Source: Chiloscyllium plagiosum (Eukaryota). Taken from it: 60,585 nt of DNA. The position numbers and the translations under genes are program-made. Positions 1-60,585 of the stretch are shown in pieces. The stretch covers positions 44,781,240 to 44,841,824 of the forward strand of contig NC_057721.1 of the NCBI RefSeq assembly GCF_004010195.1, read 5' to 3'. The notes under the pieces were generated by a model that was given only the letters and a program-made list of their open reading frames with translations, searched no databases and was not told the origin of the DNA. Each line of letters begins with the position of its first letter. The first letter of the stretch is position 1.

Positions 1-2330
1 ACCAACAAAAGAATTCTAAAAAGATGCTAAACATGGAGAAAATAGACTTTGAGGGGAAACTTGCAGCTAGACAAATAGCAAAAGGTTTATTAAATGTATA
101 TAAAGTAATCGAAAAGTCAAAGTGAACATTGGCCCCTTTGAGACTGAAGCTGTGAAAATAATAATCTTTGAATTCCTACAGTGTGGAGGCACGCCATTCA
201 GCTCATTGAGTCCACCCCCACCCTCCAAATACCAACTCATCCAGACCCAGCCCATCCCTCTAACGCTGCATTTTCCATGGCTAATCCATCTAATCTATAC
301 ATCCCTGAACACGATGGCCAATTTAGCATGGCCAATCAACCTAACATGCATATCATTGGACTTGGGGAGGAAATCAGTGCACCCAGAAGAAACCCAAGCA
401 GGCACAAGGAGAATGTGCAGACTCCACACAGACAGTTGTCTGAAGGTGGAACCAAACCTGGGTCCTCGACACTATGAGGCAGCAGTGCTAACCACAGAGC
501 CATCGTGGGGCCCAAAGGGGAATAAGAAATTGACACAGGACTTGAGTTAACACTTTGAATCAATCTTCAAATTGGAAGACACTATTTGTTTTCCAAAATT
601 ATTAAATATTCAAGGGGCAAAACGAAGAGAGGAAATAAATATAATAATTATTACTAAAGAACTAAAGTGTGATAAATCCCCAGAAACAGATGGGATGCAT
701 CCTAAGATAGTAAAGGAAAGAGCTATAGAGGTAGGGGATGCACTGGTCATAATCTTCCAGGAATTCTTAGATTCTTTAAAATCCCAGAGTACTGGAAAAC
801 TGCCAACATAACACTTTTATTTAAACAGGGAAGGTAGTTAGAAAAAAAGGCAGCTGGAGGCCAGTTAAATTCATGTCTGTTATTGGGGAAATGTGATGAA
901 GAATGTAATAAGAAAGTATTTATAAATATGTAACATCATCAAGCAGAGTCATCAGGGCTTCATGAGGGAAAATCCATTCCTGACAAATTTACTTGAATTG
1001 TTTGATGAGATAACAAGCCTGTTAGATAAAGGGGGAAGCAATGCATGTAATGTATTTAGATTTTCAGAAGAAGTTTGATAAAGTACCAAACATTTGGCTA
1101 CTTCATAAGAGCCCATGGTGTTGGAGGTAGTACATTAACATGGATACAAGGCTGAGAGTTGGCAGAAAGTGAAGTCATTTTCAAGGAGGCAACCTGTGAT
1201 TGGTGGTGTGCCACAAGGATCATTACTGCGGTCACAATTATTTACAATATTTAATAATGACTTGGATGAGGTAAGTGAATGTTTGATAGTCAAGTTTGTG
1301 CATGACACAAAAGAAAGTGGGAAGGAAGTGTTGTGGATACTTGTGGGTTTTAAGAAAGCATTTGAGAAGTGACAACACATTAGGCTACCTAATATGGTGT
1401 TCACGTAAGCATGTTTGTAATATACAGAGGACTGACTAATAGAAGACAAAAAATTGTGATAAGAAGGTCCTTAACTTGTAACTAGTGGAGTGCCATGGGA
1501 TTAGCGATGGAGCCACAGGTAATTACAAAATATATTAATAACTTGGATGAGAAGTGAATGCACTTTAGCCAAATTTGTGGATGACACAAAAATAAATGGA
1601 AAGACAAGTGGTGAGGATGAGACAAAAAGTCTACAGAGGGTTATGGACAGGCTAGGCCAAAGGGAAAAGTTGGCACATGGAAAATAAAGTGGAAAAATAT
1701 GAGGTTATGCACATTATCAGGAAGCTGAACATTATTCACATGTAAAAAGACTAAAAGCTACAGGACAGGGGAAAGAAAGGTCACTGGACACCAAACTCTG
1801 ATTTCTCTCCACAGGTGGTGCTAGACCTGCTGAGATGTCCCAGCAATTTCTGTTTTGTTTCAGATTTCCAGCATTCAGAGTTCTTTTTTTGTTGAGAAAT
1901 ATACTGGCACTGCAGGCAGTCTAGAGAAGGTTCACTGAACTGTTGCTGCTTATTAGCTTATGCTGCTAATTAGGCCAAGGCTGTACTTATTTGAATATAG
2001 AAGAATGCAAAGATGTAAGGTTCTTAGAGGACTTGACACAGGAGATGTGTTTTGCCTTGTGGAAGATCTACGACCAGAGGGAATAATCTCCGAATGGGGA
2101 GGGGGGCAGGGGGCCTTTCTCCTCTCAGAGAATCGTGAATCTGTGGAATTCTTTACTGCAGGGAGCTGTTGAGGTTGGGTTGTTAAAGATATTTAAAATG
2201 AGATGGACAGAATTTTAATCAGCATGGGAATCATAGGATGATGGGGAAAAGGTAGGAAAATGGAGTTGAGGGTTATTTGATCAGGTATGATCTCATTGAA
2301 TGATGCCACATGCCCTCATTGGGCTGAATG
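1..2330 (+). mobile_element. Degenerate CR1 LINE fragments (RT and 3' end) with nested SINE/PLE pieces
   Basis: Broken ORF2 motifs: DKSPETDGMHPKIVKE, GVPQGSLL, FVHDTK. Confidence 0.85.
170..512 (-). mobile_element. HE1-like V-SINE
   Basis: Reverse complement of the tRNA-like head (GTGGTTAGCACTGCTGCCTCA) and the V-domain (GGAGTCTGCACATTCTCC ... TTGGCCATGCTAAATTG). Confidence 0.85.
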
Positions 2331-3835
2331 GTCGATTTCAGCGCCAATGTTCCTTTGAATCGATTTCATATCGCTAGCCATTTTGTGCGATACCGACGTG
2401 GGAGAAACAAGTGCTAAGATAATGGACAGATGGCAGTGGGGTCTTCCGGCTGCTGAACTCACACAAGAACTTTTTTTTCCCCTTTCAATGAGAATGTAAA
2501 TGAAACAGCAAATGGTGGTAACAAGCAGCGACGCAGCATTGTTTCGGTTCCGCTTCTCTATCCGCAGGTGCGCAGTTGGTAAATCGCCCTTACTCTTGGT
2601 CACCGTCTAAGTAGGAATACATTTCACATCCTTTATGTTTCTGATCAACAACGCTTTTGGAATAAACTCTGCGCCTGCCATAGAGTGAGAATTCACTAAC
2701 GTTTATTTATCACACAAACCTTATCATAAATCCAATACTGAGCGACCCGTCGCGAAATTTAAAATTGGATTCGCACTTAGTCTGGTCGTTAAGACGCGGT
2801 CGTTATTTCTAACCTGTAAATGATACTTCTGCCCAGATACAAGTGACGGGAGGGAAAGTGGCCTTTCAATAGGAGATTACACCCAATTCTGGGCGGATTA
2901 CAGAGCAGTTTGTGTTCCGGTTAGGACAGACGTGGGAATCATTGTTTCGCGTTAAAATTGAATAAAATTGAGACACAATGTAAGTTATACTCAACGTTTC
3001 TTGCCGATAGGTTGTTTTAAAATAACGTTAAATGTGGATGAATATTAAAATGTTCTGCTAATTGATGATGAACAAGTCCTTCAAGCAGACCTTTTGAGAA
3101 TGAGTGTTAACGTTCTGGGTAGAGTACTTCCGATATCAAGAGCAAATTAGTGTTTATGAACTTCATTGTGATTGTAAGAAATGCGGTACAGTTATTTTAT
3201 AAATGAAAAATATTTCATAGCAGTGTATCGAAAGAATTTTAGAAACGACAGCATGTAACCAGGCTTATCAGCCCATGAACGCGTATTGCTATCTCTTAAA
3301 CTTTGGTTTGGCCGTGTTACGGCACCGCGAAGTGATCATCACATCCTTACAGGACGTAAACCTGGACCGTCTGGTCCACAGAGAGGGTCACTGCCTTGGC
3401 TCCACAAAGTATCTCTCATTTATGTTGGACAGGCACAGGAGCGTTAACCCGTGCATGACCTGTTCTTGTTGACCCCTGGTAATCTCAAAGTCTCCATCAT
3501 ACTCCGGATGTATAAACTCCTTGGTTTCCCACAATACAACAACTTCGGCTAGCCCAGTGCTTTGGGACAGAGAGTTTAGAATTCTGAAAGGAGCCGTACT
3601 TGCAAATCTTTGTTTTTAACAAACTCGATCAGGTCATTGCTCAAATACCTATTGCTGGAGAAATGAGCCCTACATTGCACTGTTTTCCAATCATTTGTGA
3701 GCAGTGGAGCCTAAGAATCTAGTGGGGGATGAGGGGCACGTGGTTTTACAGACAAAGGCATGGAACAGTTATTTTTAAAGGGATGTTATTGGTGCATTTA
3801 TTTTTCTGTCTGTCTCTTATTGCCCTTGAGAAGGT
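2204..3835 (+). repeat. Local duplication, copy 1 (candidate promoter and non-coding exon 1 of gene A)
   Basis: Colinear with about 6391-8270. The core is relatively CpG-rich, with GGGCGG, TTCCGG and a donor-like AT|GTAAGT at 2980. Confidence 0.85.
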
Positions 3836-3855
3836 TGTTTTGAATTTCCATATTG

Positions 3856-6380
3856 AACTAGGAGTATGATATTATTGCTATTACTGAGACTTTGTTGAGG
3901 GAAGGGCATGAATGGCAATTAAATATCCCAGGACATAGATACTTCAGGTGGAATAGAGAGGGGGGTAAAAGGGGTGGAGGAGTTGTATTACTGATCAGAG
4001 AGGATATCACAGCTGTGCTGAGATATGGAGGACTTGAGCAGTGAGGCAATATGGGCAGAGCTCAGACATAGGAAGGGTACAGTAACAATGTTGGAGCTAT
4101 ACGGCAGGCTTCCCAACAGCGAGCATGAGGTACAGGTACAAATATGTAAACAGATTATGGAAAGATGTAGGAGCAACAGGGTGGTGGTGATAGGAAATTT
4201 AAATTTTCCTAACATTGACTGGGATTTACTTAGTGTTAGAGGTCTAGATGGAGCAGAATTTGTAAGGAGCATCCTGGAGGGTTTTATAGAGCAGTATGTA
4301 AATAGTCCAACTCGGGAAGGGGCTACCTGGTGTTGGGGAATGAGCCCAGCCAGGTGGTTGAAGTTTCAGTCGGGATTACTTTGGGAATACTGATCACAAT
4401 TCTATAAATTTTAGGATACTTATGGACAAAAATGAGAAAATGACAAAAAGGAAGAGTGCTAAGTTGGGGGAAGGCCAACTATAACAAGATTCGGCAGGAG
4501 CTGGGGAATGTGGATTGGGAGCAGCTGTTTGAAGGGAAATCCACATTCGATATGTGGGAGACTTTTAAAGAGAGGTTGATTAGAGTGCAGGGTAGACATG
4601 TCCCTATGAAAATGAGGGATAGAAATGGCAAGATTAGGGAACCATGGATGACAGATGAAATTGTGAGACTAGCAAAGAGGAAAAAGAAAGCTTACATAAG
4701 GATGAGGCAACCTGAAAACAGACAAAGCTTTGGAAGAATATTGGGAAAGTAGAACCAATCTAAAATGAGGAATTAAGAGGACTAAAAGGGGTCATGAAAT
4801 ATCTTTTGCAAACAGAAGATACTGAAGGATAGGATCTATATACTTTTGAAAGAAAATGGGCTTATCAGTGATAGGTAGCATAGTTTTGTGCAGGGATGGT
4901 CATGTCTTACAAACTTAATAGGAAATGACAAAGTTGATTGATGAGGGAGGGCTGTAGATGTCATATACATGGACTTCAGTAAGTCATTTGATAAGGTTCC
5001 CTCTGGTAGGCTAATGGAGAAAGTGAAGTTGCATGGGGTCGAAGGTGTACTAGCTAGATGGATAGAGAACTGGCTGGACAACAGGAGGCAGATAGTAGAA
5101 GTGAAAGGGAATTTCTCAAAACGGAGAACTGAGACCAGGGGTATTCCACAGGGATCTGGGTTGGGACCAGTGTTGATTGTTATATACATAAATGACCTGG
5201 AGGAAGCCTAACATGAGGAACCTTATAAAATATCTTTCAAGAGGGAGCAGAGGGCATATGAGGTTGAGGAGATAGGGCTTTTCTCATTGGAATGAAGAAA
5301 AATGAGAGGTGATTTGATAGAGGTTTACAAGTGATGAGACGCAAAGATAGAGTGGATAGCCAGAGACTATTTCCCAGAGTGGAAATGGCTTTCAGGAGGG
5401 TGCAAAATTTTCAGTTTTGTGATTTTTGAGCAGATTTGTAGCTCAGGTTGAGGTTCAAGTTGTAAACTTGCTTGCTGAGCTGGAAAGTTTGTTTTCAGAT
5501 GTTTTGTTACCATGCTACATAACATCAACAGTGAGCCTCCGGTGAAGCACTGGTGCTCTGACTCACTTTCTATTTGTGTGTCTTGGTCTGTTCTGGTGGA
5601 TGATATCATTTCTGGTTCTTTTCCTCAGAGGTTGGTAAATGGGGTCCAAATCAATGTGTTTATTGATGGAGTTCCAGTTTGAATACCAGGCCTCTAGGAA
5701 TTCCCATGCGTGTCTTTGTTTAACCTGTCCAAGGATGGATGTACTGTCCCAATCAAAATGGTATCCTTCTTTGTCTATGTGTAAGGATACTAGTGATAGT
5801 TGGTCATGTCTTTTGGCATCTTGGTAGCCCACAAACCTACCAAAACACTGAAACAGCTATTAATGAACCTAAAGAACCCGTATCAACAGCCAGCAAAATG
5901 AATGTCATTTACAAAATACCCTGCAAGCATTGCAGCAAACACTACATCGGACAGATGGGCAGGAAACTAGCCACCAGGATACATAAACACCAACTAGCCA
6001 CCAAAAGACATGATTAAGTATCCATACACACAGACGAAGAAGGACACCACCAGAGCATGGTGACAATGTCTGAGAACAAATCTTCCAGCTCAGCGAGAAA
6101 ACTTACAAACATAATTTTAATGTGATTGTAGGAAGGTTTAGGTAAGATATCAGAGGTAGGTTCTTTACACAGAGAGTAGTGGGTGTTTGGAATGCACTGC
6201 CATCAGTGGTAGTAGAGTCAGATACATTGGGGACATTTAAGCAACTCTTGGATAGGCATATGAATGATAGTATAATTAAGGGTATGTAAGTTAGTTTGAT
6301 CTTCAAGTAAGATGAAAGGTCAGCATAACATTGAGAGCTGAAGGGCCTGCAGTGTGCTGTACTGTTCTCTGTTCTATATC
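3856..6380 (+). mobile_element. CR1 LINE (endonuclease, partial RT, 3' tail) interrupted by a Penelope-like insert
   Basis: GNLNFPNIDW, MDFSKSFDKVP and GIPQGSGLGP motifs; tail gtgctgtactgttctctgttcta. Confidence 0.9.
5420..6108. mobile_element. Penelope-like element remnant with an internal inversion (GIY-YIG endonuclease)
   Basis: The + strand gives NVIYKIPCKHCSKHYIGQMGRKLATRIHKH. The - strand gives the continuation KRHDQLSLVSLH...EFLEAW. The ends are inverted repeats of each other. Confidence 0.85.
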
Positions 6381-6709
6381 TAATGCTGATATGGACAGAA
6401 TTTTTAATCAAGAGGAAAGCATAGGATTATGGGGAAAAGGTGGGAAAATGGAATTGAGGGTTATCCGATCAGGTCTGAGCTCATTGAATGATGCCAAATG
6501 CCCTCAATGGGCTGAATGGTCTTTCACTTCTATGTCAACTGGTTTGTGGTATACAGTATTCATGAAATCCAACAAATTTGCTCCTTTGAATCGATTTTCT
6601 ATCATTTGACATTTTGTGCGATAACACAGTGGGAGAAACAAATGCTAAAGTAATGGACAGATGTGGAAAATCTGTTAACATTGGATTGAAGGAAATAATT
6701 GTAGGGAAT

Positions 6710-6867
6710 GGGGTTTTCCGGCATTCCTGAAAGGTTTTCAGGAACCTTTCTCCTTTCGATGTGTGTGTTCTAATTTGAGCAAAAACTCAAATACTAAGGA
6801 TGTTATAGTTTTGAAATAAAACAGCAAATGGTGGTAACAGGCTTAGCGCTTGTTTCGGTTTCGTTTC
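6710..6867 (+). promoter_or_regulatory. kB-site plus ISRE-like pair
   Basis: GGGGTTTTCC at 6710-19 fits GGGRNNYYCC. GTTTCGGTTTCGTTTC at 6852-67 fits the ISRE/IRF-E consensus. Confidence 0.45.
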
Positions 6868-6929
6868 TCTTTCTAGAAGTGCGCAGTTTCTAATTCCCTC
6901 TTGCACTTGGTCACCATCTATTTAAAAGT

Positions 6930-7100
6930 GCAAAATCACACGACACCAGGTTACAGTCCAGCGGGTTTATTTGAAAACACTAGTTTAAGGAACAGCGCTC
7001 CTAAAGCTAATGTTTTCAAATAAATCCGTTGGACTGTAATCTGGTGTAGTGTGATTTTTGACCTTGTCCGCCCCAGCCCAACACCGATACCTCCACATCA
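6930..7100. mobile_element. Fold-back PLE-terminal-repeat insertion, 11-bp TSD
   Basis: Hairpin AAAATCACACGACACCAGG...CTGGTGTAGTGTGATTTT. TATTTAAAAGT at 6919 and 7101. The insert is absent from duplicate copy 1. Confidence 0.8.
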
Positions 7101-8274
7101 TATTTAAAAGTAAGAATACATTTCACATCCTGTATGTATTTGATCACTAGCGCGCTTGGAATAAACACAGTGCCTGATATGCAGTAAGAACTCCCACACG
7201 TTTATTTATCACACAGACCTCACCATTACTCCAATTCTGAGCTGAACGTCGGGATCGTTATTTCTAACCTGTAAATGATACTTCTGCCCAGATACAAGTG
7301 ACGGGAGGGAAAGTGGCCTTTCAATAGGAGATTACACCCAATTCTGGGCGGATTACAGAGCAGTTTGTGTTCCGGTTAGGACAGACGTGGGAATCATTGT
7401 TTCGCGTTAAAATTGAATAAAATTGAGACATAATGTAAGTTATACTCAACGTTTCTTGCCGATAGGTTGTTTTAAAATAACGTTAAGTGTGGATGAATAT
7501 TAAAATGTTCTGCTAATTGATGATGAACAAGTCCTTCAAGCAGACCTTTTGAGAATGAGTGTTAACGTTCTGGGTAGAGTACTTCCGATATCAAGAGCAA
7601 ATTAGTGTTTATGAACTTCATTGTGATTGTAAGAAATGCGGTACAGTTATTTTATAAATGAAAAATATTTCATAGCAGTGTATCGAAGGAATTTTGGAAA
7701 CTACAATATGAAATCAGGCCAATTGGCCGAAATGCATGGTTCTATCTCTTAAACCTTCCTGTTGGGTGTGTTCGGACAGCCGAAAGTGGTCATCACATCC
7801 CATATGGGACTTTAACCTGGACCGTCTGGTGCAGAGATAGGGTCACTGCCTCTGCTCCACAAAACTCTCATATGGCCACATTGACATTGGACAGGCACAG
7901 AAGCTTGAATCCGTGTATGACCTGTTTTTGTTATATAACTCTTGGGTTTTCCACAATACAACAACTGCTTTTGGCTGTGTTCTTTGGGACAGAGAGTGTA
8001 TAATACTGAAAGTTGCCATACCCGCAAGTCTTTGTTTTTAACCAGCTCTATCAGGTCACTCCTCAACTCCTATCGCTAGAGAAATAGGCCCTATATTGCA
8101 CTCTTTTACAACAGGTTATGAATAGTGTGGCCTAAGAGTGGTGGTTAGGGATGGGCTGTGCATGTGATTCTGTAACAAGCAAAGGCAAGGAGCAGGTTTT
8201 TTTAAAAAAGGGGATATTTGATATTAGTGATACATTTTTTCTGACCAACTCTAATTGCCCTTGAGAAGGTACTG

Positions 8275-9310
8275 AAAGACTGGGAATAAATGAGTGCTCT
8301 TCCGGTTGGTAATCAGTAACTAGTGGTGTGCCTCAGGGTTCAGTGTCGGGATCACAATTATTCACAGTTTACATTGATGATTTGGTGTTGGGAACCACAT
8401 GTAGTGTGTCAAAGTTTGCAGAGGACACTAAGATGAGTGGTCGAGCAAAGTCGGCAGAGGACTGTGAAACGTTGTAGAGGGACATGATAGTTTAAGTGAG
8501 TGGGTAAAGGTCTGTCAGATGGAGTACAATATTAATAAATGTGAAGTTATCCATTTTGATAGGAATAATAGTAAAAAGGACTATTATTTGAATGGTAAAA
8601 GGTTACAGCACATTGCTGTGCAGAGGGACCTGGGTGTCCTTATACATGAACCACAGAAGGTTGGTCTGCAGGTGCAACAGGTAATTAAGAAGGCACGTGG
8701 AATTTTGCCCTTCACTGCTAAAGGGATTGAGTTTAAAATCAGAGAGCTGTACAGGGTGCTAGTGAGGCTACACCTGGAGGACTGTGTGCATTTTGGTCTC
8801 CTTACTTGAAAAAGGATATACTGTCACTGGAGGGGGTGCAGAGGAGGTTCACTAGGTTGATTCCGGAGTTGAGGGGGTTGGCTTCTGAGGAGGGACTGAG
8901 TAGACCAGGATTATATTCATTAGAATTTAGAAGAATGAGGAGGGATGTTATGGAAATGTATAAGATTATGAAGGGAATTTATAAGCTAGAAGTAGAGAGG
9001 ATGATTCCACTTGCGGGTGAAACTAGGTCAAGAGGGTATAGCCTCAAAATTTGGGGGAGCAGATTTCGGACATAATTGAGAAGGAACTTCTTCATCCAGA
9101 GAGTTGTGAATCTGTGGAATTCCCTGCCCAGTGAAGTAGTTGAGACTACCTCAGTAAATGCTTCTAAAGCTAAGATAATATTTTGACCAGTAAAGGAATT
9201 AGGGGTTATGGTGAGAGAGTAGGTAAGTGGAGCTGAGGCCACAATCTTATTGAATGGCAGAGCGGGCCCGAAGGGTCTGACAGCCTACTCCTACTCTGAA
9301 TTTGTATGCT
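8275..9310 (+). mobile_element. CR1 LINE, 3' part
   Basis: GVPQGSV, KFAEDTK, MEYNINKCEVIHF and LEGVQRRFTRLIP motifs. Confidence 0.9.
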
Positions 9311-9719
9311 CTTTTGAGCTTCCTTATTGAACTTATTGCTGTCCATATGGTGTGAGTACAGTCGTAATGCTGCTGGGAAATGACAGGACTGTTTCAGAAA
9401 GACATGGGATTTGAATACCTGTATTTGGATTCTCATAGCCAAAGAATATTTGATAATGCACTGTTCTCAAAGGGGGAGCTTGGGAACTTTTATCATTACT
9501 TATATCACTAGTTCTATCTTTGTACTTTCTGATATTGGACAGAATTCCAATGGACGTGTGTTATATCCTTTCTGCTGTTATGTTGTTTTGGTTTGTAATT
9601 TAGTGCTTGAGGCAGATGGTGGGTTGGTGAGTAATCTAGCGTCCTAAATAAATTCTTTTGTAAAGTGAATTCAAGTTCCACTATGCCAACTGGACAGTGT
9701 GAATTCAGTTAATAAATCT

Positions 9720-10150
9720 AGAATTGGGGGCTGATGTGGTGGAGTGGTAGTGTCGAGCCAAGATGCCTGGGTTTAGGTCTGACATGTGCCAGATGTGTAT
9801 CATAATATTTCTGGTCAGGTTGAATTAAAAATATCCAAGCCGAGAGTTGAAAGCTGGTCCCAGTAAAACTGACTGTTAAACTGCCATTGGTTTTCATCAT
9901 TGTGGGACTGCAGAAACACTGTCACTGCACAAATTGAGCACTTTGTATGTAACAAAATAAATTACCTGCATTCAAAAGTTTCACTGGTGTTTCTTTGCGG
10001 AATCTGGCCCCCATGTGACACCCAAGTTCACAATTTTTGGTTGACTTCTAACTGAAATAACCAAGCATGTTATTCAGTTCAAAGGCAATTAGGGATGGTC
10101 AACAAATCACTAGGCTTGCAATTGACATCCAGGTTCCATGAAGAATAAAA
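9720..10150 (+). mobile_element. Old SINE-like repeat (SacSINE1/Deu-type, tentative)
   Basis: Tail ggcaattagggatgg...ccatgaagaataaa is shared with the copies at 22560-22910 and 42240-42540. Confidence 0.5.
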
Positions 10151-10429
10151 GAAAAATAGTAATGCACAGTACTCCGTGACAGTTATTAGCTTCCTAATTT
10201 GTTGATGTTATCAACATCGGCCAGGATTGACTGCAACTGGTGTGATTTGATGATCTTAAGACTAGATTTAACACATTAGGTTTACTGGAAAATTTCACTC
10301 CCATACATTCCCTCATACACTCCTCTCTCTCACTCTGACCCACACTCTTCCTCTCATACGCTCCCTCTCATATTCCCCTTCAATGTGCTGTTGTCTCTCC
10401 CATACCTGTGGCCCCTCCCCCTGTATTCT

Positions 10430-13060
10430 GTTTTTTTGTGTAATTTAAAAAATATACTTTATTCATAAATAAGTCATTTTATATATACATTTTTACAAAT
10501 GCAATTCAGTTCTGTGCTGTAGCATGTCAAGTAAACAAACAACATTTGAGTTTGACTCAATCCCAACAAACCCAAAGGCATCTCTTAGACACCCAAGACT
10601 ACATTTTCTATACATTGACGCACTTCGAGGGTCTGATAACTGAACAAACTCCCATTTAGCAGGAGGTTCTCAGACAGTGGTCCTTCCCCACTGTGCCTTG
10701 GCAACAGCTGACCCAAGCTCTAGAATGTTCCTCAGTACGTAGTCCTGGCCCTTGGAATGTGTCAGTTTGCAACACTCTGGAGCGCAACTCCTTATTCTGG
10801 AAGCCATGATGTGGAGATGTTGGTGTTGGACTGGGGTGGACAAAGTTTAAAAATCACACAATACCAGGTTATATAGTCCAACAGGTTTATTCAGAAGCAT
10901 TAGCGTTTGGAGCAGCGCTATGAAGGCTAGTGCTTCCAAACAAACCTGTTGGACTATAACATAGTGTTGTGTGATATTTAACTTATTCTGGAAGACCACC
11001 AAGTTTTGGGCAGACCAAAGAATGTCCTTAACTGAGTTGATGGTCCTCCAAGCGGTGTCAATGTTTGTTTCAGTGTGCGACCCGGGGAATAGACAATAGA
11101 TTTCAGAGCTTTGTGTCACACAGCTGCTTGGGCTGAACCTTGAGAAAAAGCCACTGCATCTTTCTCCAGAACCTCTTATGCAAAGGCACATTCCAGCAGG
11201 AGATGTGTGACAGTCTCTATCCCCCTGCAACTGTTTGGAAGGCAGTGTGCAGTGGTGCACACCTGACATTGATGGTGGGCTATTGCAGGAGGGACAGGAT
11301 TTATGTATATTTGGAAAGGCAAGGACTGATTAGGGATAGTCAACATGGCATTGAGTATGAACTTCAGTAAGGCATTTGACAAGGTTCCTCATGGTAGACT
11401 GGTTTGCAAGGTTAGATCACATGGAATACAGAGAGAACTAGTCATTTGGATACAGAACTGGCAAGAAGGTAGATGATAGAGGGTGGTGGTGAGGATTGCT
11501 TTTCAGATTGGAGGCCTGTGACCAGGGAGTGACACAAGTATCAGGGCTGGCATTTAGATAAATGATTTGGATATAAACATCTAACATTTGCAGATGACAC
11601 CAAAATTGGAGGTGTAGTGGGCAGTGAAGAAGTTTTACCTCGGAGTATAATGGGATCTTGATCAGATGGGCCAATGGGCTGAGGAGTGGCAGATGGAGTT
11701 TAATTTAGATAAATTTGAGGTAGTGCATTTTGGAAAAGCAAATCAGGACAGGACTTATACACTTAATGATAAGGTCCTGGGGAGGGTTGCTGAATAAAGT
11801 GACCTTGGAGTGCATGGTCATAGTTCCTTGAAAGTAGAGTCGCAGGTGGTTAGAATAAGAAGGCGTTTGGTATGTTTTCCTTTATTGGTCAGAGCATTAA
11901 GTGTAGGAATTGGAATATCATGTTGTGGCTGTACAGTGTATTCGTTAGGTCAGTTTTGGAATATTGTGTGCAGTTCTGGTCTCCCTCCAATAGGAAGGTT
12001 GTTGTGAAACTTGAAAGGGTTTAGAGAAGACTTACAAGGATGCTGCCAGGGTAGGAGGGTTTGAGCTAGAGTGAGAGGCTGAATAGGCTAAGGTTATTTT
12101 CCCTGGAGCATCAGAGGTTGAGGAGTGACCTCAAGAGATTTATAAAATCATGAGGGGCATGAATAGGTTGAATAGCGAATGACTTTTACCTGGGATGAGG
12201 GAGTCCAGAACTAGAGGCCATAGGTTGAGGGTGAGAGGAGAAAGGTTTAAAAGGAACATAAGGGGCAACTTTTTTTATGCAGAGGGTGGTGCGTGTGTGG
12301 AATGAGCTGCCAGAGGAAGTGGTGGAGGCTTGGACAATTACAACATTTAAAAGGCATCTGGATTGAGAGTGTAAACCCAGAGTCCCCAAATGTTCCTCAT
12401 ATGTTAAGCTTTTCATTCCTGGGACCATTCTCACAAACCTTTGCAAACCTCAGTACGTAGTGTCACTTGGTATTTGCATACCGAGGGTTTATGCACAGTT
12501 TGATGCAGCTGCACACAAAGATGGCCATCAGGATGACGGTGGTGTTGGGTACATTCTTTCCACTTATCCAGAGTTTTGTACATGGTGTCCCTGTGGATAT
12601 GATCCATCTTACGTTTCCAGATGAAGTGGAAGATGACTGAAACTACAATTTTGGGGAATGGGCTAGACCTGTGCCACATACAATAACAGAGAGAGTGACT
12701 CACACCAAATGGCCAGGTTTCCATTTGCAATGGAGAGAGAGTGATGCTCCCAAAAGCCTAGTTTCTGCCTCACTTTGGTGTTATACTCCTCCCAAGAATT
12801 TGTGCATGCCCTCCCCCTCCAAGCAATGTTCCCAGCAGACAGTGAATGGGCTAAAGGATTGGTTCCCAAAGAACATGGCCTCGCTTTTTCCTCAATTTAC
12901 CATGGCTCCTGAGGCCAGTTGGAGCTCTTTGCCGATGCTCATCAGTCTGCACGCTGACAGTGAATCCAAGTGAACCTTTAATTGGCAGGCCTCTGCTGCT
13001 GCCTGGAATCGTGACCTCTCTCAGGCTCGCATTCTTCCTGATGGACTGCTCCACCTAACA
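10430..13060 (-). mobile_element. Tx1/L1-clade LINE remnant with nested CR1 (about 11300-12450) and a PLE hairpin (10804-10981)
   Basis: AWRTINSVKDILW, ETVTHLLLECAF, FHFIWKRKMD and KVRQKLGFW motifs. The hairpin is flanked by a 13-bp TSD CTTATTCTGGAAG at 10791 and 10982. Confidence 0.85.
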
Positions 13061-13397
13061 TACACTCCCTCACCCGTGCACTATGTCACATTGTCTCTCT
13101 GATTCATTCACATTGCCCCTTTCTGAAAACGCTTCCCATTTGGCTGCACCAGTTCTGTCTGCCACCTTTCTCTGCGTTACATCATCTTCTCAATTCGTTA
13201 TTGTTGTTCCCTTTTGAATTATTGACGAGAACTCCTATTTTAATACTGTAGACTGTTGTCCCTCTGATTTTATCCAAATCATTGATGTGTGGTTGCAGAA
13301 CTGTACCCTTTAGGATAATGTTGTCATCTGCAACCATGGTTCAAATTTAGTCAGTGCAAGTTCCTCCCTTCTAACCAGTTGTTAATTCTTTTTCAGG

Positions 13398-13446
13398 ATG
13401 CTGTCACTGTGCTGCCTCCTATTTTCTTTACTATTTCCTCAGTTTG
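13398..13446 (+). CDS. Gene A (B7-family IgSF), signal-peptide exon
   Basis: Acceptor ttctttttcAG|G at 13395-96. ATG at 13398 encodes MLSLCCLLFSLLFPQF, a hydrophobic leader. Phase-1 donor G|GTAAGT at 13447. The upstream acceptor implies a non-coding exon further 5'. Confidence 0.8.
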
Positions 13447-13519
13447 GTAAGTTTTTTTTATTTCTTTTAATGCACATGAATGAATCTAAATGAAAATGCA
13501 AATATGAATGACTAATATT

Positions 13520-14980
13520 AAATACTTCTGGCAAATCATGTTTGACTAATTTGATTGAGTTTTTGATTAAGTAACAGAAGTTGGTGAAGGTAATGCAGTT
13601 GATGTGGCATATGTAGACATCCAGAATGCATGGAATTAGATGTCACGTCTCAAAAATACAAACTTGACTGAGTAACAGTAAACGGAATAGTGGTGAACAC
13701 TAGTTTTCTGGGCAGTAATTGTGTTTCCCAGGGGAAAGTATCAGGACCATTCTTCTTCTTGATCTATGGTAAAAAAAAACTAAATCTGCATGTGTAGAGC
13801 ACTAATTTAAAATTGCATACTGTTAGAAAAAGTATAGTTGTGAACTAAGAAGAGGACAATGAAAAACTGGCAGAAAGCATAGACAGGATGCTGGAGTAGG
13901 CAGACATGTGACAGATGCATTTACTGTAGGGAACTGTGGAATTTGTGGGACGGCTGTTTGTTCTAGTCTTTGCATTACTGCTTTGGCTATGAGCCCATAG
14001 AAGGGTGAGTGGGAAAGATTAGGGAAAAACTAAAAGGCATCCTACATGTACGTGAGGAATAGGAGAATGATCAGAGACAGGGTAGGACCGATCAGGGATG
14101 GTGGAGGGAACTTGTGCTTGGAGTCTGAAAAGGTAAAGGAGGCCCTAAATGAGGTTTTTTTGGTTCAGTATTCATGAGTGAGAAGGACCTTGTTGATAGT
14201 GAGAACACCATGGATCAGGTTAATAGGCTTGAACAGGTTGATCTTAAGGAAATGGATGTGCTGGTAATTCTGGGAAGCATCAAGGTAGATATGTCCCCAT
14301 GCCTGGATCAGATACATTCAAGGTTACCACAGGAAGCGAGGAATGAGATTGCTACGCCTATGCGATGATCTTTGCATTCTCACTCTCCACGGGAGTAGTA
14401 CCAGCTGATTGGAGGGAGATGAATGGTGTTGCTCTGTTCAAGAAATGGAATTAGGAAATCTCTGGCAATTACAGCCCAGTCAGTCTTACGTCTGTAGTAA
14501 GCAAGGTACTGGAAACAATTCTGAGAGATAACATTTATGACTATTTGGGAAAACATAGTTTGATTAAAGATAGTCAACACGGCTTTGTGAGGGGCAGGGC
14601 ATGCCTCACAAGCCTTATTGAGTTCTCTGAGGACGTGACAACACAGTTTGACAAAGGTCAAGCAGTGGATGTGGTGTATATGGATTTCAGTAAGGCATAG
14701 GAGGCATGGGATACAGGAAAAGTTGGCTATTTGGATATAGAATTGGCTGGCCCATAGAGGGTGGTACATGTATGGAATGAGCTGCCAGAGGAAGTGGTGG
14801 AGGCTGGTACATTTGCAACATTTAAAAGATATCCAGATGAGTAAATGAATAGGAAGGGTTTAGAAGGATATGGGCCAAATGTTGGCAAATGGGACTAGAT
14901 GTATTTCGGATATCTGGTCAGCATGGATGAGTTGAATCGAAGGGTTTGTTTCTGTGCTGTATATCTCTATGACTCTATGA
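13520..14980 (+). mobile_element. CR1 fragments in the gene A intron
   Basis: SIKVDMSPCLDQIHSRL, QHGFVRGRACLTSL and the tail ctctatgactctatga. Confidence 0.85.
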
Positions 14981-15070
14981 GTAAATCATATAAAATTTAT
15001 TTAAACTGAAGTTAATAAATATTTATTGGAAGATTTGTTTTTAAATGTATTATTTTCATTCCTTATGCAG

Positions 15071-15412
15071 AGACATTCACTTTAACCTGTGACCGGTATA
15101 TCGATTCAGAGATTGGTAAAGCTGTCACTCTCAAATGTTCCTTTGAGAGCCGTTCCAACAGTAACCCGGTTGTGATCTGGGAGAAGGTAGGCGAAAAACA
15201 AACCATCCACGAATACAGGGATAATCAAGATGACTTAAGTGAACAGCACAAGAACTACACCAAGAGAACTGCAGTTGCAGGCAATGCCGTCAACAGAGGA
15301 GATGCATCTCTTACTCTGAAGAATGTTAATGTTTGGGATGAAGGAACATACAAGTGCTATGTCAGCACCAACCATGGATTTGATGATGAAACAATTGAGC
15401 TGTTTGTATGGG
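15071..15412 (+). CDS. Gene A IgV exon, B7-H4/VTCN1-like V-set domain
   Basis: Acceptor tgcAG| and phase-1 donor |GTATGT. Translates (E)TFTLTCDRYIDSEIGKAVTLKCSF...VIWEKVG...IHEYRDNQDDLSEQHKNYTKRTAV...GDASLTLKNVNVWDEGTYKCYVSTNHG...LFVW. It has the V-set C, W and DxGxYxC. HExxxxxDxLSEQ, RTAV, ASLxLKNV and GTYKCY are motifs I recall from B7-H4. Confidence 0.92.
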
Positions 15413-16606
15413 GTATGTCAGCTGTTCTGTTCTTTGTCTTTAATTACAATCATTTGTTTAAAGTTTTAATTTTTTACAAAGATGGCCAATGACAACAAAG
15501 GGAAGGACAGATCTTATTTCTTATAGCAATGTGTTCTGATTTTTATAGAAAGGCAATAATAATGGTGTCTCATCTGGACAGCTATACTAAGCAATAATGA
15601 AAATCTAATCTCTTAGTTCTGTAGGATTCTCCTGATCTCCCAGGTTGAGCCTATACCAGTCGAGTACAGAGTAATGAGAGCTGATCCTTTTGAAAATGAA
15701 ATTCTATTGTAGATTGACAGGGTAGATATTGAGAGACTATCTCTCCCTTGTCAGAAGAGCCTAGAATAGGATAAACTGTTATTTTTAGAGTGTTAATTTT
15801 GGAATAGCCTTGATGGACTGTTCTATAATGACTATGTGACACTAGTGTTTCACTTAAATTTACATTCAAAGATTTTCAGCAAGACACAAAAATTCTGTTG
15901 AAAGTCACCTCAAGGCATATGTCTCAACTACCCCGTGTGCCTACTTCTGGCAGCTTTAATTGTTTAAAAATAATGGGTCTTCGTCTGCTTAGCTTTGTTA
16001 TAGGGATGAGGAAGAATTTAGTGTCTCAGAAGGTCATTCATATTTGGCATTCTCCCTGAGAGGGCAGTTGAATCATTGAAAATATTGAGGCTGAGTTAGA
16101 CATTTTTTTGATTCACAGATGAGTCAGGGTATGTGAGGGCAGGCAGGAAAATAAAGTTAAAGCTATCATTAGAAGAACCATGATCTTATTTAACGGCGCA
16201 GCAGATCTAATGTGATGGATGGCCAATTCCCAGCTTCTATTTCTTAATCAACACGTGATATTGCAGAAGGATCAGTGATTGTGCAGAATTCTCTACTGAA
16301 GCTGCAATGAGGGGGATCAAGAGATTAGTGGTGATGATGCAATTTGTCAAACTTCATCCTGTTCATAGGTAGTCATTTGAACAATAACCCAATTCTGAAA
16401 TTCTGATGAATCTAAATCCCTGATGTCTTTTCCAGAGTTGCTGAGGGAGAAAAGCGTTGTGAATAAAACCTAGTAATTTGCATGGAAAAGCAGGGGATTG
16501 GTCATAGTGCCTGGTAGTAACATTTTTATTTGCTCTGCAATAAGTTAATCTGTCATAAGTAACCACAGAATATGAAATGTCTTAACGGCTCTTATGAAAA
16601 CTGTCA

Positions 16607-16843
16607 CAGTAGATCACCCCCCCCCCACCACCGTACCCGCAGGGGATACATTCCAAGACTTGCCACAGAAGCCCGAAGCCACGGGTAGGAGTGAACCCAT
16701 TTATTTAAATGGGAAATGTACCATCCCGGCAGCATCCTGGTCCCTGGTTCTGGAATGTTTCCTATTATATGTTCAGGGCGTGAAAATGATTCCACGGATT
16801 CCGGTTCGCCCTGTATATTGTAAAACCGGTTGCAGTTTAACTG
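16607..16843. mobile_element. Tigger/pogo-like MITE (tentative)
   Basis: Starts CAGTAG...CCCGCAGGGGATACATTCCAAGAC, which resembles Tigger-type termini, and ends ACTG|TA. Confidence 0.5.
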
Positions 16844-16935
16844 TATAATTTCTTTCAGAATGGCATGTTGAAAATCAGAAATTATTCATTTATACTATTA
16901 TTAGTTATTATAATAACCACTTTTTTTTTTCTTAG

Positions 16936-17223
16936 CAAAGGGTACTGGAGATATGCACATCTTCTGGGAAACTAATGGTGATAATAATGACGTGCTGACT
17001 TGCAAATATTCAGGTTTGTACCCAGTACCAAAGATTAGCTGGAAAGACACACATGGCAATGATTTGAACAGCATTAGTGAAACACTCCTGTCCAGAGATG
17101 AAAATGGATTATACCATGTGGAACATTACCTGAAGAGAGAGAGTGATGCCAAAAATCAATATGTCTGCTTCGTACAGCACAAGTGGATGGCAAAGTCCAA
17201 GGCTGCTCGAGCTGTATTCACAA
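16936..17223 (+). CDS. Gene A IgC exon, B7/butyrophilin-type constant domain
   Basis: Poly-T acceptor cttAG| and phase-1 donor A|GTGAGT. LTCKYSGLYPVPKISWKD...DENGLYHVEHYL...YVCFVQH matches the CxxxGxYPxPxxxW...DxxGLYxV...YxC pattern of B7/BTN membrane-proximal domains. Confidence 0.92.
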
Positions 17224-17978
17224 GTGAGTTTATTTCTGAGATCAATGTTGATACTAAAGGTAACTTAAATTATTATATAAGTTGTGGAGAAGAAGCATGT
17301 TAATAAGATGACCTTAGAAGCTGAGAAAGGACTATTCTGAATTTGTTTCTCTTTTAAATGTATTGGGTTTTATAAGATTTAGGGTTTGGAAGTCACAGAT
17401 TATCCAAAATAGGCAATTAAGAATTCATTAGCAATGTTAAGGCAGTTGATTGTTTCTTAAGAAGCAATAATTTAGATGTGGTACATAACCTAATAGGTAC
17501 AACAGATAACAGGTGAGAAAGATTGACTGGTACCAAATGGGAATACTGGGTGGGGAAAGTATAGCAATACTAATCTCCATAGCTGATGGGAACGTTTTAC
17601 TCAGAATAGTGTACTGACCACAGATTGGACAATGGGATGGATGAAGCTGAGCTCCATGGCTGAAAGTGGTAGTCTCATCTGTTTGCCAACAGCAGGCTTC
17701 TTCTCTCTCTTTGTTCTTTTGCCCCATTGCCTTTGCTGAGATATCAGAAAGCTCAGTATCTTCTCTTAGGTGAGGGTTGAAAGCGGTTATTCTTTCTGTT
17801 ATCTTTTTTTTTGTTGAGCAAGACAGTTTTTTTGTTGTTGTTGCTTCCACCTGTCCAATGATGTCTTTGACAATATGGAACTTATTAATGATAGGACTGG
17901 TTTTACAGATTAAGACCTTGTAAGAAATTGCAAGCAGCAGCAATAGTAAAATGTCTTTACGTTTCCTTTTTTTTCCAG

Positions 17979-18031
17979 ATGGGCATAACATGATTCGTCT
18001 CGATGATGGAGAACCTTCTCCTGATTTATAA
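17979..18031 (+). CDS. Gene A probable terminal coding exon (hydrophilic tail, no TM)
   Basis: Strong acceptor ttcc(t)8ccAG| at 17977-78. In phase 1 it reads (N)GHNMIRLDDGEPSPDL, then TAA at 18029-31. Confidence 0.6.
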
Positions 18032-18139
18032 GTCAAAGGGCATTTTACCATTGATGCTCTTCTATTCTTAAATGACTTGCAAAGCTTTTCCAAACACAGG
18101 ATACAGTATACTGAGCATCGTGAGCTAATATGTGCTGTC

Positions 18140-19160
18140 AGAAAACATAAGAGTTAAAAGCAGGAATATGCAGTTCTTCCTTTCTAGCCTGCTCTGCCAT
18201 TTAGTATGACCAGGGGTGATCTCAACTCAGCCTCAATATTCTGTCCATGTCCCATAAGCCTTAAACCTGTTACTAATTAAAAATCAGTCTGTCTCATTTT
18301 TCAATTTATTCAGTTTCCAGACATTCCCAGGCTGAGGTAAAACTGAGATGCGGAGAAACTACTTCTCTCAGTGAATCTGTGGAACCCACTGCCCCAGAGT
18401 GTATTCGATGCAGAATCAATCAATCGATTGAGGAAAGAAATTGATATGTTAGAACATAGAACATTACAGCACTGTACAGGCCCTTTGGCTCTCAATGTTG
18501 CGCCGACCTGTGGAACTAATCTGAAGCCCATCTGTCCTACACTATTCAATTTTCATCCATATGATTATCCAATGATCATTTAAATGCCCTTAAAGTTGGT
18601 GAGTCTACAACTGTCGCAGGCAGTGCATTCCACCTCCCTACTACTTTCTGAGTAAAGAAACTACTTATAGAACATAGAACATTACAGCACAGGCCCTTCG
18701 GCCCTCGTGTTTCTGATGAAAAACAGGATAAATGTCTATGGCGAGCAGGCAGGAAAGTGGAATTGAGACCATTATAAGATCAGCTATGATCATGTTATGT
18801 GGTGCAGTGGGCTCAAAGGGCTGAATTGCCTACTCCCACTCTTAATTCCTATGTTTGTTCCTGTGTATGTGCATATGTATGCTCCTATGTAATGAATTCC
18901 ACAGATTTGCCACCCTTTGAGAGAAGTAATTCCTCCTCATCTCTGTTTTAATCTGCTACCCCTTAACCTAAAGCTATGACCTTTCATTCTGGATTGTTTC
19001 CCATTCCCACTCCACCTCTACTTGTCAAACCTTTCTAACATCTCAACTAGTTCTCTTCCCATCCTTCTAAACTCTAGTGAGTAGAGCCTAAACTGCTCAG
19101 TCTCATCTCAAAAGATAAGCCTTTCATCTTTCGAATGGATCGAGTGAACCTTGGAACTGT
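18140..19160. mobile_element. Stacked CR1 3'-end fragments in both orientations
   Basis: agaacatagaaca tails and the NLWNPLPQ motif. Confidence 0.7.
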
Positions 19161-19454
19161 GTCCAAAATAATTTTTAACAATTTTCTGATAGTTTATCGG
19201 ATTTATTAAGCAGCAGTTTAGAAATTGTGCATTAGTGAATTAAAAAAGAAATTAGGCAGCATGATGGCACAGTAGTTAGCACTGTTGTCTCATCACCAGG
19301 GACCCGGGTTCAGTCACACTGTCTGTGTGGAGGTCCCTTATTGGATCTGTGTCTGTGTAGGTTTCCACCAAATGTTCTGGTTTCCTCCCAAAATCTGAAA
19401 GTATGCAAATTAGGTGGATTGGCTATACTGACTTATGAACATTATGAACAACTT

Positions 19455-20755
19455 ATGAGGTATAGTTAGTAAGTTTCTAGATGACTAGATTGGAGGTGTA
19501 GTGGACAGTGAAGAAGGTTACCTCAGATTACAATGGGATCTTGATTAGATGGGCCAATGGGCTGAGGAGTGGCAGATGGAGTTTAATTTAGATAAATGTG
19601 AGGTAAGAGCAGCAAGGAGGGGACATGAAAGGTCCTTAGTTAGTAGGATTAGGGAAAACCCTAAGGCTTTCTATAGGTATGTCAGGAATAAAAGAATGAC
19701 TAGGGTAGGAATAGGTCCAGTCAAGGATAGTAGTGGGAAGTTGCGTGTGGAGGCTGAAGAGATTGGGGAGACACTGAATGAATACTTTTCGTCAGTATTC
19801 AATCAGGAACAGGACATTGTTGTCAATGTGAATACTGAGTCACAATTAAGTAGAATGGATGGCTTTGAGGTATGTAGAGAAGAGGTGTTGGAAATTCTGG
19901 AAAGGGTGAAAATAGATAAGTCCCCTGGGCCTGATGGCATTTATCCTAGGATTCTCTGGGAAGCAAGGGAGGAGATTGCAGAGCCATTGGCCTTGATTTT
20001 TATGTCCTCATTGTCTACAGGAATAGTGTCAGAAGACTGGAGGATAGCAAATGTCAGGAATAAAAGAATGACTAGGGTAGGAATAGGTCCAGTCAAGGAT
20101 AGTAGTGGGAAGTTGCGTGTGGAGGCTGAAGAGATTGGGGAGACACTGAATGAATACTTTTCTTCAGTATTTACTCAGGAACAGGGCATTGTCGTCAATG
20201 TGAATACTGAGTCACAATTAAGCAGAATGGATGGCGTTGAGGTATGTAGAGAAGAGGTGTTGGAAATCCTGGAAAAGGTGAAAATAGATAAGTCCCCTGG
20301 GCCTGATGGCATTTATCCTAGGATTCTCTGGGAAGCAAGGGAGGAGATTGCAGAGCCATTGGCCTTAATTTTTATGTCCTCGTTGTCTACAGGAGTAGTG
20401 CCAGAAGACTGGAGGATAGCAAATGTGATTCCCTTGTTCAAGAAGGGGAGTAGGGATAACCCAGTAAATAGTGCGGTGAGGAAGGCATATGGCGTACTGG
20501 CTTTTATTGGTAGAGGAATTGAGTTCCGGAGTACTGAGGTCATGTTGCAGTTGTATAAGACTCTGGTGCGGCCGCATCTGGAATATTGTGTGCAGTTTTG
20601 GTCGCCATACTATAGGAAGGATGTGGAGGCACTGGAACGGGTGCAGAGGAGGTTTACCAGGATGTTGCCTGATATGGTAGAAAGATCGTATGAGGAAAGG
20701 CTGAGGCACTTGGGGTTGTTTTCATTGGAGAAAAGAAGGTTTAGGGGTGACTTAA
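19455..20755 (+). mobile_element. Mosaic CR1 ORF2 with a 372-bp internal tandem duplication
   Basis: gtcaggaataaaagaatgac occurs at 19681 and 20053. The 414-aa ORF is stitched from non-contiguous ORF2 pieces and lacks the RT core. Confidence 0.9.
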
Positions 20756-21089
20756 ACTCAATCCCCTTGTTAATGAAAGCCAAAACACCATAGGTATCTC
20801 AATGGTCTAAATATCTGAAGCCCTCTCTCCTGCATCAGCCTCGCAGCCACATGTTAAGTTGCATTCGCTGACTGTTCCTCATCTCCCTAACTCGTGGCAC
20901 CAATAGCAAATCTGAAATCACTACTCTATTCGTCCTGCTCTTCAGCTTCCAACCTAATTGTCTGAAGTCACTTTTTAGATCCTCAATCCCTTTTTGGCTA
21001 TATCATTGGTGCCAATATGTATCACGATCTCACCCAGTTAAAAACCTTCCCAGAAGTCCTTCGCTCCTCCCTCGCACCTCTCGGCAAAT

Positions 21090-22290
21090 GGTATGTGGGA
21101 TTTGTGATGTAATATGCAAAAGTGCCTACCAGCTGAAGCCAAGTGGACGTCATCAGGTTCTATAAATGGCTTTGTCATTATAAAATGTGTCAAGTGGAGC
21201 ATGGGAATCCTGTTGCAACTGGCCATCCTCACCTGTCTGACTGAGCTTGGGGAACACCACATGAGTGTAGGCAATGGCAGAGCTTCACACAGAGCATGTC
21301 CTGAGCAATGACGTCCTAGGCTAGCCACAGCAAAACCCCACAACCGAGTCAAGTCATACCATTGTAGTTGCTGCCTGTATGTGGAATCAAAATGGTAAAG
21401 GTGACCTACAAGGCCTGACTTGAGTAAGCAATCACATTGGCTGGCATTCAGGATAACTCATTGGATAGTCCACCTACATTTGGGTTGGAACAGTTAAATT
21501 GCTTAGCAACATCCAAATCGGAACCAATTGTATTAATGTTTGGTTAAGTGGTCAGCTGGTACTCATGAAAGTCGATATCGGTGCAGCTGTATCTGTGATT
21601 GCAGAACCTGCCTTAAACAAGATTCACTGTGGACTGCAACCCTTGTGTTTGCAGTAGATCTTGGCCAGACTGAGAACATACCCAGGGAACCATTACAGAT
21701 TGAGGTAGCAACTTTGGTTCCACTCTCCTTTGCAAAGCACTTGCTGTAGTTACCACTGATTGTAGTCAGTGGTTGAGAAAGATTCATCTTGATTGGCTCA
21801 ACATTTCTCGATTAGAAAATGCATGCCTCAGTGGAGTTCTACTGAAATAACCAAGAGCTTTTCAGGAAGATCTAGGGACTATAAAAGGGACCAAAGCCAC
21901 TTTGCTTCCTGGTCAACAATTAATTCTGTGGTTTAGCAATGCAAGCCCAGTGCCAATTGCCTTATGGAAAAAGTAGTGGGAGAAATCAGGAAACTGGAAA
22001 GTGAAAGAATCATCAAACCAGTGTAGTTTGTGAAATGAGCAGCACTGATTGTGAAGCATAACAGCTCAGTGTGCCTTTGTGGGGATTTTAAGCAAATGGT
22101 AAACCACTTCTCGCAGCTGGATAAATATCCAATCCCTCACATAGAGGAGTTGTATACGGAGGGGGGAACTGGCTTCGAAGCTGGACATAAGCCACACTTA
22201 CCTGCAATTGCGACTAGATAAGGAATCCAAGAGGTACATCACAATTAATACCCATGACGGTTTGTACCAATGGCATTTGACTGCACTCTT
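21090..22290 (+). mobile_element. Degenerate Ty3/Gypsy gag-pol remnant
   Basis: Protease-like MKVDIGAAVSVI near 21565. RT-like LCGDFKQMVNHFSQLDKYPIPHIEELY and KLDISHTYLQLRLDKESKRYITINTHDGLYQ at about 22075-22270. Confidence 0.85.
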
Positions 22291-22559
22291 TTCCAGTGAA
22301 CCATTTTGCAATAATGCCAACATCTACATGATGTAAAAGTAATTTAATTGCCCCAGTGAAAATTAAACCAAGACAGAGTCTGTGCTCTAAATTGTGAATA
22401 TTTCTGAATAAGCCCTTTATTCTTTGACATTGATCGAATATTATCATTAGGTAGAAGTTTGTTTTTATACATGTATCTCTGATTACTTTTTATTATATTA
22501 TTCTTATTTCTGTCATTAAGGAAGACAACAAATTGTGTCAGCTTATAAAATGATTGTAG

Positions 22560-22910
22560 AAGATATTTCTTCATTCATGGAATGCCAATGTTGTTGGGTA
22601 GGTCAGCCAATCATTAACCATCCCTAATTTCCCAGAGAGCAATTAAGAGACAAAAACATTCCTGTGTGTCTGGAGTCACGTGTAGGCCCGATCAGGTAGA
22701 GACAGTAGATTTCCTTCCTTAACATCAGTGAACCATATGGGTTTTTATAACTGACAGTAACCACATGGTTGCCATTAGGCTAACTTTTAATTCCAGATTA
22801 TATTTACTTCATAGTTTGCCACCTGCCATAATAGGATTCAAACCTGTGTCCCCAGGACATTGGCCTTGGTTTCTGGATTGCAAGTCCATTGACATTACCA
22901 CAACATCACC
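22560..22910 (-). mobile_element. Old SINE-like repeat (SacSINE1/Deu-type, tentative)
   Basis: Shares gtctggagtcac.tgtagg...caggta...ttttaattccagatt...ggattc.aa.c with 42240-42540. Confidence 0.6.
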
Positions 22911-23459
22911 TGTTCAAGTCACTACTGGAGCAGTGTTTTGTGTGACAGAAATCATTTGGATTTTCTGATCTCAAGGGTGGCATTCCCTACTTCATGTTCG
23001 ATTCATATAAGACTCTGCACTTTAATCTCTTGTCAGACCATTTTGGATATTTGTTTCTGTGATTTTATTATTCTTGGGATTATTTTTTGAAGCAAAGCAT
23101 GCTTGAATTGAAATAAAGTTCAAATATCTAGGAAACATTGGTTTCCTAGATATTCACTTGCCTTCTGCAAAATCTTGTGTCTCATTTATTTCTGCTGTAT
23201 CATCCTTTATGATATTATTTTCTTACCTCTCATTTCCTGGAAAGCACTTGGTGTTTTAAGAAGTACCTGGTAAGTCAGCTTCAGCAGTTGAGGTGTGAAT
23301 GGGATTGTCTTGGAAATGAGAAGGTAATTGTGTTGGGCAGCACCGACGGCAACTTCTGTCTTAACGCTTTGATGAATACATGTTCAGGATGGCAATCGTT
23401 TCCTGTAACGTTTGAAAATTCTATCAAAGTGTTTCAAATTGTGTTCACATTTTGATTTA

Positions 23460-25380
23460 TTTGTAAATGCTTGCAGACCTTCAGTAAGAGGGTTTACCCA
23501 TTTCGAAACTTTGCAATAACTTACTCACAGATGCTCAATTCGGGTTCTATCAGGGTTGCTCAGCTACTGACTTCATTACGGAAAGCTGAACTCCAGAGGG
23601 GAGATGAGAATGACTGACCTTGACATCAAAGCTGCTTTTGGCATCCAGGGGCCTTAGCAAAATCTGAGTCAGTGGGAATCAGGAGAAAATCAGGCAGCAC
23701 TGCTGCCTCACAGCGCCTGAGACCCGGGTTCATTTCCCGCCTCAGGCGACTGACTGTGTGGAGTTTGCACGTTCTCCCTGTGTCTGCGTTGGTTTCCTCC
23801 GGGTGCTCCGGTTTCCTCCCACAGTCCAAAGATGTGCAGGGTCAGGTGAATTGGCCATGCTAAATTGCCCGTAGTGTTAGGTAAGGGGTAAATGTAGGGG
23901 TATGGGTGGGTTTCGCTTCGGCGGGTCGGTGTGGACTTGTTGGGCCGAAGGGCCTGTTTCCACACTGTAATGTAATCTAATCTAATCTAAAATCTCTCTG
24001 CTGATTGGAGTCGTACCTGATGTAAAGGAAGATGGTTGTGCTGGTTAGAGGTCAGTCATCTTATTATCTCCAGGACATTTATGCAGGAGTTCCTTTGGGT
24101 AGTGTCCTAGGCTGAACTATCTTCAGTTCCTTCTTTAATGACCTTCCCTCCATCATTAAATCTGAAATGGGCATGTTTGCTAATGATATTCAACACTATT
24201 TTCAGCTCATCTGATTGAAGCAGTCTATGTCCAAATATTATAAGTCCTGGATAATATCCAGTCCGTGAGCTGACAAGTGGCAAGTAATATTTGTGCTTCA
24301 CAAAGCATCGGCCATCTACAACAAGAAAATGTAACCATCGTCCCTTGACATGTGATAACATTACTATCGCTAATTCTCTAGGAGAAAGTGAGGACTGCAG
24401 ATGTTGGAGATCAGAGCTGAAAATGTGTTGCTGGAAAAGCGCAGCAGGTCAGGAAGCATCCAAGGAGCAGGAGAATCTTCAGGAATTCCTGAAGAAGGGC
24501 TCATACCCGAAATGTTGATTCTCCTGCTCCTTGGATGCTGCTTGACCTGCTGCGCTTTTCCAGCAATACATTTTCAGCTATCGCTAATTCTCCCACTGTC
24601 AACATTCCAGGTTACCATTGACCAAAACCTGAACTGGACTATAAATCCTATGGCTGCAGGCCACACTTGTGATACTGAAGCATTCAAAGGTACAGATCAA
24701 AGTGCTGAAAAATGGGATTAGATTAGTTAGGTGGATGTTTTTGACTAGTGCAAACTCAATGAGCTGAAGGGTCTTTTAAAATGCAACTGTACAATTCTAA
24801 GAGCAGGCCACAAACTAAGAATCTTGCAACAAGTAATTCACCTCCTGACTCCCAAAGCCTGCATACAGCCTACAAGGCACAAGTCAGGAATATAGTGGAT
24901 TATATTGCACTTGACTGGATGAGTGTAGCTCCACAGCACTCAAGGTATTTGATACCATCCATAACAAAGCAGCCTGCTTAATTCACACCAAATCCTCAAA
25001 CATTTGCTCTGACCACCACCAACACTCAATAGTGGTGTATCATCTACAAGATGTACTTCAGAAATCTACGTTGGCTCCTTAAATAGTGCCTTTCATACTA
25101 CAAACTAACCAACTAGAAGGACAAGGGCAGCAAAACACCACCACATGCAAGTTTCCTTCCAAGACTTGGCATCCTAACTTGAAAAGATATCTTTCCTTCA
25201 ATACCTCTGGGTCAAAATCCTGGATCTCTCTAATGTCATTGTGAGTGCACCTACACTAAGTGGACTGCAGCAGTTCAAGAAGGCAGATCACTACCACCAT
25301 CTTGTGGGCAACTAGGGATGGGCAATAAATGCTGGTTTAGCCAATAAGACCACATGCCCTCAATGAGTGAAGAAAGAAAC
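23460..25380 (+). mobile_element. L2/CR1-clade LINE remnant with nested HE1 SINE (about 23692-23990) and PLE hairpin (24379-24577)
   Basis: GVPLGSVLG, NDLPS, FAND and YKAQVRNIVDY motifs. The SINE has a (TAATC)n tail. The hairpin has a 15-bp TSD CTATCGCTAATTCTC at 24364 and 24578. Confidence 0.8.
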
Positions 25381-25804
25381 GTGTTACCAAACTTTATACT
25401 TGCAGCCCCTCAAACAACCCCAATGATGCTGTGCAATTGTATTTAAAATGTTTTAAATCAGTAAGCAGGTTCAGATGAGCAGGTGGTATTTTGGAACAGA
25501 ATAGTCAACTATTAGCTAAAAATGTACGATCTGCTATTTTTCCCACTAAATTGTTTTATGTAAAATGATGAATTGACAGAATGGAAACTAATATATCACT
25601 TTTTAAACATTCAGAAAGATACCTTGACATGATTATTTATTAATTGGGTTGCCTTTTAATGAAACCTTTCCTTGAAATCTTCAGTTTCTTCCCAAAATAT
25701 GGGTTTGATGGGATTGCAGTGTGTGATTCACCCGTCTATTGAGTCAAAACGTAGGCAGCATGCCAACATCAAAGATGTGAGCATATAGCTAGCATGTACA
25801 TTGA

Positions 25805-26120
25805 GAGACAATAGACAATTGACAATAGTTGCAGGAGTAGGCCATTCTGTCCTTCTAGCCTGCACCACCATTCAATATGATCATGGCTGATCATCCTTAA
25901 TCAGTATCCTGTACCTGCCTTATCTCCATAACCCTTGATTCCACTATCTTTGAGAACTCTATCCAACTCTTTCTTAAATGAATCCAGAGACTGGGCCTCC
26001 ACTGCCCTCTGGGCAGTGCAATCCACACAGCCACCACTCTCTGGGTGAAGAAGTTTCTCCTCATCTCTGTCTTAAATGGTCTACCCCGTATTTTTAAGCT
26101 GTGTCCTCTGGTTCAAACTA
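25805..26120 (-). mobile_element. CR1 3' end
   Basis: caggagtaggccatt...gaagaagtttctcctcatctc pattern. Confidence 0.8.
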
Positions 26121-26800
26121 TCATGAATGACTTGCATTACTTAAAGGAGAAGTGCATTGTGACTTGAACAGGAGTTGGGTGTTATTTCTAATTGTCAACT
26201 GGGGGAAAGAAAACAGCAAATGAAAGAAGGGAATGGGCATCCCAGTTTTGTAATCCATCACTGAGCTTTCCTCAGAAGGAGCAGGAGGAATTCCAGACAC
26301 AAGATGAGAAGGCAGTGGGATCAGATAACAATGGAGGTCAATAGCAGAAGTCAAGCCTAATGACCTCTGTGCTGTGATAAAAAACACTTAATGATCTGAG
26401 AAAAGTTTCAGCATCAATGATTGTATTCTGATACAATTGTCCATGCCCCCATCGCTCACCAATAACTTATATTTACATTTCATCTCACCCTCACATTCTT
26501 AGCACCATTGCACATCTCAAACACATAATTTTTAGCTTACACACACTGCAAACCATTTAACCAGAACAGTTACAATACGACCTTGCCCTGCTGTGAAAGT
26601 TTTGTGGCTGCAACTGTTGGCAGATATCAGTTACAATCTCTTTGGTGAAGTACAGACATCTCAAACTTTGCTCATAAAGTTCAGGCAGATGAAATACAGG
26701 TATAATATCACAACTCCTTCTATTTAAAAACGGTAATGGACCTAAAACTAGAGACACAGGAAGCTGCTCATAATGTATGTTAGACATTACATAACTGTCC
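26120..26800. mobile_element. Degenerate PIF/Harbinger-like remnant (Myb/SANT-like piece on +, transposase N-terminal-like piece on -)
   Basis: On +: RRQWDQITMEVNSRS...NDL. On -: EQSLRCLYFTKEIVTDICQQLQP. Recognised by resemblance only. Confidence 0.45.
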
Positions 26801-27149
26801 ACTTATACACGTGCACCAAAACAATTTTTGTGAAGGTTATCATAGTGTTGAGCTTTCTACAGGTCAGGCTCCTTTCAAACAGCTACAGGGCATCTTTGCA
26901 GCAAAAGCACCCGAAAAAGGCATAGAATTGTATGAAAGGCTTTGACCCAGAAGCAAGGAAGATTTACAATTTTAAAAGATCTATGGAATCTGTAATTTTA
27001 TTGAACAATTTTTGAAAGAACTTTAAAGAGTTTGTATTAATTGCAAAAGTATCAAATGTAATTTTCATTATCAGTAGGAAATATTGCATGAAAATATTGG
27101 TCTAAGGGACTTGGTGATCCTTGACCTGGAAACAGTACCAATGTATCAA

Positions 27150-29805
27150 CATACAAAGTAGGTGTAGGCACCTGGATCCTGAGAACATGCTCTGCCATTC
27201 AATAAGATTGTGGCTGATCTGGTTACTTCACTAACATGCCCATGCCAATAGCAATTCCATCCCTTTGCTTTTCAAGAATTTACCTATCTCTGAAATTAAA
27301 ATATTCAAATGATTCTGCTTCCACCACCAATGGATGTTGAGAATTCCAAAGATTCTCAACCCTTTGTGAGAAAGTATTTTTCTTAATCTCTGCCTGTAAG
27401 TGTGACTCCTTATTTTAACATTGGTGCCTAGTTGTAGATTCCTGTCAGGATCATATGTTTCAAGAAAGTCACCTCTTACTCTTCTAAATTCCAGTGAATA
27501 TGCATTTAGCCTATTTAACCTCTCATCTAAAACAACCTGCACATTTAAGGGATGAGTCTGATAAAAAATCTGCATTTTTTCAACAAATTTACATCCTTCC
27601 TTCCTTCCTTCAACAAGGAGGTTAATACTGTACACAGTACTGCAGTATGGTTTCAATTCTATATAAAACTGAATCATGGCCACCCTAAATCTGCATTCAA
27701 TCCCCCTTGCAATAAACAATAGCTGTGTTAGCTTTCCGAGTTACTTATATCATACTAATGTTCTGGATCACTCAGATCCATTTTCATCTCAGAGCTCTGA
27801 AGTTTCTCATCAGTTAGACAATATCTAGTTTTATTGTGAACAACGAAAGAGTACATGAGAAACACAGCAGGTCTGGCAGCATCTATGGAGAGAAATGACT
27901 AGATTAGATTCCCTACAATATGGAAACAGGCCCTTCGGCCCAACAAGTCTACACTGACCCTCCAAAGAGTAACCCAACCAGACCCATTCCCCGACCCTAC
28001 ATTTATCACTGACTAATTAACCTAACACTATTGGAAATTTAGCATGGCCAATTCACCTAACCTGCACGTCTTTTGATTGTGGGAGGAAGCCCATGCAGAC
28101 ATGAGGAGAACGTGCAAACTCCATACAGTCACCCGAGGCCGGGTCATTGGTGCTGAGGCAGCAGTGCTAACCACTGAGCCACTGTGCCGCCCGTTAATAA
28201 GTAATAACATTTCAAACCAATATGACTCTTTTACAGAGCACCCTCTGGGTGCTCCGGTTTCCTCCCACAGTCCAAAACAAATGTGCAAGTTAGGTGAATT
28301 GGCCATGCTATATTGCCCGTGGTGTTCGGTGAAGGGGTAAATGTAGGGGAATGGGTCTGGGTGGGTTGCGGGTCGGTGTGGATTTGTTGGGACAAAAGGC
28401 CTTATTCCGCACTGTAAGTAATCTAATCTAAAAAAATGTTTTTAAAAATTGTTAGCCAATTGTAACCTATAAAATCTTGTGACTATCTGTATTCCGTTGG
28501 ATTGACTTGGGACCATACGATCAAGCTGGTCTCTTTGTTTCTCCCTGTGATATCACAAATAAATTTGTCAATACTCAAGGCTTGTGTGATGCATTATGTC
28601 TAAATTGGACCACTGCAAGTGATTCACCCTCCGAATAACTTACTTCTTCCCAAACACAGAGTCTTAGAAGAAGTGGCAAGTGAGATAGTTGATAATGGAT
28701 TTAATTAACCAAACTTCTCGAGATTCAGAGAACATTCTGTTAGGTTGAAAAATAGCAAATGTAACACCTTTATCCAGGGGGGAGACAAAGATCATGAACT
28801 ACAGGCCAGATTAGCCTAACATCTGTCATTGGGATAATGTAAGAAACTATTATTAATGACACTACAGCAAAGCAGTACAAATCATTGAGGCAATTGAACA
28901 GAGCGAACATCAATTTGTGGAAGGAAATCATGTTTAACCAAATTATTTGGAATACTTTTAAGAAATTATATTTGCTGTGGATAAAGGGAAATTGTTCGAT
29001 GCATTGTATTTAGATTTTCAGATGGTATTTTGGAAAATAAAGTTCATAGTGCAAGGGGTTACATATTGGTATGGATAGAAGATTGGTTAGCTAACAGGAA
29101 TCAGAAAGTAGTCATAAACAGATTTTTTTTGGGTAAGTTGTAGTGAGCAGCATACCATAGGGATCAGTGCTGGGACCTCAACTGTTTACAATGTATATAA
29201 ATAGCTTGGATGGTGATATGGTTAAGTTTGAGGATGGCACAAAACAAGTTGGAAAATGAGTTTTCAATTGAACATATGTAGGCTATAAAGAGAGAGTGAG
29301 CAATAATTTGGCAAGTAAAGTATAATGCGTGAAAATGTGAAATCCATTATTATTCCAATGTGATTTATAAAACTAGATCTGTAGAAGAGTCATATTGGTT
29401 TGAAATGTTATTATTTCTTTATGGGCGGCACAGTGGCTCAGTGGTTAGCACTGCTGCCTCAGCACCAATGACCTGACCTCGGGTGACTGTATGGAGTTTG
29501 CACGTTCTCCTCATGTCTGCGTGGGTTTCCTCCCACAATCAAAAGATGTGCAGGTTAGGTGAATTAGCCATGCTAAATTTCCAATAGTGTTAGGTTAATT
29601 AGTCAGTGATAAATGTAGGGTCAGGGAGGGTTACTCTTTGGAGGGTCGGTGTAGACTTGTTGGGCCAAAGGGCCTGAGGAAACCCACGCAGACACAGGGA
29701 GAATGTGCAAACTCCGCACAGTCAGTCACCTGAGGTGGGAATTGAGCCCAGGTCTCTGGCGCTGTAAGGCAGCAGTGCTAACCACTGTGCCACCGTGCCG
29801 CCCAA
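27150..29805. mobile_element. Cluster of CR1 fragments and four HE1 SINE pieces
   Basis: SINE pieces at about 27900-28192(-), 28245-28430(+), 29423-29676(+) and 29677-29803(-), with CR1 motifs between them. Confidence 0.8.
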
Positions 29806-30415
29806 TTAGCAAACTGTTAATTACAGAATAATGGGTAGGCATAAGGAAACTTGCTCAGCATTAGCTCCAGTCAGGTAGCATCTGGACCGTGTCAGTTAGT
29901 AGCTGATAAGCAGGCGTTAGTATATAACAGATCCTTGCAAAGAGAAGAATGGCTTCATGCAAAGAGATGAATTTGTTTATCAGGTGTCTGCACAACTGCA
30001 AGGCCAACCATCTCAGGCAGGCATGGAAACAAGCTGTCTACCTATGTAAGGCAAAATGGTTTCCACACATTAATATGTGACAAAATGGCTTCCACAATTC
30101 TCCCACATTCTGGATATGTCTATTAAGACTCAAGGACACTGAGCCTGCAACACCAAAGATTTCCTCAGTACCCCCTCCCTGGTAAATTGTAAGATAGATG
30201 GGAAAGATGATGGACAGGTCAAGAGGGCAATGCCAAGTTGGAGGCTTGGGACTGGGATAAGGTGAGGGGGGAAGGGGAAATGAGGAAACTGGTGAAATTC
30301 ACAGGAAATGACTTCACCATAGGAAATAACAACACCAACCCAAAGAAGCCCAAACATATAAATAGAAAGCAGGAATCATATACAGTGCTTCGCCTGAGGC
30401 CCACTGAAGATGTTA

Positions 30416-32193
30416 GGATAAAGTGAGGACTGCAGATGCTGGAGATCAGAGCTTAAAAATGTGTTGCTGGAAAAGCGCAGCAGGTCAGGCAGCAGAATTG
30501 ATGTTTCGGGCATAAGCCCTTCTTCAGGAATGAGGAGGGTGTGCCAAGCATGCTAAGATAAAAGGTAGGGAGGAGGGACTTGGGGGAGGGGCGTTGGAAA
30601 TGCGATAGGTGGAAGGAGGTTAAGGTGAGGGTGATAGGCCAGAGAGGGAGTGGGGGCGGAGAGGTCGGGAAGAAGATTGCAGGTCAAGAAGGCGGTGCTG
30701 AGTCTGAGGGTTGGGACTGAGAAAAGGTCGGGGGAGGGGAAATGAGAAAGCTGGAGAAATCTGCATTCATCCCTTGTGGTTGAAGGGTTCCTAGGCAGAA
30801 GATGAGGCGCTCTTCCTCCAGGCGTCGTGTTGCTATGGTTTGGCGATGGAGGAGGCCGACCTGCATGTCCTTGGCGGAGTGGGAGGGGGAGTTAAAGTGT
30901 TCTGCCACATGGCGGTTGGGTTGGTTGGAGCAGGTGTCCCAGAGGTGTTCTCTGAAACATTCCGTAAGTAGGCGGCCTGTCTCTCCAATGTATAGGAGGC
31001 TACATCGGGTGCAGCAGATGCAATAAATGGTGTGTGTGGAGGTGCAGGTGAATTTCTGACGGATATGGAAGGATCCCTTGGGGCCTTGGAGGGAAGTGAG
31101 GGGGGAGATGTGGGCGCAAGTTTTGCATGTCTTTCAGGGGAAGGTGCCGGGAGTGGAGGTTGGGTTGGTGGGGGGTATGGATCTGACGAGGGAGTCGCGG
31201 AGGGAGTGGTCTTTCCAGAGGGGTGGGAAGGGATCTTTATATTGCTGACGCTAAACGCCAGCTCGTGGACACCTCCTCCTACTGCCCCCTTGACCATGAC
31301 CCCACCTCCCACCACCAAACCATCATCTCCAAGACCATCCATAACCTCATCTCCTCAGGGGATCTCCCATTCACCGCCTCCAACCTCATAGTCCCACAAC
31401 CCCGCACCGCCCGTTTCTACCTCCTGCCCAAAATCCACAAACCTGACCGCCCCGGCCGACCCATTGTCTCAGCCTGCTCCTGCCCCACCGAACTCATTTC
31501 TGCATACCTTGACATGGTCCTGTCCCCCTTAGTCCAAGATCTCCCCACCTACGTTTAGGACACCACCCACGCCCTCCACCTCCTCCATGATTTTCGCTTC
31601 CCCTGCCCCAACGCCTTATCTTCACCATGGACATCCAGTCCCTATACACTTCCATCCCCCATTACAAAGGCCTCAAAGCCCTCCGCTTCTTCCTTTCCTG
31701 CCGAACCAACTAGTACCCTTCCACTGACACTCTCCTTCGCCTGACTGAACTGGTCCTCACTCTGAACAACTTTGCTTTCCAATCCTCCCACTTCCTCCAA
31801 ACCAAAGGAGTAGCCATAGGCACCTGCATGGGCCCCAGCTATGCCTGCCTCTTTGTTGGATACGTGGAACAGTCCATCTTCCGCAGCTACACTGGCACCA
31901 ACCCCCAACTTTTTCTCCGCTACATCGATGACTGTATCCCACAAGGAGGTTGAACAGTTCATGCACTTTACTAACACCTTCCACCCCGCCTTCAAATTTA
32001 CCTGGACTGTCTCAGACTCCTCCCTCCCCTTCCTAGACTTCTCCATTTCTATCTCGGATGACCGACTCAACACGGACGTTTACTATAAACCGACTGACTC
32101 CCACAGCTACCTAGATTACACCTCCTCCCACCCTGCCCCCTGTAAAAATGCCATCCCATATTCCCAATTCCTTCGCCTTCACCCCATCTTTAA
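30416..32193. mobile_element. Penelope-like element with inverted halves (GIY-YIG and terminal repeat on -, RT on +), 15-bp TSD
   Basis: On -: YIGETG...AEHFNSPSHS. On +: FYLLPKIHK, GRPIVS, RYIDD, FLD, VYYKPTD. CCACTGAAGATGTTA at 30401 and 32194. Confidence 0.92.
30500..30527 (-). ncRNA. Minimal hammerhead ribozyme core (PLE-associated)
   Basis: Reverse complement reads CTGAAGA-a-GGGC-ttat-GCCC-GAAAC-ATC. Confidence 0.65.
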
Positions 32194-32269
32194 CCACTGA
32201 AGATGTTACCTAGTAGGGTGATGAAATGTCTGGAAATGAATCTTCCAGCTCAGCGAGTGAACCTACATC

Positions 32270-34480
32270 CAGATGTTGTTAATCTTGAATGGGTGCAAGA
32301 AAGACTTACAGGCATTTTGCTGAGACTGGAAGGTTTGAGCTACAGGAAGAAGTTTAATAGGCTTGGGCTTTTTTCACTGGAATGTTAGCTACTGAGGGGT
32401 GATGTTACAGTGGTTTATAAAATTATTAAGATCCTGGTTAGGGTGAATAGCCAAGATCTTTTTTCCAGATTAGAGAGTCCAAAACTGGAGGACATAGGTT
32501 TAATGTGAGAGGGGAAAGCTTTAAAAAGGATCGGAGGTGAGCTTTTTCAAACAGAGTGTGGTTCACATCTGGAATGAGCTACAAGAGGAAGTCATGGAGG
32601 GGAGTACAATTACAACAGTTAAAAGGATGGGTATATGAATAGGAAGTGCTTAGAGGGATATGGGCCAAATACTGGCAAATGGGACTAGGTCAGATTGGAT
32701 GTATGTTTGGCACGGATGTCTTGCATTGACGGGTCTGTTTTCATGCCGTCTGAGTCCCCTCTTGGATTTTCCTTTCCTGTTGGAATGTATTTACTTTGTT
32801 TATTCTGAAATATACCCTTAACTGCCTGCTACTGCATACCTTAATCGAATTTGCCAGTTTAGTTTAAAATATTAGTCATTGATCTACCCTCCTACACCTC
32901 AAACCAAATGTAAAATTCAATCATGTTGATTGCTGTTACCTCGGGGTGCCTTCACTATGAAGCTATTAAGTAATCTTATTTCTTTGCATATAGTTTACTA
33001 TAGTTTCTCTCCAGTTGGCTCTAAAATATACTGTTCCAAGAAATAATCCTCAAACCATTGTACCAGCTCCGCATTGAACCTAACTTTGCCTATCTGAATT
33101 TCCACTCTACATATAGATTAAAATCCCCCATGATTATTGTTGTACCTTTTATATTCTGTCCTACCAGATGGTTTGTGTTAGGGAGCCTATAAATCACTTT
33201 CACAAGTGAATTCCTGCCATTATTTTCTCTCATCTCTACTCTCCCTGTTACACTCCTTGCTAGAACCTGTCCCAGCATTGTTCAGGTGTATGTAGATTGT
33301 AACTTTCGTCAGTATCAAAACCAGTACCCCACAAACCCAGAACCCACTTCTCCCAAACCAATCATGAATCATTTCCAAAATCTTATTTCCCATGTTAATT
33401 TGCATACACTCGAGTAATAATGCAGAGATTATCACTTTTGAGGTTCTGCTTTATAATTTGAAGGCTCGCTCCTCATTTGGACTAAGCAGAATCTCCTTCC
33501 TTGCCAAACCCATATTGTAGTACCTACATGGGCCACAATAACTGCACTGTCCCGCTCTACTCTAAGTTCCAGGTTTGCTTAAACTTTTGTATCTTCAGTG
33601 CCAATTGCAGTTGTGGGTCTGTGCACCGAGCTGAGAAGTTGAGTTACTGATGTTTCATCCCCTGTCAAAATGACATCTTCAGTGCTTTGGTTTCCAGTTG
33701 TTCATTGTAGTGGCCAGTACATTGGGTCTAGGTTTATATGCTTGTTGATGGAGTCAGTTAATGAGTGCCATCCTTCTAGAAGCTCTCATTGAAGGATTCC
33801 ATCAACAAGCACGCATACCTAGACCCTACATACTGTAACGACTAACTGGAACTGGCAACCTAAAGCAGCAGGAATGGAACCAAATAAATTCCAAGGATAC
33901 ACTACAGCAGCACTTCACAGGAGGCTCCAAAGCACTGAGGATGTCACTTGGACTGGGAATGAAACATCTGCAAATCAACTTTCCAGCTTAGCGAACATAC
34001 CTACAACTGCGACAACTCTAAAGTTTTTCCCAGCCCTGAGAACAATGTCAATGTCCCCCTCACTATACTATCACCTACTTCTGGCATGTTGCTTCTTGCT
34101 CTCCCCAGTTGAGTAGCATGGTGCTATGATTGGATGACTCATCCACTATATGGCCCTCTCTCTCATCTATATAAGCTGAGAAAATCTCAAACATATTGGA
34201 CAATCACAAAGACTGAGACTCCTACAATCCTTTGGAGTCGCTGTCACAGTCAAACCTTCCTGTCCCTGAACACTGAGCAAATTAGAAGAAACTGTCCTAA
34301 GGAGTGGGACCACCTCCTGTTACGACAATTCCAGTTAACTTTCCTTCCCCCTGATATGTTACAGTGTCTGCCACTCAGCCTCCTGTTTGTAAACTTTAAG
34401 AATTAAAGTCACTGCTGTTTCCCTTGAATCACAGTGGCATACAGCAGCTCCCACATTTTGCATTGTAACACATCAAATAC
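32270..34480. mobile_element. CR1 fragments with a nested fold-back PLE (about 33600-34010)
   Basis: CR1 3' end on + and IMGDFNL on -. The PLE carries inverted CTGA(A/G)GA...GAAAC motifs. Confidence 0.75.
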
Positions 34481-34662
34481 CTTACCATCATTTTTACATA
34501 ATAATTGATTTATGGAGTTAGCTTCATGGGTTAACAAATCAATAAAGCCGATTCTGAATAACTTTAATACTGAGAGTAAATGTTACCTAAAGTGGGTTTC
34601 TTGCTGTCTTCAAGGTCTTGGGCAGCTTCTCCTTGTGATAATATTGGATTTGTTCACGATTA

Positions 34663-34868
34663 CTCGGATTTCACCAGTTTCCTCATTTCCCCTCCCCCCA
34701 CCTTGTCTCAGTCTGAACTCGGATTTCACCAGTTTCCTCATTTCCCCTCCTGGGCTTATGCCCAAAACGTCGATTCTCCTGTTCCCTGGATGCTGCCTGA
34801 CCTGCTGCGCTTTTCCAGCAACACATTTTCAGCTCCGATCTCCAGCATCTGCAGACCTCACTTTCTCC
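34663..34868 (+). mobile_element. PLE terminal-repeat insertion, 14-bp TSD
   Basis: TTTGTTCACGATTA at 34649 and 34869, with a short internal tandem repeat. Confidence 0.8.
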
Positions 34869-34940
34869 TTTGTTCACGATTAGTCAAGCATATACTTATA
34901 GAGAGCTAATGATAATATATGTATCATTATGCCATGTGAT

Positions 34941-35042
34941 TGTTGTGGTTCTGTTTGCTGAGCTGGGAATTTGTGTTGCAGACGCAGCTCGGCGAACACA
35001 ACCACAACAACGAGCACCCAAGCTACAAATCTTCTCACAAAC
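34941..35042. mobile_element. Short fold-back PLE insertion, 13-bp TSD
   Basis: TATGCCATGTGAT at 34928 and 35043. Confidence 0.75.
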
Positions 35043-35708
35043 TATGCCATGTGATGTTTGTGTATTAAGGTACTGGCCCCACCTTGAATAACAGCTTTCA
35101 AAGATATTCTGAACAGTATGTATTTTCTAGTCCATCAGTATGAGTTTGTTAATCAGCTTGTTAAGTGATAGAGCACAGGGAATATTGGTGTCTGTGATAA
35201 AATTGAAATGTCCAAACTCAACTGCAGCTAGATGCAATGGAACATAATAATAGTATCCATGAGGTCAAGCTCCACATTGGTTAATGAAATGTTAATGCTG
35301 GTGTGGTAAAAGAAATGGCAGTATTTATCTCTGCTGGCTGCAAGTGACTGAATCTTGAAAACATGAAGCCAGGGAATCAGCCTTTGTTCAATAAAGAGTG
35401 CAGGAGGATATGCTAGAAAAAAACAAAAGGCATATCTAAAAATGAGGCATTAACCTGGTGAAGCTACAAAAACAGAACCACTTGTGTGTCTAACATCTTA
35501 ACAGCAAAACAGCTAAGCAATTGCTCAACCAACAAATCAGATCTAAGCCTTGCAGTCCTGCCACATCCAACTGGTAATAGTGGTGGACAAATAAACAACC
35601 TAGTGGGAGAGAGAATCTCCAAAAATATCTCCAGCCTGCAGAGCAAAGTTTTTGCATGGCTGTAGTTTTGTGCAACACCACCCCCAATGGAAAAGGATTT
35701 CCCAACTT

Positions 35709-36734
35709 TGTTATGGACCAGGCCAGATCCCTCAAAACATTTCAAGAAGGTGGCCCAGCCCCTAACTTTGCTAGTTGGTTTAAGCAGGTGTAAGGTTGAT
35801 ATTCCAGAAGAAATGCCATTGGTCAAATCACTTAGTTTTAAACAAAACAGAATTTATTTCAACTGAAGTACAGCATGCTAGGATTGTTGAGTAAATTTTG
35901 TGCAATTTGTGCTAAATCATTGCTAAAGTGCTGACTGCTGCAGGAGCAGACAAAAGTGGACCATTACCAAATAAAACCACAAACTCAAAACAACCAGTTG
36001 CTGCAGTTTCAGCAGACCGAAAACTGCTCAGATGACAGCCATGGGACTTTCTGTCTGAAGAACTAATTACATGACTGAAACTGTAAGCTTTGCTGTAACT
36101 CAAAGATATAAAGGGCGTTGAATTTTGTAATTGGAGAGATAGCTTGGTCAAAACCTACATTTGGGATGACCTCGCTGCTCCCAAAGCTCTTGTTAAATAA
36201 ACTGTGTCTGATTCACTGCTAAATTTGAATTTGTGCATTGTTTTACCTACAACAACAAGATTACTGAATGCAACACAAACAACAGAATACCGAATAACTT
36301 AACCTCTCCAAAAAAACCAACGGATCATCCCAATTGAATGATGCTGTTCCAAATACTTGCAACAATCCCCATGAACGTCTCTTGGCACAAAAGGTAAAAT
36401 CAAACACAGGTCCTTACTGGAGAGAAGTCAGAGAGGGAGTATCAGCCCAGACCTGCTTCTCTGGGTTCTGCAGCTTTTTCCACACTACTGCTGAAAAACC
36501 AAACCAGAAAAAAGCTGATCTGGGAGAACTGGCCACTCCCCTTTCTTTGTACAAGTGTATTTTTAATTTTAAAAAACTTGGAAGACTTCTGCCTGGGGCA
36601 ATATCTATTAGCTAATATCAATTGTCCCTAAAACCCTTCAGCCCCAGACTTTTCGGAGTCTGTGTTGTTTACGACCTTTCTGAATAAAAAAAGCCAAGGA
36701 CACATAACCTTGTTAAAATAGCAATTTCATTACA
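35709..36734. mobile_element. Solo LTR with a probable nested LTR-like insert (about 35864-36254)
   Basis: TGTTATG...CATTACA termini with a 4-bp TSD ACTT. The inner segment has a TATA-like motif and AATAAA. Confidence 0.7.
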
Positions 36735-38974
36735 ACTTTAATACAACTTAGGCTCAAATGCCAGTGTGAATGAACTTGCCCAGCAACCAATTGTCAAGCC
36801 ATTCCCAGATACAAGATTTTTTTTTCAGAGGCATTCGGGAATAGAAGAGACACATGACAAATGAGCAATTAGAGGGCTACCTCAACTGAGCACTGGACAG
36901 AGTACAACTTAGAAATACAAATACACGTACTTGGATAACCACAAAGATTTCTAGAATACGTAACCAGCCCAGATAATGCAAAGTTATTACTGATCATGGT
37001 ATTACACCATTAAGGAACAGAGGCTAACTCAAACTGATGTACAGCACATCATTCATGTGTGAAGACAGTGGTGGAGAAAACTTGGATAATATGATTATGT
37101 GGTAATGTTAAATGACAGCAACATTTGGTTTGTTCCTACTTCTTATGATCTTATTATTGGATACTTGTTAAATTTTGTAATGGTACTTGCCTCTACCAGC
37201 CTTCCAGGTAATGTATTCCAGATACCCACCACATGCTGGGTGAAAATATTCTTCCTTAAATCCCTCCCAAACCCCCTTTACCTTGAATCTATGCTCCCTT
37301 GATAATGATTGGTCTTATAAGAGGAAATGTTTCTCAGAGCTATATCGAAGTTTAAATTGTTATTTGGACGCACAGAACTTGTGTATTAATTGAGTATGGA
37401 TTTTGAAGATCAGTCACTTGGATCCGAAACTTTAATTTTGTTTCTCTCTCCACAAATGCTGCCAGGATTGCTGAGTTTCTCCAGCATTTTTCTGATTTAA
37501 TTGAGTATTCATGGATGTGTCTTTATTGAGTAATACTGTACTGTACCAAAAATTGAATTGCTCATCTTGAAAAGTCTGTTTTAACTGTTTGCATAATGAT
37601 CAAACTGAGAACATTTGGCTTTGTACAACAATGTTTATTTGTTTAGGATACTTTCGTGTTTGGAACAAGGGGGCTGTTTCATGGTCAGTATATTCGTATA
37701 TCTTTAGGAGGCATTGTTATGCTATCGTCACTATATCGTAGCATGTGACACGAGACTTTAAAGATCTCAGAATCTATTTTGACACCGTCCGTTTGATTTA
37801 TTGCATACTGATGCAGGCAAACTACTCTTTGTCACCAACAGATTAATGTTACTCCAGACATTGTGGGGAGAATCTTTTTTACGTGCCTGATCGATGGCAA
37901 GAAATGTGTGTTTAAACATTCCTCAACGCACCTTTAGTAGAGAGCCGGTGAAATCCAGGAAAAAAAACGAAATGACCGTCTTTCACTGAAATTATAATTA
38001 AAATGTAACTTTATAGTCCTGTTCCTCGTTGTATTGTCATGTTCTCTTTCCAAGAAAAACAGGTTTAATTTAGAAATCAATGTCATTTTGAGGAGGCAGA
38101 AGAAAGGAACTGAGATAAAAATTGGGACAGTTTGCTGTCTGGACAGTGTGATGGAATCTAAGAATTTAAGATTTGTTTTTGTGACAAACCAAACTGAAAA
38201 AGAAACAACTTTCTGCAATATGCAAATGAGATTAGCAATCAAAACCTAAGGTTTCTTTGGAAAATGAAACTGGTTGCCGTCAAGTACTGTAATAGGACCA
38301 GGACACATCTGAGCTTAGATGCTGAGGCCAGATGTTGGCTAGACAAACTAAAGAGGGAGGCTGCATTCAGGAATTGGGATTGGGAAAACTGGCAGTTGCT
38401 GAAGCTGCTTCTTTTACTTGAAGTCGATGTTGATGGGTCTACCCCCATCAAGACCACTATAAGTAAAGTTGAAGTGTTGCCACAGACATGAACTATTTTG
38501 CTCAGTGTTGTACCCATGGAACTCCGATTGGTTTGGTGCTGCTGTTTGCTGGGGATTCGACTAAATGCTAGAAACAAAGGGAGCCCGAAGTCAACTTGTT
38601 GTGATTCACTACTTTGAGATTCTTGATGGTTCAGATTAGTGCTATATCTGAAGTGTGGACTGCCTCATAAATCTAGGACATATAGGTGTCATAGCTGATA
38701 TTTCCTGTATAATTTATAGCTCATATTGACCACCGTGCCTTAGTTCCTTCTGAAACTGTTAATTTTAGTTTGACTGGTACAGTAAACGATTTAAAGTGGA
38801 ATCTTATTTGATGACAACCAGTTTCATTAACCCTGGAAAGTTTAGGTTTTGATTTCTAATTTCATTTACATCTTGGAGGAAGTAGTTTCTTTTTCTGTTT
38901 GGGTTGTTACAAAAACAAATTGATTCCTTTTGTCGTGGACAGAAATACTGTCGGGGTGGGGGAGGGGATCGGGT

Positions 38975-39520
38975 TTACCATTAACCAAAAACTGAACTGT
39001 ACTCATCATCTAAATACTATGACTGCAAAAACCAGAGTGGGGGTAGAACAGCCTGCGGGGAATAACTCACCTGCTGACGCCCGAAAGCCTGTCCACTAGA
39101 TGGGTAGGTGCAGCTCAATAAAGCACATTCAACTCAATACCATCCAGGACAAAGCAACTCATTTGATGAGTAGACCACCCACAACTTACACATTCTACCA
39201 CAGCAGCAGTATTGCCAAGATACATCGTAATAGCTTACTTTGGCTCCATAGGTCATGATTTCCAAATAGATCAAGGCCAGCAGTTACATCTCCTGCGAAT
39301 TCCCCTCCAAGTCACACGCCAACTGACTTGAAATTATCCCGCAATTCCTTCACTGGCACAGGGGGGAGAATGTTGCCAGTCCTCCCCTACCTTGGGTGTA
39401 TCAACTTGCCAAAGACTGCAGCAGTTCAGGGTGGTAACTCCCCACCACCTTATCAAAGACAAGTAGAGAGCGACAAAACTGCAGGCCTTGCCGGTGATAC
39501 CCACATCAGGAGTGAATCGA
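38975..39520 (+). mobile_element. L2/CR1-clade LINE 3' remnant
   Basis: Colinear with about 24605-25370. Confidence 0.65.
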
Positions 39521-39859
39521 GAAACGAAATTGAAGAGGAACTAGAAGAAAATGGTCGTGAAAATATTCGTAAAATTGGAACCTGCACACACCGATCAAAA
39601 TTCATATTCAGGCCCAATATTCATCATTAACATCTCGCTGCTTTCAGGGATTTCATGAACTAACTGCAGATTTTCTCAGTATTACCTGAATTCTAGACAA
39701 GATACACTATTTAAAATTCATGTGGTTCTTAGATGTACTTATTTCGATTTTTTAAGGATATTTACTATGTTAGGTTGGAGCGAATCTATCTGTTAATTTA
39801 AAATTAAACGATACCACTTTAATCTCCTGTAAACCGTGGTGTAGGATTTGTTGGTTTGC

Positions 39860-40030
39860 ACATGAAGGGGAACTTAAATTGCTATTGCACAGAAGCAGTG
39901 AATATCCTGGCACTGACCGGTTTAGTGTTGCTATTCCTTTCTGTCTGTGAGCAGCAGTGAGTGTGATGTGAGTCAGTGCGCGGTCCACCCGCACCAAGCT
40001 CGCTGCGACCTGAATTTCCTGCACAATGAC
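39860..40030 (+). promoter_or_regulatory. Candidate proximal promoter of gene B
   Basis: Non-repeat sequence just 5' of the leader ATG, with an AP-1 site TGAGTCA at 39969-75 and no clear TATA box. Confidence 0.35.
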
Positions 40031-40074
40031 CAACAGCTCCAAGTAACCAGTGAGACAGCGTCATCCTCAGGAAC

Positions 40075-40111
40075 ATGGGCTCAGGTCTCAGGCTCTGGCT
40101 CTTCCTCTTAG
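40075..40111 (+). CDS. Gene B (VJ-C1 inhibitory receptor), leader exon
   Basis: aacATGg in good Kozak context, MGSGLRLWLFLL, phase-1 donor G|GTAAGG, then a 95-bp intron. Confidence 0.85.
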
Positions 40112-40206
40112 GTAAGGCTTGCCTTTGGTTCCAGGGAGCAGTCATTGCAGTTAGACTCGGGCTCTGTGGAGTTGATGTTCCCATTTGTTGTCACATTATG
40201 TTCCAG

Positions 40207-40542
40207 GGCCTGTTGTCCCTCTGAAAGTGATTGAGTCTCCTCCAGTTCTCTCCCTCCTGAGAGGGCAGACAGCTCGGATCAACTGCAGCCTGATACCGGG
40301 AGAGGAGCGGGCAGAGCTGGTGAGATATTATTGGTGTCGGGCAAGAGACAATCCTGACTTCAGCGGAAACAGATCCTGGAATTTCCTGGAAAACAGCTCC
40401 CGTGTGTCAGTGTCAGAGAGTTTCCTCATTATCCGGGAGCTGATGGTAAATGATTCTGACACTTACCGCTGTGTGGTTCTCAGAGAGAGACCTCGGCCCT
40501 GGAAATACTTCCAGGGAAATGGAACAACACTGACCATCCAAG
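40207..40542 (+). CDS. Gene B germline-joined VJ-type IgV exon
   Basis: Acceptor ttccAG| and donor AG|GTAATT, both phase 1. LKVIESPPVLSLLRGQTARINCSL...YYW...LIIRELMVNDSDTYRCVVLRERPRPWKYFQGNGTTLTIQ has the V-set core plus a J-like GxGTxLxI in the same exon. Confidence 0.93.
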
Positions 40543-40587
40543 GTAATTGTGGAAGATCCGAAATATTCAGCAGGAAGGGCTGCATCT

Positions 40588-40606
40588 AGAGAGAGAGAGA
40601 GAGAGA
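40588..40606 (+). repeat. (AG)n microsatellite
   Basis: Seen directly in the sequence. Confidence 0.9.
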
Positions 40607-40988
40607 AACAGGTCATGGCTCAGGTTGGTCAGAACTGGAAGAAGTTGGAGGTTTAATAGTTGAACAGTTTATCAAAGTCGTTTATCTGAGCCGTGCCCAG
40701 AGACAGCCTGACCTGCTGAGTGTTCCCAGAATCCGCAATGTTTTGCTGCTGATGCAGTGTCTGGACAGAATAGACAGGGAGAGTCTATCCCCATCTCCCA
40801 AACCAAGCGGTACAGAGTTACACTGAATATCCTCAGAAATAGAGGCCACATATGGGCTCGGTTTTACCCGCACTGCCCCGGACTGGGACAGAGACAGATT
40901 TCATCATGAATTTCAAAAGAGAATGGGACAACATTCTGAAGAGAAACATTTCTCAGGGTTTCCGAATAAGGACACGATGGGCCAAATG

Positions 40989-41174
40989 TCAAGGTGAGAG
41001 TGGTGCTGGAAAAGCACAGCAAGTCTGGCAGCATCCGAGGAGCAGGAGAATCGACGTTTCGGGCAAAAGCCCTTCACGTCAGGCTCACTGAAGCTCCAGC
41101 CTGACCTGATGTGTTTTTCCAGCACCACTCTAATCTTGACTCTGACCTCCAGCATCTGCAGTCCTCACTTTCGC
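40989..41174. mobile_element. Fold-back PLE insertion, 16-bp TSD
   Basis: CACGATGGGCCAAATG at 40973 and 41175. Confidence 0.85.
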
Positions 41175-41824
41175 CACGATGGGCCAAATGGCCTGGTTCT
41201 GTGCAGTGAGCTTTCTCTGAGAAGATGAAGGGAGAGTGAAATAACTCAATGTGTGAGAGAAGGAAACAGAAACAGTGCTTAGAATCACAGAGATAGAGCC
41301 CAGACTGGGATGTTGTGTGGGAGCACAGGGTCTGCCCGGGGTTTACCTTTAATCTCACATTAACCACCCACCAGCAGCACCTGCTTTTCTATCGGATCCT
41401 TTTCAACATTTAGCTTGAAGAAAACCGCCCAAAGACAAAGCTCTCTAAACTGAACTCTAACAGCGAAAGATCCGATTTCCAACAAGTCAATTACCAAATA
41501 GAACGAACATGATTTTGGGAAAAATGTTTATCATTACCTGGAATATACTGCTCCAAAAAAAAACCACAACCCGAGCACGTGTCGGGACGAAACTGATTGA
41601 GGCTCCCGGGCTCTCATTCTAACCCACATTGTTAGGAGGGGTCTGTTCTCCTTGGGTCGGTGATTTGGTAATCGGGGTACAATTTATTAAACCCATTCTG
41701 CACTGTCCCATTGAGTATCCAAGTTTCACGCTGTTTTAATCATCCCTCTCCTTGCTACCTGTCGATTTCTATTTGCTACAATGAAGATTGACACAATGTG
41801 TGTTGTTTTGATGTGTTTATTTAG

Positions 41825-42124
41825 CGAAACCTGAAATCTATCTGACTGCGGATCCCCAGAATGAAGGTGTTGGGATTCAGACACTGACTTGTTTGGCTGC
41901 GGGATTTTTCCCGAGGGGTCTGACCATTTCCTGGATTGTTGAGGGGGATGTCTCCTATCAGGAGGAGCCGGGCTCGCTGACAGTAAACACGGACAGCAGT
42001 TACAACCTGAGCTCCCGGCTGCGGATTGCAAGGCCCCAGCGGGAGCAGGGAGCCACCGTCTCCTGTCACATTCAGCACAGGACCTTCACTGGGTCAGTGA
42101 GGACAAGGCTCAGAGACAGTCCAG
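41825..42124 (+). CDS. Gene B C1-set Ig exon
   Basis: Acceptor ttttAG| and donor AG|GTAGGT, both phase 1. KPEIYL...TLTCLAAGFFPRGLTISW...NTDSSYNLSSRL...VSCHIQH carries the C1-set signatures CLxxGFxP, W, NxDxxYxxxSxL and CxxxH. Confidence 0.93.
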
Positions 42125-42680
42125 GTAGGTGCCTCACTAATACTGACCACACCACAGTACTCCCAGTTACAGCCAAGGGACTGGAAAATTAACAATTCCA
42201 TTATAAAACACGCAGTATTGGAGATGGAATAACGGGAAAGAGTCCTTTATTCGTTTACGGGATGTGGATGTCTGACCATTAATTGCCCATGGCTAATTGT
42301 CCATAGGACAGTTAAGAGTCAGCCGCTTTGCTGTAGGTCTGGAGTCACATGTAGGTCAGACCAGGTAAGAATAACACTTTCCCTCCCGAAAGGCCATTAC
42401 ATAGGGATTTCCTACAATCGGTACATGCTCATTAGACTCTTAATTCCAGATTTTGTTTTTCTTGAATTCAAATTCCACCAACTGCCCAGGCAGGATTCGA
42501 ATCCCGGGTCATTACCTGGCTCTCTCGATTAGCAGCCCTATGCAGTGCAGTATGTTAGCCGTATAGCAAAAAAAGAAGGCACTCTAAATTCCATTAAAAT
42601 TAACACAACGCTAACGCTGAATTTATTGGTAGTTATCGGAAATAATGATGTGAATGGAAATTGGCAAAAACAGCCCATCG

Positions 42681-42862
42681 CTGAAAATGTGTTGCTGGAA
42701 AAGCGCAGCAGGTCAGGCAGCATCCAGGGAACAGGAGAATCGACGTTTCGGGCATAAGCCCTTCTTCTTTCAGCATCCCTGGATGCTGACTGACCTGCTG
42801 CGCTTTTCCAGCAACACATTTTCAGCTCTGATCTCCAGCATCTGCAGACCTCACTTTCTCCT
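42681..42862. mobile_element. Fold-back PLE insertion, 16-bp TSD
   Basis: CAAAAACAGCCCATCG at 42665 and 42863. Confidence 0.85.
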
Positions 42863-42949
42863 CAAAAACAGCCCATCGGCTGGGGAGCCGGAGTTGGAAA
42901 TCTCAAACATTGACCTTTCGCGTTGCACATCGTAACCGCCCTAGAATCG

Positions 42950-43530
42950 ATTTGGAGATGCCGGTGTTGGACTGGGGTGTACAAAGTTAAAAATCACACA
43001 ACACCAGGTCTTTCATCGGACAACCACCTGATGATGGAGCAGCGCTCCGAAAGCTTGGCTTCCAAGTAAACCTGTTGGACTATAACTTGGTGTGGTGATT
43101 TTTAACTCTGCTCTCGAATTAACTTCCAACATTTCTTTTTATGGACTTTAATTCAGTCGAACAGGTGGGTTCGCTTCAGTCGCTCTGTTAGAGCACACAA
43201 TAACCTTGAGAAACATTAAAAACAGAAGGCGATTCCGAGCTAGTTTCAACCCTTTGTTTTCACACCGAGCGGTGTCAGAGCTCCTTTCGAAGCCACATTT
43301 CCAGTGCGGAATCGCTCCCTGCTTCCACACCAGGCGGCTCAGTGAAACGTCAAAAATCACACAACACCAGGTTATAGCCAACAGGTTTAATTGGAAGCAC
43401 TAGCTTTCGGAGTGACTACCACCTGAGAAGGAGCGTCGCTCCGAAAGCTAGTGTGCCAATAGTGTGCTATAACCTGGTGTTGAGTGATTTTTAACTTTGT
43501 CCACCCCAGTCCACCACCGGCATCTCCAAA
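42950..43530. mobile_element. Two fold-back PLE insertions (about 42950-43107 and 43353-43530)
   Basis: AAAATCACACAACACCAGG hairpins. The second has a TSD TCAGTGAAA(C/T)GTCA at 43339 and 43531. Confidence 0.8.
43028..43055 (+). ncRNA. Minimal hammerhead ribozyme core (PLE-associated)
   Basis: CTGATGA-t-GGAGC-agc-GCTCC-GAAA-GCT. Confidence 0.65.
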
Positions 43531-46500
43531 TCAGTGAAATGTCAGCATTGACTGAAGAGTAATTCTGGCTTCAGGAATGAAGAGAAAAGGAGCCGCTGGA
43601 TACAGAACAGGCAGCGTTTATACAGCACAAACCAGAGGGGGAATTACAACTCTGTAACAGATGTCAGCAGTTCCACATTGACCCAGTTCATTCAGCAGGA
43701 CCGCTGCGATGCTGACAGAGTGACCATGACTTCAGGCCAGACAGGAATACAGAGGAAAGGCGGGAATTACAGGGAAATGGGAGAACGTTCCATCAAACTA
43801 TCACGGCGACACAAGCAGTGGGCCGAATGGCCTCCTCCTGCGCTCCCATTTATGATTCCCTTCAACAGCCATATGCCATTTAGCCGGTTGGCAGGTTCCC
43901 AGAGCGTGTGAATAGAATGAACCTGTTATATTCTCTGGGCGATAGGCTATTGACATCATCCCGCCGCTTCACTCTGTTCTAGGTGTGTACAGGCAGTGAT
44001 CACAGCTCCTATTACACCACTGTCACTGGACGGGTGGAGATTAGACCATCTATAAATCCCCACTCACATGGGTTTCTTTGGTTCATTACCACAGACCGGT
44101 TGGGATTTTAGATGCAGGATCGTAGCCACAAGAAAAGGAAACCCGTTCAGTCCATACCCACAGTGTCGCTCCTATTCCTGCTCATTAAAGCTCAGGCAGT
44201 AAGCTTATCACCCGGATTCCCAAACTTCACCTTTTTGAAAAAAGACTGAGAGAAAGAAATATCCCTGGCCATGATCTTGATATTTAAGGGAACGATTGTC
44301 AAAGAAACAGCGAGGGGATAGATTGAAAACGTACAAATGGAGCTACGATCCATCAGCACCTTTGAAAACCGCTATGAGCCAAATACTAATGAGGGTCGGC
44401 GCATTGGATTTGCATGTCAGGCAGAAGCTTGGAACAGGGAATTCATGACCAATTTAAAACTCTTGGAGAATGAGTGTGCCGGGCCTAGCTATAGACTGGC
44501 ACTAGTTGGTTGTGGCACAATGTGTTTTTGGTGTACACCAAGGCAACAGTGTCATCCTCGCTCAGCAGACTACAGAATGCACCACTCCAGAACCAAAATG
44601 CTGGAAATCTGATATGAATGTAGAAAATGCTGGCAATTTCTGAAGATGAGGTAGCGTCTCTGGAAAGGGATTCCAACATTGCAGGTGGTGATCTTTCATC
44701 AGAACACTAATGAGAGCCATCATTCTCTAATGAGAGAGCAGGACTATAGGGCCTTATTTGGGAATAGAAGTTTGGAGAGGAGGAATTATAAAATGCATTA
44801 ATATGGGCTGTAGTAAATTATTCCCTCTTGGAGGCTGCCTGGATGGTTTCTGTCTCCACAGTATGCAGTTTGAAACCAATCTTGTTAAAAAATTGCTATT
44901 TTGTGCTGCCATTAAAATAACTGCCAGATCAAAAAGACTAAAAAAAGCTGATCAACAAAAAAAAAGCAGATATGTTGGTCCTAAATGTATGTCACTTGTC
45001 ATGAAGTTGCAAGACTGTGTTGGTTAGGGAAGTGGCTTGTCCTAATAATCTGTAGCTCTATCAATCACGTACAAATAAACAGTAACAGGGATGATTTAGA
45101 AATTACAGAAGATGGATGTGAAGCCTGAAGGCATGAACTTTATTTTCAACAATATTTACCCAGCGCCTTTATTTCACTAAACTACTTGAAGCACCTCCCA
45201 AAAGTATTATCAGTCAAAATGTAACACTGAATCACATCTAAAAAAATCAAATTTAATACATCATACCACCAACCTATTCTCTTTCCAAATCCAGGCAATT
45301 CTGTAACGGAAGCAATTAACATTCAGAAATAAAAATTATTGGTATTTCACAGTAAGTAATACCCTTATAATCTCACAGAGGCCACAACTGCTTAGTGAGA
45401 GAAGGGGTCTTTGTGTTTTGTGAAGTACCGATCATACATGCTCCAAATACCTTTTCATGAAAATACAAATGTAAACATCAGTATTTTTGCAGCTTATTTG
45501 TCATAAGTAACTTTGTTGGGAGGAACCATAAAATAAACACACCTAGAAATGTGACTATCAGAAACTTCAAAAAGCCTTTCTTAGTTGATCACCTCCTGTT
45601 TGGATCTCATAAAGAATTAAATAATTAATCTTTTGATCCTAGTTCTGTCTTTTAATTGTATTGGTTTCGACTGTCTCCAATTTCAACTTTCAAATTAAAT
45701 GATCAATTATATTGGCAATGTCCAATATAAGTCAACTAGTTTTAAGTTTTCTTTTTGAACACAACTGGCCGTTAATAATAGTAACTGTCAGCTTGAAACA
45801 TTAATAGTTACCATGTCTGTATTGAAAACAAAATATTACAAATCATTTTTAAAAAGGCAGCATTGGTAACAGTACAGCTGTATTTCAACAAGTGTATTAG
45901 ATGAGTTCTGAAAAAGGGTCACTGGACCCATAATGTTAACTCTGATTCCTCTCCACAAATGCTGCCAGACCTGTTGGGTTTTTCCAGCAATTTCTATTTT
46001 TGTTTCTGATTTCCAACATCTGCAGTTCCTTCGTATGCTTTTTAATTGGAGGAGGGATTGGGAAGAAAAGTAATGGAGGCACATCATGAAGTAAGTTTGA
46101 AATTGCCAATAATTTAAATAGGGTGCTCAATTTACATGGTCCACTTCCAGCCTGTGTAACTGCAGTGGAAAAAGAGGAATGGGTTCAGTAAAGGTTGCTA
46201 AACATCAGTTTTCTGCATGCAAATATACATGGATGATTTGTTTATTTGTATCTCACCTTGGAAAACTTGTTAGTGGTCACGAAGAGTTTAGAGAATGGAA
46301 GTTTAGCAGGCTGACAGTTTTAAAAGTTATTTTTACTTAATCTGTATAGCTATTCAGTGAAAATTGAAAATACTGTAAGAATATCTCTTAGGCTGTTGTG
46401 CATAACTATTTTCACAATACATTAAAGGGTAACATTTCCCCTTTACCTCAGTGACATGATTCTATATGCTGATACAGTGAGATGTGACTTCCCTTCAGGC

Positions 46501-46744
46501 AGTGACAAAACCACTCATGAATAGCATGACTGTAATGATAAAGACCCAATGATAGTATGGAGCTTGTCCTTCAATAAATAAATAATTTCTACACTTTTTG
46601 AGGAAATTTTAGTAGAAATGGGATAATGCATGTAATATTACTGTTACACAACTGGAACTAATTTTGGCATCATTCCTTCATGGCATTCTATTGGATGAAA
46701 CCTATTTATCCATTTCACACAGACAAGTCAATTCAAAAACTTCG

Positions 46745-46880
46745 AAGTTAAAGATCACACAACACCAGGTTATAGTCCAACAGGTTTAATTGGAAGCATT
46801 AGCTTTCGGAGTGCCGTTCCTTCATCAGGTGGTTGTGGAGGACACAGTTGTAAGGCACAGAATTTATAGCAAAGAGTTTA
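46745..46880 (-). mobile_element. PLE terminal-repeat fragment with a decayed hammerhead core
   Basis: Reverse complement reads CTGATGA-a-GGAACGGCACTCC-GAAAGCT. Confidence 0.7.
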
Positions 46881-47052
46881 TATCAAAAAATTCAAGTGAC
46901 AGATAATAAGTATATTTCTGATTTAACATGTAGGTTAGAGAATATAATTGAACATTTGAATTTCAAAGTATTGCATATTGTGTAGCCATTCTTGATCTTA
47001 TTTGTAATTAATTATTATTAATGGCTTGAATTGTTTCAATTGTGATTTGAAG

Positions 47053-47157
47053 GTTTTTCTAAGTATTATTACCTCGGCCTGCTGAGTCTTATCCTTATTG
47101 TACCGTTTTGTCTTTGGATCACAAAGAGTCAATGCTATAAACAGAAGAATGGAAAAG
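47053..47157 (+). CDS. Gene B transmembrane exon
   Basis: In phase 1 it reads GFSK-YYYLGLLSLILIVPFCLWIT-KSQCYKQKNGK: 20 uncharged residues, then a basic stop-transfer segment. Donor AAG|GTAATC. The acceptor (ttgaAG) is only moderate. Confidence 0.75.
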
Positions 47158-47284
47158 GTAATCAAATAAAATGCAGTCTTTTTTTTAATGGCTGAATATA
47201 TTGCATTGAAAATAGTGCATAAGTATTACATGAAATAATTCTAACAAAAATAACCATTGGAAAAATTTATATTCCACAGGCAAT

Positions 47285-49712
47285 AAGAGCTCAGGATAAC
47301 AGATAGTTAGCCATCTAGGAGAGCAGGAAAAGACAAAGTGCAGGAGTCATTGGTCCTAATGCCACTCTCAAACTGTTTGTCAGTGTCAAGATTATTTCAA
47401 GTGATGAGTTATATAACTAGAGCAGTGGAGCCAAATAGTGGAGATTGGGGAAGATAGATCAAATGATGGGAGATGTGGTAAATTTAAGGAAACTGACAAG
47501 GCAATAGCACAAGGTATTAACATGGGTAGTGATAATCAGTGTGGCAAGAAACTTAACATTTAAGATTGCATCATCAAATAAGGCCTGCTTTTGCGTAAAA
47601 GGCAGAACTAAAAGCTCTGTATCTGAATGCATTCATAACAAAATGTCATACAGGAAGAAATATGTATGATTTGATAGCAATTACAGAGATACGACCACAG
47701 CATGAGCAAGACTAGGACCTATATATTAAAAGCTTCAAGATACTTCAAAAGGACAGGAAGCTCAGAAAAGGTGTTGAGGTAACTGTGTTAATTAAAAACG
47801 AATTTAGTACACAGTAAAAAGATAACATTTGCACTAAAGGTGCAGAATCAGCTTTGGTCTAAATAATAGACAGTAAATGTAAGAAGTGCCTTGTGGAAGT
47901 ATTTTACAGATCATAATAACTGTACTGTAGGATAGAATATACTTGAATATAATGGGGAATTCTGCAAAAGTTATCAGCATAATCAAAGATGATTTAAATC
48001 TACACAGAGATTGAATTAATGAAATTGGCAAGGCAGCGTGGAATATCAGTTCATGTAATGGTCTCAGGGCAGTTTCATAGAGCTGCATGTTCTAGAGTCA
48101 ACCAGAGAGAAAAGTTATTCAAGAACTCATAAGGTGCAATGACAGAAGACTGACTATTGTTCTGATTGTAAACAAGGCTCCAGGAAGCCAAGGTCAAAAC
48201 ATGATAAAATTTTGTTTGCATTTTGAGGATGACCAAAGTGGGTTGAAGACTAATGTTTGAAACTTAAATCAAGGCAATTGCAAAAGTGTGAAAGCGGTAC
48301 TGGCCAGATTGAATTGAGAGATTACGTTAAAGGATAGGACAACATCGATGCAGTGGTAGACATTTAATACATCTTTCATCATTATCAGCAAAGATACATT
48401 TCAGTGAGAAAGCATTTTGGAGAAGAATGAAAAATCTGTGTACCAGTAAGGAAGTTTAAGATAATATTAAATTGAAAGAAAAAGTGCACAATACTACAAA
48501 GATTAGTCCTAAGTCAGAGTTATTAACAATATAATTAGTGACATGGTTGTGGAAAGTGAATGCACTAAAGCCAAGTTCGTTGATGACACAAAAATAGGTG
48601 GGAAGGCAAATGGTGAGGAAAACACAAAGAGTCTGCAAAGGAATATAGACAGGCTAGGCAAGTGGGTGAGAAGTTGGTTAATGGAATATAATGTGCATAA
48701 ATGTGAGGTTATCAAATTTTGCAAGAGGAACAGATGAGCTGAATAATATTTAAATGGTTAAGAACTGTAGAAAGTTATGGAACAGAGGGATTTGAGAGTT
48801 CTTGTCCATGAATCACAGAAAGCTACCACTCAAGTTGAGCAGGTAACAGGGAAGACAAGTGAAATTTTGGCCTCTAGTTTAAAGGGGATGGAGAATAAAT
48901 ATAGGGAGATTTAGCTAAAATTATGCAAGGCACGAGACAGATCACAGATTGAATGTTGTGAACAGTTTTGGTTCCCTTATCTATGGAAAGATGTACTGGC
49001 TTAGGGGGCAGTTCAGGGAAAGTTCACTAGGCTGATATCAAGTATGAAGGGACTATGTTATGTAGTGAAGATGAATAGTTTGTGCCTGTACTCATTGGAA
49101 TATAGAAGAATGTGAGATAACCTTAATGAAACATATACATTCTTAGGAGACTTGACAGGGTAGATGCAAGAAGAGTGTTTCGCCTTTTGGGAGAGTCTAG
49201 AACCAGAGGGTATGATCTCAGGATAACGGATCACACAGATAGATCAGAGATGCGGAGACATTTCTTCTCTCAGTGGGTAATGAGGCTGTAGAATTCTTTG
49301 CCACAGTGGAATATCGAGGCTATATATACTCAAGGCTGTGACAGGCAGGCTTTTAATTAATAAAGGAAGTGAGGGAAGTGTGAGGAAAGTAGATTTGAGA
49401 GTTATCAGAAAAGTCATGATCTCATTGAATGGCCTGCTTCTGTTCCTATGTCTTATGATTTTATTATCTAAATTGAGACGGAATTCTAAAACAAAGAATG
49501 ACAAAAAAAAACTGGATGAATTTAGAATATGAGAGAAAGCTAAGTAAAAATATAAAAACAAATCGTAAGACTTTCTACCAGAATTTGAAAAGGGAAAGCG
49601 GAAAGTGAGCATGTTCCACTGGCAGGGGGAAGAATGCGGAAAAAATGGGAACTAATGAAATGATTGGAAGGGTGAACCAACATTTTGTGTATGTTTTCAA
49701 TGGAGAAGGCAC
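47285..49712 (+). mobile_element. Degenerate CR1 LINE(s) running up to the assembly gap
   Basis: AKFVDDTKIGG and MEYNVHKCEV motifs. Confidence 0.8.
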
Positions 49713-50212
49713 NNNNNNNNNNNNNNNNNNNNNNNNNNNNNNNNNNNNNNNNNNNNNNNNNNNNNNNNNNNNNNNNNNNNNNNNNNNNNNNNNNNNNNNN
49801 NNNNNNNNNNNNNNNNNNNNNNNNNNNNNNNNNNNNNNNNNNNNNNNNNNNNNNNNNNNNNNNNNNNNNNNNNNNNNNNNNNNNNNNNNNNNNNNNNNNN
49901 NNNNNNNNNNNNNNNNNNNNNNNNNNNNNNNNNNNNNNNNNNNNNNNNNNNNNNNNNNNNNNNNNNNNNNNNNNNNNNNNNNNNNNNNNNNNNNNNNNNN
50001 NNNNNNNNNNNNNNNNNNNNNNNNNNNNNNNNNNNNNNNNNNNNNNNNNNNNNNNNNNNNNNNNNNNNNNNNNNNNNNNNNNNNNNNNNNNNNNNNNNNN
50101 NNNNNNNNNNNNNNNNNNNNNNNNNNNNNNNNNNNNNNNNNNNNNNNNNNNNNNNNNNNNNNNNNNNNNNNNNNNNNNNNNNNNNNNNNNNNNNNNNNNN
50201 NNNNNNNNNNNN
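49713..50212. other. Assembly gap (N run)
   Basis: Run of N. Confidence 1.
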
Positions 50213-50659
50213 AAACTCATACCTCCTGATTCAGAGGGAGAGACACCACCACTGCACCGTTAGAGTCCTTAATCACAATTAAAGGCTGAGTCAACAGAGT
50301 AATTTAAAAGGTTAACTAATCTTGCTTACTTACAAGATCAATTCAGACACATTTTTCTTAAGTTTCACAGAATTTGTTAAGCTTATCAAGACATAGATAA
50401 AAGTAACGTTACTCAACAAAAGCAGCATTGTCAATCAATTGCTTACTGCCTGTGATCTGTCTCCTTTGGTTCAAGCTCTTACCTCAAAGCATTTTCACAT
50501 TTGTTATGCTGCATTTAAATAAGCTTGGACCCTTAAACAACAACAAAAACCAGAAAGCATTGATCTTACCTTGACTGGGACATAGGAATATTCTTATGTT
50601 TTGCAAAAGTATTTTTACAGATAGCCATATCAAATAGAATATAATTTCATTCCTGACTT

Positions 50660-53600
50660 AGAGTCATAGAATCATAGAGATGTACAGCATGGAAACAGAT
50701 CCTTTGGTTCAAATCGTCCATGCCGACCAGATATCTGAACTTAATCCAGTCCCATTTGCTAGCACTTGGTACATATCTGTCTAAACCCTTGCTATTTATA
50801 TTCCCACACAGATACCTTTTAAATGTTGCAATTGCACCAGCCTCCTCTGGCAGTTTGTTCCATACATACAATACCCTTTGCCCCTTCAGTCCCTTTTAAA
50901 TCTATGCCCTCTAGTTCTGGACTCCCGCACCCCACGGAGAAGACGTTGTCTCTTTAGCCTGTCCATGCTCCTCATGAGTTTATAAACCTCTATAAGATCA
51001 GCCCTCAGTCTCCAGCGCTCCAGGGAAAACAGCACAAAACCATGTTGACTATCCCTAATCAGTCCTTGCCTTTCCAAATACATGTACTTCCTGTCCCTCA
51101 GGATTCCCTCCAACAACTTGTCCACCACTGATGTCATGCTCACTGGTCTATAACTCCCTGGGGTTTCTTAACACCTTTCTTAAAAAATGGCACCATGTTA
51201 GCCCATCTCCAGTCTTCCGGCACCTCACCTGTGACTATTGATGATATAAATATATCAGCAATGGGTCCAGTAATCACCTCCCTAGCTTTCCACAGAGTTC
51301 GAGGGTACACCTGATCTGGTCCTAGGGATTTATCCACCTTTATGCCATCCAGCACCTCCTCTTCTGTAATATAGACACTTTTCAAGATGTCACCATCTAT
51401 TTCCCCACATTCTATATCTTCCACGTCCTTCTCCACAGTGAACACTGATGCAAACTACTTGTTTATTATCTCTCCCATCTCCTGTGGTTCCACAAATAGG
51501 CCACCTTGCTGGTCTTTGAAGGGTCTTATTCTCTCCCTAGATTCCTTCTTATCCTTAATGTATTTATAAAACCCCTTTGGATTCTCTTAACCAATGTGGG
51601 CGGCACGGTGGCACAGTGGTTAGCACTGGGTGGGTTTCGCTTCGGCGGGTCGGTGTGGACTTGTTGGGCCGAAGGGCCTGTTTCCACACTGTAATGTAAT
51701 CTAATAATCTAATCTAACCCTATTTGCCAAAGTTATCTCCACTTTTTGCCCTCCTGATTTCCCTCTTAAGTATACTCCTGCTGCCTTTATATTCTTCTAA
51801 GGATTCACACGATCTCTCCTGCCTATACCTAATATATGCTTCCTTCTTTTTCTGAACCAAAACATCTATTTTTCTAGTCATCCAGCATTCCCTACACCTA
51901 CCAGCCTTTCCTTTCACCCTAACAGGAATATATTTTCTCTGGACTCTTGTTATCTCATTTTCGAAGGCTTCCCATTTTCCAGCCGTCCCTTTACCTGCGA
52001 ACATCTGCCCCCAATCAACTTTTAAAAGTTCTTGCCTAATGCTGTCAAAATTAGCCTTCCTCCAATTTAGAACTTTAACTTTTAGATCTGGTCTATCCTT
52101 TTCCATCACTATTTTAAAACTAATAGAATTATGGGTCGCTGGCCCCAAAGTGCTCCCCCACTGTCACCTCAGTCACCTGCCCTGCCTTATTTCCCAAAAG
52201 TAGGTCAAGCTTTGCACCTTCTCTAGCTGATATATCCACATACTGAATCAGAAATTTTCTTGTACATACCTCACAAATTCCTCTCCATCTAAACCTTTAA
52301 CACTGTGGCAGTCCCAGTCTATGTATGGAAAGTTAAAATCCCTGCCATAACCACCCTAATATTCTTATAGATAACTGAGATTTACAAATTTGTTTTTCAA
52401 TTTTCTGTTGATTATTGGGGGGGGGGTCTATAATACAATCCAAATAGGGTGATCATCCCATTCTTATTTCTCAGTTCCACCCAAATAATCTTCCTGGACG
52501 TTTGCTAGGAATATCCTCCCTAAGTACAGCCACAACCCTCATCAAAAATGCCATTCACTCATATCTCTCGCCACACCTTCTATTCTTCCTATAGCATTTG
52601 TCTTCTGGAACATTAAGCTACCAGTCCTGTTCATCCCGGAGCCACGTCTCTGTAATTGCTATGGTATTCCAGTCCCATTTTCCTAACCATGCCCCGAGTT
52701 CATCTGCTTTCCCCTGTTAGGCTTCTTGCATTGAAATAAATGCAGATTAATTTATCAGTCCTACCTTGTTAGATTAGATTTTTAGATTAGATTACCGACT
52801 TTTAGATTACCGACAGTGTGGAAACAGGCCCTTCGGCCCAACAAGTCCACACTGACCCTCCGAAGAGCAACCCACCCAGACCCATTTCCCTAAATGATGC
52901 ACCTAACACTATGGGCAATTTAGTATGGCCAATTCACCTAACCTGCACATCTTTGGACTGTGGGAGGAAACCGCAGCACCCGGAGAATATGCAAACTCCA
53001 CACAGACAGTTACCCAAGGCAGGAATTGAACCCAGGTCCCTGGCGATGTGAGGCAGCAGTGCTAACCATTGAGCCACTGTGCTGCCTCATGTTCTCTGCT
53101 TTGTCTCTGCCTACCGACTGTTTGACTCGCTCCTTTTCCCAACTGTACCTGTCTCAGACTGATCTCTTTCCTCACTATTTCTCTGGGTCCCACACCCCCC
53201 ACCTTACTAGTTTAATTCCTTCCAAGCAGCTCTTGCAAATCTCCCTGTCAGTATGTTAGTCCACTTCCAATTCAGGTGCAATCTGTCCTTCTTATACAAG
53301 TCACTTCTACCCTAGAAGAGATTCCAATGATTCAAAAATGTGAACCTTTCTCCCCTGCACCAGCTCCTCAGGCACACATTGATCTGCTCTATCCTTCTAT
53401 TCCTACCCACACTGGCTTGTACCACCATGAATAATTCAGATATTACTATCCTTGAGGACCTTTTTAAATTCCTGCCTAACTTCTTATATTCAGAATCTCA
53501 CCCTTTGTCCTTCCTATGTCATTAGTTCCAATGTATACAACGACCTCCTGCTGGTCCCTCTCCCCTTTGAGTATATTCTGCACTCTGTCCAAGATAGCCT

Positions 53601-54480
53601 TGATCCTGGCACCAGGGAGACAACACACCGTTCTGATTTCTCGCTATCGGTTGCAGAAACATCTGTCTGTGCCTCTGACTAAAGAGTCCCCCATCACAAT
53701 TGATCTCGTGAAAGCTGACGTACCCCTAATTACATTAGAGCCAGTCTTGGTACCAGAAACATGGCTGTTCGTGCTACATTCCCCAAAGAGTCCATCACTC
53801 CACATGTTTTCCAAAACAGCGTATCTGTTTGAGAAGCTGATAACAGCAGGAGACTCCTGCATGACCTGCCTCCCTCTCCTACCTTTCCTGGAGGTAACCC
53901 ATTTACCTGACTGTATCTGCAGTTTTTCTCCCTTCCTATAAGCCACATCCATCACACCCCCTAGCTCCTGTAAATTCCTCATTGCCTCTAACTGCCAGTC
54001 CAACTGATCCATGTAATCTGACAGGATTCACAAACAAAGATATAATAATCATACATACATAAGAATCAGTAATATGGAAATTTTCCCTAATCTCCCACAT
54101 CCAACAGGAAGAGCACATCATTCTACTAAAGGCCATCTTTTTACCTTAACAATCGACAGACCCAGAAAATAGCACAGACTTACTGCTCTAAAAAACACTG
54201 CTCCAAGATAACTCAGTATAAATGTTTTATATTTTCAAATATTAATCAAGAGACAGAGCTCAATAAAATAAATAATCAAAAAGGAGCCACTTCACTCACT
54301 ATTGCAGATTTACAAAAAAAAGACAGCTTGCTTACATTTACCATGCACTTAGCTGCTCCTATGCTGTGAGCTCTCCCACACAGATTCCTCTAAGGTTAGC
54401 TGTGATTTTGCTATTAGTTAATTTTACTTTGATTCACTCCGACGTCCAGAGATACTTGAACTCAAACAGCAAAGGCAGTA
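50660..54480 (-). mobile_element. Long CR1 LINE (ORF1, EN, partial RT, 3' tail) with two HE1 SINE insertions (about 51598-51716 + and 52770-53085 -)
   Basis: ORF1: CSSCWMWE, SNRYAVL, IVMGDSLVRGTDR. ORF2: LNWRKANFD, DKSLGPDQVYPR. Confidence 0.9.
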
Positions 54481-54728
54481 GCTGTGCAGTTCACTGCTGT
54501 GTCAGACAGCAGTGTAGGTTTCTTTCTTTCTCACGTTTTCACTGACCTTGCGGTCTCTACCTTTGTCTGTCTTCCTCCTTTTTCAAGTGCTGTTGTGTTG
54601 ATCTTTGTTTTCCCAAATTTCCAAAACAATGCAACAGCTTATAAAACAGTATCAAACCATAAATTGAAATGTCCTCATTTTTAATTCATCTTGTGCTCTT
54701 ATTTCTGTTTCTTGTTCCTATGTTGCAG

Positions 54729-54980
54729 GATAATATTTCTCTGAGCAGTGAAACTCTTCATTATGCATCTGTTCATGTCAAAACTCTTCCAAAGAGGAAA
54801 CAAAAACAGCAATTGAAAAGACCAGAGCAGGACCAGGCAACAGAATATGCCGTTCTAAAGGTCAAAGATAAAAATAATCAATTCTACAGAGATGACTCAG
54901 TTGCCAGCATTTGCCCCACATCAAACATAACGCAAACTGCTAACTACATAGGAACCACATATGCTTCTCTTAAGAAATGA
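54729..54980 (+). CDS. Gene B terminal cytoplasmic exon with ITIM/ITSM-like motifs
   Basis: Long polypyrimidine tract then tgcAG|. Reads DNISLSSETLHYASV...QATEYAVL...GTTYASLKK-TGA. AATAAA lies downstream at 55563. The exon is phase 0, so an unseen intervening exon is needed. Confidence 0.8.
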   Translation, partial: DNISLSSETLHYASVHVKTLPKRKQKQQLKRPEQDQATEYAVLKVKDKNNQFYRDDSVASICPTSNITQTANYIGTTYASLKK

Positions 54981-57386
54981 ACATTTCATATCATTTCAGA
55001 TCATTCATTTTCTCAAGGGCAATTAAGGATGCCAACAAATTGCTTAGCTTGTCAGCAACTCTAATGTCTTCCAAAGTGTGATTTGGGTGGGGAATGGTTT
55101 TGCAATTGCAAATGCATAAACAAATGTATTTTTAAAGTGGTTCCTGTGCCTCAAGTTGGACGTTGACATTCATTCTTCCTTTAGACTGAAATTAAATCAA
55201 CTATTAATCACTTAAATGGTTTGGGTATATCGTAAACAGTATGTCACAGAGTTCATAGAGATCAAACTTAAGATGACTGCTGTAATGCCTTTTGATGGTT
55301 AATTATTCCACAAACCTGTCAATTATGCTGCAATTCCCTGTATGGGTCCTTCCATTCTCCTGTTTGTATCATAAAAATTTTGGAACTTCAGACCCTTAAG
55401 GGCCCATTGTTTTATCAAAGGGTTAATTCAATGTTAAATTCCCCCCCTTGTAATTGGTGTTGAGGTAGCATACCAGCCTTTCTACTTGTTGGCTGCCAGT
55501 GAATTAAAAGGCAAGCCATCTGATGTCTGGGAGCTATTGTGTGAATTTCTGTGTCAATTTTAAATAAAAGGTCAGATTAGCCTTATTAAAGAAGTAAATA
55601 AATTTATAATTGCTTGGTCATGGTAACTTGTGAGAAAAAGATTAATGTTCCTCCATGGTTCATGGTTTCCTCTTTATCTTTGGATGATTCAGCCTTTCTG
55701 CAGAGGCTGCATACCTGTGCCAACTCCCAGTGATGGCCCCCGCAGCCCAGGCATTGCCTCAACTGGTCCCTCAGTTACAAGGAAAGTGGCCACAATCTTC
55801 ACAGAAAGGAAGCCAGAGATACAAATCAGTTGTGACCCCTTCCTCTGGGGTAAGAAGATGCGCACAATGTAGGTCTGTCTGAAAACAGAGCTGACTGGAT
55901 TGGGTCAATCAATAAGTGGGTCACTGTGGTCTGTTATATTGCATGTGGGTATTAGGTTTGACTCAAAATAAATGAATTCACTCTTTGTTTCAAAGGTATG
56001 CATGACTTCTAAAACATTATGCAAAACACCTTAAGTTTGTAAACCAACCAGTGGCTCTGACTGGTGACAGTGGAGGCTGCAGCCAGCAATCCAGCTATAT
56101 GATGATACGATTACATAAGTTTGACTGCACAATTGTCTCTCCAATGCCAGTAACTGTGTGAGATATCAATTGCCTCAACACCCATCTCTCCACTTGATGA
56201 CTTCTTTTTCAATGCAAGCAATGAGACTTTTCAGCCAGTTCAAGCAATTCAAATAAAATCCCAGCCTGTTGAATCTTATTTATTCATCATGCCACACTCA
56301 TTAGAGATGATTACTGAAGGTTTCGGATACCCAGGCACATCCCACAAAATTACATTGTGTCTAAAGTTGGGCCTTTTAACAGGGAAAAAAAACAGAAGTT
56401 TTTGGAAAGCTAAGCAGTCTGACAGCATCTGTCGAGAGAAATCAGAGTTAACATTTCTTTTGCAGCTCTTTGGGTTTTTATTTCGCCTTTTACTAGGATA
56501 TCAATGAGCAGGATTGCTGAATGAGTAGATGTGTGTCTGGTTTACCAGCTGTGTCCTTTGCTGTGTTTTACGATATAGCAGAGGGCAAAAATGGAAGAAG
56601 GCTTTTCAGCTGTGCCATTCGGCAGTTATTTTGTTTGCTCACCCACCTTAGTTACATCCTGTTTCAGGATGGGAAAATGCCAGCCTTGTTCTCTACTTTA
56701 CCCTTTATATCTTAACCATCCAATATCGGCTCTGGTCTCCTTCCCAACCTTCAATCCATCATCATCCAGAACCAACTTGACTCTGGTATGGATCTGCCTA
56801 AATTTATAGGCCACAGATCATATATTATTGTGTTAAAAAATAAAAGCTTGCATGACTTGGAGGAAATGAGAGGCCAAATTAATTTAGAACTATCTGTGGT
56901 CAGATTTTGATCATGCATTTCAGCAGAGCCATACTAACCGCGCAAGATAAACTTTCCATTCAGACTATGACTAAGGTCATATCATGGTAAAAGCTCATGT
57001 CAAGGAATGAATTAATCATGAGCAAGATTGATTACAGCAAAAACATATCCTCTGAGTAATGCTGACCCTTCACAGAGCAAACTAAAAAAAAAGTGACAAA
57101 CTGCTCAATACACACAACAATTCTTTTTAGCTTTTGGTATGTTTAACAGCCAGTTATCTTGATGGTGAAAGATAGACTAGGAGAAAGTGAGGACTGCAGA
57201 TGCTGGACATCAGAAAAATGTGTTGCTGGAAAAGTGCAGCAGGTCAGGCAGCATCCAAGGAGCAAGAGAATCGACATTTTGGGCATGAGCCCTTCTTCAG
57301 GAAGGTGTGCCAAGCAGGCTAAGATAAAAGGTAGGGAGGAGGGACTTGGGGGAGGGGTGTTGGGAATGCGATAGGTGGAAGGAGTT

Positions 57387-58222
57387 NNNNNNNNNNNNNN
57401 NNNNNNNNNNNNNNNNNNNNNNNNNNNNNNNNNNNNNNNNNNNNNNNNNNNNNNNNNNNNNNNNNNNNNNNNNNNNNNNNNNNNNNNNNNNNNNNNNNNN
57501 NNNNNNNNNNNNNNNNNNNNNNNNNNNNNNNNNNNNNNNNNNNNNNNNNNNNNNNNNNNNNNNNNNNNNNNNNNNNNNNNNNNNNNNNNNNNNNNNNNNN
57601 NNNNNNNNNNNNNNNNNNNNNNNNNNNNNNNNNNNNNNNNNNNNNNNNNNNNNNNNNNNNNNNNNNNNNNNNNNNNNNNNNNNNNNNNNNNNNNNNNNNN
57701 NNNNNNNNNNNNNNNNNNNNNNNNNNNNNNNNNNNNNNNNNNNNNNNNNNNNNNNNNNNNNNNNNNNNNNNNNNNNNNNNNNNNNNNNNNNNNNNNNNNN
57801 NNNNNNNNNNNNNNNNNNNNNNNNNNNNNNNNNNNNNNNNNNNNNNNNNNNNNNNNNNNNNNNNNNNNNNNNNNNNNNNNNNNNNNNNNNNNNNNNNNNN
57901 NNNNNNNNNNNNNNNNNNNNNNNNNNNNNNNNNNNNNNNNNNNNNNNNNNNNNNNNNNNNNNNNNNNNNNNNNNNNNNNNNNNNNNNNNNNNNNNNNNNN
58001 NNNNNNNNNNNNNNNNNNNNNNNNNNNNNNNNNNNNNNNNNNNNNNNNNNNNNNNNNNNNNNNNNNNNNNNNNNNNNNNNNNNNNNNNNNNNNNNNNNNN
58101 NNNNNNNNNNNNNNNNNNNNNNNNNNNNNNNNNNNNNNNNNNNNNNNNNNNNNNNNNNNNNNNNNNNNNNNNNNNNNNNNNNNNNNNNNNNNNNNNNNNN
58201 NNNNNNNNNNNNNNNNNNNNNN
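57387..58222. other. Assembly gap (N run)
   Basis: Run of N. Confidence 1.
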
Positions 58223-58735
58223 ACACATCATTTACTGCATCCGCTGCACCCGATGTGGCGTCCTATACATTGGGGAGACAGGCCGCCTACTTGCGGAACA
58301 TTTCAGAGAACACCTCTGGGACACCCGCACCAACCAACCCAACCGCCCCGTGGCTGAACACTTTAACTCCCCCTCCCACTCCACCAAGGACATGCAGATC
58401 CTTGGCCTCCTCCATCACCACACCATGGCAACACAACGCCTGGAGGAAGAGCGACTAATCTGCCGCCTAGGAACCCTCCAACCACAAGGGATGAATGCAG
58501 ATTTCTCCAGCTTCCTCATTTCCCCTCCCCCCACCTTTTCTCAGTCCCAACCCTCAGAGTCAGCACCACCCTCTTGACCTGCAATCTTCTTCACGATCTC
58601 TCCGCCCCCCCACTCTCTCTCCGGCCTATCACCTTCACCTTAAACTCCTTCCACCTTTCGCATTCCCAACGCCCCTCCCCCAAGTCCCTCCTCCCTACCT
58701 TTTATCTTAGCCTGCTTAGCGCACCTTTCTCATTC

Positions 58736-58763
58736 CTGAAGAAGGGCTTATGCCCGAAACGTC
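58736..58763 (+). ncRNA. Minimal hammerhead ribozyme core (PLE-associated)
   Basis: CTGAAGA-a-GGGC-ttat-GCCC-GAAAC-GTC. Confidence 0.7.
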
Positions 58764-59744
58764 GATTTTCCTGCTCCTTGGATGCTGCCTGACCTGCTGC
58801 GCTTTTCCAGCAACACACTTTTCAGTGAAAGAGAGACTACAAACATCTTAAATGTTTAAACTTATACAATTTATTCTGTAGAATCTATATAAGAGGTCTA
58901 TAGTTAGATACAAATTTCAATTTATTGCTAAACAATGAGTGCAGTTTTCTTTTCTTTTTGAATCTAAGTGTGGAAGTGGCTGAAACAGGAGGGACTTCTG
59001 CTAGGGGATGGGTTGGGATTTTGCACTTGGTTACTTAGTTGTCAAATGATTACATCAGGCGTTGGTGCTACACCACATTTTATGGGCTAAAATGTTCTAA
59101 AGCCCATTGCGACCTTACAGGCTCCAACATCCAGATGCCATGTTTAACAGGGACCCAGAAAACATTTCACTCTCTGCAACCCAAGAGCATTGATCAATCT
59201 CTGCTCATCATTCCCCACTCACCCCTGGTGATGTCAGAGACCAGGCCAAAAGGAGTACCTGGTTTAAACAATGCATCCCTAGAAGTTCTCCTGAAGGCCG
59301 ATCATAGGTGTTATTTTCCGTACAGGTGACAACAAGAGGCTGCTGCAGACGCCCGCATGTGGGAGGGTTAAGTGAAACTGGCCCCAGTGCCACAGGAGGG
59401 CAGGTACCTCTGGCCACTCAACTCTTCATGCTCCCATGAGTGTGAATTAACATTGTAAGGTTGTCACTGAAGCATAATGTTACACAGAAGCTTGGGCGCC
59501 AGGTCTCTATCAAATGTGCAATCAGTGTTTGCCATGTGTCATTGCAGCTACCCAGTGTCACAGTACTGAAATGACAGGGGCATCGCCTCTCACGTATCTG
59601 CTAGAGTTCACACTTAAAACATGAAAGGACCTGTAACACCCAGCAACTCATAGCAATGACCTTACACCACTTTGAGGAGAATTTGCACATCTCATAACCT
59701 TTCACCAAAAGCTCGCATGGGACAGTGACACAACCACAAAAGAT

Positions 59745-60585
59745 TTTTTTCCCAAAAATATACTTTATTCATAAATAATTTGATGGTCTGTACAATTGGT
59801 CATGCCATACGTATGTAAACATTTACATACAGAGATCAAAACTTATCATTTTTTCACAGGTCTGTACATATCCCCATATAATTAGCTGAGGCGTCAGCAG
59901 AGCCCAAATGACTGCATGGGCCCCCTGTTCTTCGTTAGGCAGGCAGACTTTACACAGTGGTCTTTCCCCACCGCGCCTTGGCGGCAGCTGCCCCAAGCTT
60001 CAGCGCGTCCTTCAACACGTAGTCCTGGACCTTGGAATGTGCCAGTCTGCAACACTCAGTCGGGGTCAACTCCTCCAGCTGGAAGATCAGCAGCTTTCGG
60101 ACCACCCAGAGAGCGTCCTTCACCGAGTTGATGGTCCTCCAGGCACAATTGATGTTCGTCTCGGTGTGCGTCCCGGGGAACAGATCGTAGAGCACGGAAT
60201 CGCGCGTCACGGCGCTGCTCGGGACGAACCTCGACAAACACCACTGCATTCCTCTCCAGACTTCCTCTGTATAGGCACATTCCAGAAGGAGGTGTGTGAC
60301 AGTCTCGTCCCCCCCGCAGCCGTTCGAGGGCAGCGTGCGGTGCAGGAGAGTCCGGGCGTGCATAAAGGATCTCACAGGCAGAGCCCTTCTCACCACCAGC
60401 CAAGCCATGTCTTGGTGCTTGTTGGAAAGTTCTGGCGATGAGGCATCCTGCCAAATGGCTTTGACAGTCTGCTCAGGGAACCACTCGATAGGATCCGCCC
60501 TCTCCTTTTCCCAAAGGGTCTCAAGGACACTATATGCTGACTTTTTCCTGATGGACTTGTGGTCAAAGGTATTTTTCTTCATAAA
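59745..60585 (-). mobile_element. Tx1/L1-clade LINE 3' end (ORF2 C-terminal zinc-binding region, open for 210 aa)
   Basis: LSNKHQDMAWLVVRRALPV...CGGDETVTHLLLEC...KARWGKTTV; same family as 10430-13060. Confidence 0.9.

What the first reader, a model, noticed from the sequence alone, without database searches (positions are those of the whole stretch)
13398..54980. Linked B7-like gene and CD28/NKp30-like inhibitory receptor: candidate receptor-ligand module
Seen: the only two host genes I can find in 60 kb are a B7-family V-C gene and, about 22 kb downstream on the same strand, a receptor whose V domain is of the type that binds B7 proteins. Known: B7 ligands pair with V-type receptors (CD80/86 with CD28/CTLA4, B7-H6 with NKp30, HHLA2 with TMIGD2, PD-L1 with PD-1). 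These pairs are unlinked in mammals but have been proposed to descend from a proto-MHC region. Inference: a physically linked checkpoint pair kept in cartilaginous fish. Adjacency alone does not show binding.
Basis: inference. Interest (0 to 1): 0.85.

Follow-up and report, generated by a model that had tools for sequence, protein, structure and literature searches.

The report
Shark B7-H4 gene beside inhibitory receptor
A bamboo-shark-type genome has a B7-H4 (VTCN1) gene 22 kb from an inhibitory immune receptor gene built like an antibody chain, and the two share a chromosome in other sharks and a ray, but nothing yet shows the proteins bind each other.

Summary
Both genes are real and lie at the stated coordinates on the + strand, 22 kb apart.

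Gene 1 (13398-18031) is the annotated VTCN1/B7-H4-like gene. Its four exon translations match a RefSeq Chiloscyllium protein exactly. It has a leader, V and C domains and a short tail, but no transmembrane segment, like the nine elasmobranch relatives I read.

Gene 2 (40075-54980) is not CD28- or NKp30-like. It has a split leader, a germline-joined VJ exon, a C1-set exon, an uncharged TM exon and a tail with ITIM/ITSM-like tyrosines. Related species' RefSeq models call it "SIRP-alpha-like" or "Ig light chain-like". Transcript contigs from two runs join C1 directly to TM.

The N gap (49713-50212) lies in the intron between the TM and last exons. Exon order is colinear across it. A cytoplasmic mini-exon of about 20 residues, needed to keep the ITIM tail in frame, is absent from the read letters.

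In 10 of 10 elasmobranch species where both genes were returned, they sit on records of identical length. Accession numbers are consecutive in two species.

Binding is untested, so the receptor-ligand idea rests on adjacency alone.

First-stage notes of this scan flagged the same stretch and similar genes nearby; those notes are unchecked.

The parts
13398..13446 (+). B7 gene (VTCN1-like) leader exon. The ATG is at 13398 and the GTAAGT donor at 13447. The annotated protein has one more Met upstream, and an AG acceptor lies at 13395-96.
   Evidence: DNA read. The translation is an exact substring of P0085.
15071..15412 (+). B7 gene IgV exon, phase 1 in and out.
   Evidence: Pfam V-set 6.7e-9. 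PDB VTCN1 IgV 4gos 3.9e-18, 69 bits. Exact substring of P0085.
16936..17223 (+). B7 gene IgC exon, phase 1 in and out.
   Evidence: Pfam C2-set_3 1.8e-13. PDB CD276 3.2e-8, BTN3A3 1.4e-5, CD80 8.4e-5. Exact substring of P0085.
17979..18031 (+). B7 gene last coding exon: a 17-residue hydrophilic tail ending in a stop codon, with no transmembrane segment.
   Evidence: The same tail type is present in all nine elasmobranch VTCN1(-like) clusters whose sequences I read, plus three further members of the Chiloscyllium punctatum cluster, one of them P0085.
40075..40111 (+). Receptor leader exon (split leader), with a GTAAGG donor.
   Evidence: 11 of 12 residues match P0088 and P0068.
40207..40542 (+). 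Receptor VJ exon: a V domain with a germline-joined J-like G-x-G-T-x-L motif. Phase 1 in and out.
   Evidence: Pfam V-set 2.9e-8. 104 of 111 residues match P0088.
41825..42124 (+). Receptor C1-set exon.
   Evidence: Pfam C1-set 1.3e-8. PDB Ig heavy chains, UrIg2 and SIRP-alpha/gamma. Covered by contigs of runs X1, X2 and X3.
47053..47157 (+). Receptor transmembrane exon. The hydrophobic core is uncharged and is followed by a basic stop-transfer stretch.
   Evidence: Joined directly to the C1 exon in contigs X1 record 1 and X2 record 8 (table 8).
49713..50212 (.). Assembly gap (500 N) inside the intron between the TM exon and the last exon.
   Evidence: Exons are colinear on both sides. The mini-exon was not found in the read letters.
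54729..54980 (+). Receptor last exon (cytoplasmic tail). It must be entered in phase 0. Motifs: LHYASV at 54756-54773, TEYAVL at 54840-54857, TTYASL at 54954-54971. The stop codon is at 54978-54980.
   Evidence: 78 of 83 residues match P0088. The motifs recur across the family.

Best explanation
Two separate, already annotated immunoglobulin-superfamily genes lie side by side.

Gene 1 is the elasmobranch counterpart of VTCN1 (B7-H4). It encodes a leader, an IgV domain, an IgC domain and a short hydrophilic tail. It is therefore most likely secreted and acts as a soluble ligand (inferred).

Gene 2 belongs to a receptor family found in both sharks and rays. It has a non-rearranging VJ domain, one C1-set domain, an uncharged transmembrane helix and a cytoplasmic tail with one ITIM and two ITIM/ITSM-like tyrosines. 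The likely mechanism is inferred from the motifs and by analogy with SIRP-alpha. The VJ domain binds an unknown ligand, the tail tyrosines are phosphorylated, SH2 phosphatases of the SHP-1/SHP-2 type are recruited, and the cell is inhibited.

The adjacency is an old, conserved arrangement within an immunoglobulin-gene-rich chromosome region. It does not by itself show that the two proteins pair.

In this assembly the tail is linked to the rest of the receptor only through an intron that holds the N gap. One short cytoplasmic exon is not visible.
For: Gene 1:
- All four exon translations are exact substrings of P0085, RefSeq 'VTCN1-like [Chiloscyllium ...]'.
- VTCN1 IgV (4gos, 69 bits) is the best single-domain PDB match to the V exon.
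- Ten VTCN1(-like) clusters of 237-244 aa were returned. All nine whose sequences I read, and three further members of the C. punctatum cluster, end in the same TM-less tail.

Gene 2:
- Colinear tblastn matches of leader/VJ, C1, TM and tail exons. Within exon borders, C. punctatum P0088 is identical at 94 to 98 in 100 residues. The tblastn pieces of Hemiscyllium P0068 are 90-93% identical, Stegostoma P0067 65-79% and Scyliorhinus P0001 61-64%.
- Source names are SIRP-alpha-like, SIRP-beta-1-like and Ig kappa light chain-like.
- C1 to TM splicing is seen in two contigs from two studies.
- Motifs matching L[HQ]YA.V and [TSK][EV]YA.L are each present in 18 of 26 family proteins.

Linkage:
- Both genes lie on identical-length records in 10 of 10 species where both were returned.
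- C. punctatum proteins are GCC27321.1 and GCC27322.1. Heterodontus proteins are XP_067896839 and XP_067896840.
Against: - The mini-exon of about 20 residues between the TM and last exons is absent from the read letters. The best local score was 32, against a self-score of 117 and a shuffled maximum of 35. Splicing TM directly to the last exon would give a stop after one codon. An intact ITIM tail in this individual is therefore assumed, not shown.
- The one listed Logan-contig run of the window's own species with more than a trace share (X8) had depth 0 on the C1 and TM exons.
- VTCN1 orthology to the mammalian gene rests on similarity and automatic names. The TRIM45 neighbour is only an unchecked first-stage note.
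Accession order is only a proxy for adjacency.
- Secretion, phosphatase recruitment and inhibition are inferred, not tested.
Confidence: 0.8

Rival explanations
1. The secreted VTCN1-like protein is the ligand of the neighbouring VJ-C1-ITIM receptor, and the pair is kept together by co-evolution.
For: - Adjacency on one strand and co-location in 10 of 10 species.
- A TM-less B7 protein could act as a diffusible ligand.
- The receptor of mammalian B7-H4 is still described as poorly understood (abstract of PMC13588502, seen in the listing).
Against: - There is no binding data.
- The receptor's V domain shows no specific likeness to known B7-binding V domains.
- Copy numbers are not matched: one VTCN1 cluster per species against two to four receptor-family clusters in Pristis, Heterodontus and Hemiscyllium.
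- The two genes diverge at different rates: 45-65% identity between species for VTCN1 against 54-79% for the receptor.
- Conserved synteny alone is a weak argument.
Confidence: 0.07
2. The receptor is a member of the CD28 family or an NKp30 (NCR3) homologue, as in the finding's title.
For: - The V domain is encoded in one exon with a J-like G-x-G-T motif, as in NKp30 (the NKp30 motif is recalled).
- NKp30 3noi appears at rank 50 of the fold search, with TM 0.54.
- An Atlas cluster automatically named 'PD-1 family' ranks third at 0.94.
Against: - The CD28 family has a single extracellular V domain (abstract of PMC11599192). This gene has a C1 exon spliced to the TM exon.
- The TM core is uncharged and the tail is ITIM-type.
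- None of CD28, CTLA4, PD-1 or NKp30 is among the best 60 PDB sequence hits.
- None of the 20 V-domain relatives I named carries an NCR3 (receptor) or CD28 name.
- The frog relative P0016 does not hit NKp30 at E<=0.1.
Confidence: 0.03
3. The receptor copy in this genome is truncated or a pseudogene. It has lost the short cytoplasmic exon, so the protein stops just after the membrane and has no ITIM tail.
For: - The mini-exon is absent from the read letters.
- Skipping it gives an immediate stop.
- The own-species run X8 shows no contigs on the C1 or TM exons.
- No receptor protein from the window's own species was among the search results.
Against: - A 500-N gap of estimated length lies in exactly that intron.
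- All five visible exons are open, have canonical splice sites and are 92-98% identical to C. punctatum.
- The last exon keeps all three tyrosine motifs.
Confidence: 0.12
4. The receptor family is a third relic of the non-rearranging VJ-C1 antigen-receptor precursor. It would be a paralogue of UrIg (MHC) and UrIg2 (antigen-receptor complex), sitting on another MHC-paralogous chromosome region. Its position next to a B7 gene would then reflect proto-MHC ancestry.
For: - Split leader, single-exon VJ and C1-set domain, as described for UrIg and UrIg2 (section 7 of PMC12227049).
- The V profile is closest to TCR V-alpha, V-delta, VNAR and Ig light chains.
- UrIg2 (9dmx) is the second-best PDB hit of the C1 exon.
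- An unchecked first-stage note places TRIM45, VTCN1, CD2, CD58 and CD101 nearby.
Against: - Per-domain scores to UrIg2 (23.8, 21.7 and 17.6 bits) are lower than to an IgG CH3-type domain (31.1 bits), so the C1 likeness is generic.
- There is one C1 domain here against nine to eleven in UrIg2.
- No UrIg sequences were available for a tree.
- Paralogon membership was not tested.
Confidence: 0.2

Closest known systems
VTCN1 / B7-H4 (B7x)
   Same: - IgV plus IgC ectodomain encoded in phase-1 exons.
- Best single-domain PDB match is the VTCN1 IgV domain.
- RefSeq names in 12 elasmobranch species are VTCN1 or VTCN1-like.
   Different: - There is no transmembrane or other hydrophobic anchor. The protein ends in a short, conserved acidic tail. 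Mammalian B7-H4 is membrane-bound (abstract of PMC11985252 in the listing).
- It diverges fast, at 45-65% identity between elasmobranch species.
SIRP-alpha (PTPNS1) and the SIRP family
   Same: - Architecture of V, then C1-set, then TM, then a tail with several ITIM-type tyrosines.
- The C1 exon hits SIRP-alpha 2wng and SIRP-gamma 4i2x at about 2e-13.
- Automatic RefSeq names say SIRP-alpha-like or SIRP-beta-1-like.
   Different: - One C1 domain in sharks and two in the rays seen. SIRP-alpha has two (recalled).
- The V domain is not among the best 60 matches to SIRP V domains.
- One survey places the origin of the SIRP family at tetrapods (passage of PMC13262535), so orthology is doubtful.
- The ligand is unknown.
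UrIg and UrIg2 (non-rearranging elasmobranch VJ-C1 genes; PMC12227049)
   Same: - Split leader, germline-joined VJ in one exon, C1-set domain and membrane form.
- Antigen-receptor-like V domain.
   Different: - UrIg2 has nine to eleven C domains. The paper text has no occurrence of 'ITIM'.
- UrIg and UrIg2 lie in the MHC and the antigen-receptor complex, not beside VTCN1.
- The C1 likeness is generic.
PRARP genes (Fu et al. 2019, J Immunol; the paper is not held, so this description is recalled)
   Same: As I recall, these are non-rearranging VJ plus C domain receptors with ITIM-bearing tails. PMC11599192 and PMC10751288 list them among joined-VJ genes.
   Different: As I recall, they are described from bony fish to birds. 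No sequence was available here, so the relationship is untested. The paddlefish relative P0010 (V-C1-TM with tyrosine motifs, E 8.4e-9) could be one.
NKp30 (NCR3) and the CD28 family
   Same: A V-type ectodomain. The J-like motif is shared with NKp30.
   Different: This gene has an extra C1 domain, an uncharged TM and an ITIM tail. No specific sequence or fold closeness was found.

Membership tests
B7 / butyrophilin family | An IgV domain followed by an IgC domain in the ectodomain. | tested here: met
   Pfam V-set 6.7e-9 and C2-set_3 1.8e-13. PDB matches are CD276, VTCN1, BTN2A1, PD-L1 and CD80.
VTCN1 (B7-H4) orthologue | Closest to VTCN1 among B7 members. | tested here: met
   4gos VTCN1 IgV scores 69 bits in one stretch. 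Single-V CD276 chains score 42-45 bits and PD-L1 about 38 bits. Exact match to the RefSeq VTCN1-like protein P0085.
VTCN1 (B7-H4) orthologue | Conserved position next to TRIM45, as in the human locus (recalled). | not testable with these tools
   TRIM45 would lie outside the window.
VTCN1 (B7-H4) orthologue | A membrane anchor, as in mammalian B7-H4. | tested here: not met
   The last exon encodes a 17-residue hydrophilic tail. The same holds in the nine clusters and three further proteins whose sequences I read. No RNA test of other isoforms was done.
CD28 family | [quoted passage not shown] | tested here: not met
   The C1-set exon 41825-42124 is spliced to the TM exon in transcript contigs. 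Eighteen related proteins whose sequences I read have V plus one or two C1 domains.
CD28 family | V-domain likeness to CD28, CTLA4, ICOS or PD-1. | tested here: inconclusive
   None is in the best 60 PDB hits. An Atlas cluster auto-named 'PD-1 family' ranks third at 0.94, which is a lead only.
NKp30 (NCR3) | A germline-joined VJ domain in one exon. | tested here: met
   Exon 40207-40542 has a G-x-G-T-x-L motif.
NKp30 (NCR3) | A single Ig domain and a charged TM residue for adaptor pairing (mammalian feature, recalled). | tested here: not met
   A C1 exon is present. The TM core has no charged residue, and the tail carries ITIM-type motifs.
NKp30 (NCR3) | Specific sequence or fold closeness. 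| tested here: inconclusive
   Absent from the best 60 sequence hits. 3noi is at rank 50 of the fold search, from a model with mean pLDDT 67.
SIRP family | V plus C1-set domain(s), a TM and ITIM tyrosines. | tested here: met
SIRP family | Orthology to tetrapod SIRP genes (V-domain likeness, locus). | tested here: inconclusive
   SIRP V domains are not in the best 60 hits. The names are automatic. The locus comparison was not possible.
UrIg / UrIg2 | A split leader and a non-rearranging VJ exon followed by C1-set domains. | tested here: met
   Description in section 7 of PMC12227049.
UrIg / UrIg2 | Many C domains, and specific likeness of the domains. | tested here: not met
   One C1 exon in the window. 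Per-domain scores to UrIg2 are 17.6-23.8 bits, below the 31.1 bits to an IgG CH3-type domain.

The most novel reading that the evidence does not exclude
The VJ-C1-ITIM receptor family next to VTCN1 is the ancestral inhibitory receptor of B7-H4, retained with its now secreted ligand in elasmobranchs. At the same time it would be a third surviving relic of the non-rearranging VJ-C1 antigen-receptor precursor, on an MHC-paralogous chromosome. That would offer a concrete candidate for the long-sought B7-H4 receptor lineage.
Probability: 0.06. Interest if true: 0.9.

Novelty: new member of a known kind. Interest (0 to 1): 0.5.

Why it matters
The receptor of B7-H4 is still described as poorly understood (abstract of PMC13588502). 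B7 ligands and their receptors have been argued to stem from a proto-MHC region.

A conserved neighbourhood of VTCN1 and an inhibitory receptor with an antigen-receptor-like VJ-C1 ectodomain gives one cheap, testable candidate pair.

Independently, it adds a VJ-C1 gene family with an ITIM tail to the short list of non-rearranging antigen-receptor-like genes in cartilaginous fish (UrIg, UrIg2). My paper searches found no description of this family or of its linkage to VTCN1. Supplements were closed, and three key papers are not held.

If binding fails, what remains is ordinary. The two genes are already annotated, and both lie in an immunoglobulin-gene-rich region.

Tried and rejected
- Cytoplasmic mini-exon. 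I searched the read letters 47158-54728 with peptides from five relatives and from the two closest relatives with shuffled controls. Nothing rose above chance.
- Gap flanks. I looked for repeats linking them and found none.
- Second TM exon for the B7 gene. A hydrophobicity scan of 17224-39900 gave only unconvincing segments. The homologues then showed that the gene ends at 18031 without a TM.
- Transposon-like ORFs. I scanned ten against Pfam, and only 2 of 10 hit (RVT_1 weakly, and zf-RVT). Calling the rest transposon debris is my reading, not a result.
- NKp30 link through a frog V-ITIM relative. P0016 gave 44 PDB hits at E<=0.1, none of them NKp30.
- UrIg2 kinship of the C1 exon. The strong whole-chain E-value comes from three weak domain matches.
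- VJ model. Mean pLDDT was only 67 with a disordered C'-C'' region, so the fold ranking carries little weight.
- Papers not held: Flajnik 2012 (PMC3709836) and UrIg 2023 (PMC10530332). The PRARP paper (Fu 2019) did not turn up in two searches.
- Mirror-tree co-evolution test. I rejected it because the receptor set probably mixes paralogues. For example, Heterodontus to Heptranchias identity is 76.8%.
- Joined models. I never built, searched or folded a joined spliced model. Exons were searched one by one, and full-length comparisons used database proteins only.
Full report
**The gap, tested first.** The window has two N runs, 49713-50212 (500 N) and 57387-58222. The ORFs that one search lists across the first run are only X translations. 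The gap lies between two receptor exons. The transmembrane exon (47053-47157) is on its left and the last exon (54729-54980) on its right.

Full-length relatives align colinearly and in the same orientation across the gap. These are P0001, P0004, P0012, P0064, P0065, P0067, P0068, P0088, P0092 and P0093. This supports the scaffold order.

However, residues 262-279 of the close relative P0068, a short cytoplasmic exon, match nothing in the read letters. A local search with the two closest relatives' peptides scored at most 32, against a self-score of 117 and a shuffled maximum of 35. The TM exon ends in phase 1 and the last exon must be entered in phase 0. Direct joining would give a stop after one codon.

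So continuity and an intact frame across the gap are not shown. The missing exon may lie in the gap, whose letters I did not look up. I found no repeat linking the two flanks.

**The B7 gene.** Reading the DNA gives four coding exons with AG/GT borders and phase-1 junctions:
- leader, 13398-13446
- V, 15071-15412
- C, 16936-17223
- tail, 17979-18031

Pfam gives V-set (6.7e-9) for the V exon and the butyrophilin-type Ig-C model C2-set_3 (1.8e-13) for the C exon.

Against solved structures, the V exon's best single-domain match is the VTCN1 IgV domain (4gos, 3.9e-18, 69 bits). The lower E-value of four-domain CD276 comes from two stretches; single-V CD276 chains score 42-45 bits. The C exon matches CD276, butyrophilins and CD80.

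A search with the V exon returned 7 proteins out of 12 candidates. Six are named VTCN1 or VTCN1-like in sharks and one, a Logan protein, carries no name. A profile of these returned 10 of 3265 candidates, adding Heptranchias, Pristiophorus and the sawfish Pristis.

All four exon translations are exact substrings of P0085, the RefSeq 'VTCN1-like [Chiloscyllium ...]' protein. The gene is therefore already annotated, and the window comes from a Chiloscyllium-type shark.

The ten clusters are 237-244 residues long. All nine whose sequences I read, and three further members of the C. punctatum cluster, end in the same short acidic tail without a hydrophobic segment. The product therefore looks secreted. 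This is an inference, and other isoforms were not tested with RNA.

**The receptor gene.**
- A leader exon (40075-40111) is split from the V exon as in antigen-receptor genes.
- The V exon (40207-40542) carries a germline-joined J-like motif.
- A C1-set exon follows 1.3 kb downstream (41825-42124; Pfam C1-set 1.3e-8).
- A TM exon with an uncharged core lies at 47053-47157.
- The last exon holds LHYASV, TEYAVL and TTYASL.

A scan of 1.84 billion representatives with the V exon found 47 proteins at E<=0.001. The five best are four elasmobranch proteins and one frog protein. The four elasmobranch proteins have the same V-C1-TM layout, and two of them (P0001, P0004) also carry the tyrosine tail.

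Their sources call them 'tyrosine-protein phosphatase non-receptor type substrate 1-like' (SIRP-alpha-like), 'SIRP beta-1-like', 'Ig kappa light chain-like', 'Ig heavy chain Mem5-like' or uncharacterised.

The closest relative is C. punctatum P0088, with identical residues at 104 of 111 (VJ), 97 of 99 (C1), 33 of 34 (TM) and 78 of 83 (tail).

Of 26 family proteins, 18 hold the first tyrosine motif, 18 the second and 11 the third. Seven of the eight that lack the first two motifs are short forms or isoforms, and the eighth is P0093.

**RNA evidence.** No listed holder of the stretch is on record as RNA. Four runs guessed to be RNA were laid on 41500-47400.
- In two of them, from two studies of a closely related organism, one contig each lies on the C1 exon and continues directly on the TM exon. 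These are X1 record 1 and X2 record 8. They run on for a further 957 and 1284 bases beyond the TM donor.
- X3 covers the C1 exon.
- X8, the run of the window's own species, has depth 0 on both exons.

So C1-to-TM splicing is shown in a relative, but expression in this species is not.

**What the receptor is not.** The V exon alone and a 10-sequence V profile match best to TCR V-alpha, V-delta, shark VNAR, Ig light chains, CD4 and CD8-beta. CD28, CTLA4, PD-1, NKp30 and SIRP V domains are not among the 60 best shown in either search.
- A model of the V domain (mean pLDDT 67) is closest to VNAR and antibody V domains. NKp30 appears at rank 50.
- The language-model Atlas puts an 'antigen receptor' cluster first and an automatically named 'PD-1 family' cluster third. 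This is a lead only.
- A frog V-ITIM relative does not hit NKp30.
- The CD28 family is defined by a single extracellular V domain (abstract of PMC11599192), which this gene does not meet.
- The C1 exon's strong match to UrIg2 breaks down into three modest domain matches, weaker than the match to an IgG CH3-type domain. It is a generic C1-set domain.
- One survey dates the SIRP family to tetrapods (passage of PMC13262535), so the automatic SIRP names do not establish orthology.

**Linkage in other species.** Instead I compared the record lengths that the searches report.

Both genes were returned for 10 species: Scyliorhinus, Mustelus, Stegostoma, Heterodontus, Heptranchias, Pristis, Chiloscyllium punctatum, Hemiscyllium, Carcharodon and Cetorhinus. 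In all 10 the two genes sit on records of identical length.

Species with only one of the two genes in my results could not be counted. Those are Mobula, Hypanus, Hemitrygon, Narcine, Rhincodon, Pristiophorus and the Chiloscyllium of P0085.

Protein accessions are close or consecutive in several species:
- C. punctatum: GCC27321.1 and GCC27322.1, consecutive
- Heterodontus: XP_067896839 and XP_067896840, consecutive
- Cetorhinus: five apart
- Carcharodon: 39 apart

Accession order is a proxy, not proof, of adjacency. First-stage notes place TRIM45, CD2, CD58, CD101 and further VJ receptor genes just outside the window. I could not check them.

**Reading.** The receptor works, by inference from its motifs, like SIRP-alpha: an ITIM-bearing inhibitory receptor with a VJ-C1 ectodomain. 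It belongs to a family present in both sharks and rays. I found no paper describing that family, but supplements were closed and three key papers are not held.

The receptor-ligand idea has no support beyond adjacency. Receptor copy number exceeds that of VTCN1 in at least three species. The two genes also diverge at different rates, 45-65% against 54-79% identity between species.

The idea remains worth one binding experiment, because the B7-H4 receptor is still called poorly understood (abstract of PMC13588502).

Noticed in passing
window 17979-18031; proteins P0057-P0063, P0076-P0078, P0084-P0086: Elasmobranch VTCN1(-like) proteins lack a transmembrane segment. They share a conserved acidic C-terminal tail, seen in all nine clusters whose sequences I read and in three further members of the C. 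punctatum cluster. B7-H4 may therefore be a soluble protein in this lineage.
   Followed up: partly
window 13395-13400: The annotated protein P0085 starts one Met earlier than the ATG at 13398. An AG acceptor sits right before that ATG. The first codon is probably split by an intron, and an upstream exon was not located. An older model (P0084) matches 2422-2481.
   Followed up: no
proteins P0003, P0050, P0066 (Hypanus, Mobula): Ray members of the receptor family carry two nearly identical C1 domains, which looks like an exon duplication. Sharks have one.
   Followed up: no
protein P0075 (Hemitrygon akajei): This family member has the same V-C1 ectodomain but a different transmembrane segment and no ITIM tail. 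It may be a non-inhibitory counterpart, as in paired receptor families.
   Followed up: no
protein P0011 (Heterodontus): The receptor V domain also matches a protein named PTGFRN-like at 1.3e-8 in three stretches. In humans PTGFRN lies near VTCN1 (recalled).
   Followed up: no
window 42680-42870, 42950-43000, 45940-46030, 46745-46850: Short interspersed repeats in the C1-TM intron are extremely abundant in the RNA-type contig sets, with summed depth up to about 1.3 million. They produce hundreds of spurious joints.
   Followed up: no
window 41748-41824: Contig X1 record 1 continues 77 bases into the intron upstream of the C1 exon. This suggests an unspliced or alternatively spliced form in that run.
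   Followed up: no
window 57387-58222 and flanks: This is a second N gap. To my eye the ORFs on its right flank look like the GIY-YIG part of a Penelope-like element. It was not tested.
   Followed up: no
VTCN1 diverges faster than its neighbour. Between the hemiscylliid sharks and Stegostoma, whole-protein identity is 61% for VTCN1 (C. punctatum) and 79% for the receptor (Hemiscyllium).
   Followed up: partly

What the first reader, a model, noticed from the sequence alone, without database searches (positions are those of the whole stretch)
40075..54980. Non-rearranging antigen-receptor-like VJ-C1 receptor with an ITIM/ITSM tail
Seen: a short leader with a 95-bp intron, one exon holding V plus a J-like GNGTTLTI and no RSS, a true C1-set exon, an uncharged TM, and a tail with LHYASV (ITIM), TEYAVL and TTYASL (ITSM-like). 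The first two tyrosines are 28 aa apart. Known: C1-set domains are largely limited to Ig/TCR, MHC/B2M, tapasin, SIRP and some B7 proteins. Germline VJ-C1 genes (PRARP/VJC1-type) are discussed as remnants of the antigen-receptor precursor, and tandem ITIM+ITSM motifs recruit SHP-1/2 in PD-1 and SIRPa. Inference: a TCR-chain-shaped ectodomain wired to a PD-1/SIRPa-type inhibitory tail. I do not recognise it as a named gene.
Basis: partly seen in the sequence, partly recalled or inferred. Interest (0 to 1): 0.9.

Follow-up and report, generated by a model that had tools for sequence, protein, structure and literature searches.

The report
Shark SIRP-like VJ-C1 inhibitory receptor
This is a real, conserved shark gene for a cell-surface immune receptor built much like mammalian SIRP-alpha (one variable-type and one constant-type antibody-like domain, a membrane anchor and a tail with braking-signal motifs); it is useful for immune evolution but of a known kind, and one small exon is missing from the readable sequence.

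Summary
- Leader, 40075-40111.
- A 95-bp intron.
- One V exon with a germline J-like GNGTTLTI and no RSS, 40207-40542.
- A C1-set exon, 41825-42124.
- A tail exon, 54729-54980, with LHYASV, TEYAVL and TTYASL. The first two tyrosines are 28 residues apart.

I located the uncharged TM exon at 47053-47157. Spliced RNA contigs from two studies join C1 to TM.

One thing was missed. Exon 4 ends in phase 1 and the tail exon starts in phase 0. Orthologues carry a 20-codon exon between them, and it is nowhere in the readable window. It probably lies in the N gap at 49713-50212, which I did not fill.

The gene is not unknown. Homologues were found in 13 elasmobranch species. In 10 of them one predicted protein joins C1, TM and this tail (nine with a complete V domain). 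NCBI's automatic names include "SIRP-alpha-like" and "SIRP-beta-1-like". The closest solved structure to the Hemiscyllium orthologue is human SIRP-alpha. The similarity runs co-linearly from the FG loop and J motif into domain 2.

My reading is a two-domain, SIRP-like, non-rearranging inhibitory receptor that sits next to a B7-H3/H4-like gene. It is a new member of a known kind.

The scan has noted similar VJ-C1 genes elsewhere in this genome. Those notes are unchecked.

The parts
40075..40111 (+). Exon 1: start codon and leader (12 codons plus 1 base, phase 1)
   Evidence: Sequence read. Donor TCTTAG|gtaaggct. 12 of 13 residues match the N-terminus of P0061.
40112..40206 (+). Intron 1, 95 bp, gt...ag
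40207..40542 (+). Exon 2: V-set domain with a germline-joined J-like G strand, phase 1 to 1
   Evidence: Pfam V-set 1.5e-8, 35.3 bits. 90% identical to Hemiscyllium P0061. Best PDB hits are shark VNAR (2.1e-5) and TCR-alpha V.
40515..40538 (+). J-like motif GNGTTLTI inside the V exon
   Evidence: Translation. No RSS heptamer or nonamer in 39901-42300.
41825..42124 (+). Exon 3: C1-set domain, phase 1 to 1
   Evidence: Pfam C1-set 7.7e-13, 49 bits. 93% identical to P0061. RNA contigs of X1, X2 and X3 cover it (table 8).
47053..47157 (+). Exon 4: short stalk, uncharged transmembrane helix and basic stop-transfer, phase 1 to 1
   Evidence: tblastn 97% to P0061. Borders ttgaag|GTTTTT and GAAAAG|gtaatc. 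Contigs X1-record 1 and X2-record 8 join it directly to exon 3 (table 8).
49713..50212 (.). Assembly gap (N) in the intron between exon 4 and the tail exon. Probable, unproven hiding place of the missing ~59-nt exon 5.
   Evidence: N run listed. Exon 5 of the orthologues is absent from all readable sequence. Not filled and not looked up.
54729..54980 (+). Last coding exon: cytoplasmic tail (83 codons plus stop), starts in phase 0
   Evidence: Acceptor ttgcag|GATAAT. 92% identical to the P0061 tail.
54756..54773 (+). LHYASV, fits the ITIM consensus
   Evidence: The tyrosine is conserved in 11 of 11 family tails.
54840..54857 (+). TEYAVL, ITSM-like (T at -2, L at +3), 28 residues after the first tyrosine
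   Evidence: Spacing is 28 in 8 of 8 orthologues where both motifs fit the pattern.
54954..54971 (+). TTYASL, C-terminal ITSM/ITIM-like motif
   Evidence: Kept in 5 shark orthologues; the tyrosine is lost in rays.
55597..55602 (+). AATAAA, candidate polyadenylation signal of the 3' UTR (another at 55967)
   Evidence: Contig X1-record 1 runs 957 nt past exon 4. That equals 59 + 898 nt and would end at 55626, 24 nt after this signal. This is inference only.

Best explanation
This is a single-copy, non-rearranging gene for a type I membrane IgSF receptor of an orectolobiform (bamboo/epaulette-type) shark. Its parts, in order, are leader, V domain with germline J strand, one C1-set domain, a very short stalk, an uncharged TM, and a roughly 100-residue tail.

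It belongs to an elasmobranch-wide family that is most similar to SIRP-alpha in its ectodomain. Its tail carries tyrosine motifs of the kind SIRP-alpha uses, but no solved SIRP tail was available to compare. The family has one C1 domain where SIRPs have two.

Likely mechanism (inferred, not shown):
1. The V domain binds a cell-surface ligand.
2. Src-family kinases phosphorylate the conserved LxYASV tyrosine and the TEYAVL tyrosine 28 residues further on.
3. The pair docks the tandem SH2 domains of SHP-1/SHP-2-type phosphatases.
4. This damps activation of the leukocyte that carries the receptor.

Skipping the in-frame TM exon would give a soluble form.

Shown: gene anatomy, domain identities, conservation, C1-to-TM splicing, absence of an RSS.
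Inferred: inhibitory signalling, ligand, cell type, and that the missing exon 5 lies in the gap.
For: - Anatomy and splice phases.
- Domain identities: Pfam V-set and C1-set are both above their cut-offs.
- Family search: scoring the V exon against 1.84 billion representatives gave 47 hits at E<=1e-3. The top four are elasmobranch V-C1 proteins: three have the TM and two the full tail, and the Pristis and Hypanus rows are short isoforms whose longer forms carry the tail.
- Named relatives occur in 13 elasmobranch species.
- Hemiscyllium P0061 matches the five readable exons at 92 (leader), 90 (V), 93 (C1), 97 (TM) and 92 (tail) %.
- Per-exon trees place the window with Hemiscyllium and Stegostoma (support 100/99 for V, 96/97 for C1). 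Rays form one clade in the C1 tree (100/100).
- Tail conservation: both leading tyrosines are present in 11 of 11 tails. Spacing is 28 in 8 of 8. The tail is as conserved as the ectodomain: against Scyliorhinus it is 61%, versus 62% for V and 61% for C1.
- RNA: contigs X1-record 1 (1439 nt) and X2-record 8 (1691 nt), from two studies, join 42122|47051. That is the exon 3-4 splice, allowing for the shared AG. They continue 957 and 1284 nt beyond exon 4.
- SIRP likeness: 2wng is the top PDB hit for P0061 (6.3e-20). Its 45-bit co-linear stretch covers query 85-215 against SIRP-alpha 75-207. SIRP-gamma is fourth. The two nearest ESM Atlas feature clusters are SIRP-alpha clusters, at 0.96.
- SIRP-alpha's V plus two C1 layout and its recruitment of SHP-1/2 through ITIMs: passages of PMC12975943.
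Against: - The reading frame is not closed in this assembly. Exon 5 is absent from all readable sequence, so this copy could be defective.
- The RNA run labelled with the same organism code as the DNA holders (X8) has zero depth on exons 3 and 4. The spliced contigs come from organisms coded A and B. A differs at 5 positions; B differs at 0 to 1.
- The V-to-C1 and TM-to-tail junctions were not seen in reads, because the V and tail exons lay outside the 5.6 kb I could lay.
- No phosphorylation, SHP binding, ligand or expression pattern was tested.
- TEYAVL and TTYASL are not canonical ITSMs.
- The V exon alone hits shark VNAR and TCR-alpha best. SIRP D1 is not among the 60 rows shown of 316 matches.
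Confidence: 0.75

Rival explanations
1. It is simply the shark orthologue of SIRP-alpha (the SIRP family proper), binds CD47, and is therefore an already characterised receptor under another label.
For: - NCBI names.
- SIRP-alpha is the best solved match, with a co-linear alignment from V into domain 2.
- The nearest ESM Atlas clusters are SIRP-alpha clusters.
- The tail has multiple YxxV/I/L motifs. The SIRP-alpha motif sequences are recalled, not tested.
Against: - Sharks have one C1 exon. No second C1-like exon appears anywhere in the window at E<1e-3.
- The two C1 domains of rays are 91-92% identical tandem copies, a recent lineage-specific duplication.
- The only other gene in the window is a B7-H3/H4-like gene. 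This is not what I recall of the human SIRP cluster at 20p13, but synteny was not tested.
- The C1 is only 24-28% identical to a rodent SIRP-beta-like protein.
- The V exon alone does not bring up SIRP D1 in its best 60 hits.
Confidence: 0.2
2. In this genome the copy is a pseudogene or a truncated, tail-less variant. Exon 5 has been lost, so exon 4 splices to the tail exon out of frame and the protein ends right after the TM.
For: Exon 5 is not found in any readable part of the window. A direct join reads Gly then stop. The same-label RNA run X8 shows no cover of exons 3-4.
Against: - All five readable exons are open and have canonical splice sites.
- The tail exon is 92% identical to Hemiscyllium with no stop or frameshift. 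That would be unexpected if it were untranslated.
- A 500-N gap sits exactly in the intron where the exon belongs.
- Organism B contigs, which are 0 to 1 letter different from the window, are spliced at the exon 3 borders.
Confidence: 0.1
3. The tail does not inhibit. The tyrosine motifs act as a switch or activating module (SAP/EAT-2, Grb2 or PI3K type docking), or the protein is mainly an adhesion or decoy molecule, partly secreted.
For: - Two of the three motifs have T at -2 (ITSM-like).
- TM-less isoforms are predicted in Heterodontus and Heptranchias (P0063, P0064).
- Contig X3-record 16 carries 240 nt after the exon 3 donor with no cover of the TM exon.
- Rays have paralogues or isoforms with the same ectodomain, another TM and no tyrosines (P0068, P0069).
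Against: The first motif fits the ITIM consensus and is the best conserved. From recall, the 28-residue spacing is in the range used by tandem-SH2 phosphatases in PD-1, SIRP-alpha and PECAM-1. The TM has no charged residue for an ITAM adaptor.
Confidence: 0.12
4. The tail exon at 54729 belongs to a different downstream gene and the model is mis-joined.
For: It lies 7.6 kb from exon 4, across a gap. No read in my one read-laying run covered it.
Against: In ten species one predicted protein joins C1, TM and this tail in the same order. No other Ig-like exon exists between 42138 and 60585. Contigs continue roughly 1 kb past exon 4.
Confidence: 0.03

Closest known systems
SIRP-alpha (SHPS-1/CD172a) and the SIRP family
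   Same: - A V domain with a J-like strand in one exon, followed by a C1-set domain, a single TM and a tail with several YxxV/I/L motifs.
- Best solved match: 2wng, 6.3e-20. The 45-bit stretch covers the FG loop, the J motif and domain 2.
- A paired short-tail form exists in rays, as SIRP-beta and SIRP-gamma do in mammals (passages of PMC12975943).
   Different: - One C1 domain where SIRPs have two.
- Very short stalk.
- Neighbour is a B7-H3/H4-like gene.
- CD47 binding is unknown.
- Orthology is not shown.
UrIg / UrIg2 (shark non-rearranging VJ-C1 'antibody' genes)
   Same: Elasmobranch, germline VJ exon plus C1-type domains. UrIg2 (9dmx) is the second or third best PDB match. These genes are discussed as relics of the antigen-receptor precursor (passages of PMC12227049, and PMC10751288).
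   Different: The solved UrIg2 chain is titled V-C1-C2-C3, its N-terminal domains form homodimers, and the paper calls it an antibody gene. This gene has one C domain, a TM and a signalling tail. The co-linear score is lower than for SIRP-alpha, 32 against 45 bits.
[quoted passage not shown] 2019)
   Same: From recall only: non-rearranging VJ plus C-domain membrane proteins with ITIM-bearing tails, proposed as antigen-receptor relics. I saw only the title, in a reference list, and one mention in PMC10751288.
   Different: Not testable here. The paper is not held and no PRARP sequence was available. An alligator VJ-C1-TM-LIYADL protein (P0071) is only 25% identical.
NKp30 (NCR3) and NKp30-like VJ receptors
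   Same: Germline VJ domain. Unchecked scan notes place NKp30-like genes on both sides of this window. The nearest V relatives outside cartilaginous fish include frog VJ-TM proteins with three-tyrosine tails in a similar layout.
   Different: NKp30 has no C1 domain and, from recall, an Arg-bearing TM. NKp30 structures are not among the best 60 hits for the V exon. Tail homology to the frog proteins is not significant: 8.9 bits against 8.1 in shuffles.
PD-1 / CD28 family
   Same: ITIM followed about 25-28 residues later by a T-x-Y motif (passages of PMC11599192).
   Different: That family has a V domain only, with no C1 and no J-C junction. It is not a member.
TCR and Ig light chains
   Same: V-J-C1 order and exon phases. 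The V exon's best PDB hits are VNAR and TCR-alpha V.
   Different: V and J are fused in the germline. There is no RSS, no interchain cysteine in the stalk, and a long signalling tail.

Membership tests
Non-rearranging VJ-C1 IgSF genes (antigen-receptor-like) | V-set domain and J-like GxGTxL strand encoded in one exon | tested here: met
   Exon 40207-40542 is open throughout and ends ...YFQGNGTTLTIQ. Pfam V-set 35.3 bits.
Non-rearranging VJ-C1 IgSF genes (antigen-receptor-like) | No recombination signal sequence | tested here: met
   No heptamer or nonamer in 39901-42300.
Non-rearranging VJ-C1 IgSF genes (antigen-receptor-like) | C1-set constant domain directly after the VJ exon | tested here: met
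   Pfam C1-set 49 bits against a cut-off of 21. Phase 1-1 exon, 1.3 kb downstream.
SIRP family | Ectodomain of one V-set plus two C1-set domains (PMC12975943, passages) | tested here: not met
   There is one C1 exon only, with no other C1-like exon in the window. Shark orthologues have one C1. The two C1 domains in rays are recent duplicates, 91-92% identical.
SIRP family | Closest sequence relationship to SIRP ectodomains | tested here: inconclusive
   SIRP-alpha is the best PDB hit for orthologue P0061, and the nearest Atlas clusters are SIRP-alpha clusters. However, the V exon alone prefers VNAR and TCR-alpha, and no tree containing real SIRPs could be built.
SIRP family | Tail ITIMs that recruit SHP-1/SHP-2 | not testable with these tools
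   The motifs are present and conserved. Binding is a bench test.
SIRP family | Conserved synteny with the SIRP locus; CD47 binding | not tested
Only a B7-H3/H4-like neighbour is visible.
ITIM/ITSM tandem (PD-1, SIRP-alpha type) | (S/I/V/L)xYxx(I/V/L) followed by TxYxx(V/I) within about 20-30 residues | tested here: inconclusive
   LHYASV fits ITIM. TEYAVL, 28 residues later, has T at -2 but L at +3, so it is ITSM-like only. The spacing is conserved in 8 of 8 orthologues.
NKp30 (NCR3) | Single VJ domain, no C domain, charged TM for an ITAM adaptor (recalled) | tested here: not met
   A C1 exon is present and the TM is uncharged.
Rearranging antigen receptors (TCR/Ig) | Separate V and J segments flanked by RSS | tested here: not met
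   V and J are contiguous in one exon with no RSS.
PRARP | Features known to me only from recall of Fu et al. 2019 | not testable with these tools
   The paper is not held. It surfaced only as a citation and one mention inside PMC10751288. No reference sequence was available.

The most novel reading that the evidence does not exclude
This family is the surviving elasmobranch branch of the lineage that gave rise to the SIRPs. It keeps the minimal V(J)-C1 layout of the antigen-receptor precursor and still sits in a B7/NKp30-type (MHC-paralogous, 1p13-like) neighbourhood. Its ligand would then be the B7-H3/H4-like protein encoded 22 kb upstream on the same strand rather than CD47. That would make a cis-linked receptor-ligand pair of the NKp30-B7H6 kind, and would point to a receptor lineage for the B7-H4 group, whose receptor in mammals I recall as unidentified.
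Probability: 0.07. Interest if true: 0.8.

Novelty: new member of a known kind. Interest (0 to 1): 0.45.

Why it matters
Germline VJ-C1 genes are the closest living models of what the RAG transposon split to create antibodies and T-cell receptors. SIRP-alpha has long been cited as one of them.

A two-domain, SIRP-like, ITIM-bearing receptor is conserved from sixgill-type sharks to rays, with weaker V-C1-TM relatives in paddlefish, sturgeon and chimaera. That pushes this receptor type back to early jawed vertebrates and gives a tractable object for three things:
- domain-wise phylogeny of C1-bearing receptors;
- testing whether inhibitory signalling through tandem-SH2 phosphatases was already wired to such ectodomains;
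- asking whether B7-like neighbours are its ligands.

Practically, the gene could be annotated in this genome as SIRP-like, with a note that one exon is unassembled.

Tried and rejected
**TM candidates rejected.** A hydrophobicity scan first suggested a 'TM' at about 49400-49500. On reading the DNA it looked to me like a common shark repeat tail. That judgement is by eye and recall. No orthologue matches it, so I rejected it. The real TM exon came from orthologue tblastn.

**Search for exon 5.** I ran tblastn with five orthologue linkers and with P0061, P0060 and P0067. I also ran ungapped scans of the whole window on both strands, and half-exon scans. Nothing rose above chance.

**Tail homology to frog VJ-TM proteins.** An HMM built from 10 elasmobranch tails gave a best of 8.9 bits among the 74 stored proteins outside the 10 used to build it (apart from family isoforms). 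The best of 1480 shuffled tails was 8.1 bits. This is inconclusive.

**Pfam DUF4578 on the tail.** It scored 22.6 bits for the window tail and 25.6, 23.2 and 22.4 bits for three of the five elasmobranch orthologues tested. All are under the 27-bit cut-off.

**ESM Atlas on the TM plus tail.** The best clusters were 'C1orf162 homolog' at 0.79 and LST1 at 0.77, under the 0.9 reliability line. These are leads only.

**Wider family searches.** The profile search and the paddlefish query reached only 20 and 5 proteins, because that tool needs shared 5-residue words. No named, characterised relative appeared. The one rodent SIRP-beta-like hit (P0075) aligns only to C1, at 24-28%.

**Repeat-like ORFs.** ORFs at 19549-20793, 50886-51445 and 51720-52148 have no Pfam family, so I make no claim about them.

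**Literature.** Searches found no paper describing this shark gene family. One search found nothing on DUF4578.
- Papers seen as passages: PMC12227049, PMC10751288, PMC11599192, PMC12975943.
- Seen only as a listing with the start of the abstract: PMC8111073.
- Not held: PMC6761025, PMC3709836, PMC10530332.
- Fu et al. 2019 (PRARP) is recalled only.
- Supplements are closed. Supplementary gene lists of PMC11599192 and PMC10751288 might name such genes, and I could not see them.

**Not done.** I built no domain-wise tree against SIRP, TCR, IgL, NKp30, tapasin or PRARP, because no reference sequences were obtainable with the remaining caps. I examined no synteny beyond the window.

Full report
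**What is there.** On the + strand the window holds a five-exon readable gene model.

| Exon | Coordinates | Content | Size and phase |
|---|---|---|---|
| 1 | 40075-40111 | ATG and leader | 37 nt |
| 2 | 40207-40542 | V domain plus J-like strand | 336 nt, phase 1-1 |
| 3 | 41825-42124 | C1-set domain | 300 nt, phase 1-1 |
| 4 | 47053-47157 | short stalk, uncharged TM, basic anchor | 105 nt, phase 1-1 |
| last | 54729-54980 | cytoplasmic tail and TGA | starts in phase 0 |

- Intron 1 is 95 bp. All readable borders are AG/GT.
- Pfam calls exon 2 V-set (35.3 bits, cut-off 26) and exon 3 C1-set (49 bits, cut-off 21).
- The J-like GNGTTLTI is in frame in the V exon. No RSS heptamer or nonamer occurs in 39901-42300.
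- The tail has LHYASV, TEYAVL and TTYASL, with 28 residues between the first two tyrosines.

I found it by tblastn with orthologues, after rejecting a repeat-derived hydrophobic stretch near 49400.

**The gap and the frame.** The N run at 49713-50212 lies in the intron between exon 4 and the tail exon and touches no readable exon.
- Exon 4 ends in phase 1 and the tail exon begins in phase 0. Joined directly they read Gly then stop.
- In the orthologues a 20-codon segment lies between them (residues 260-279 of Hemiscyllium P0061). I infer an exon of about 59 nt, phase 1 to 0.
- Its best match anywhere in the window, on either strand, is 7-8 of 20 residues. Half-exon scans give 4-5 of 10. Both are chance level.
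- The readable exons are 90-97% identical to P0061, so a present exon would have been found.
- The gap is therefore the likely place, but this is inference.

I also never joined the exons into one sequence. All searches on the window were exon by exon.

**Do the exons belong together?** Scoring the V exon against 1.84 billion representatives gave 47 proteins at E<=1e-3, with 2 at E<=1e-30.
- The four best hits are V-C1 proteins of Scyliorhinus, Pristis, Hypanus and Narcine. Three have the TM, two carry the full tail, and the Pristis and Hypanus rows are short isoforms whose longer forms carry it.
- Further searches added Mustelus, Heptranchias, Mobula (two species), Stegostoma, Hemiscyllium, Heterodontus, Cetorhinus and Hemitrygon. 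That makes 13 species.
- In 10 species a single predicted protein joins C1, TM and this tail (nine with a complete V domain). Cetorhinus is cut off after C1. Hemitrygon and Mobula hypostoma have another TM and a tyrosine-free tail.
- Hemiscyllium P0061 matches the window's leader, V, C1, TM and tail at 92, 90, 93, 97 and 92%.
- Per-exon trees put the window with Hemiscyllium and Stegostoma (100/99 for V, 96/97 for C1). Rays form one clade in the C1 tree (100/100). This is the pattern expected of orthologues.

**RNA evidence.** I had one read-laying run of at most 6 kb and used it on 41700-47300, laying four probable RNA runs from four studies and three coded organisms.
- Contigs X1-record 1 (1439 nt) and X2-record 8 (1691 nt) place exon 4 (47051-47157) directly next to exon 3 (to 42122). 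This is the exon 3-4 splice, allowing for the shared AG. They run on 957 and 1284 nt beyond exon 4.
- If exon 5 is 59 nt, the first contig would end at 55626, which is 24 nt after an AATAAA at 55597. The second would end at 55953, short of the next signal at 55967. This is consistent with the model but is no proof.
- X3-record 15 has 73 nt before the exon 3 acceptor.
- X3-record 16 has 240 nt after the exon 3 donor with no cover of the TM exon. That would fit the TM-skipped isoforms predicted in Heterodontus and Heptranchias (P0063, P0064), but I could not see those letters.
- Against: run X8, which carries the same organism code as the DNA holders, has zero depth on exons 3 and 4.
- The V-to-C1 and exon 4-to-tail junctions were outside the stretch and were not seen.
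- X1 and X2 differ from the window at five exon positions, and four of those change the amino acid.

**What it is like.**
- The V exon alone hits shark VNAR (2.1e-5) and TCR-alpha V best. Neither SIRP D1 nor NKp30 is among the 60 rows shown of 316 matches.
- The C1 exon hits Ig constant domains, UrIg2 (1.2e-17), and SIRP-alpha and SIRP-gamma (about 2e-13).
- With the whole Hemiscyllium orthologue, human SIRP-alpha (2wng) is the best of all PDB sequences, at 6.3e-20. One 45-bit stretch runs co-linearly from strand F, the FG loop and the J motif into SIRP domain 2. A second 28-bit stretch matches domain 3.
- The comparable V-C stretch scores 32 bits for UrIg2, 32 bits for SIRP-gamma and 24 bits for an Ig lambda chain.
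- The two nearest ESM Atlas feature clusters are SIRP-alpha clusters, at 0.96.

This explains NCBI's automatic names. The ectodomain is SIRP-like rather than specifically TCR-like.

It fails one defining SIRP feature, the two C1 domains (PMC12975943, passages).
- The window has one C1-like exon, and sharks have one C1 domain.
- The two C1 domains of rays are 91-92% identical tandem duplicates.

Orthology to SIRPs is unresolved.

**The tail.**
- Both leading tyrosines are present in 11 of 11 family tails. The ITIM pattern fits in 9 of 11; Mustelus and one unnamed sequence have Q at -2.
- The second motif fits in 10 of 11; Narcine has K at -2.
- The spacing is 28 in 8 of 8 proteins where both fit.
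- A third YS(T/A)V motif is present in 3 sharks. It is missing from the window and from Hemiscyllium, where the alignment shows a 3-residue gap.
- The C-terminal TxY(A/V)SL is kept in 5 shark orthologues, and its tyrosine is lost in rays.
- The tail is as conserved as the ectodomain.

From established knowledge of ITIM signalling (passages of PMC12975943) and my recall of PD-1 and PECAM-1 spacing, the likely mechanism is tyrosine phosphorylation and docking of SHP-1/2-type phosphatases. This is inferred, not shown. TEYAVL and TTYASL have L at +3, so they are only ITSM-like.

**Context.** The only other gene in the window is a B7-family gene on the same strand. Its V-like exon is at 15172-15492 and its C-like exon at 16953-17303. 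The best PDB hits are CD276/B7-H3 (1.1e-17) and VTCN1/B7-H4 (7e-15). Unchecked notes of this scan place NKp30-like VJ genes and TRIM45 just outside the window, and similar VJ-C1 genes on other pieces of this genome.

Outside elasmobranchs, the nearest V relatives are uncharacterised:
- frog and newt VJ proteins;
- other shark VJ-VJ-TM proteins;
- paddlefish and sturgeon V-C1-TM proteins with a similar YYY...VP...LWI TM;
- chimaera V-C1-TM proteins.

**Verdict.** This is a real, conserved, non-rearranging VJ-C1 receptor with an inhibitory-type tail. It is a SIRP-like gene already predicted, though not studied, in many elasmobranchs, and one small exon is unassembled here. I found no paper on it, and supplements were closed. 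I class it as a new member of a known kind, of moderate interest.

Noticed in passing
window 15172-15492 and 16953-17303 (+): A B7-family gene lies about 22 kb upstream on the same strand. The V-like exon's best PDB hits are CD276/B7-H3 (1.1e-17) and VTCN1/B7-H4 (7e-15). The C-like exon hits CD276, BTNL8 and BTN3A. It is a possible cis-linked ligand, but that is speculation.
   Followed up: partly
window 42124/47053 and 47157; proteins P0063, P0064: The TM exon is 105 nt, phase 1-1, so skipping it keeps the frame. TM-less isoforms are predicted in Heterodontus and Heptranchias. Contig X3-record 16 has 240 nt after the exon 3 donor without covering the TM exon. A soluble isoform is possible.
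   Followed up: partly
window 47157 / 54729: Skipping the unassembled exon 5 would put a stop codon two codons after exon 4. Inclusion of that small exon therefore decides whether the tyrosine-motif tail is made at all.
   Followed up: no
window 47053-47157 and 54729-54977; P0061 residues 226-362: The TM plus tail gives sub-threshold Pfam DUF4578 hits of 22-26 bits (cut-off 27), in the window tail and 3 of the 5 elasmobranch orthologues tested. Its nearest ESM Atlas clusters are 'C1orf162 homolog' (0.79) and LST1 (0.77), both under the reliability line. LST1 binds SHP1/2 and lies in the MHC class III region (abstract start of PMC8111073). Small ITIM adaptors could be ectodomain-less relatives. 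This is a lead only.
   Followed up: partly
proteins P0050, P0059, P0003 (rays): Ray orthologues carry two C1 domains that are 91-92% identical to each other. This is a recent tandem exon duplication that mimics the V-C1-C1 layout of SIRPs.
   Followed up: yes
proteins P0068, P0069 (Hemitrygon, Mobula hypostoma): These have the same V-C1 ectodomain but a different TM and a short tail without tyrosines. They could be a paired, non-inhibitory partner, as SIRP-beta and SIRP-gamma are to SIRP-alpha. Whether this is a separate gene or an isoform is unknown.
   Followed up: no
window 41851, 41864, 41918, 41946, 47122: Contigs of organism A differ from the window at five exon positions, and four of them change the amino acid (D>N, E>V, G>D, T>I). 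This hints at fast ectodomain evolution, but the numbers are too small to test.
   Followed up: partly
Hemiscyllium proteins P0061 and P0067: Hemiscyllium has two near-identical copies. They group together, apart from the window, in the C1 tree (97/87). P0067 ends after C1 without a TM. This is a recent duplication or a partial model.
   Followed up: partly
window 42635-43008, 43383-43569, 46749-46935: Intron 3 holds repeats with very high summed contig depth in all four RNA-type runs, up to about 6e5, and hundreds of spurious joints. They are probably abundant transcribed interspersed repeats.
   Followed up: no
window 19549-20793 (+), 50886-52148 (-): Long ORFs, one of 414 aa with an internal duplication visible by eye, have no Pfam family at E<=0.01. 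By eye they look transposon-derived. No claim is made.
   Followed up: partly
window 57387-58222: A second assembly gap of 836 N lies downstream of the gene. It was not examined.
   Followed up: no
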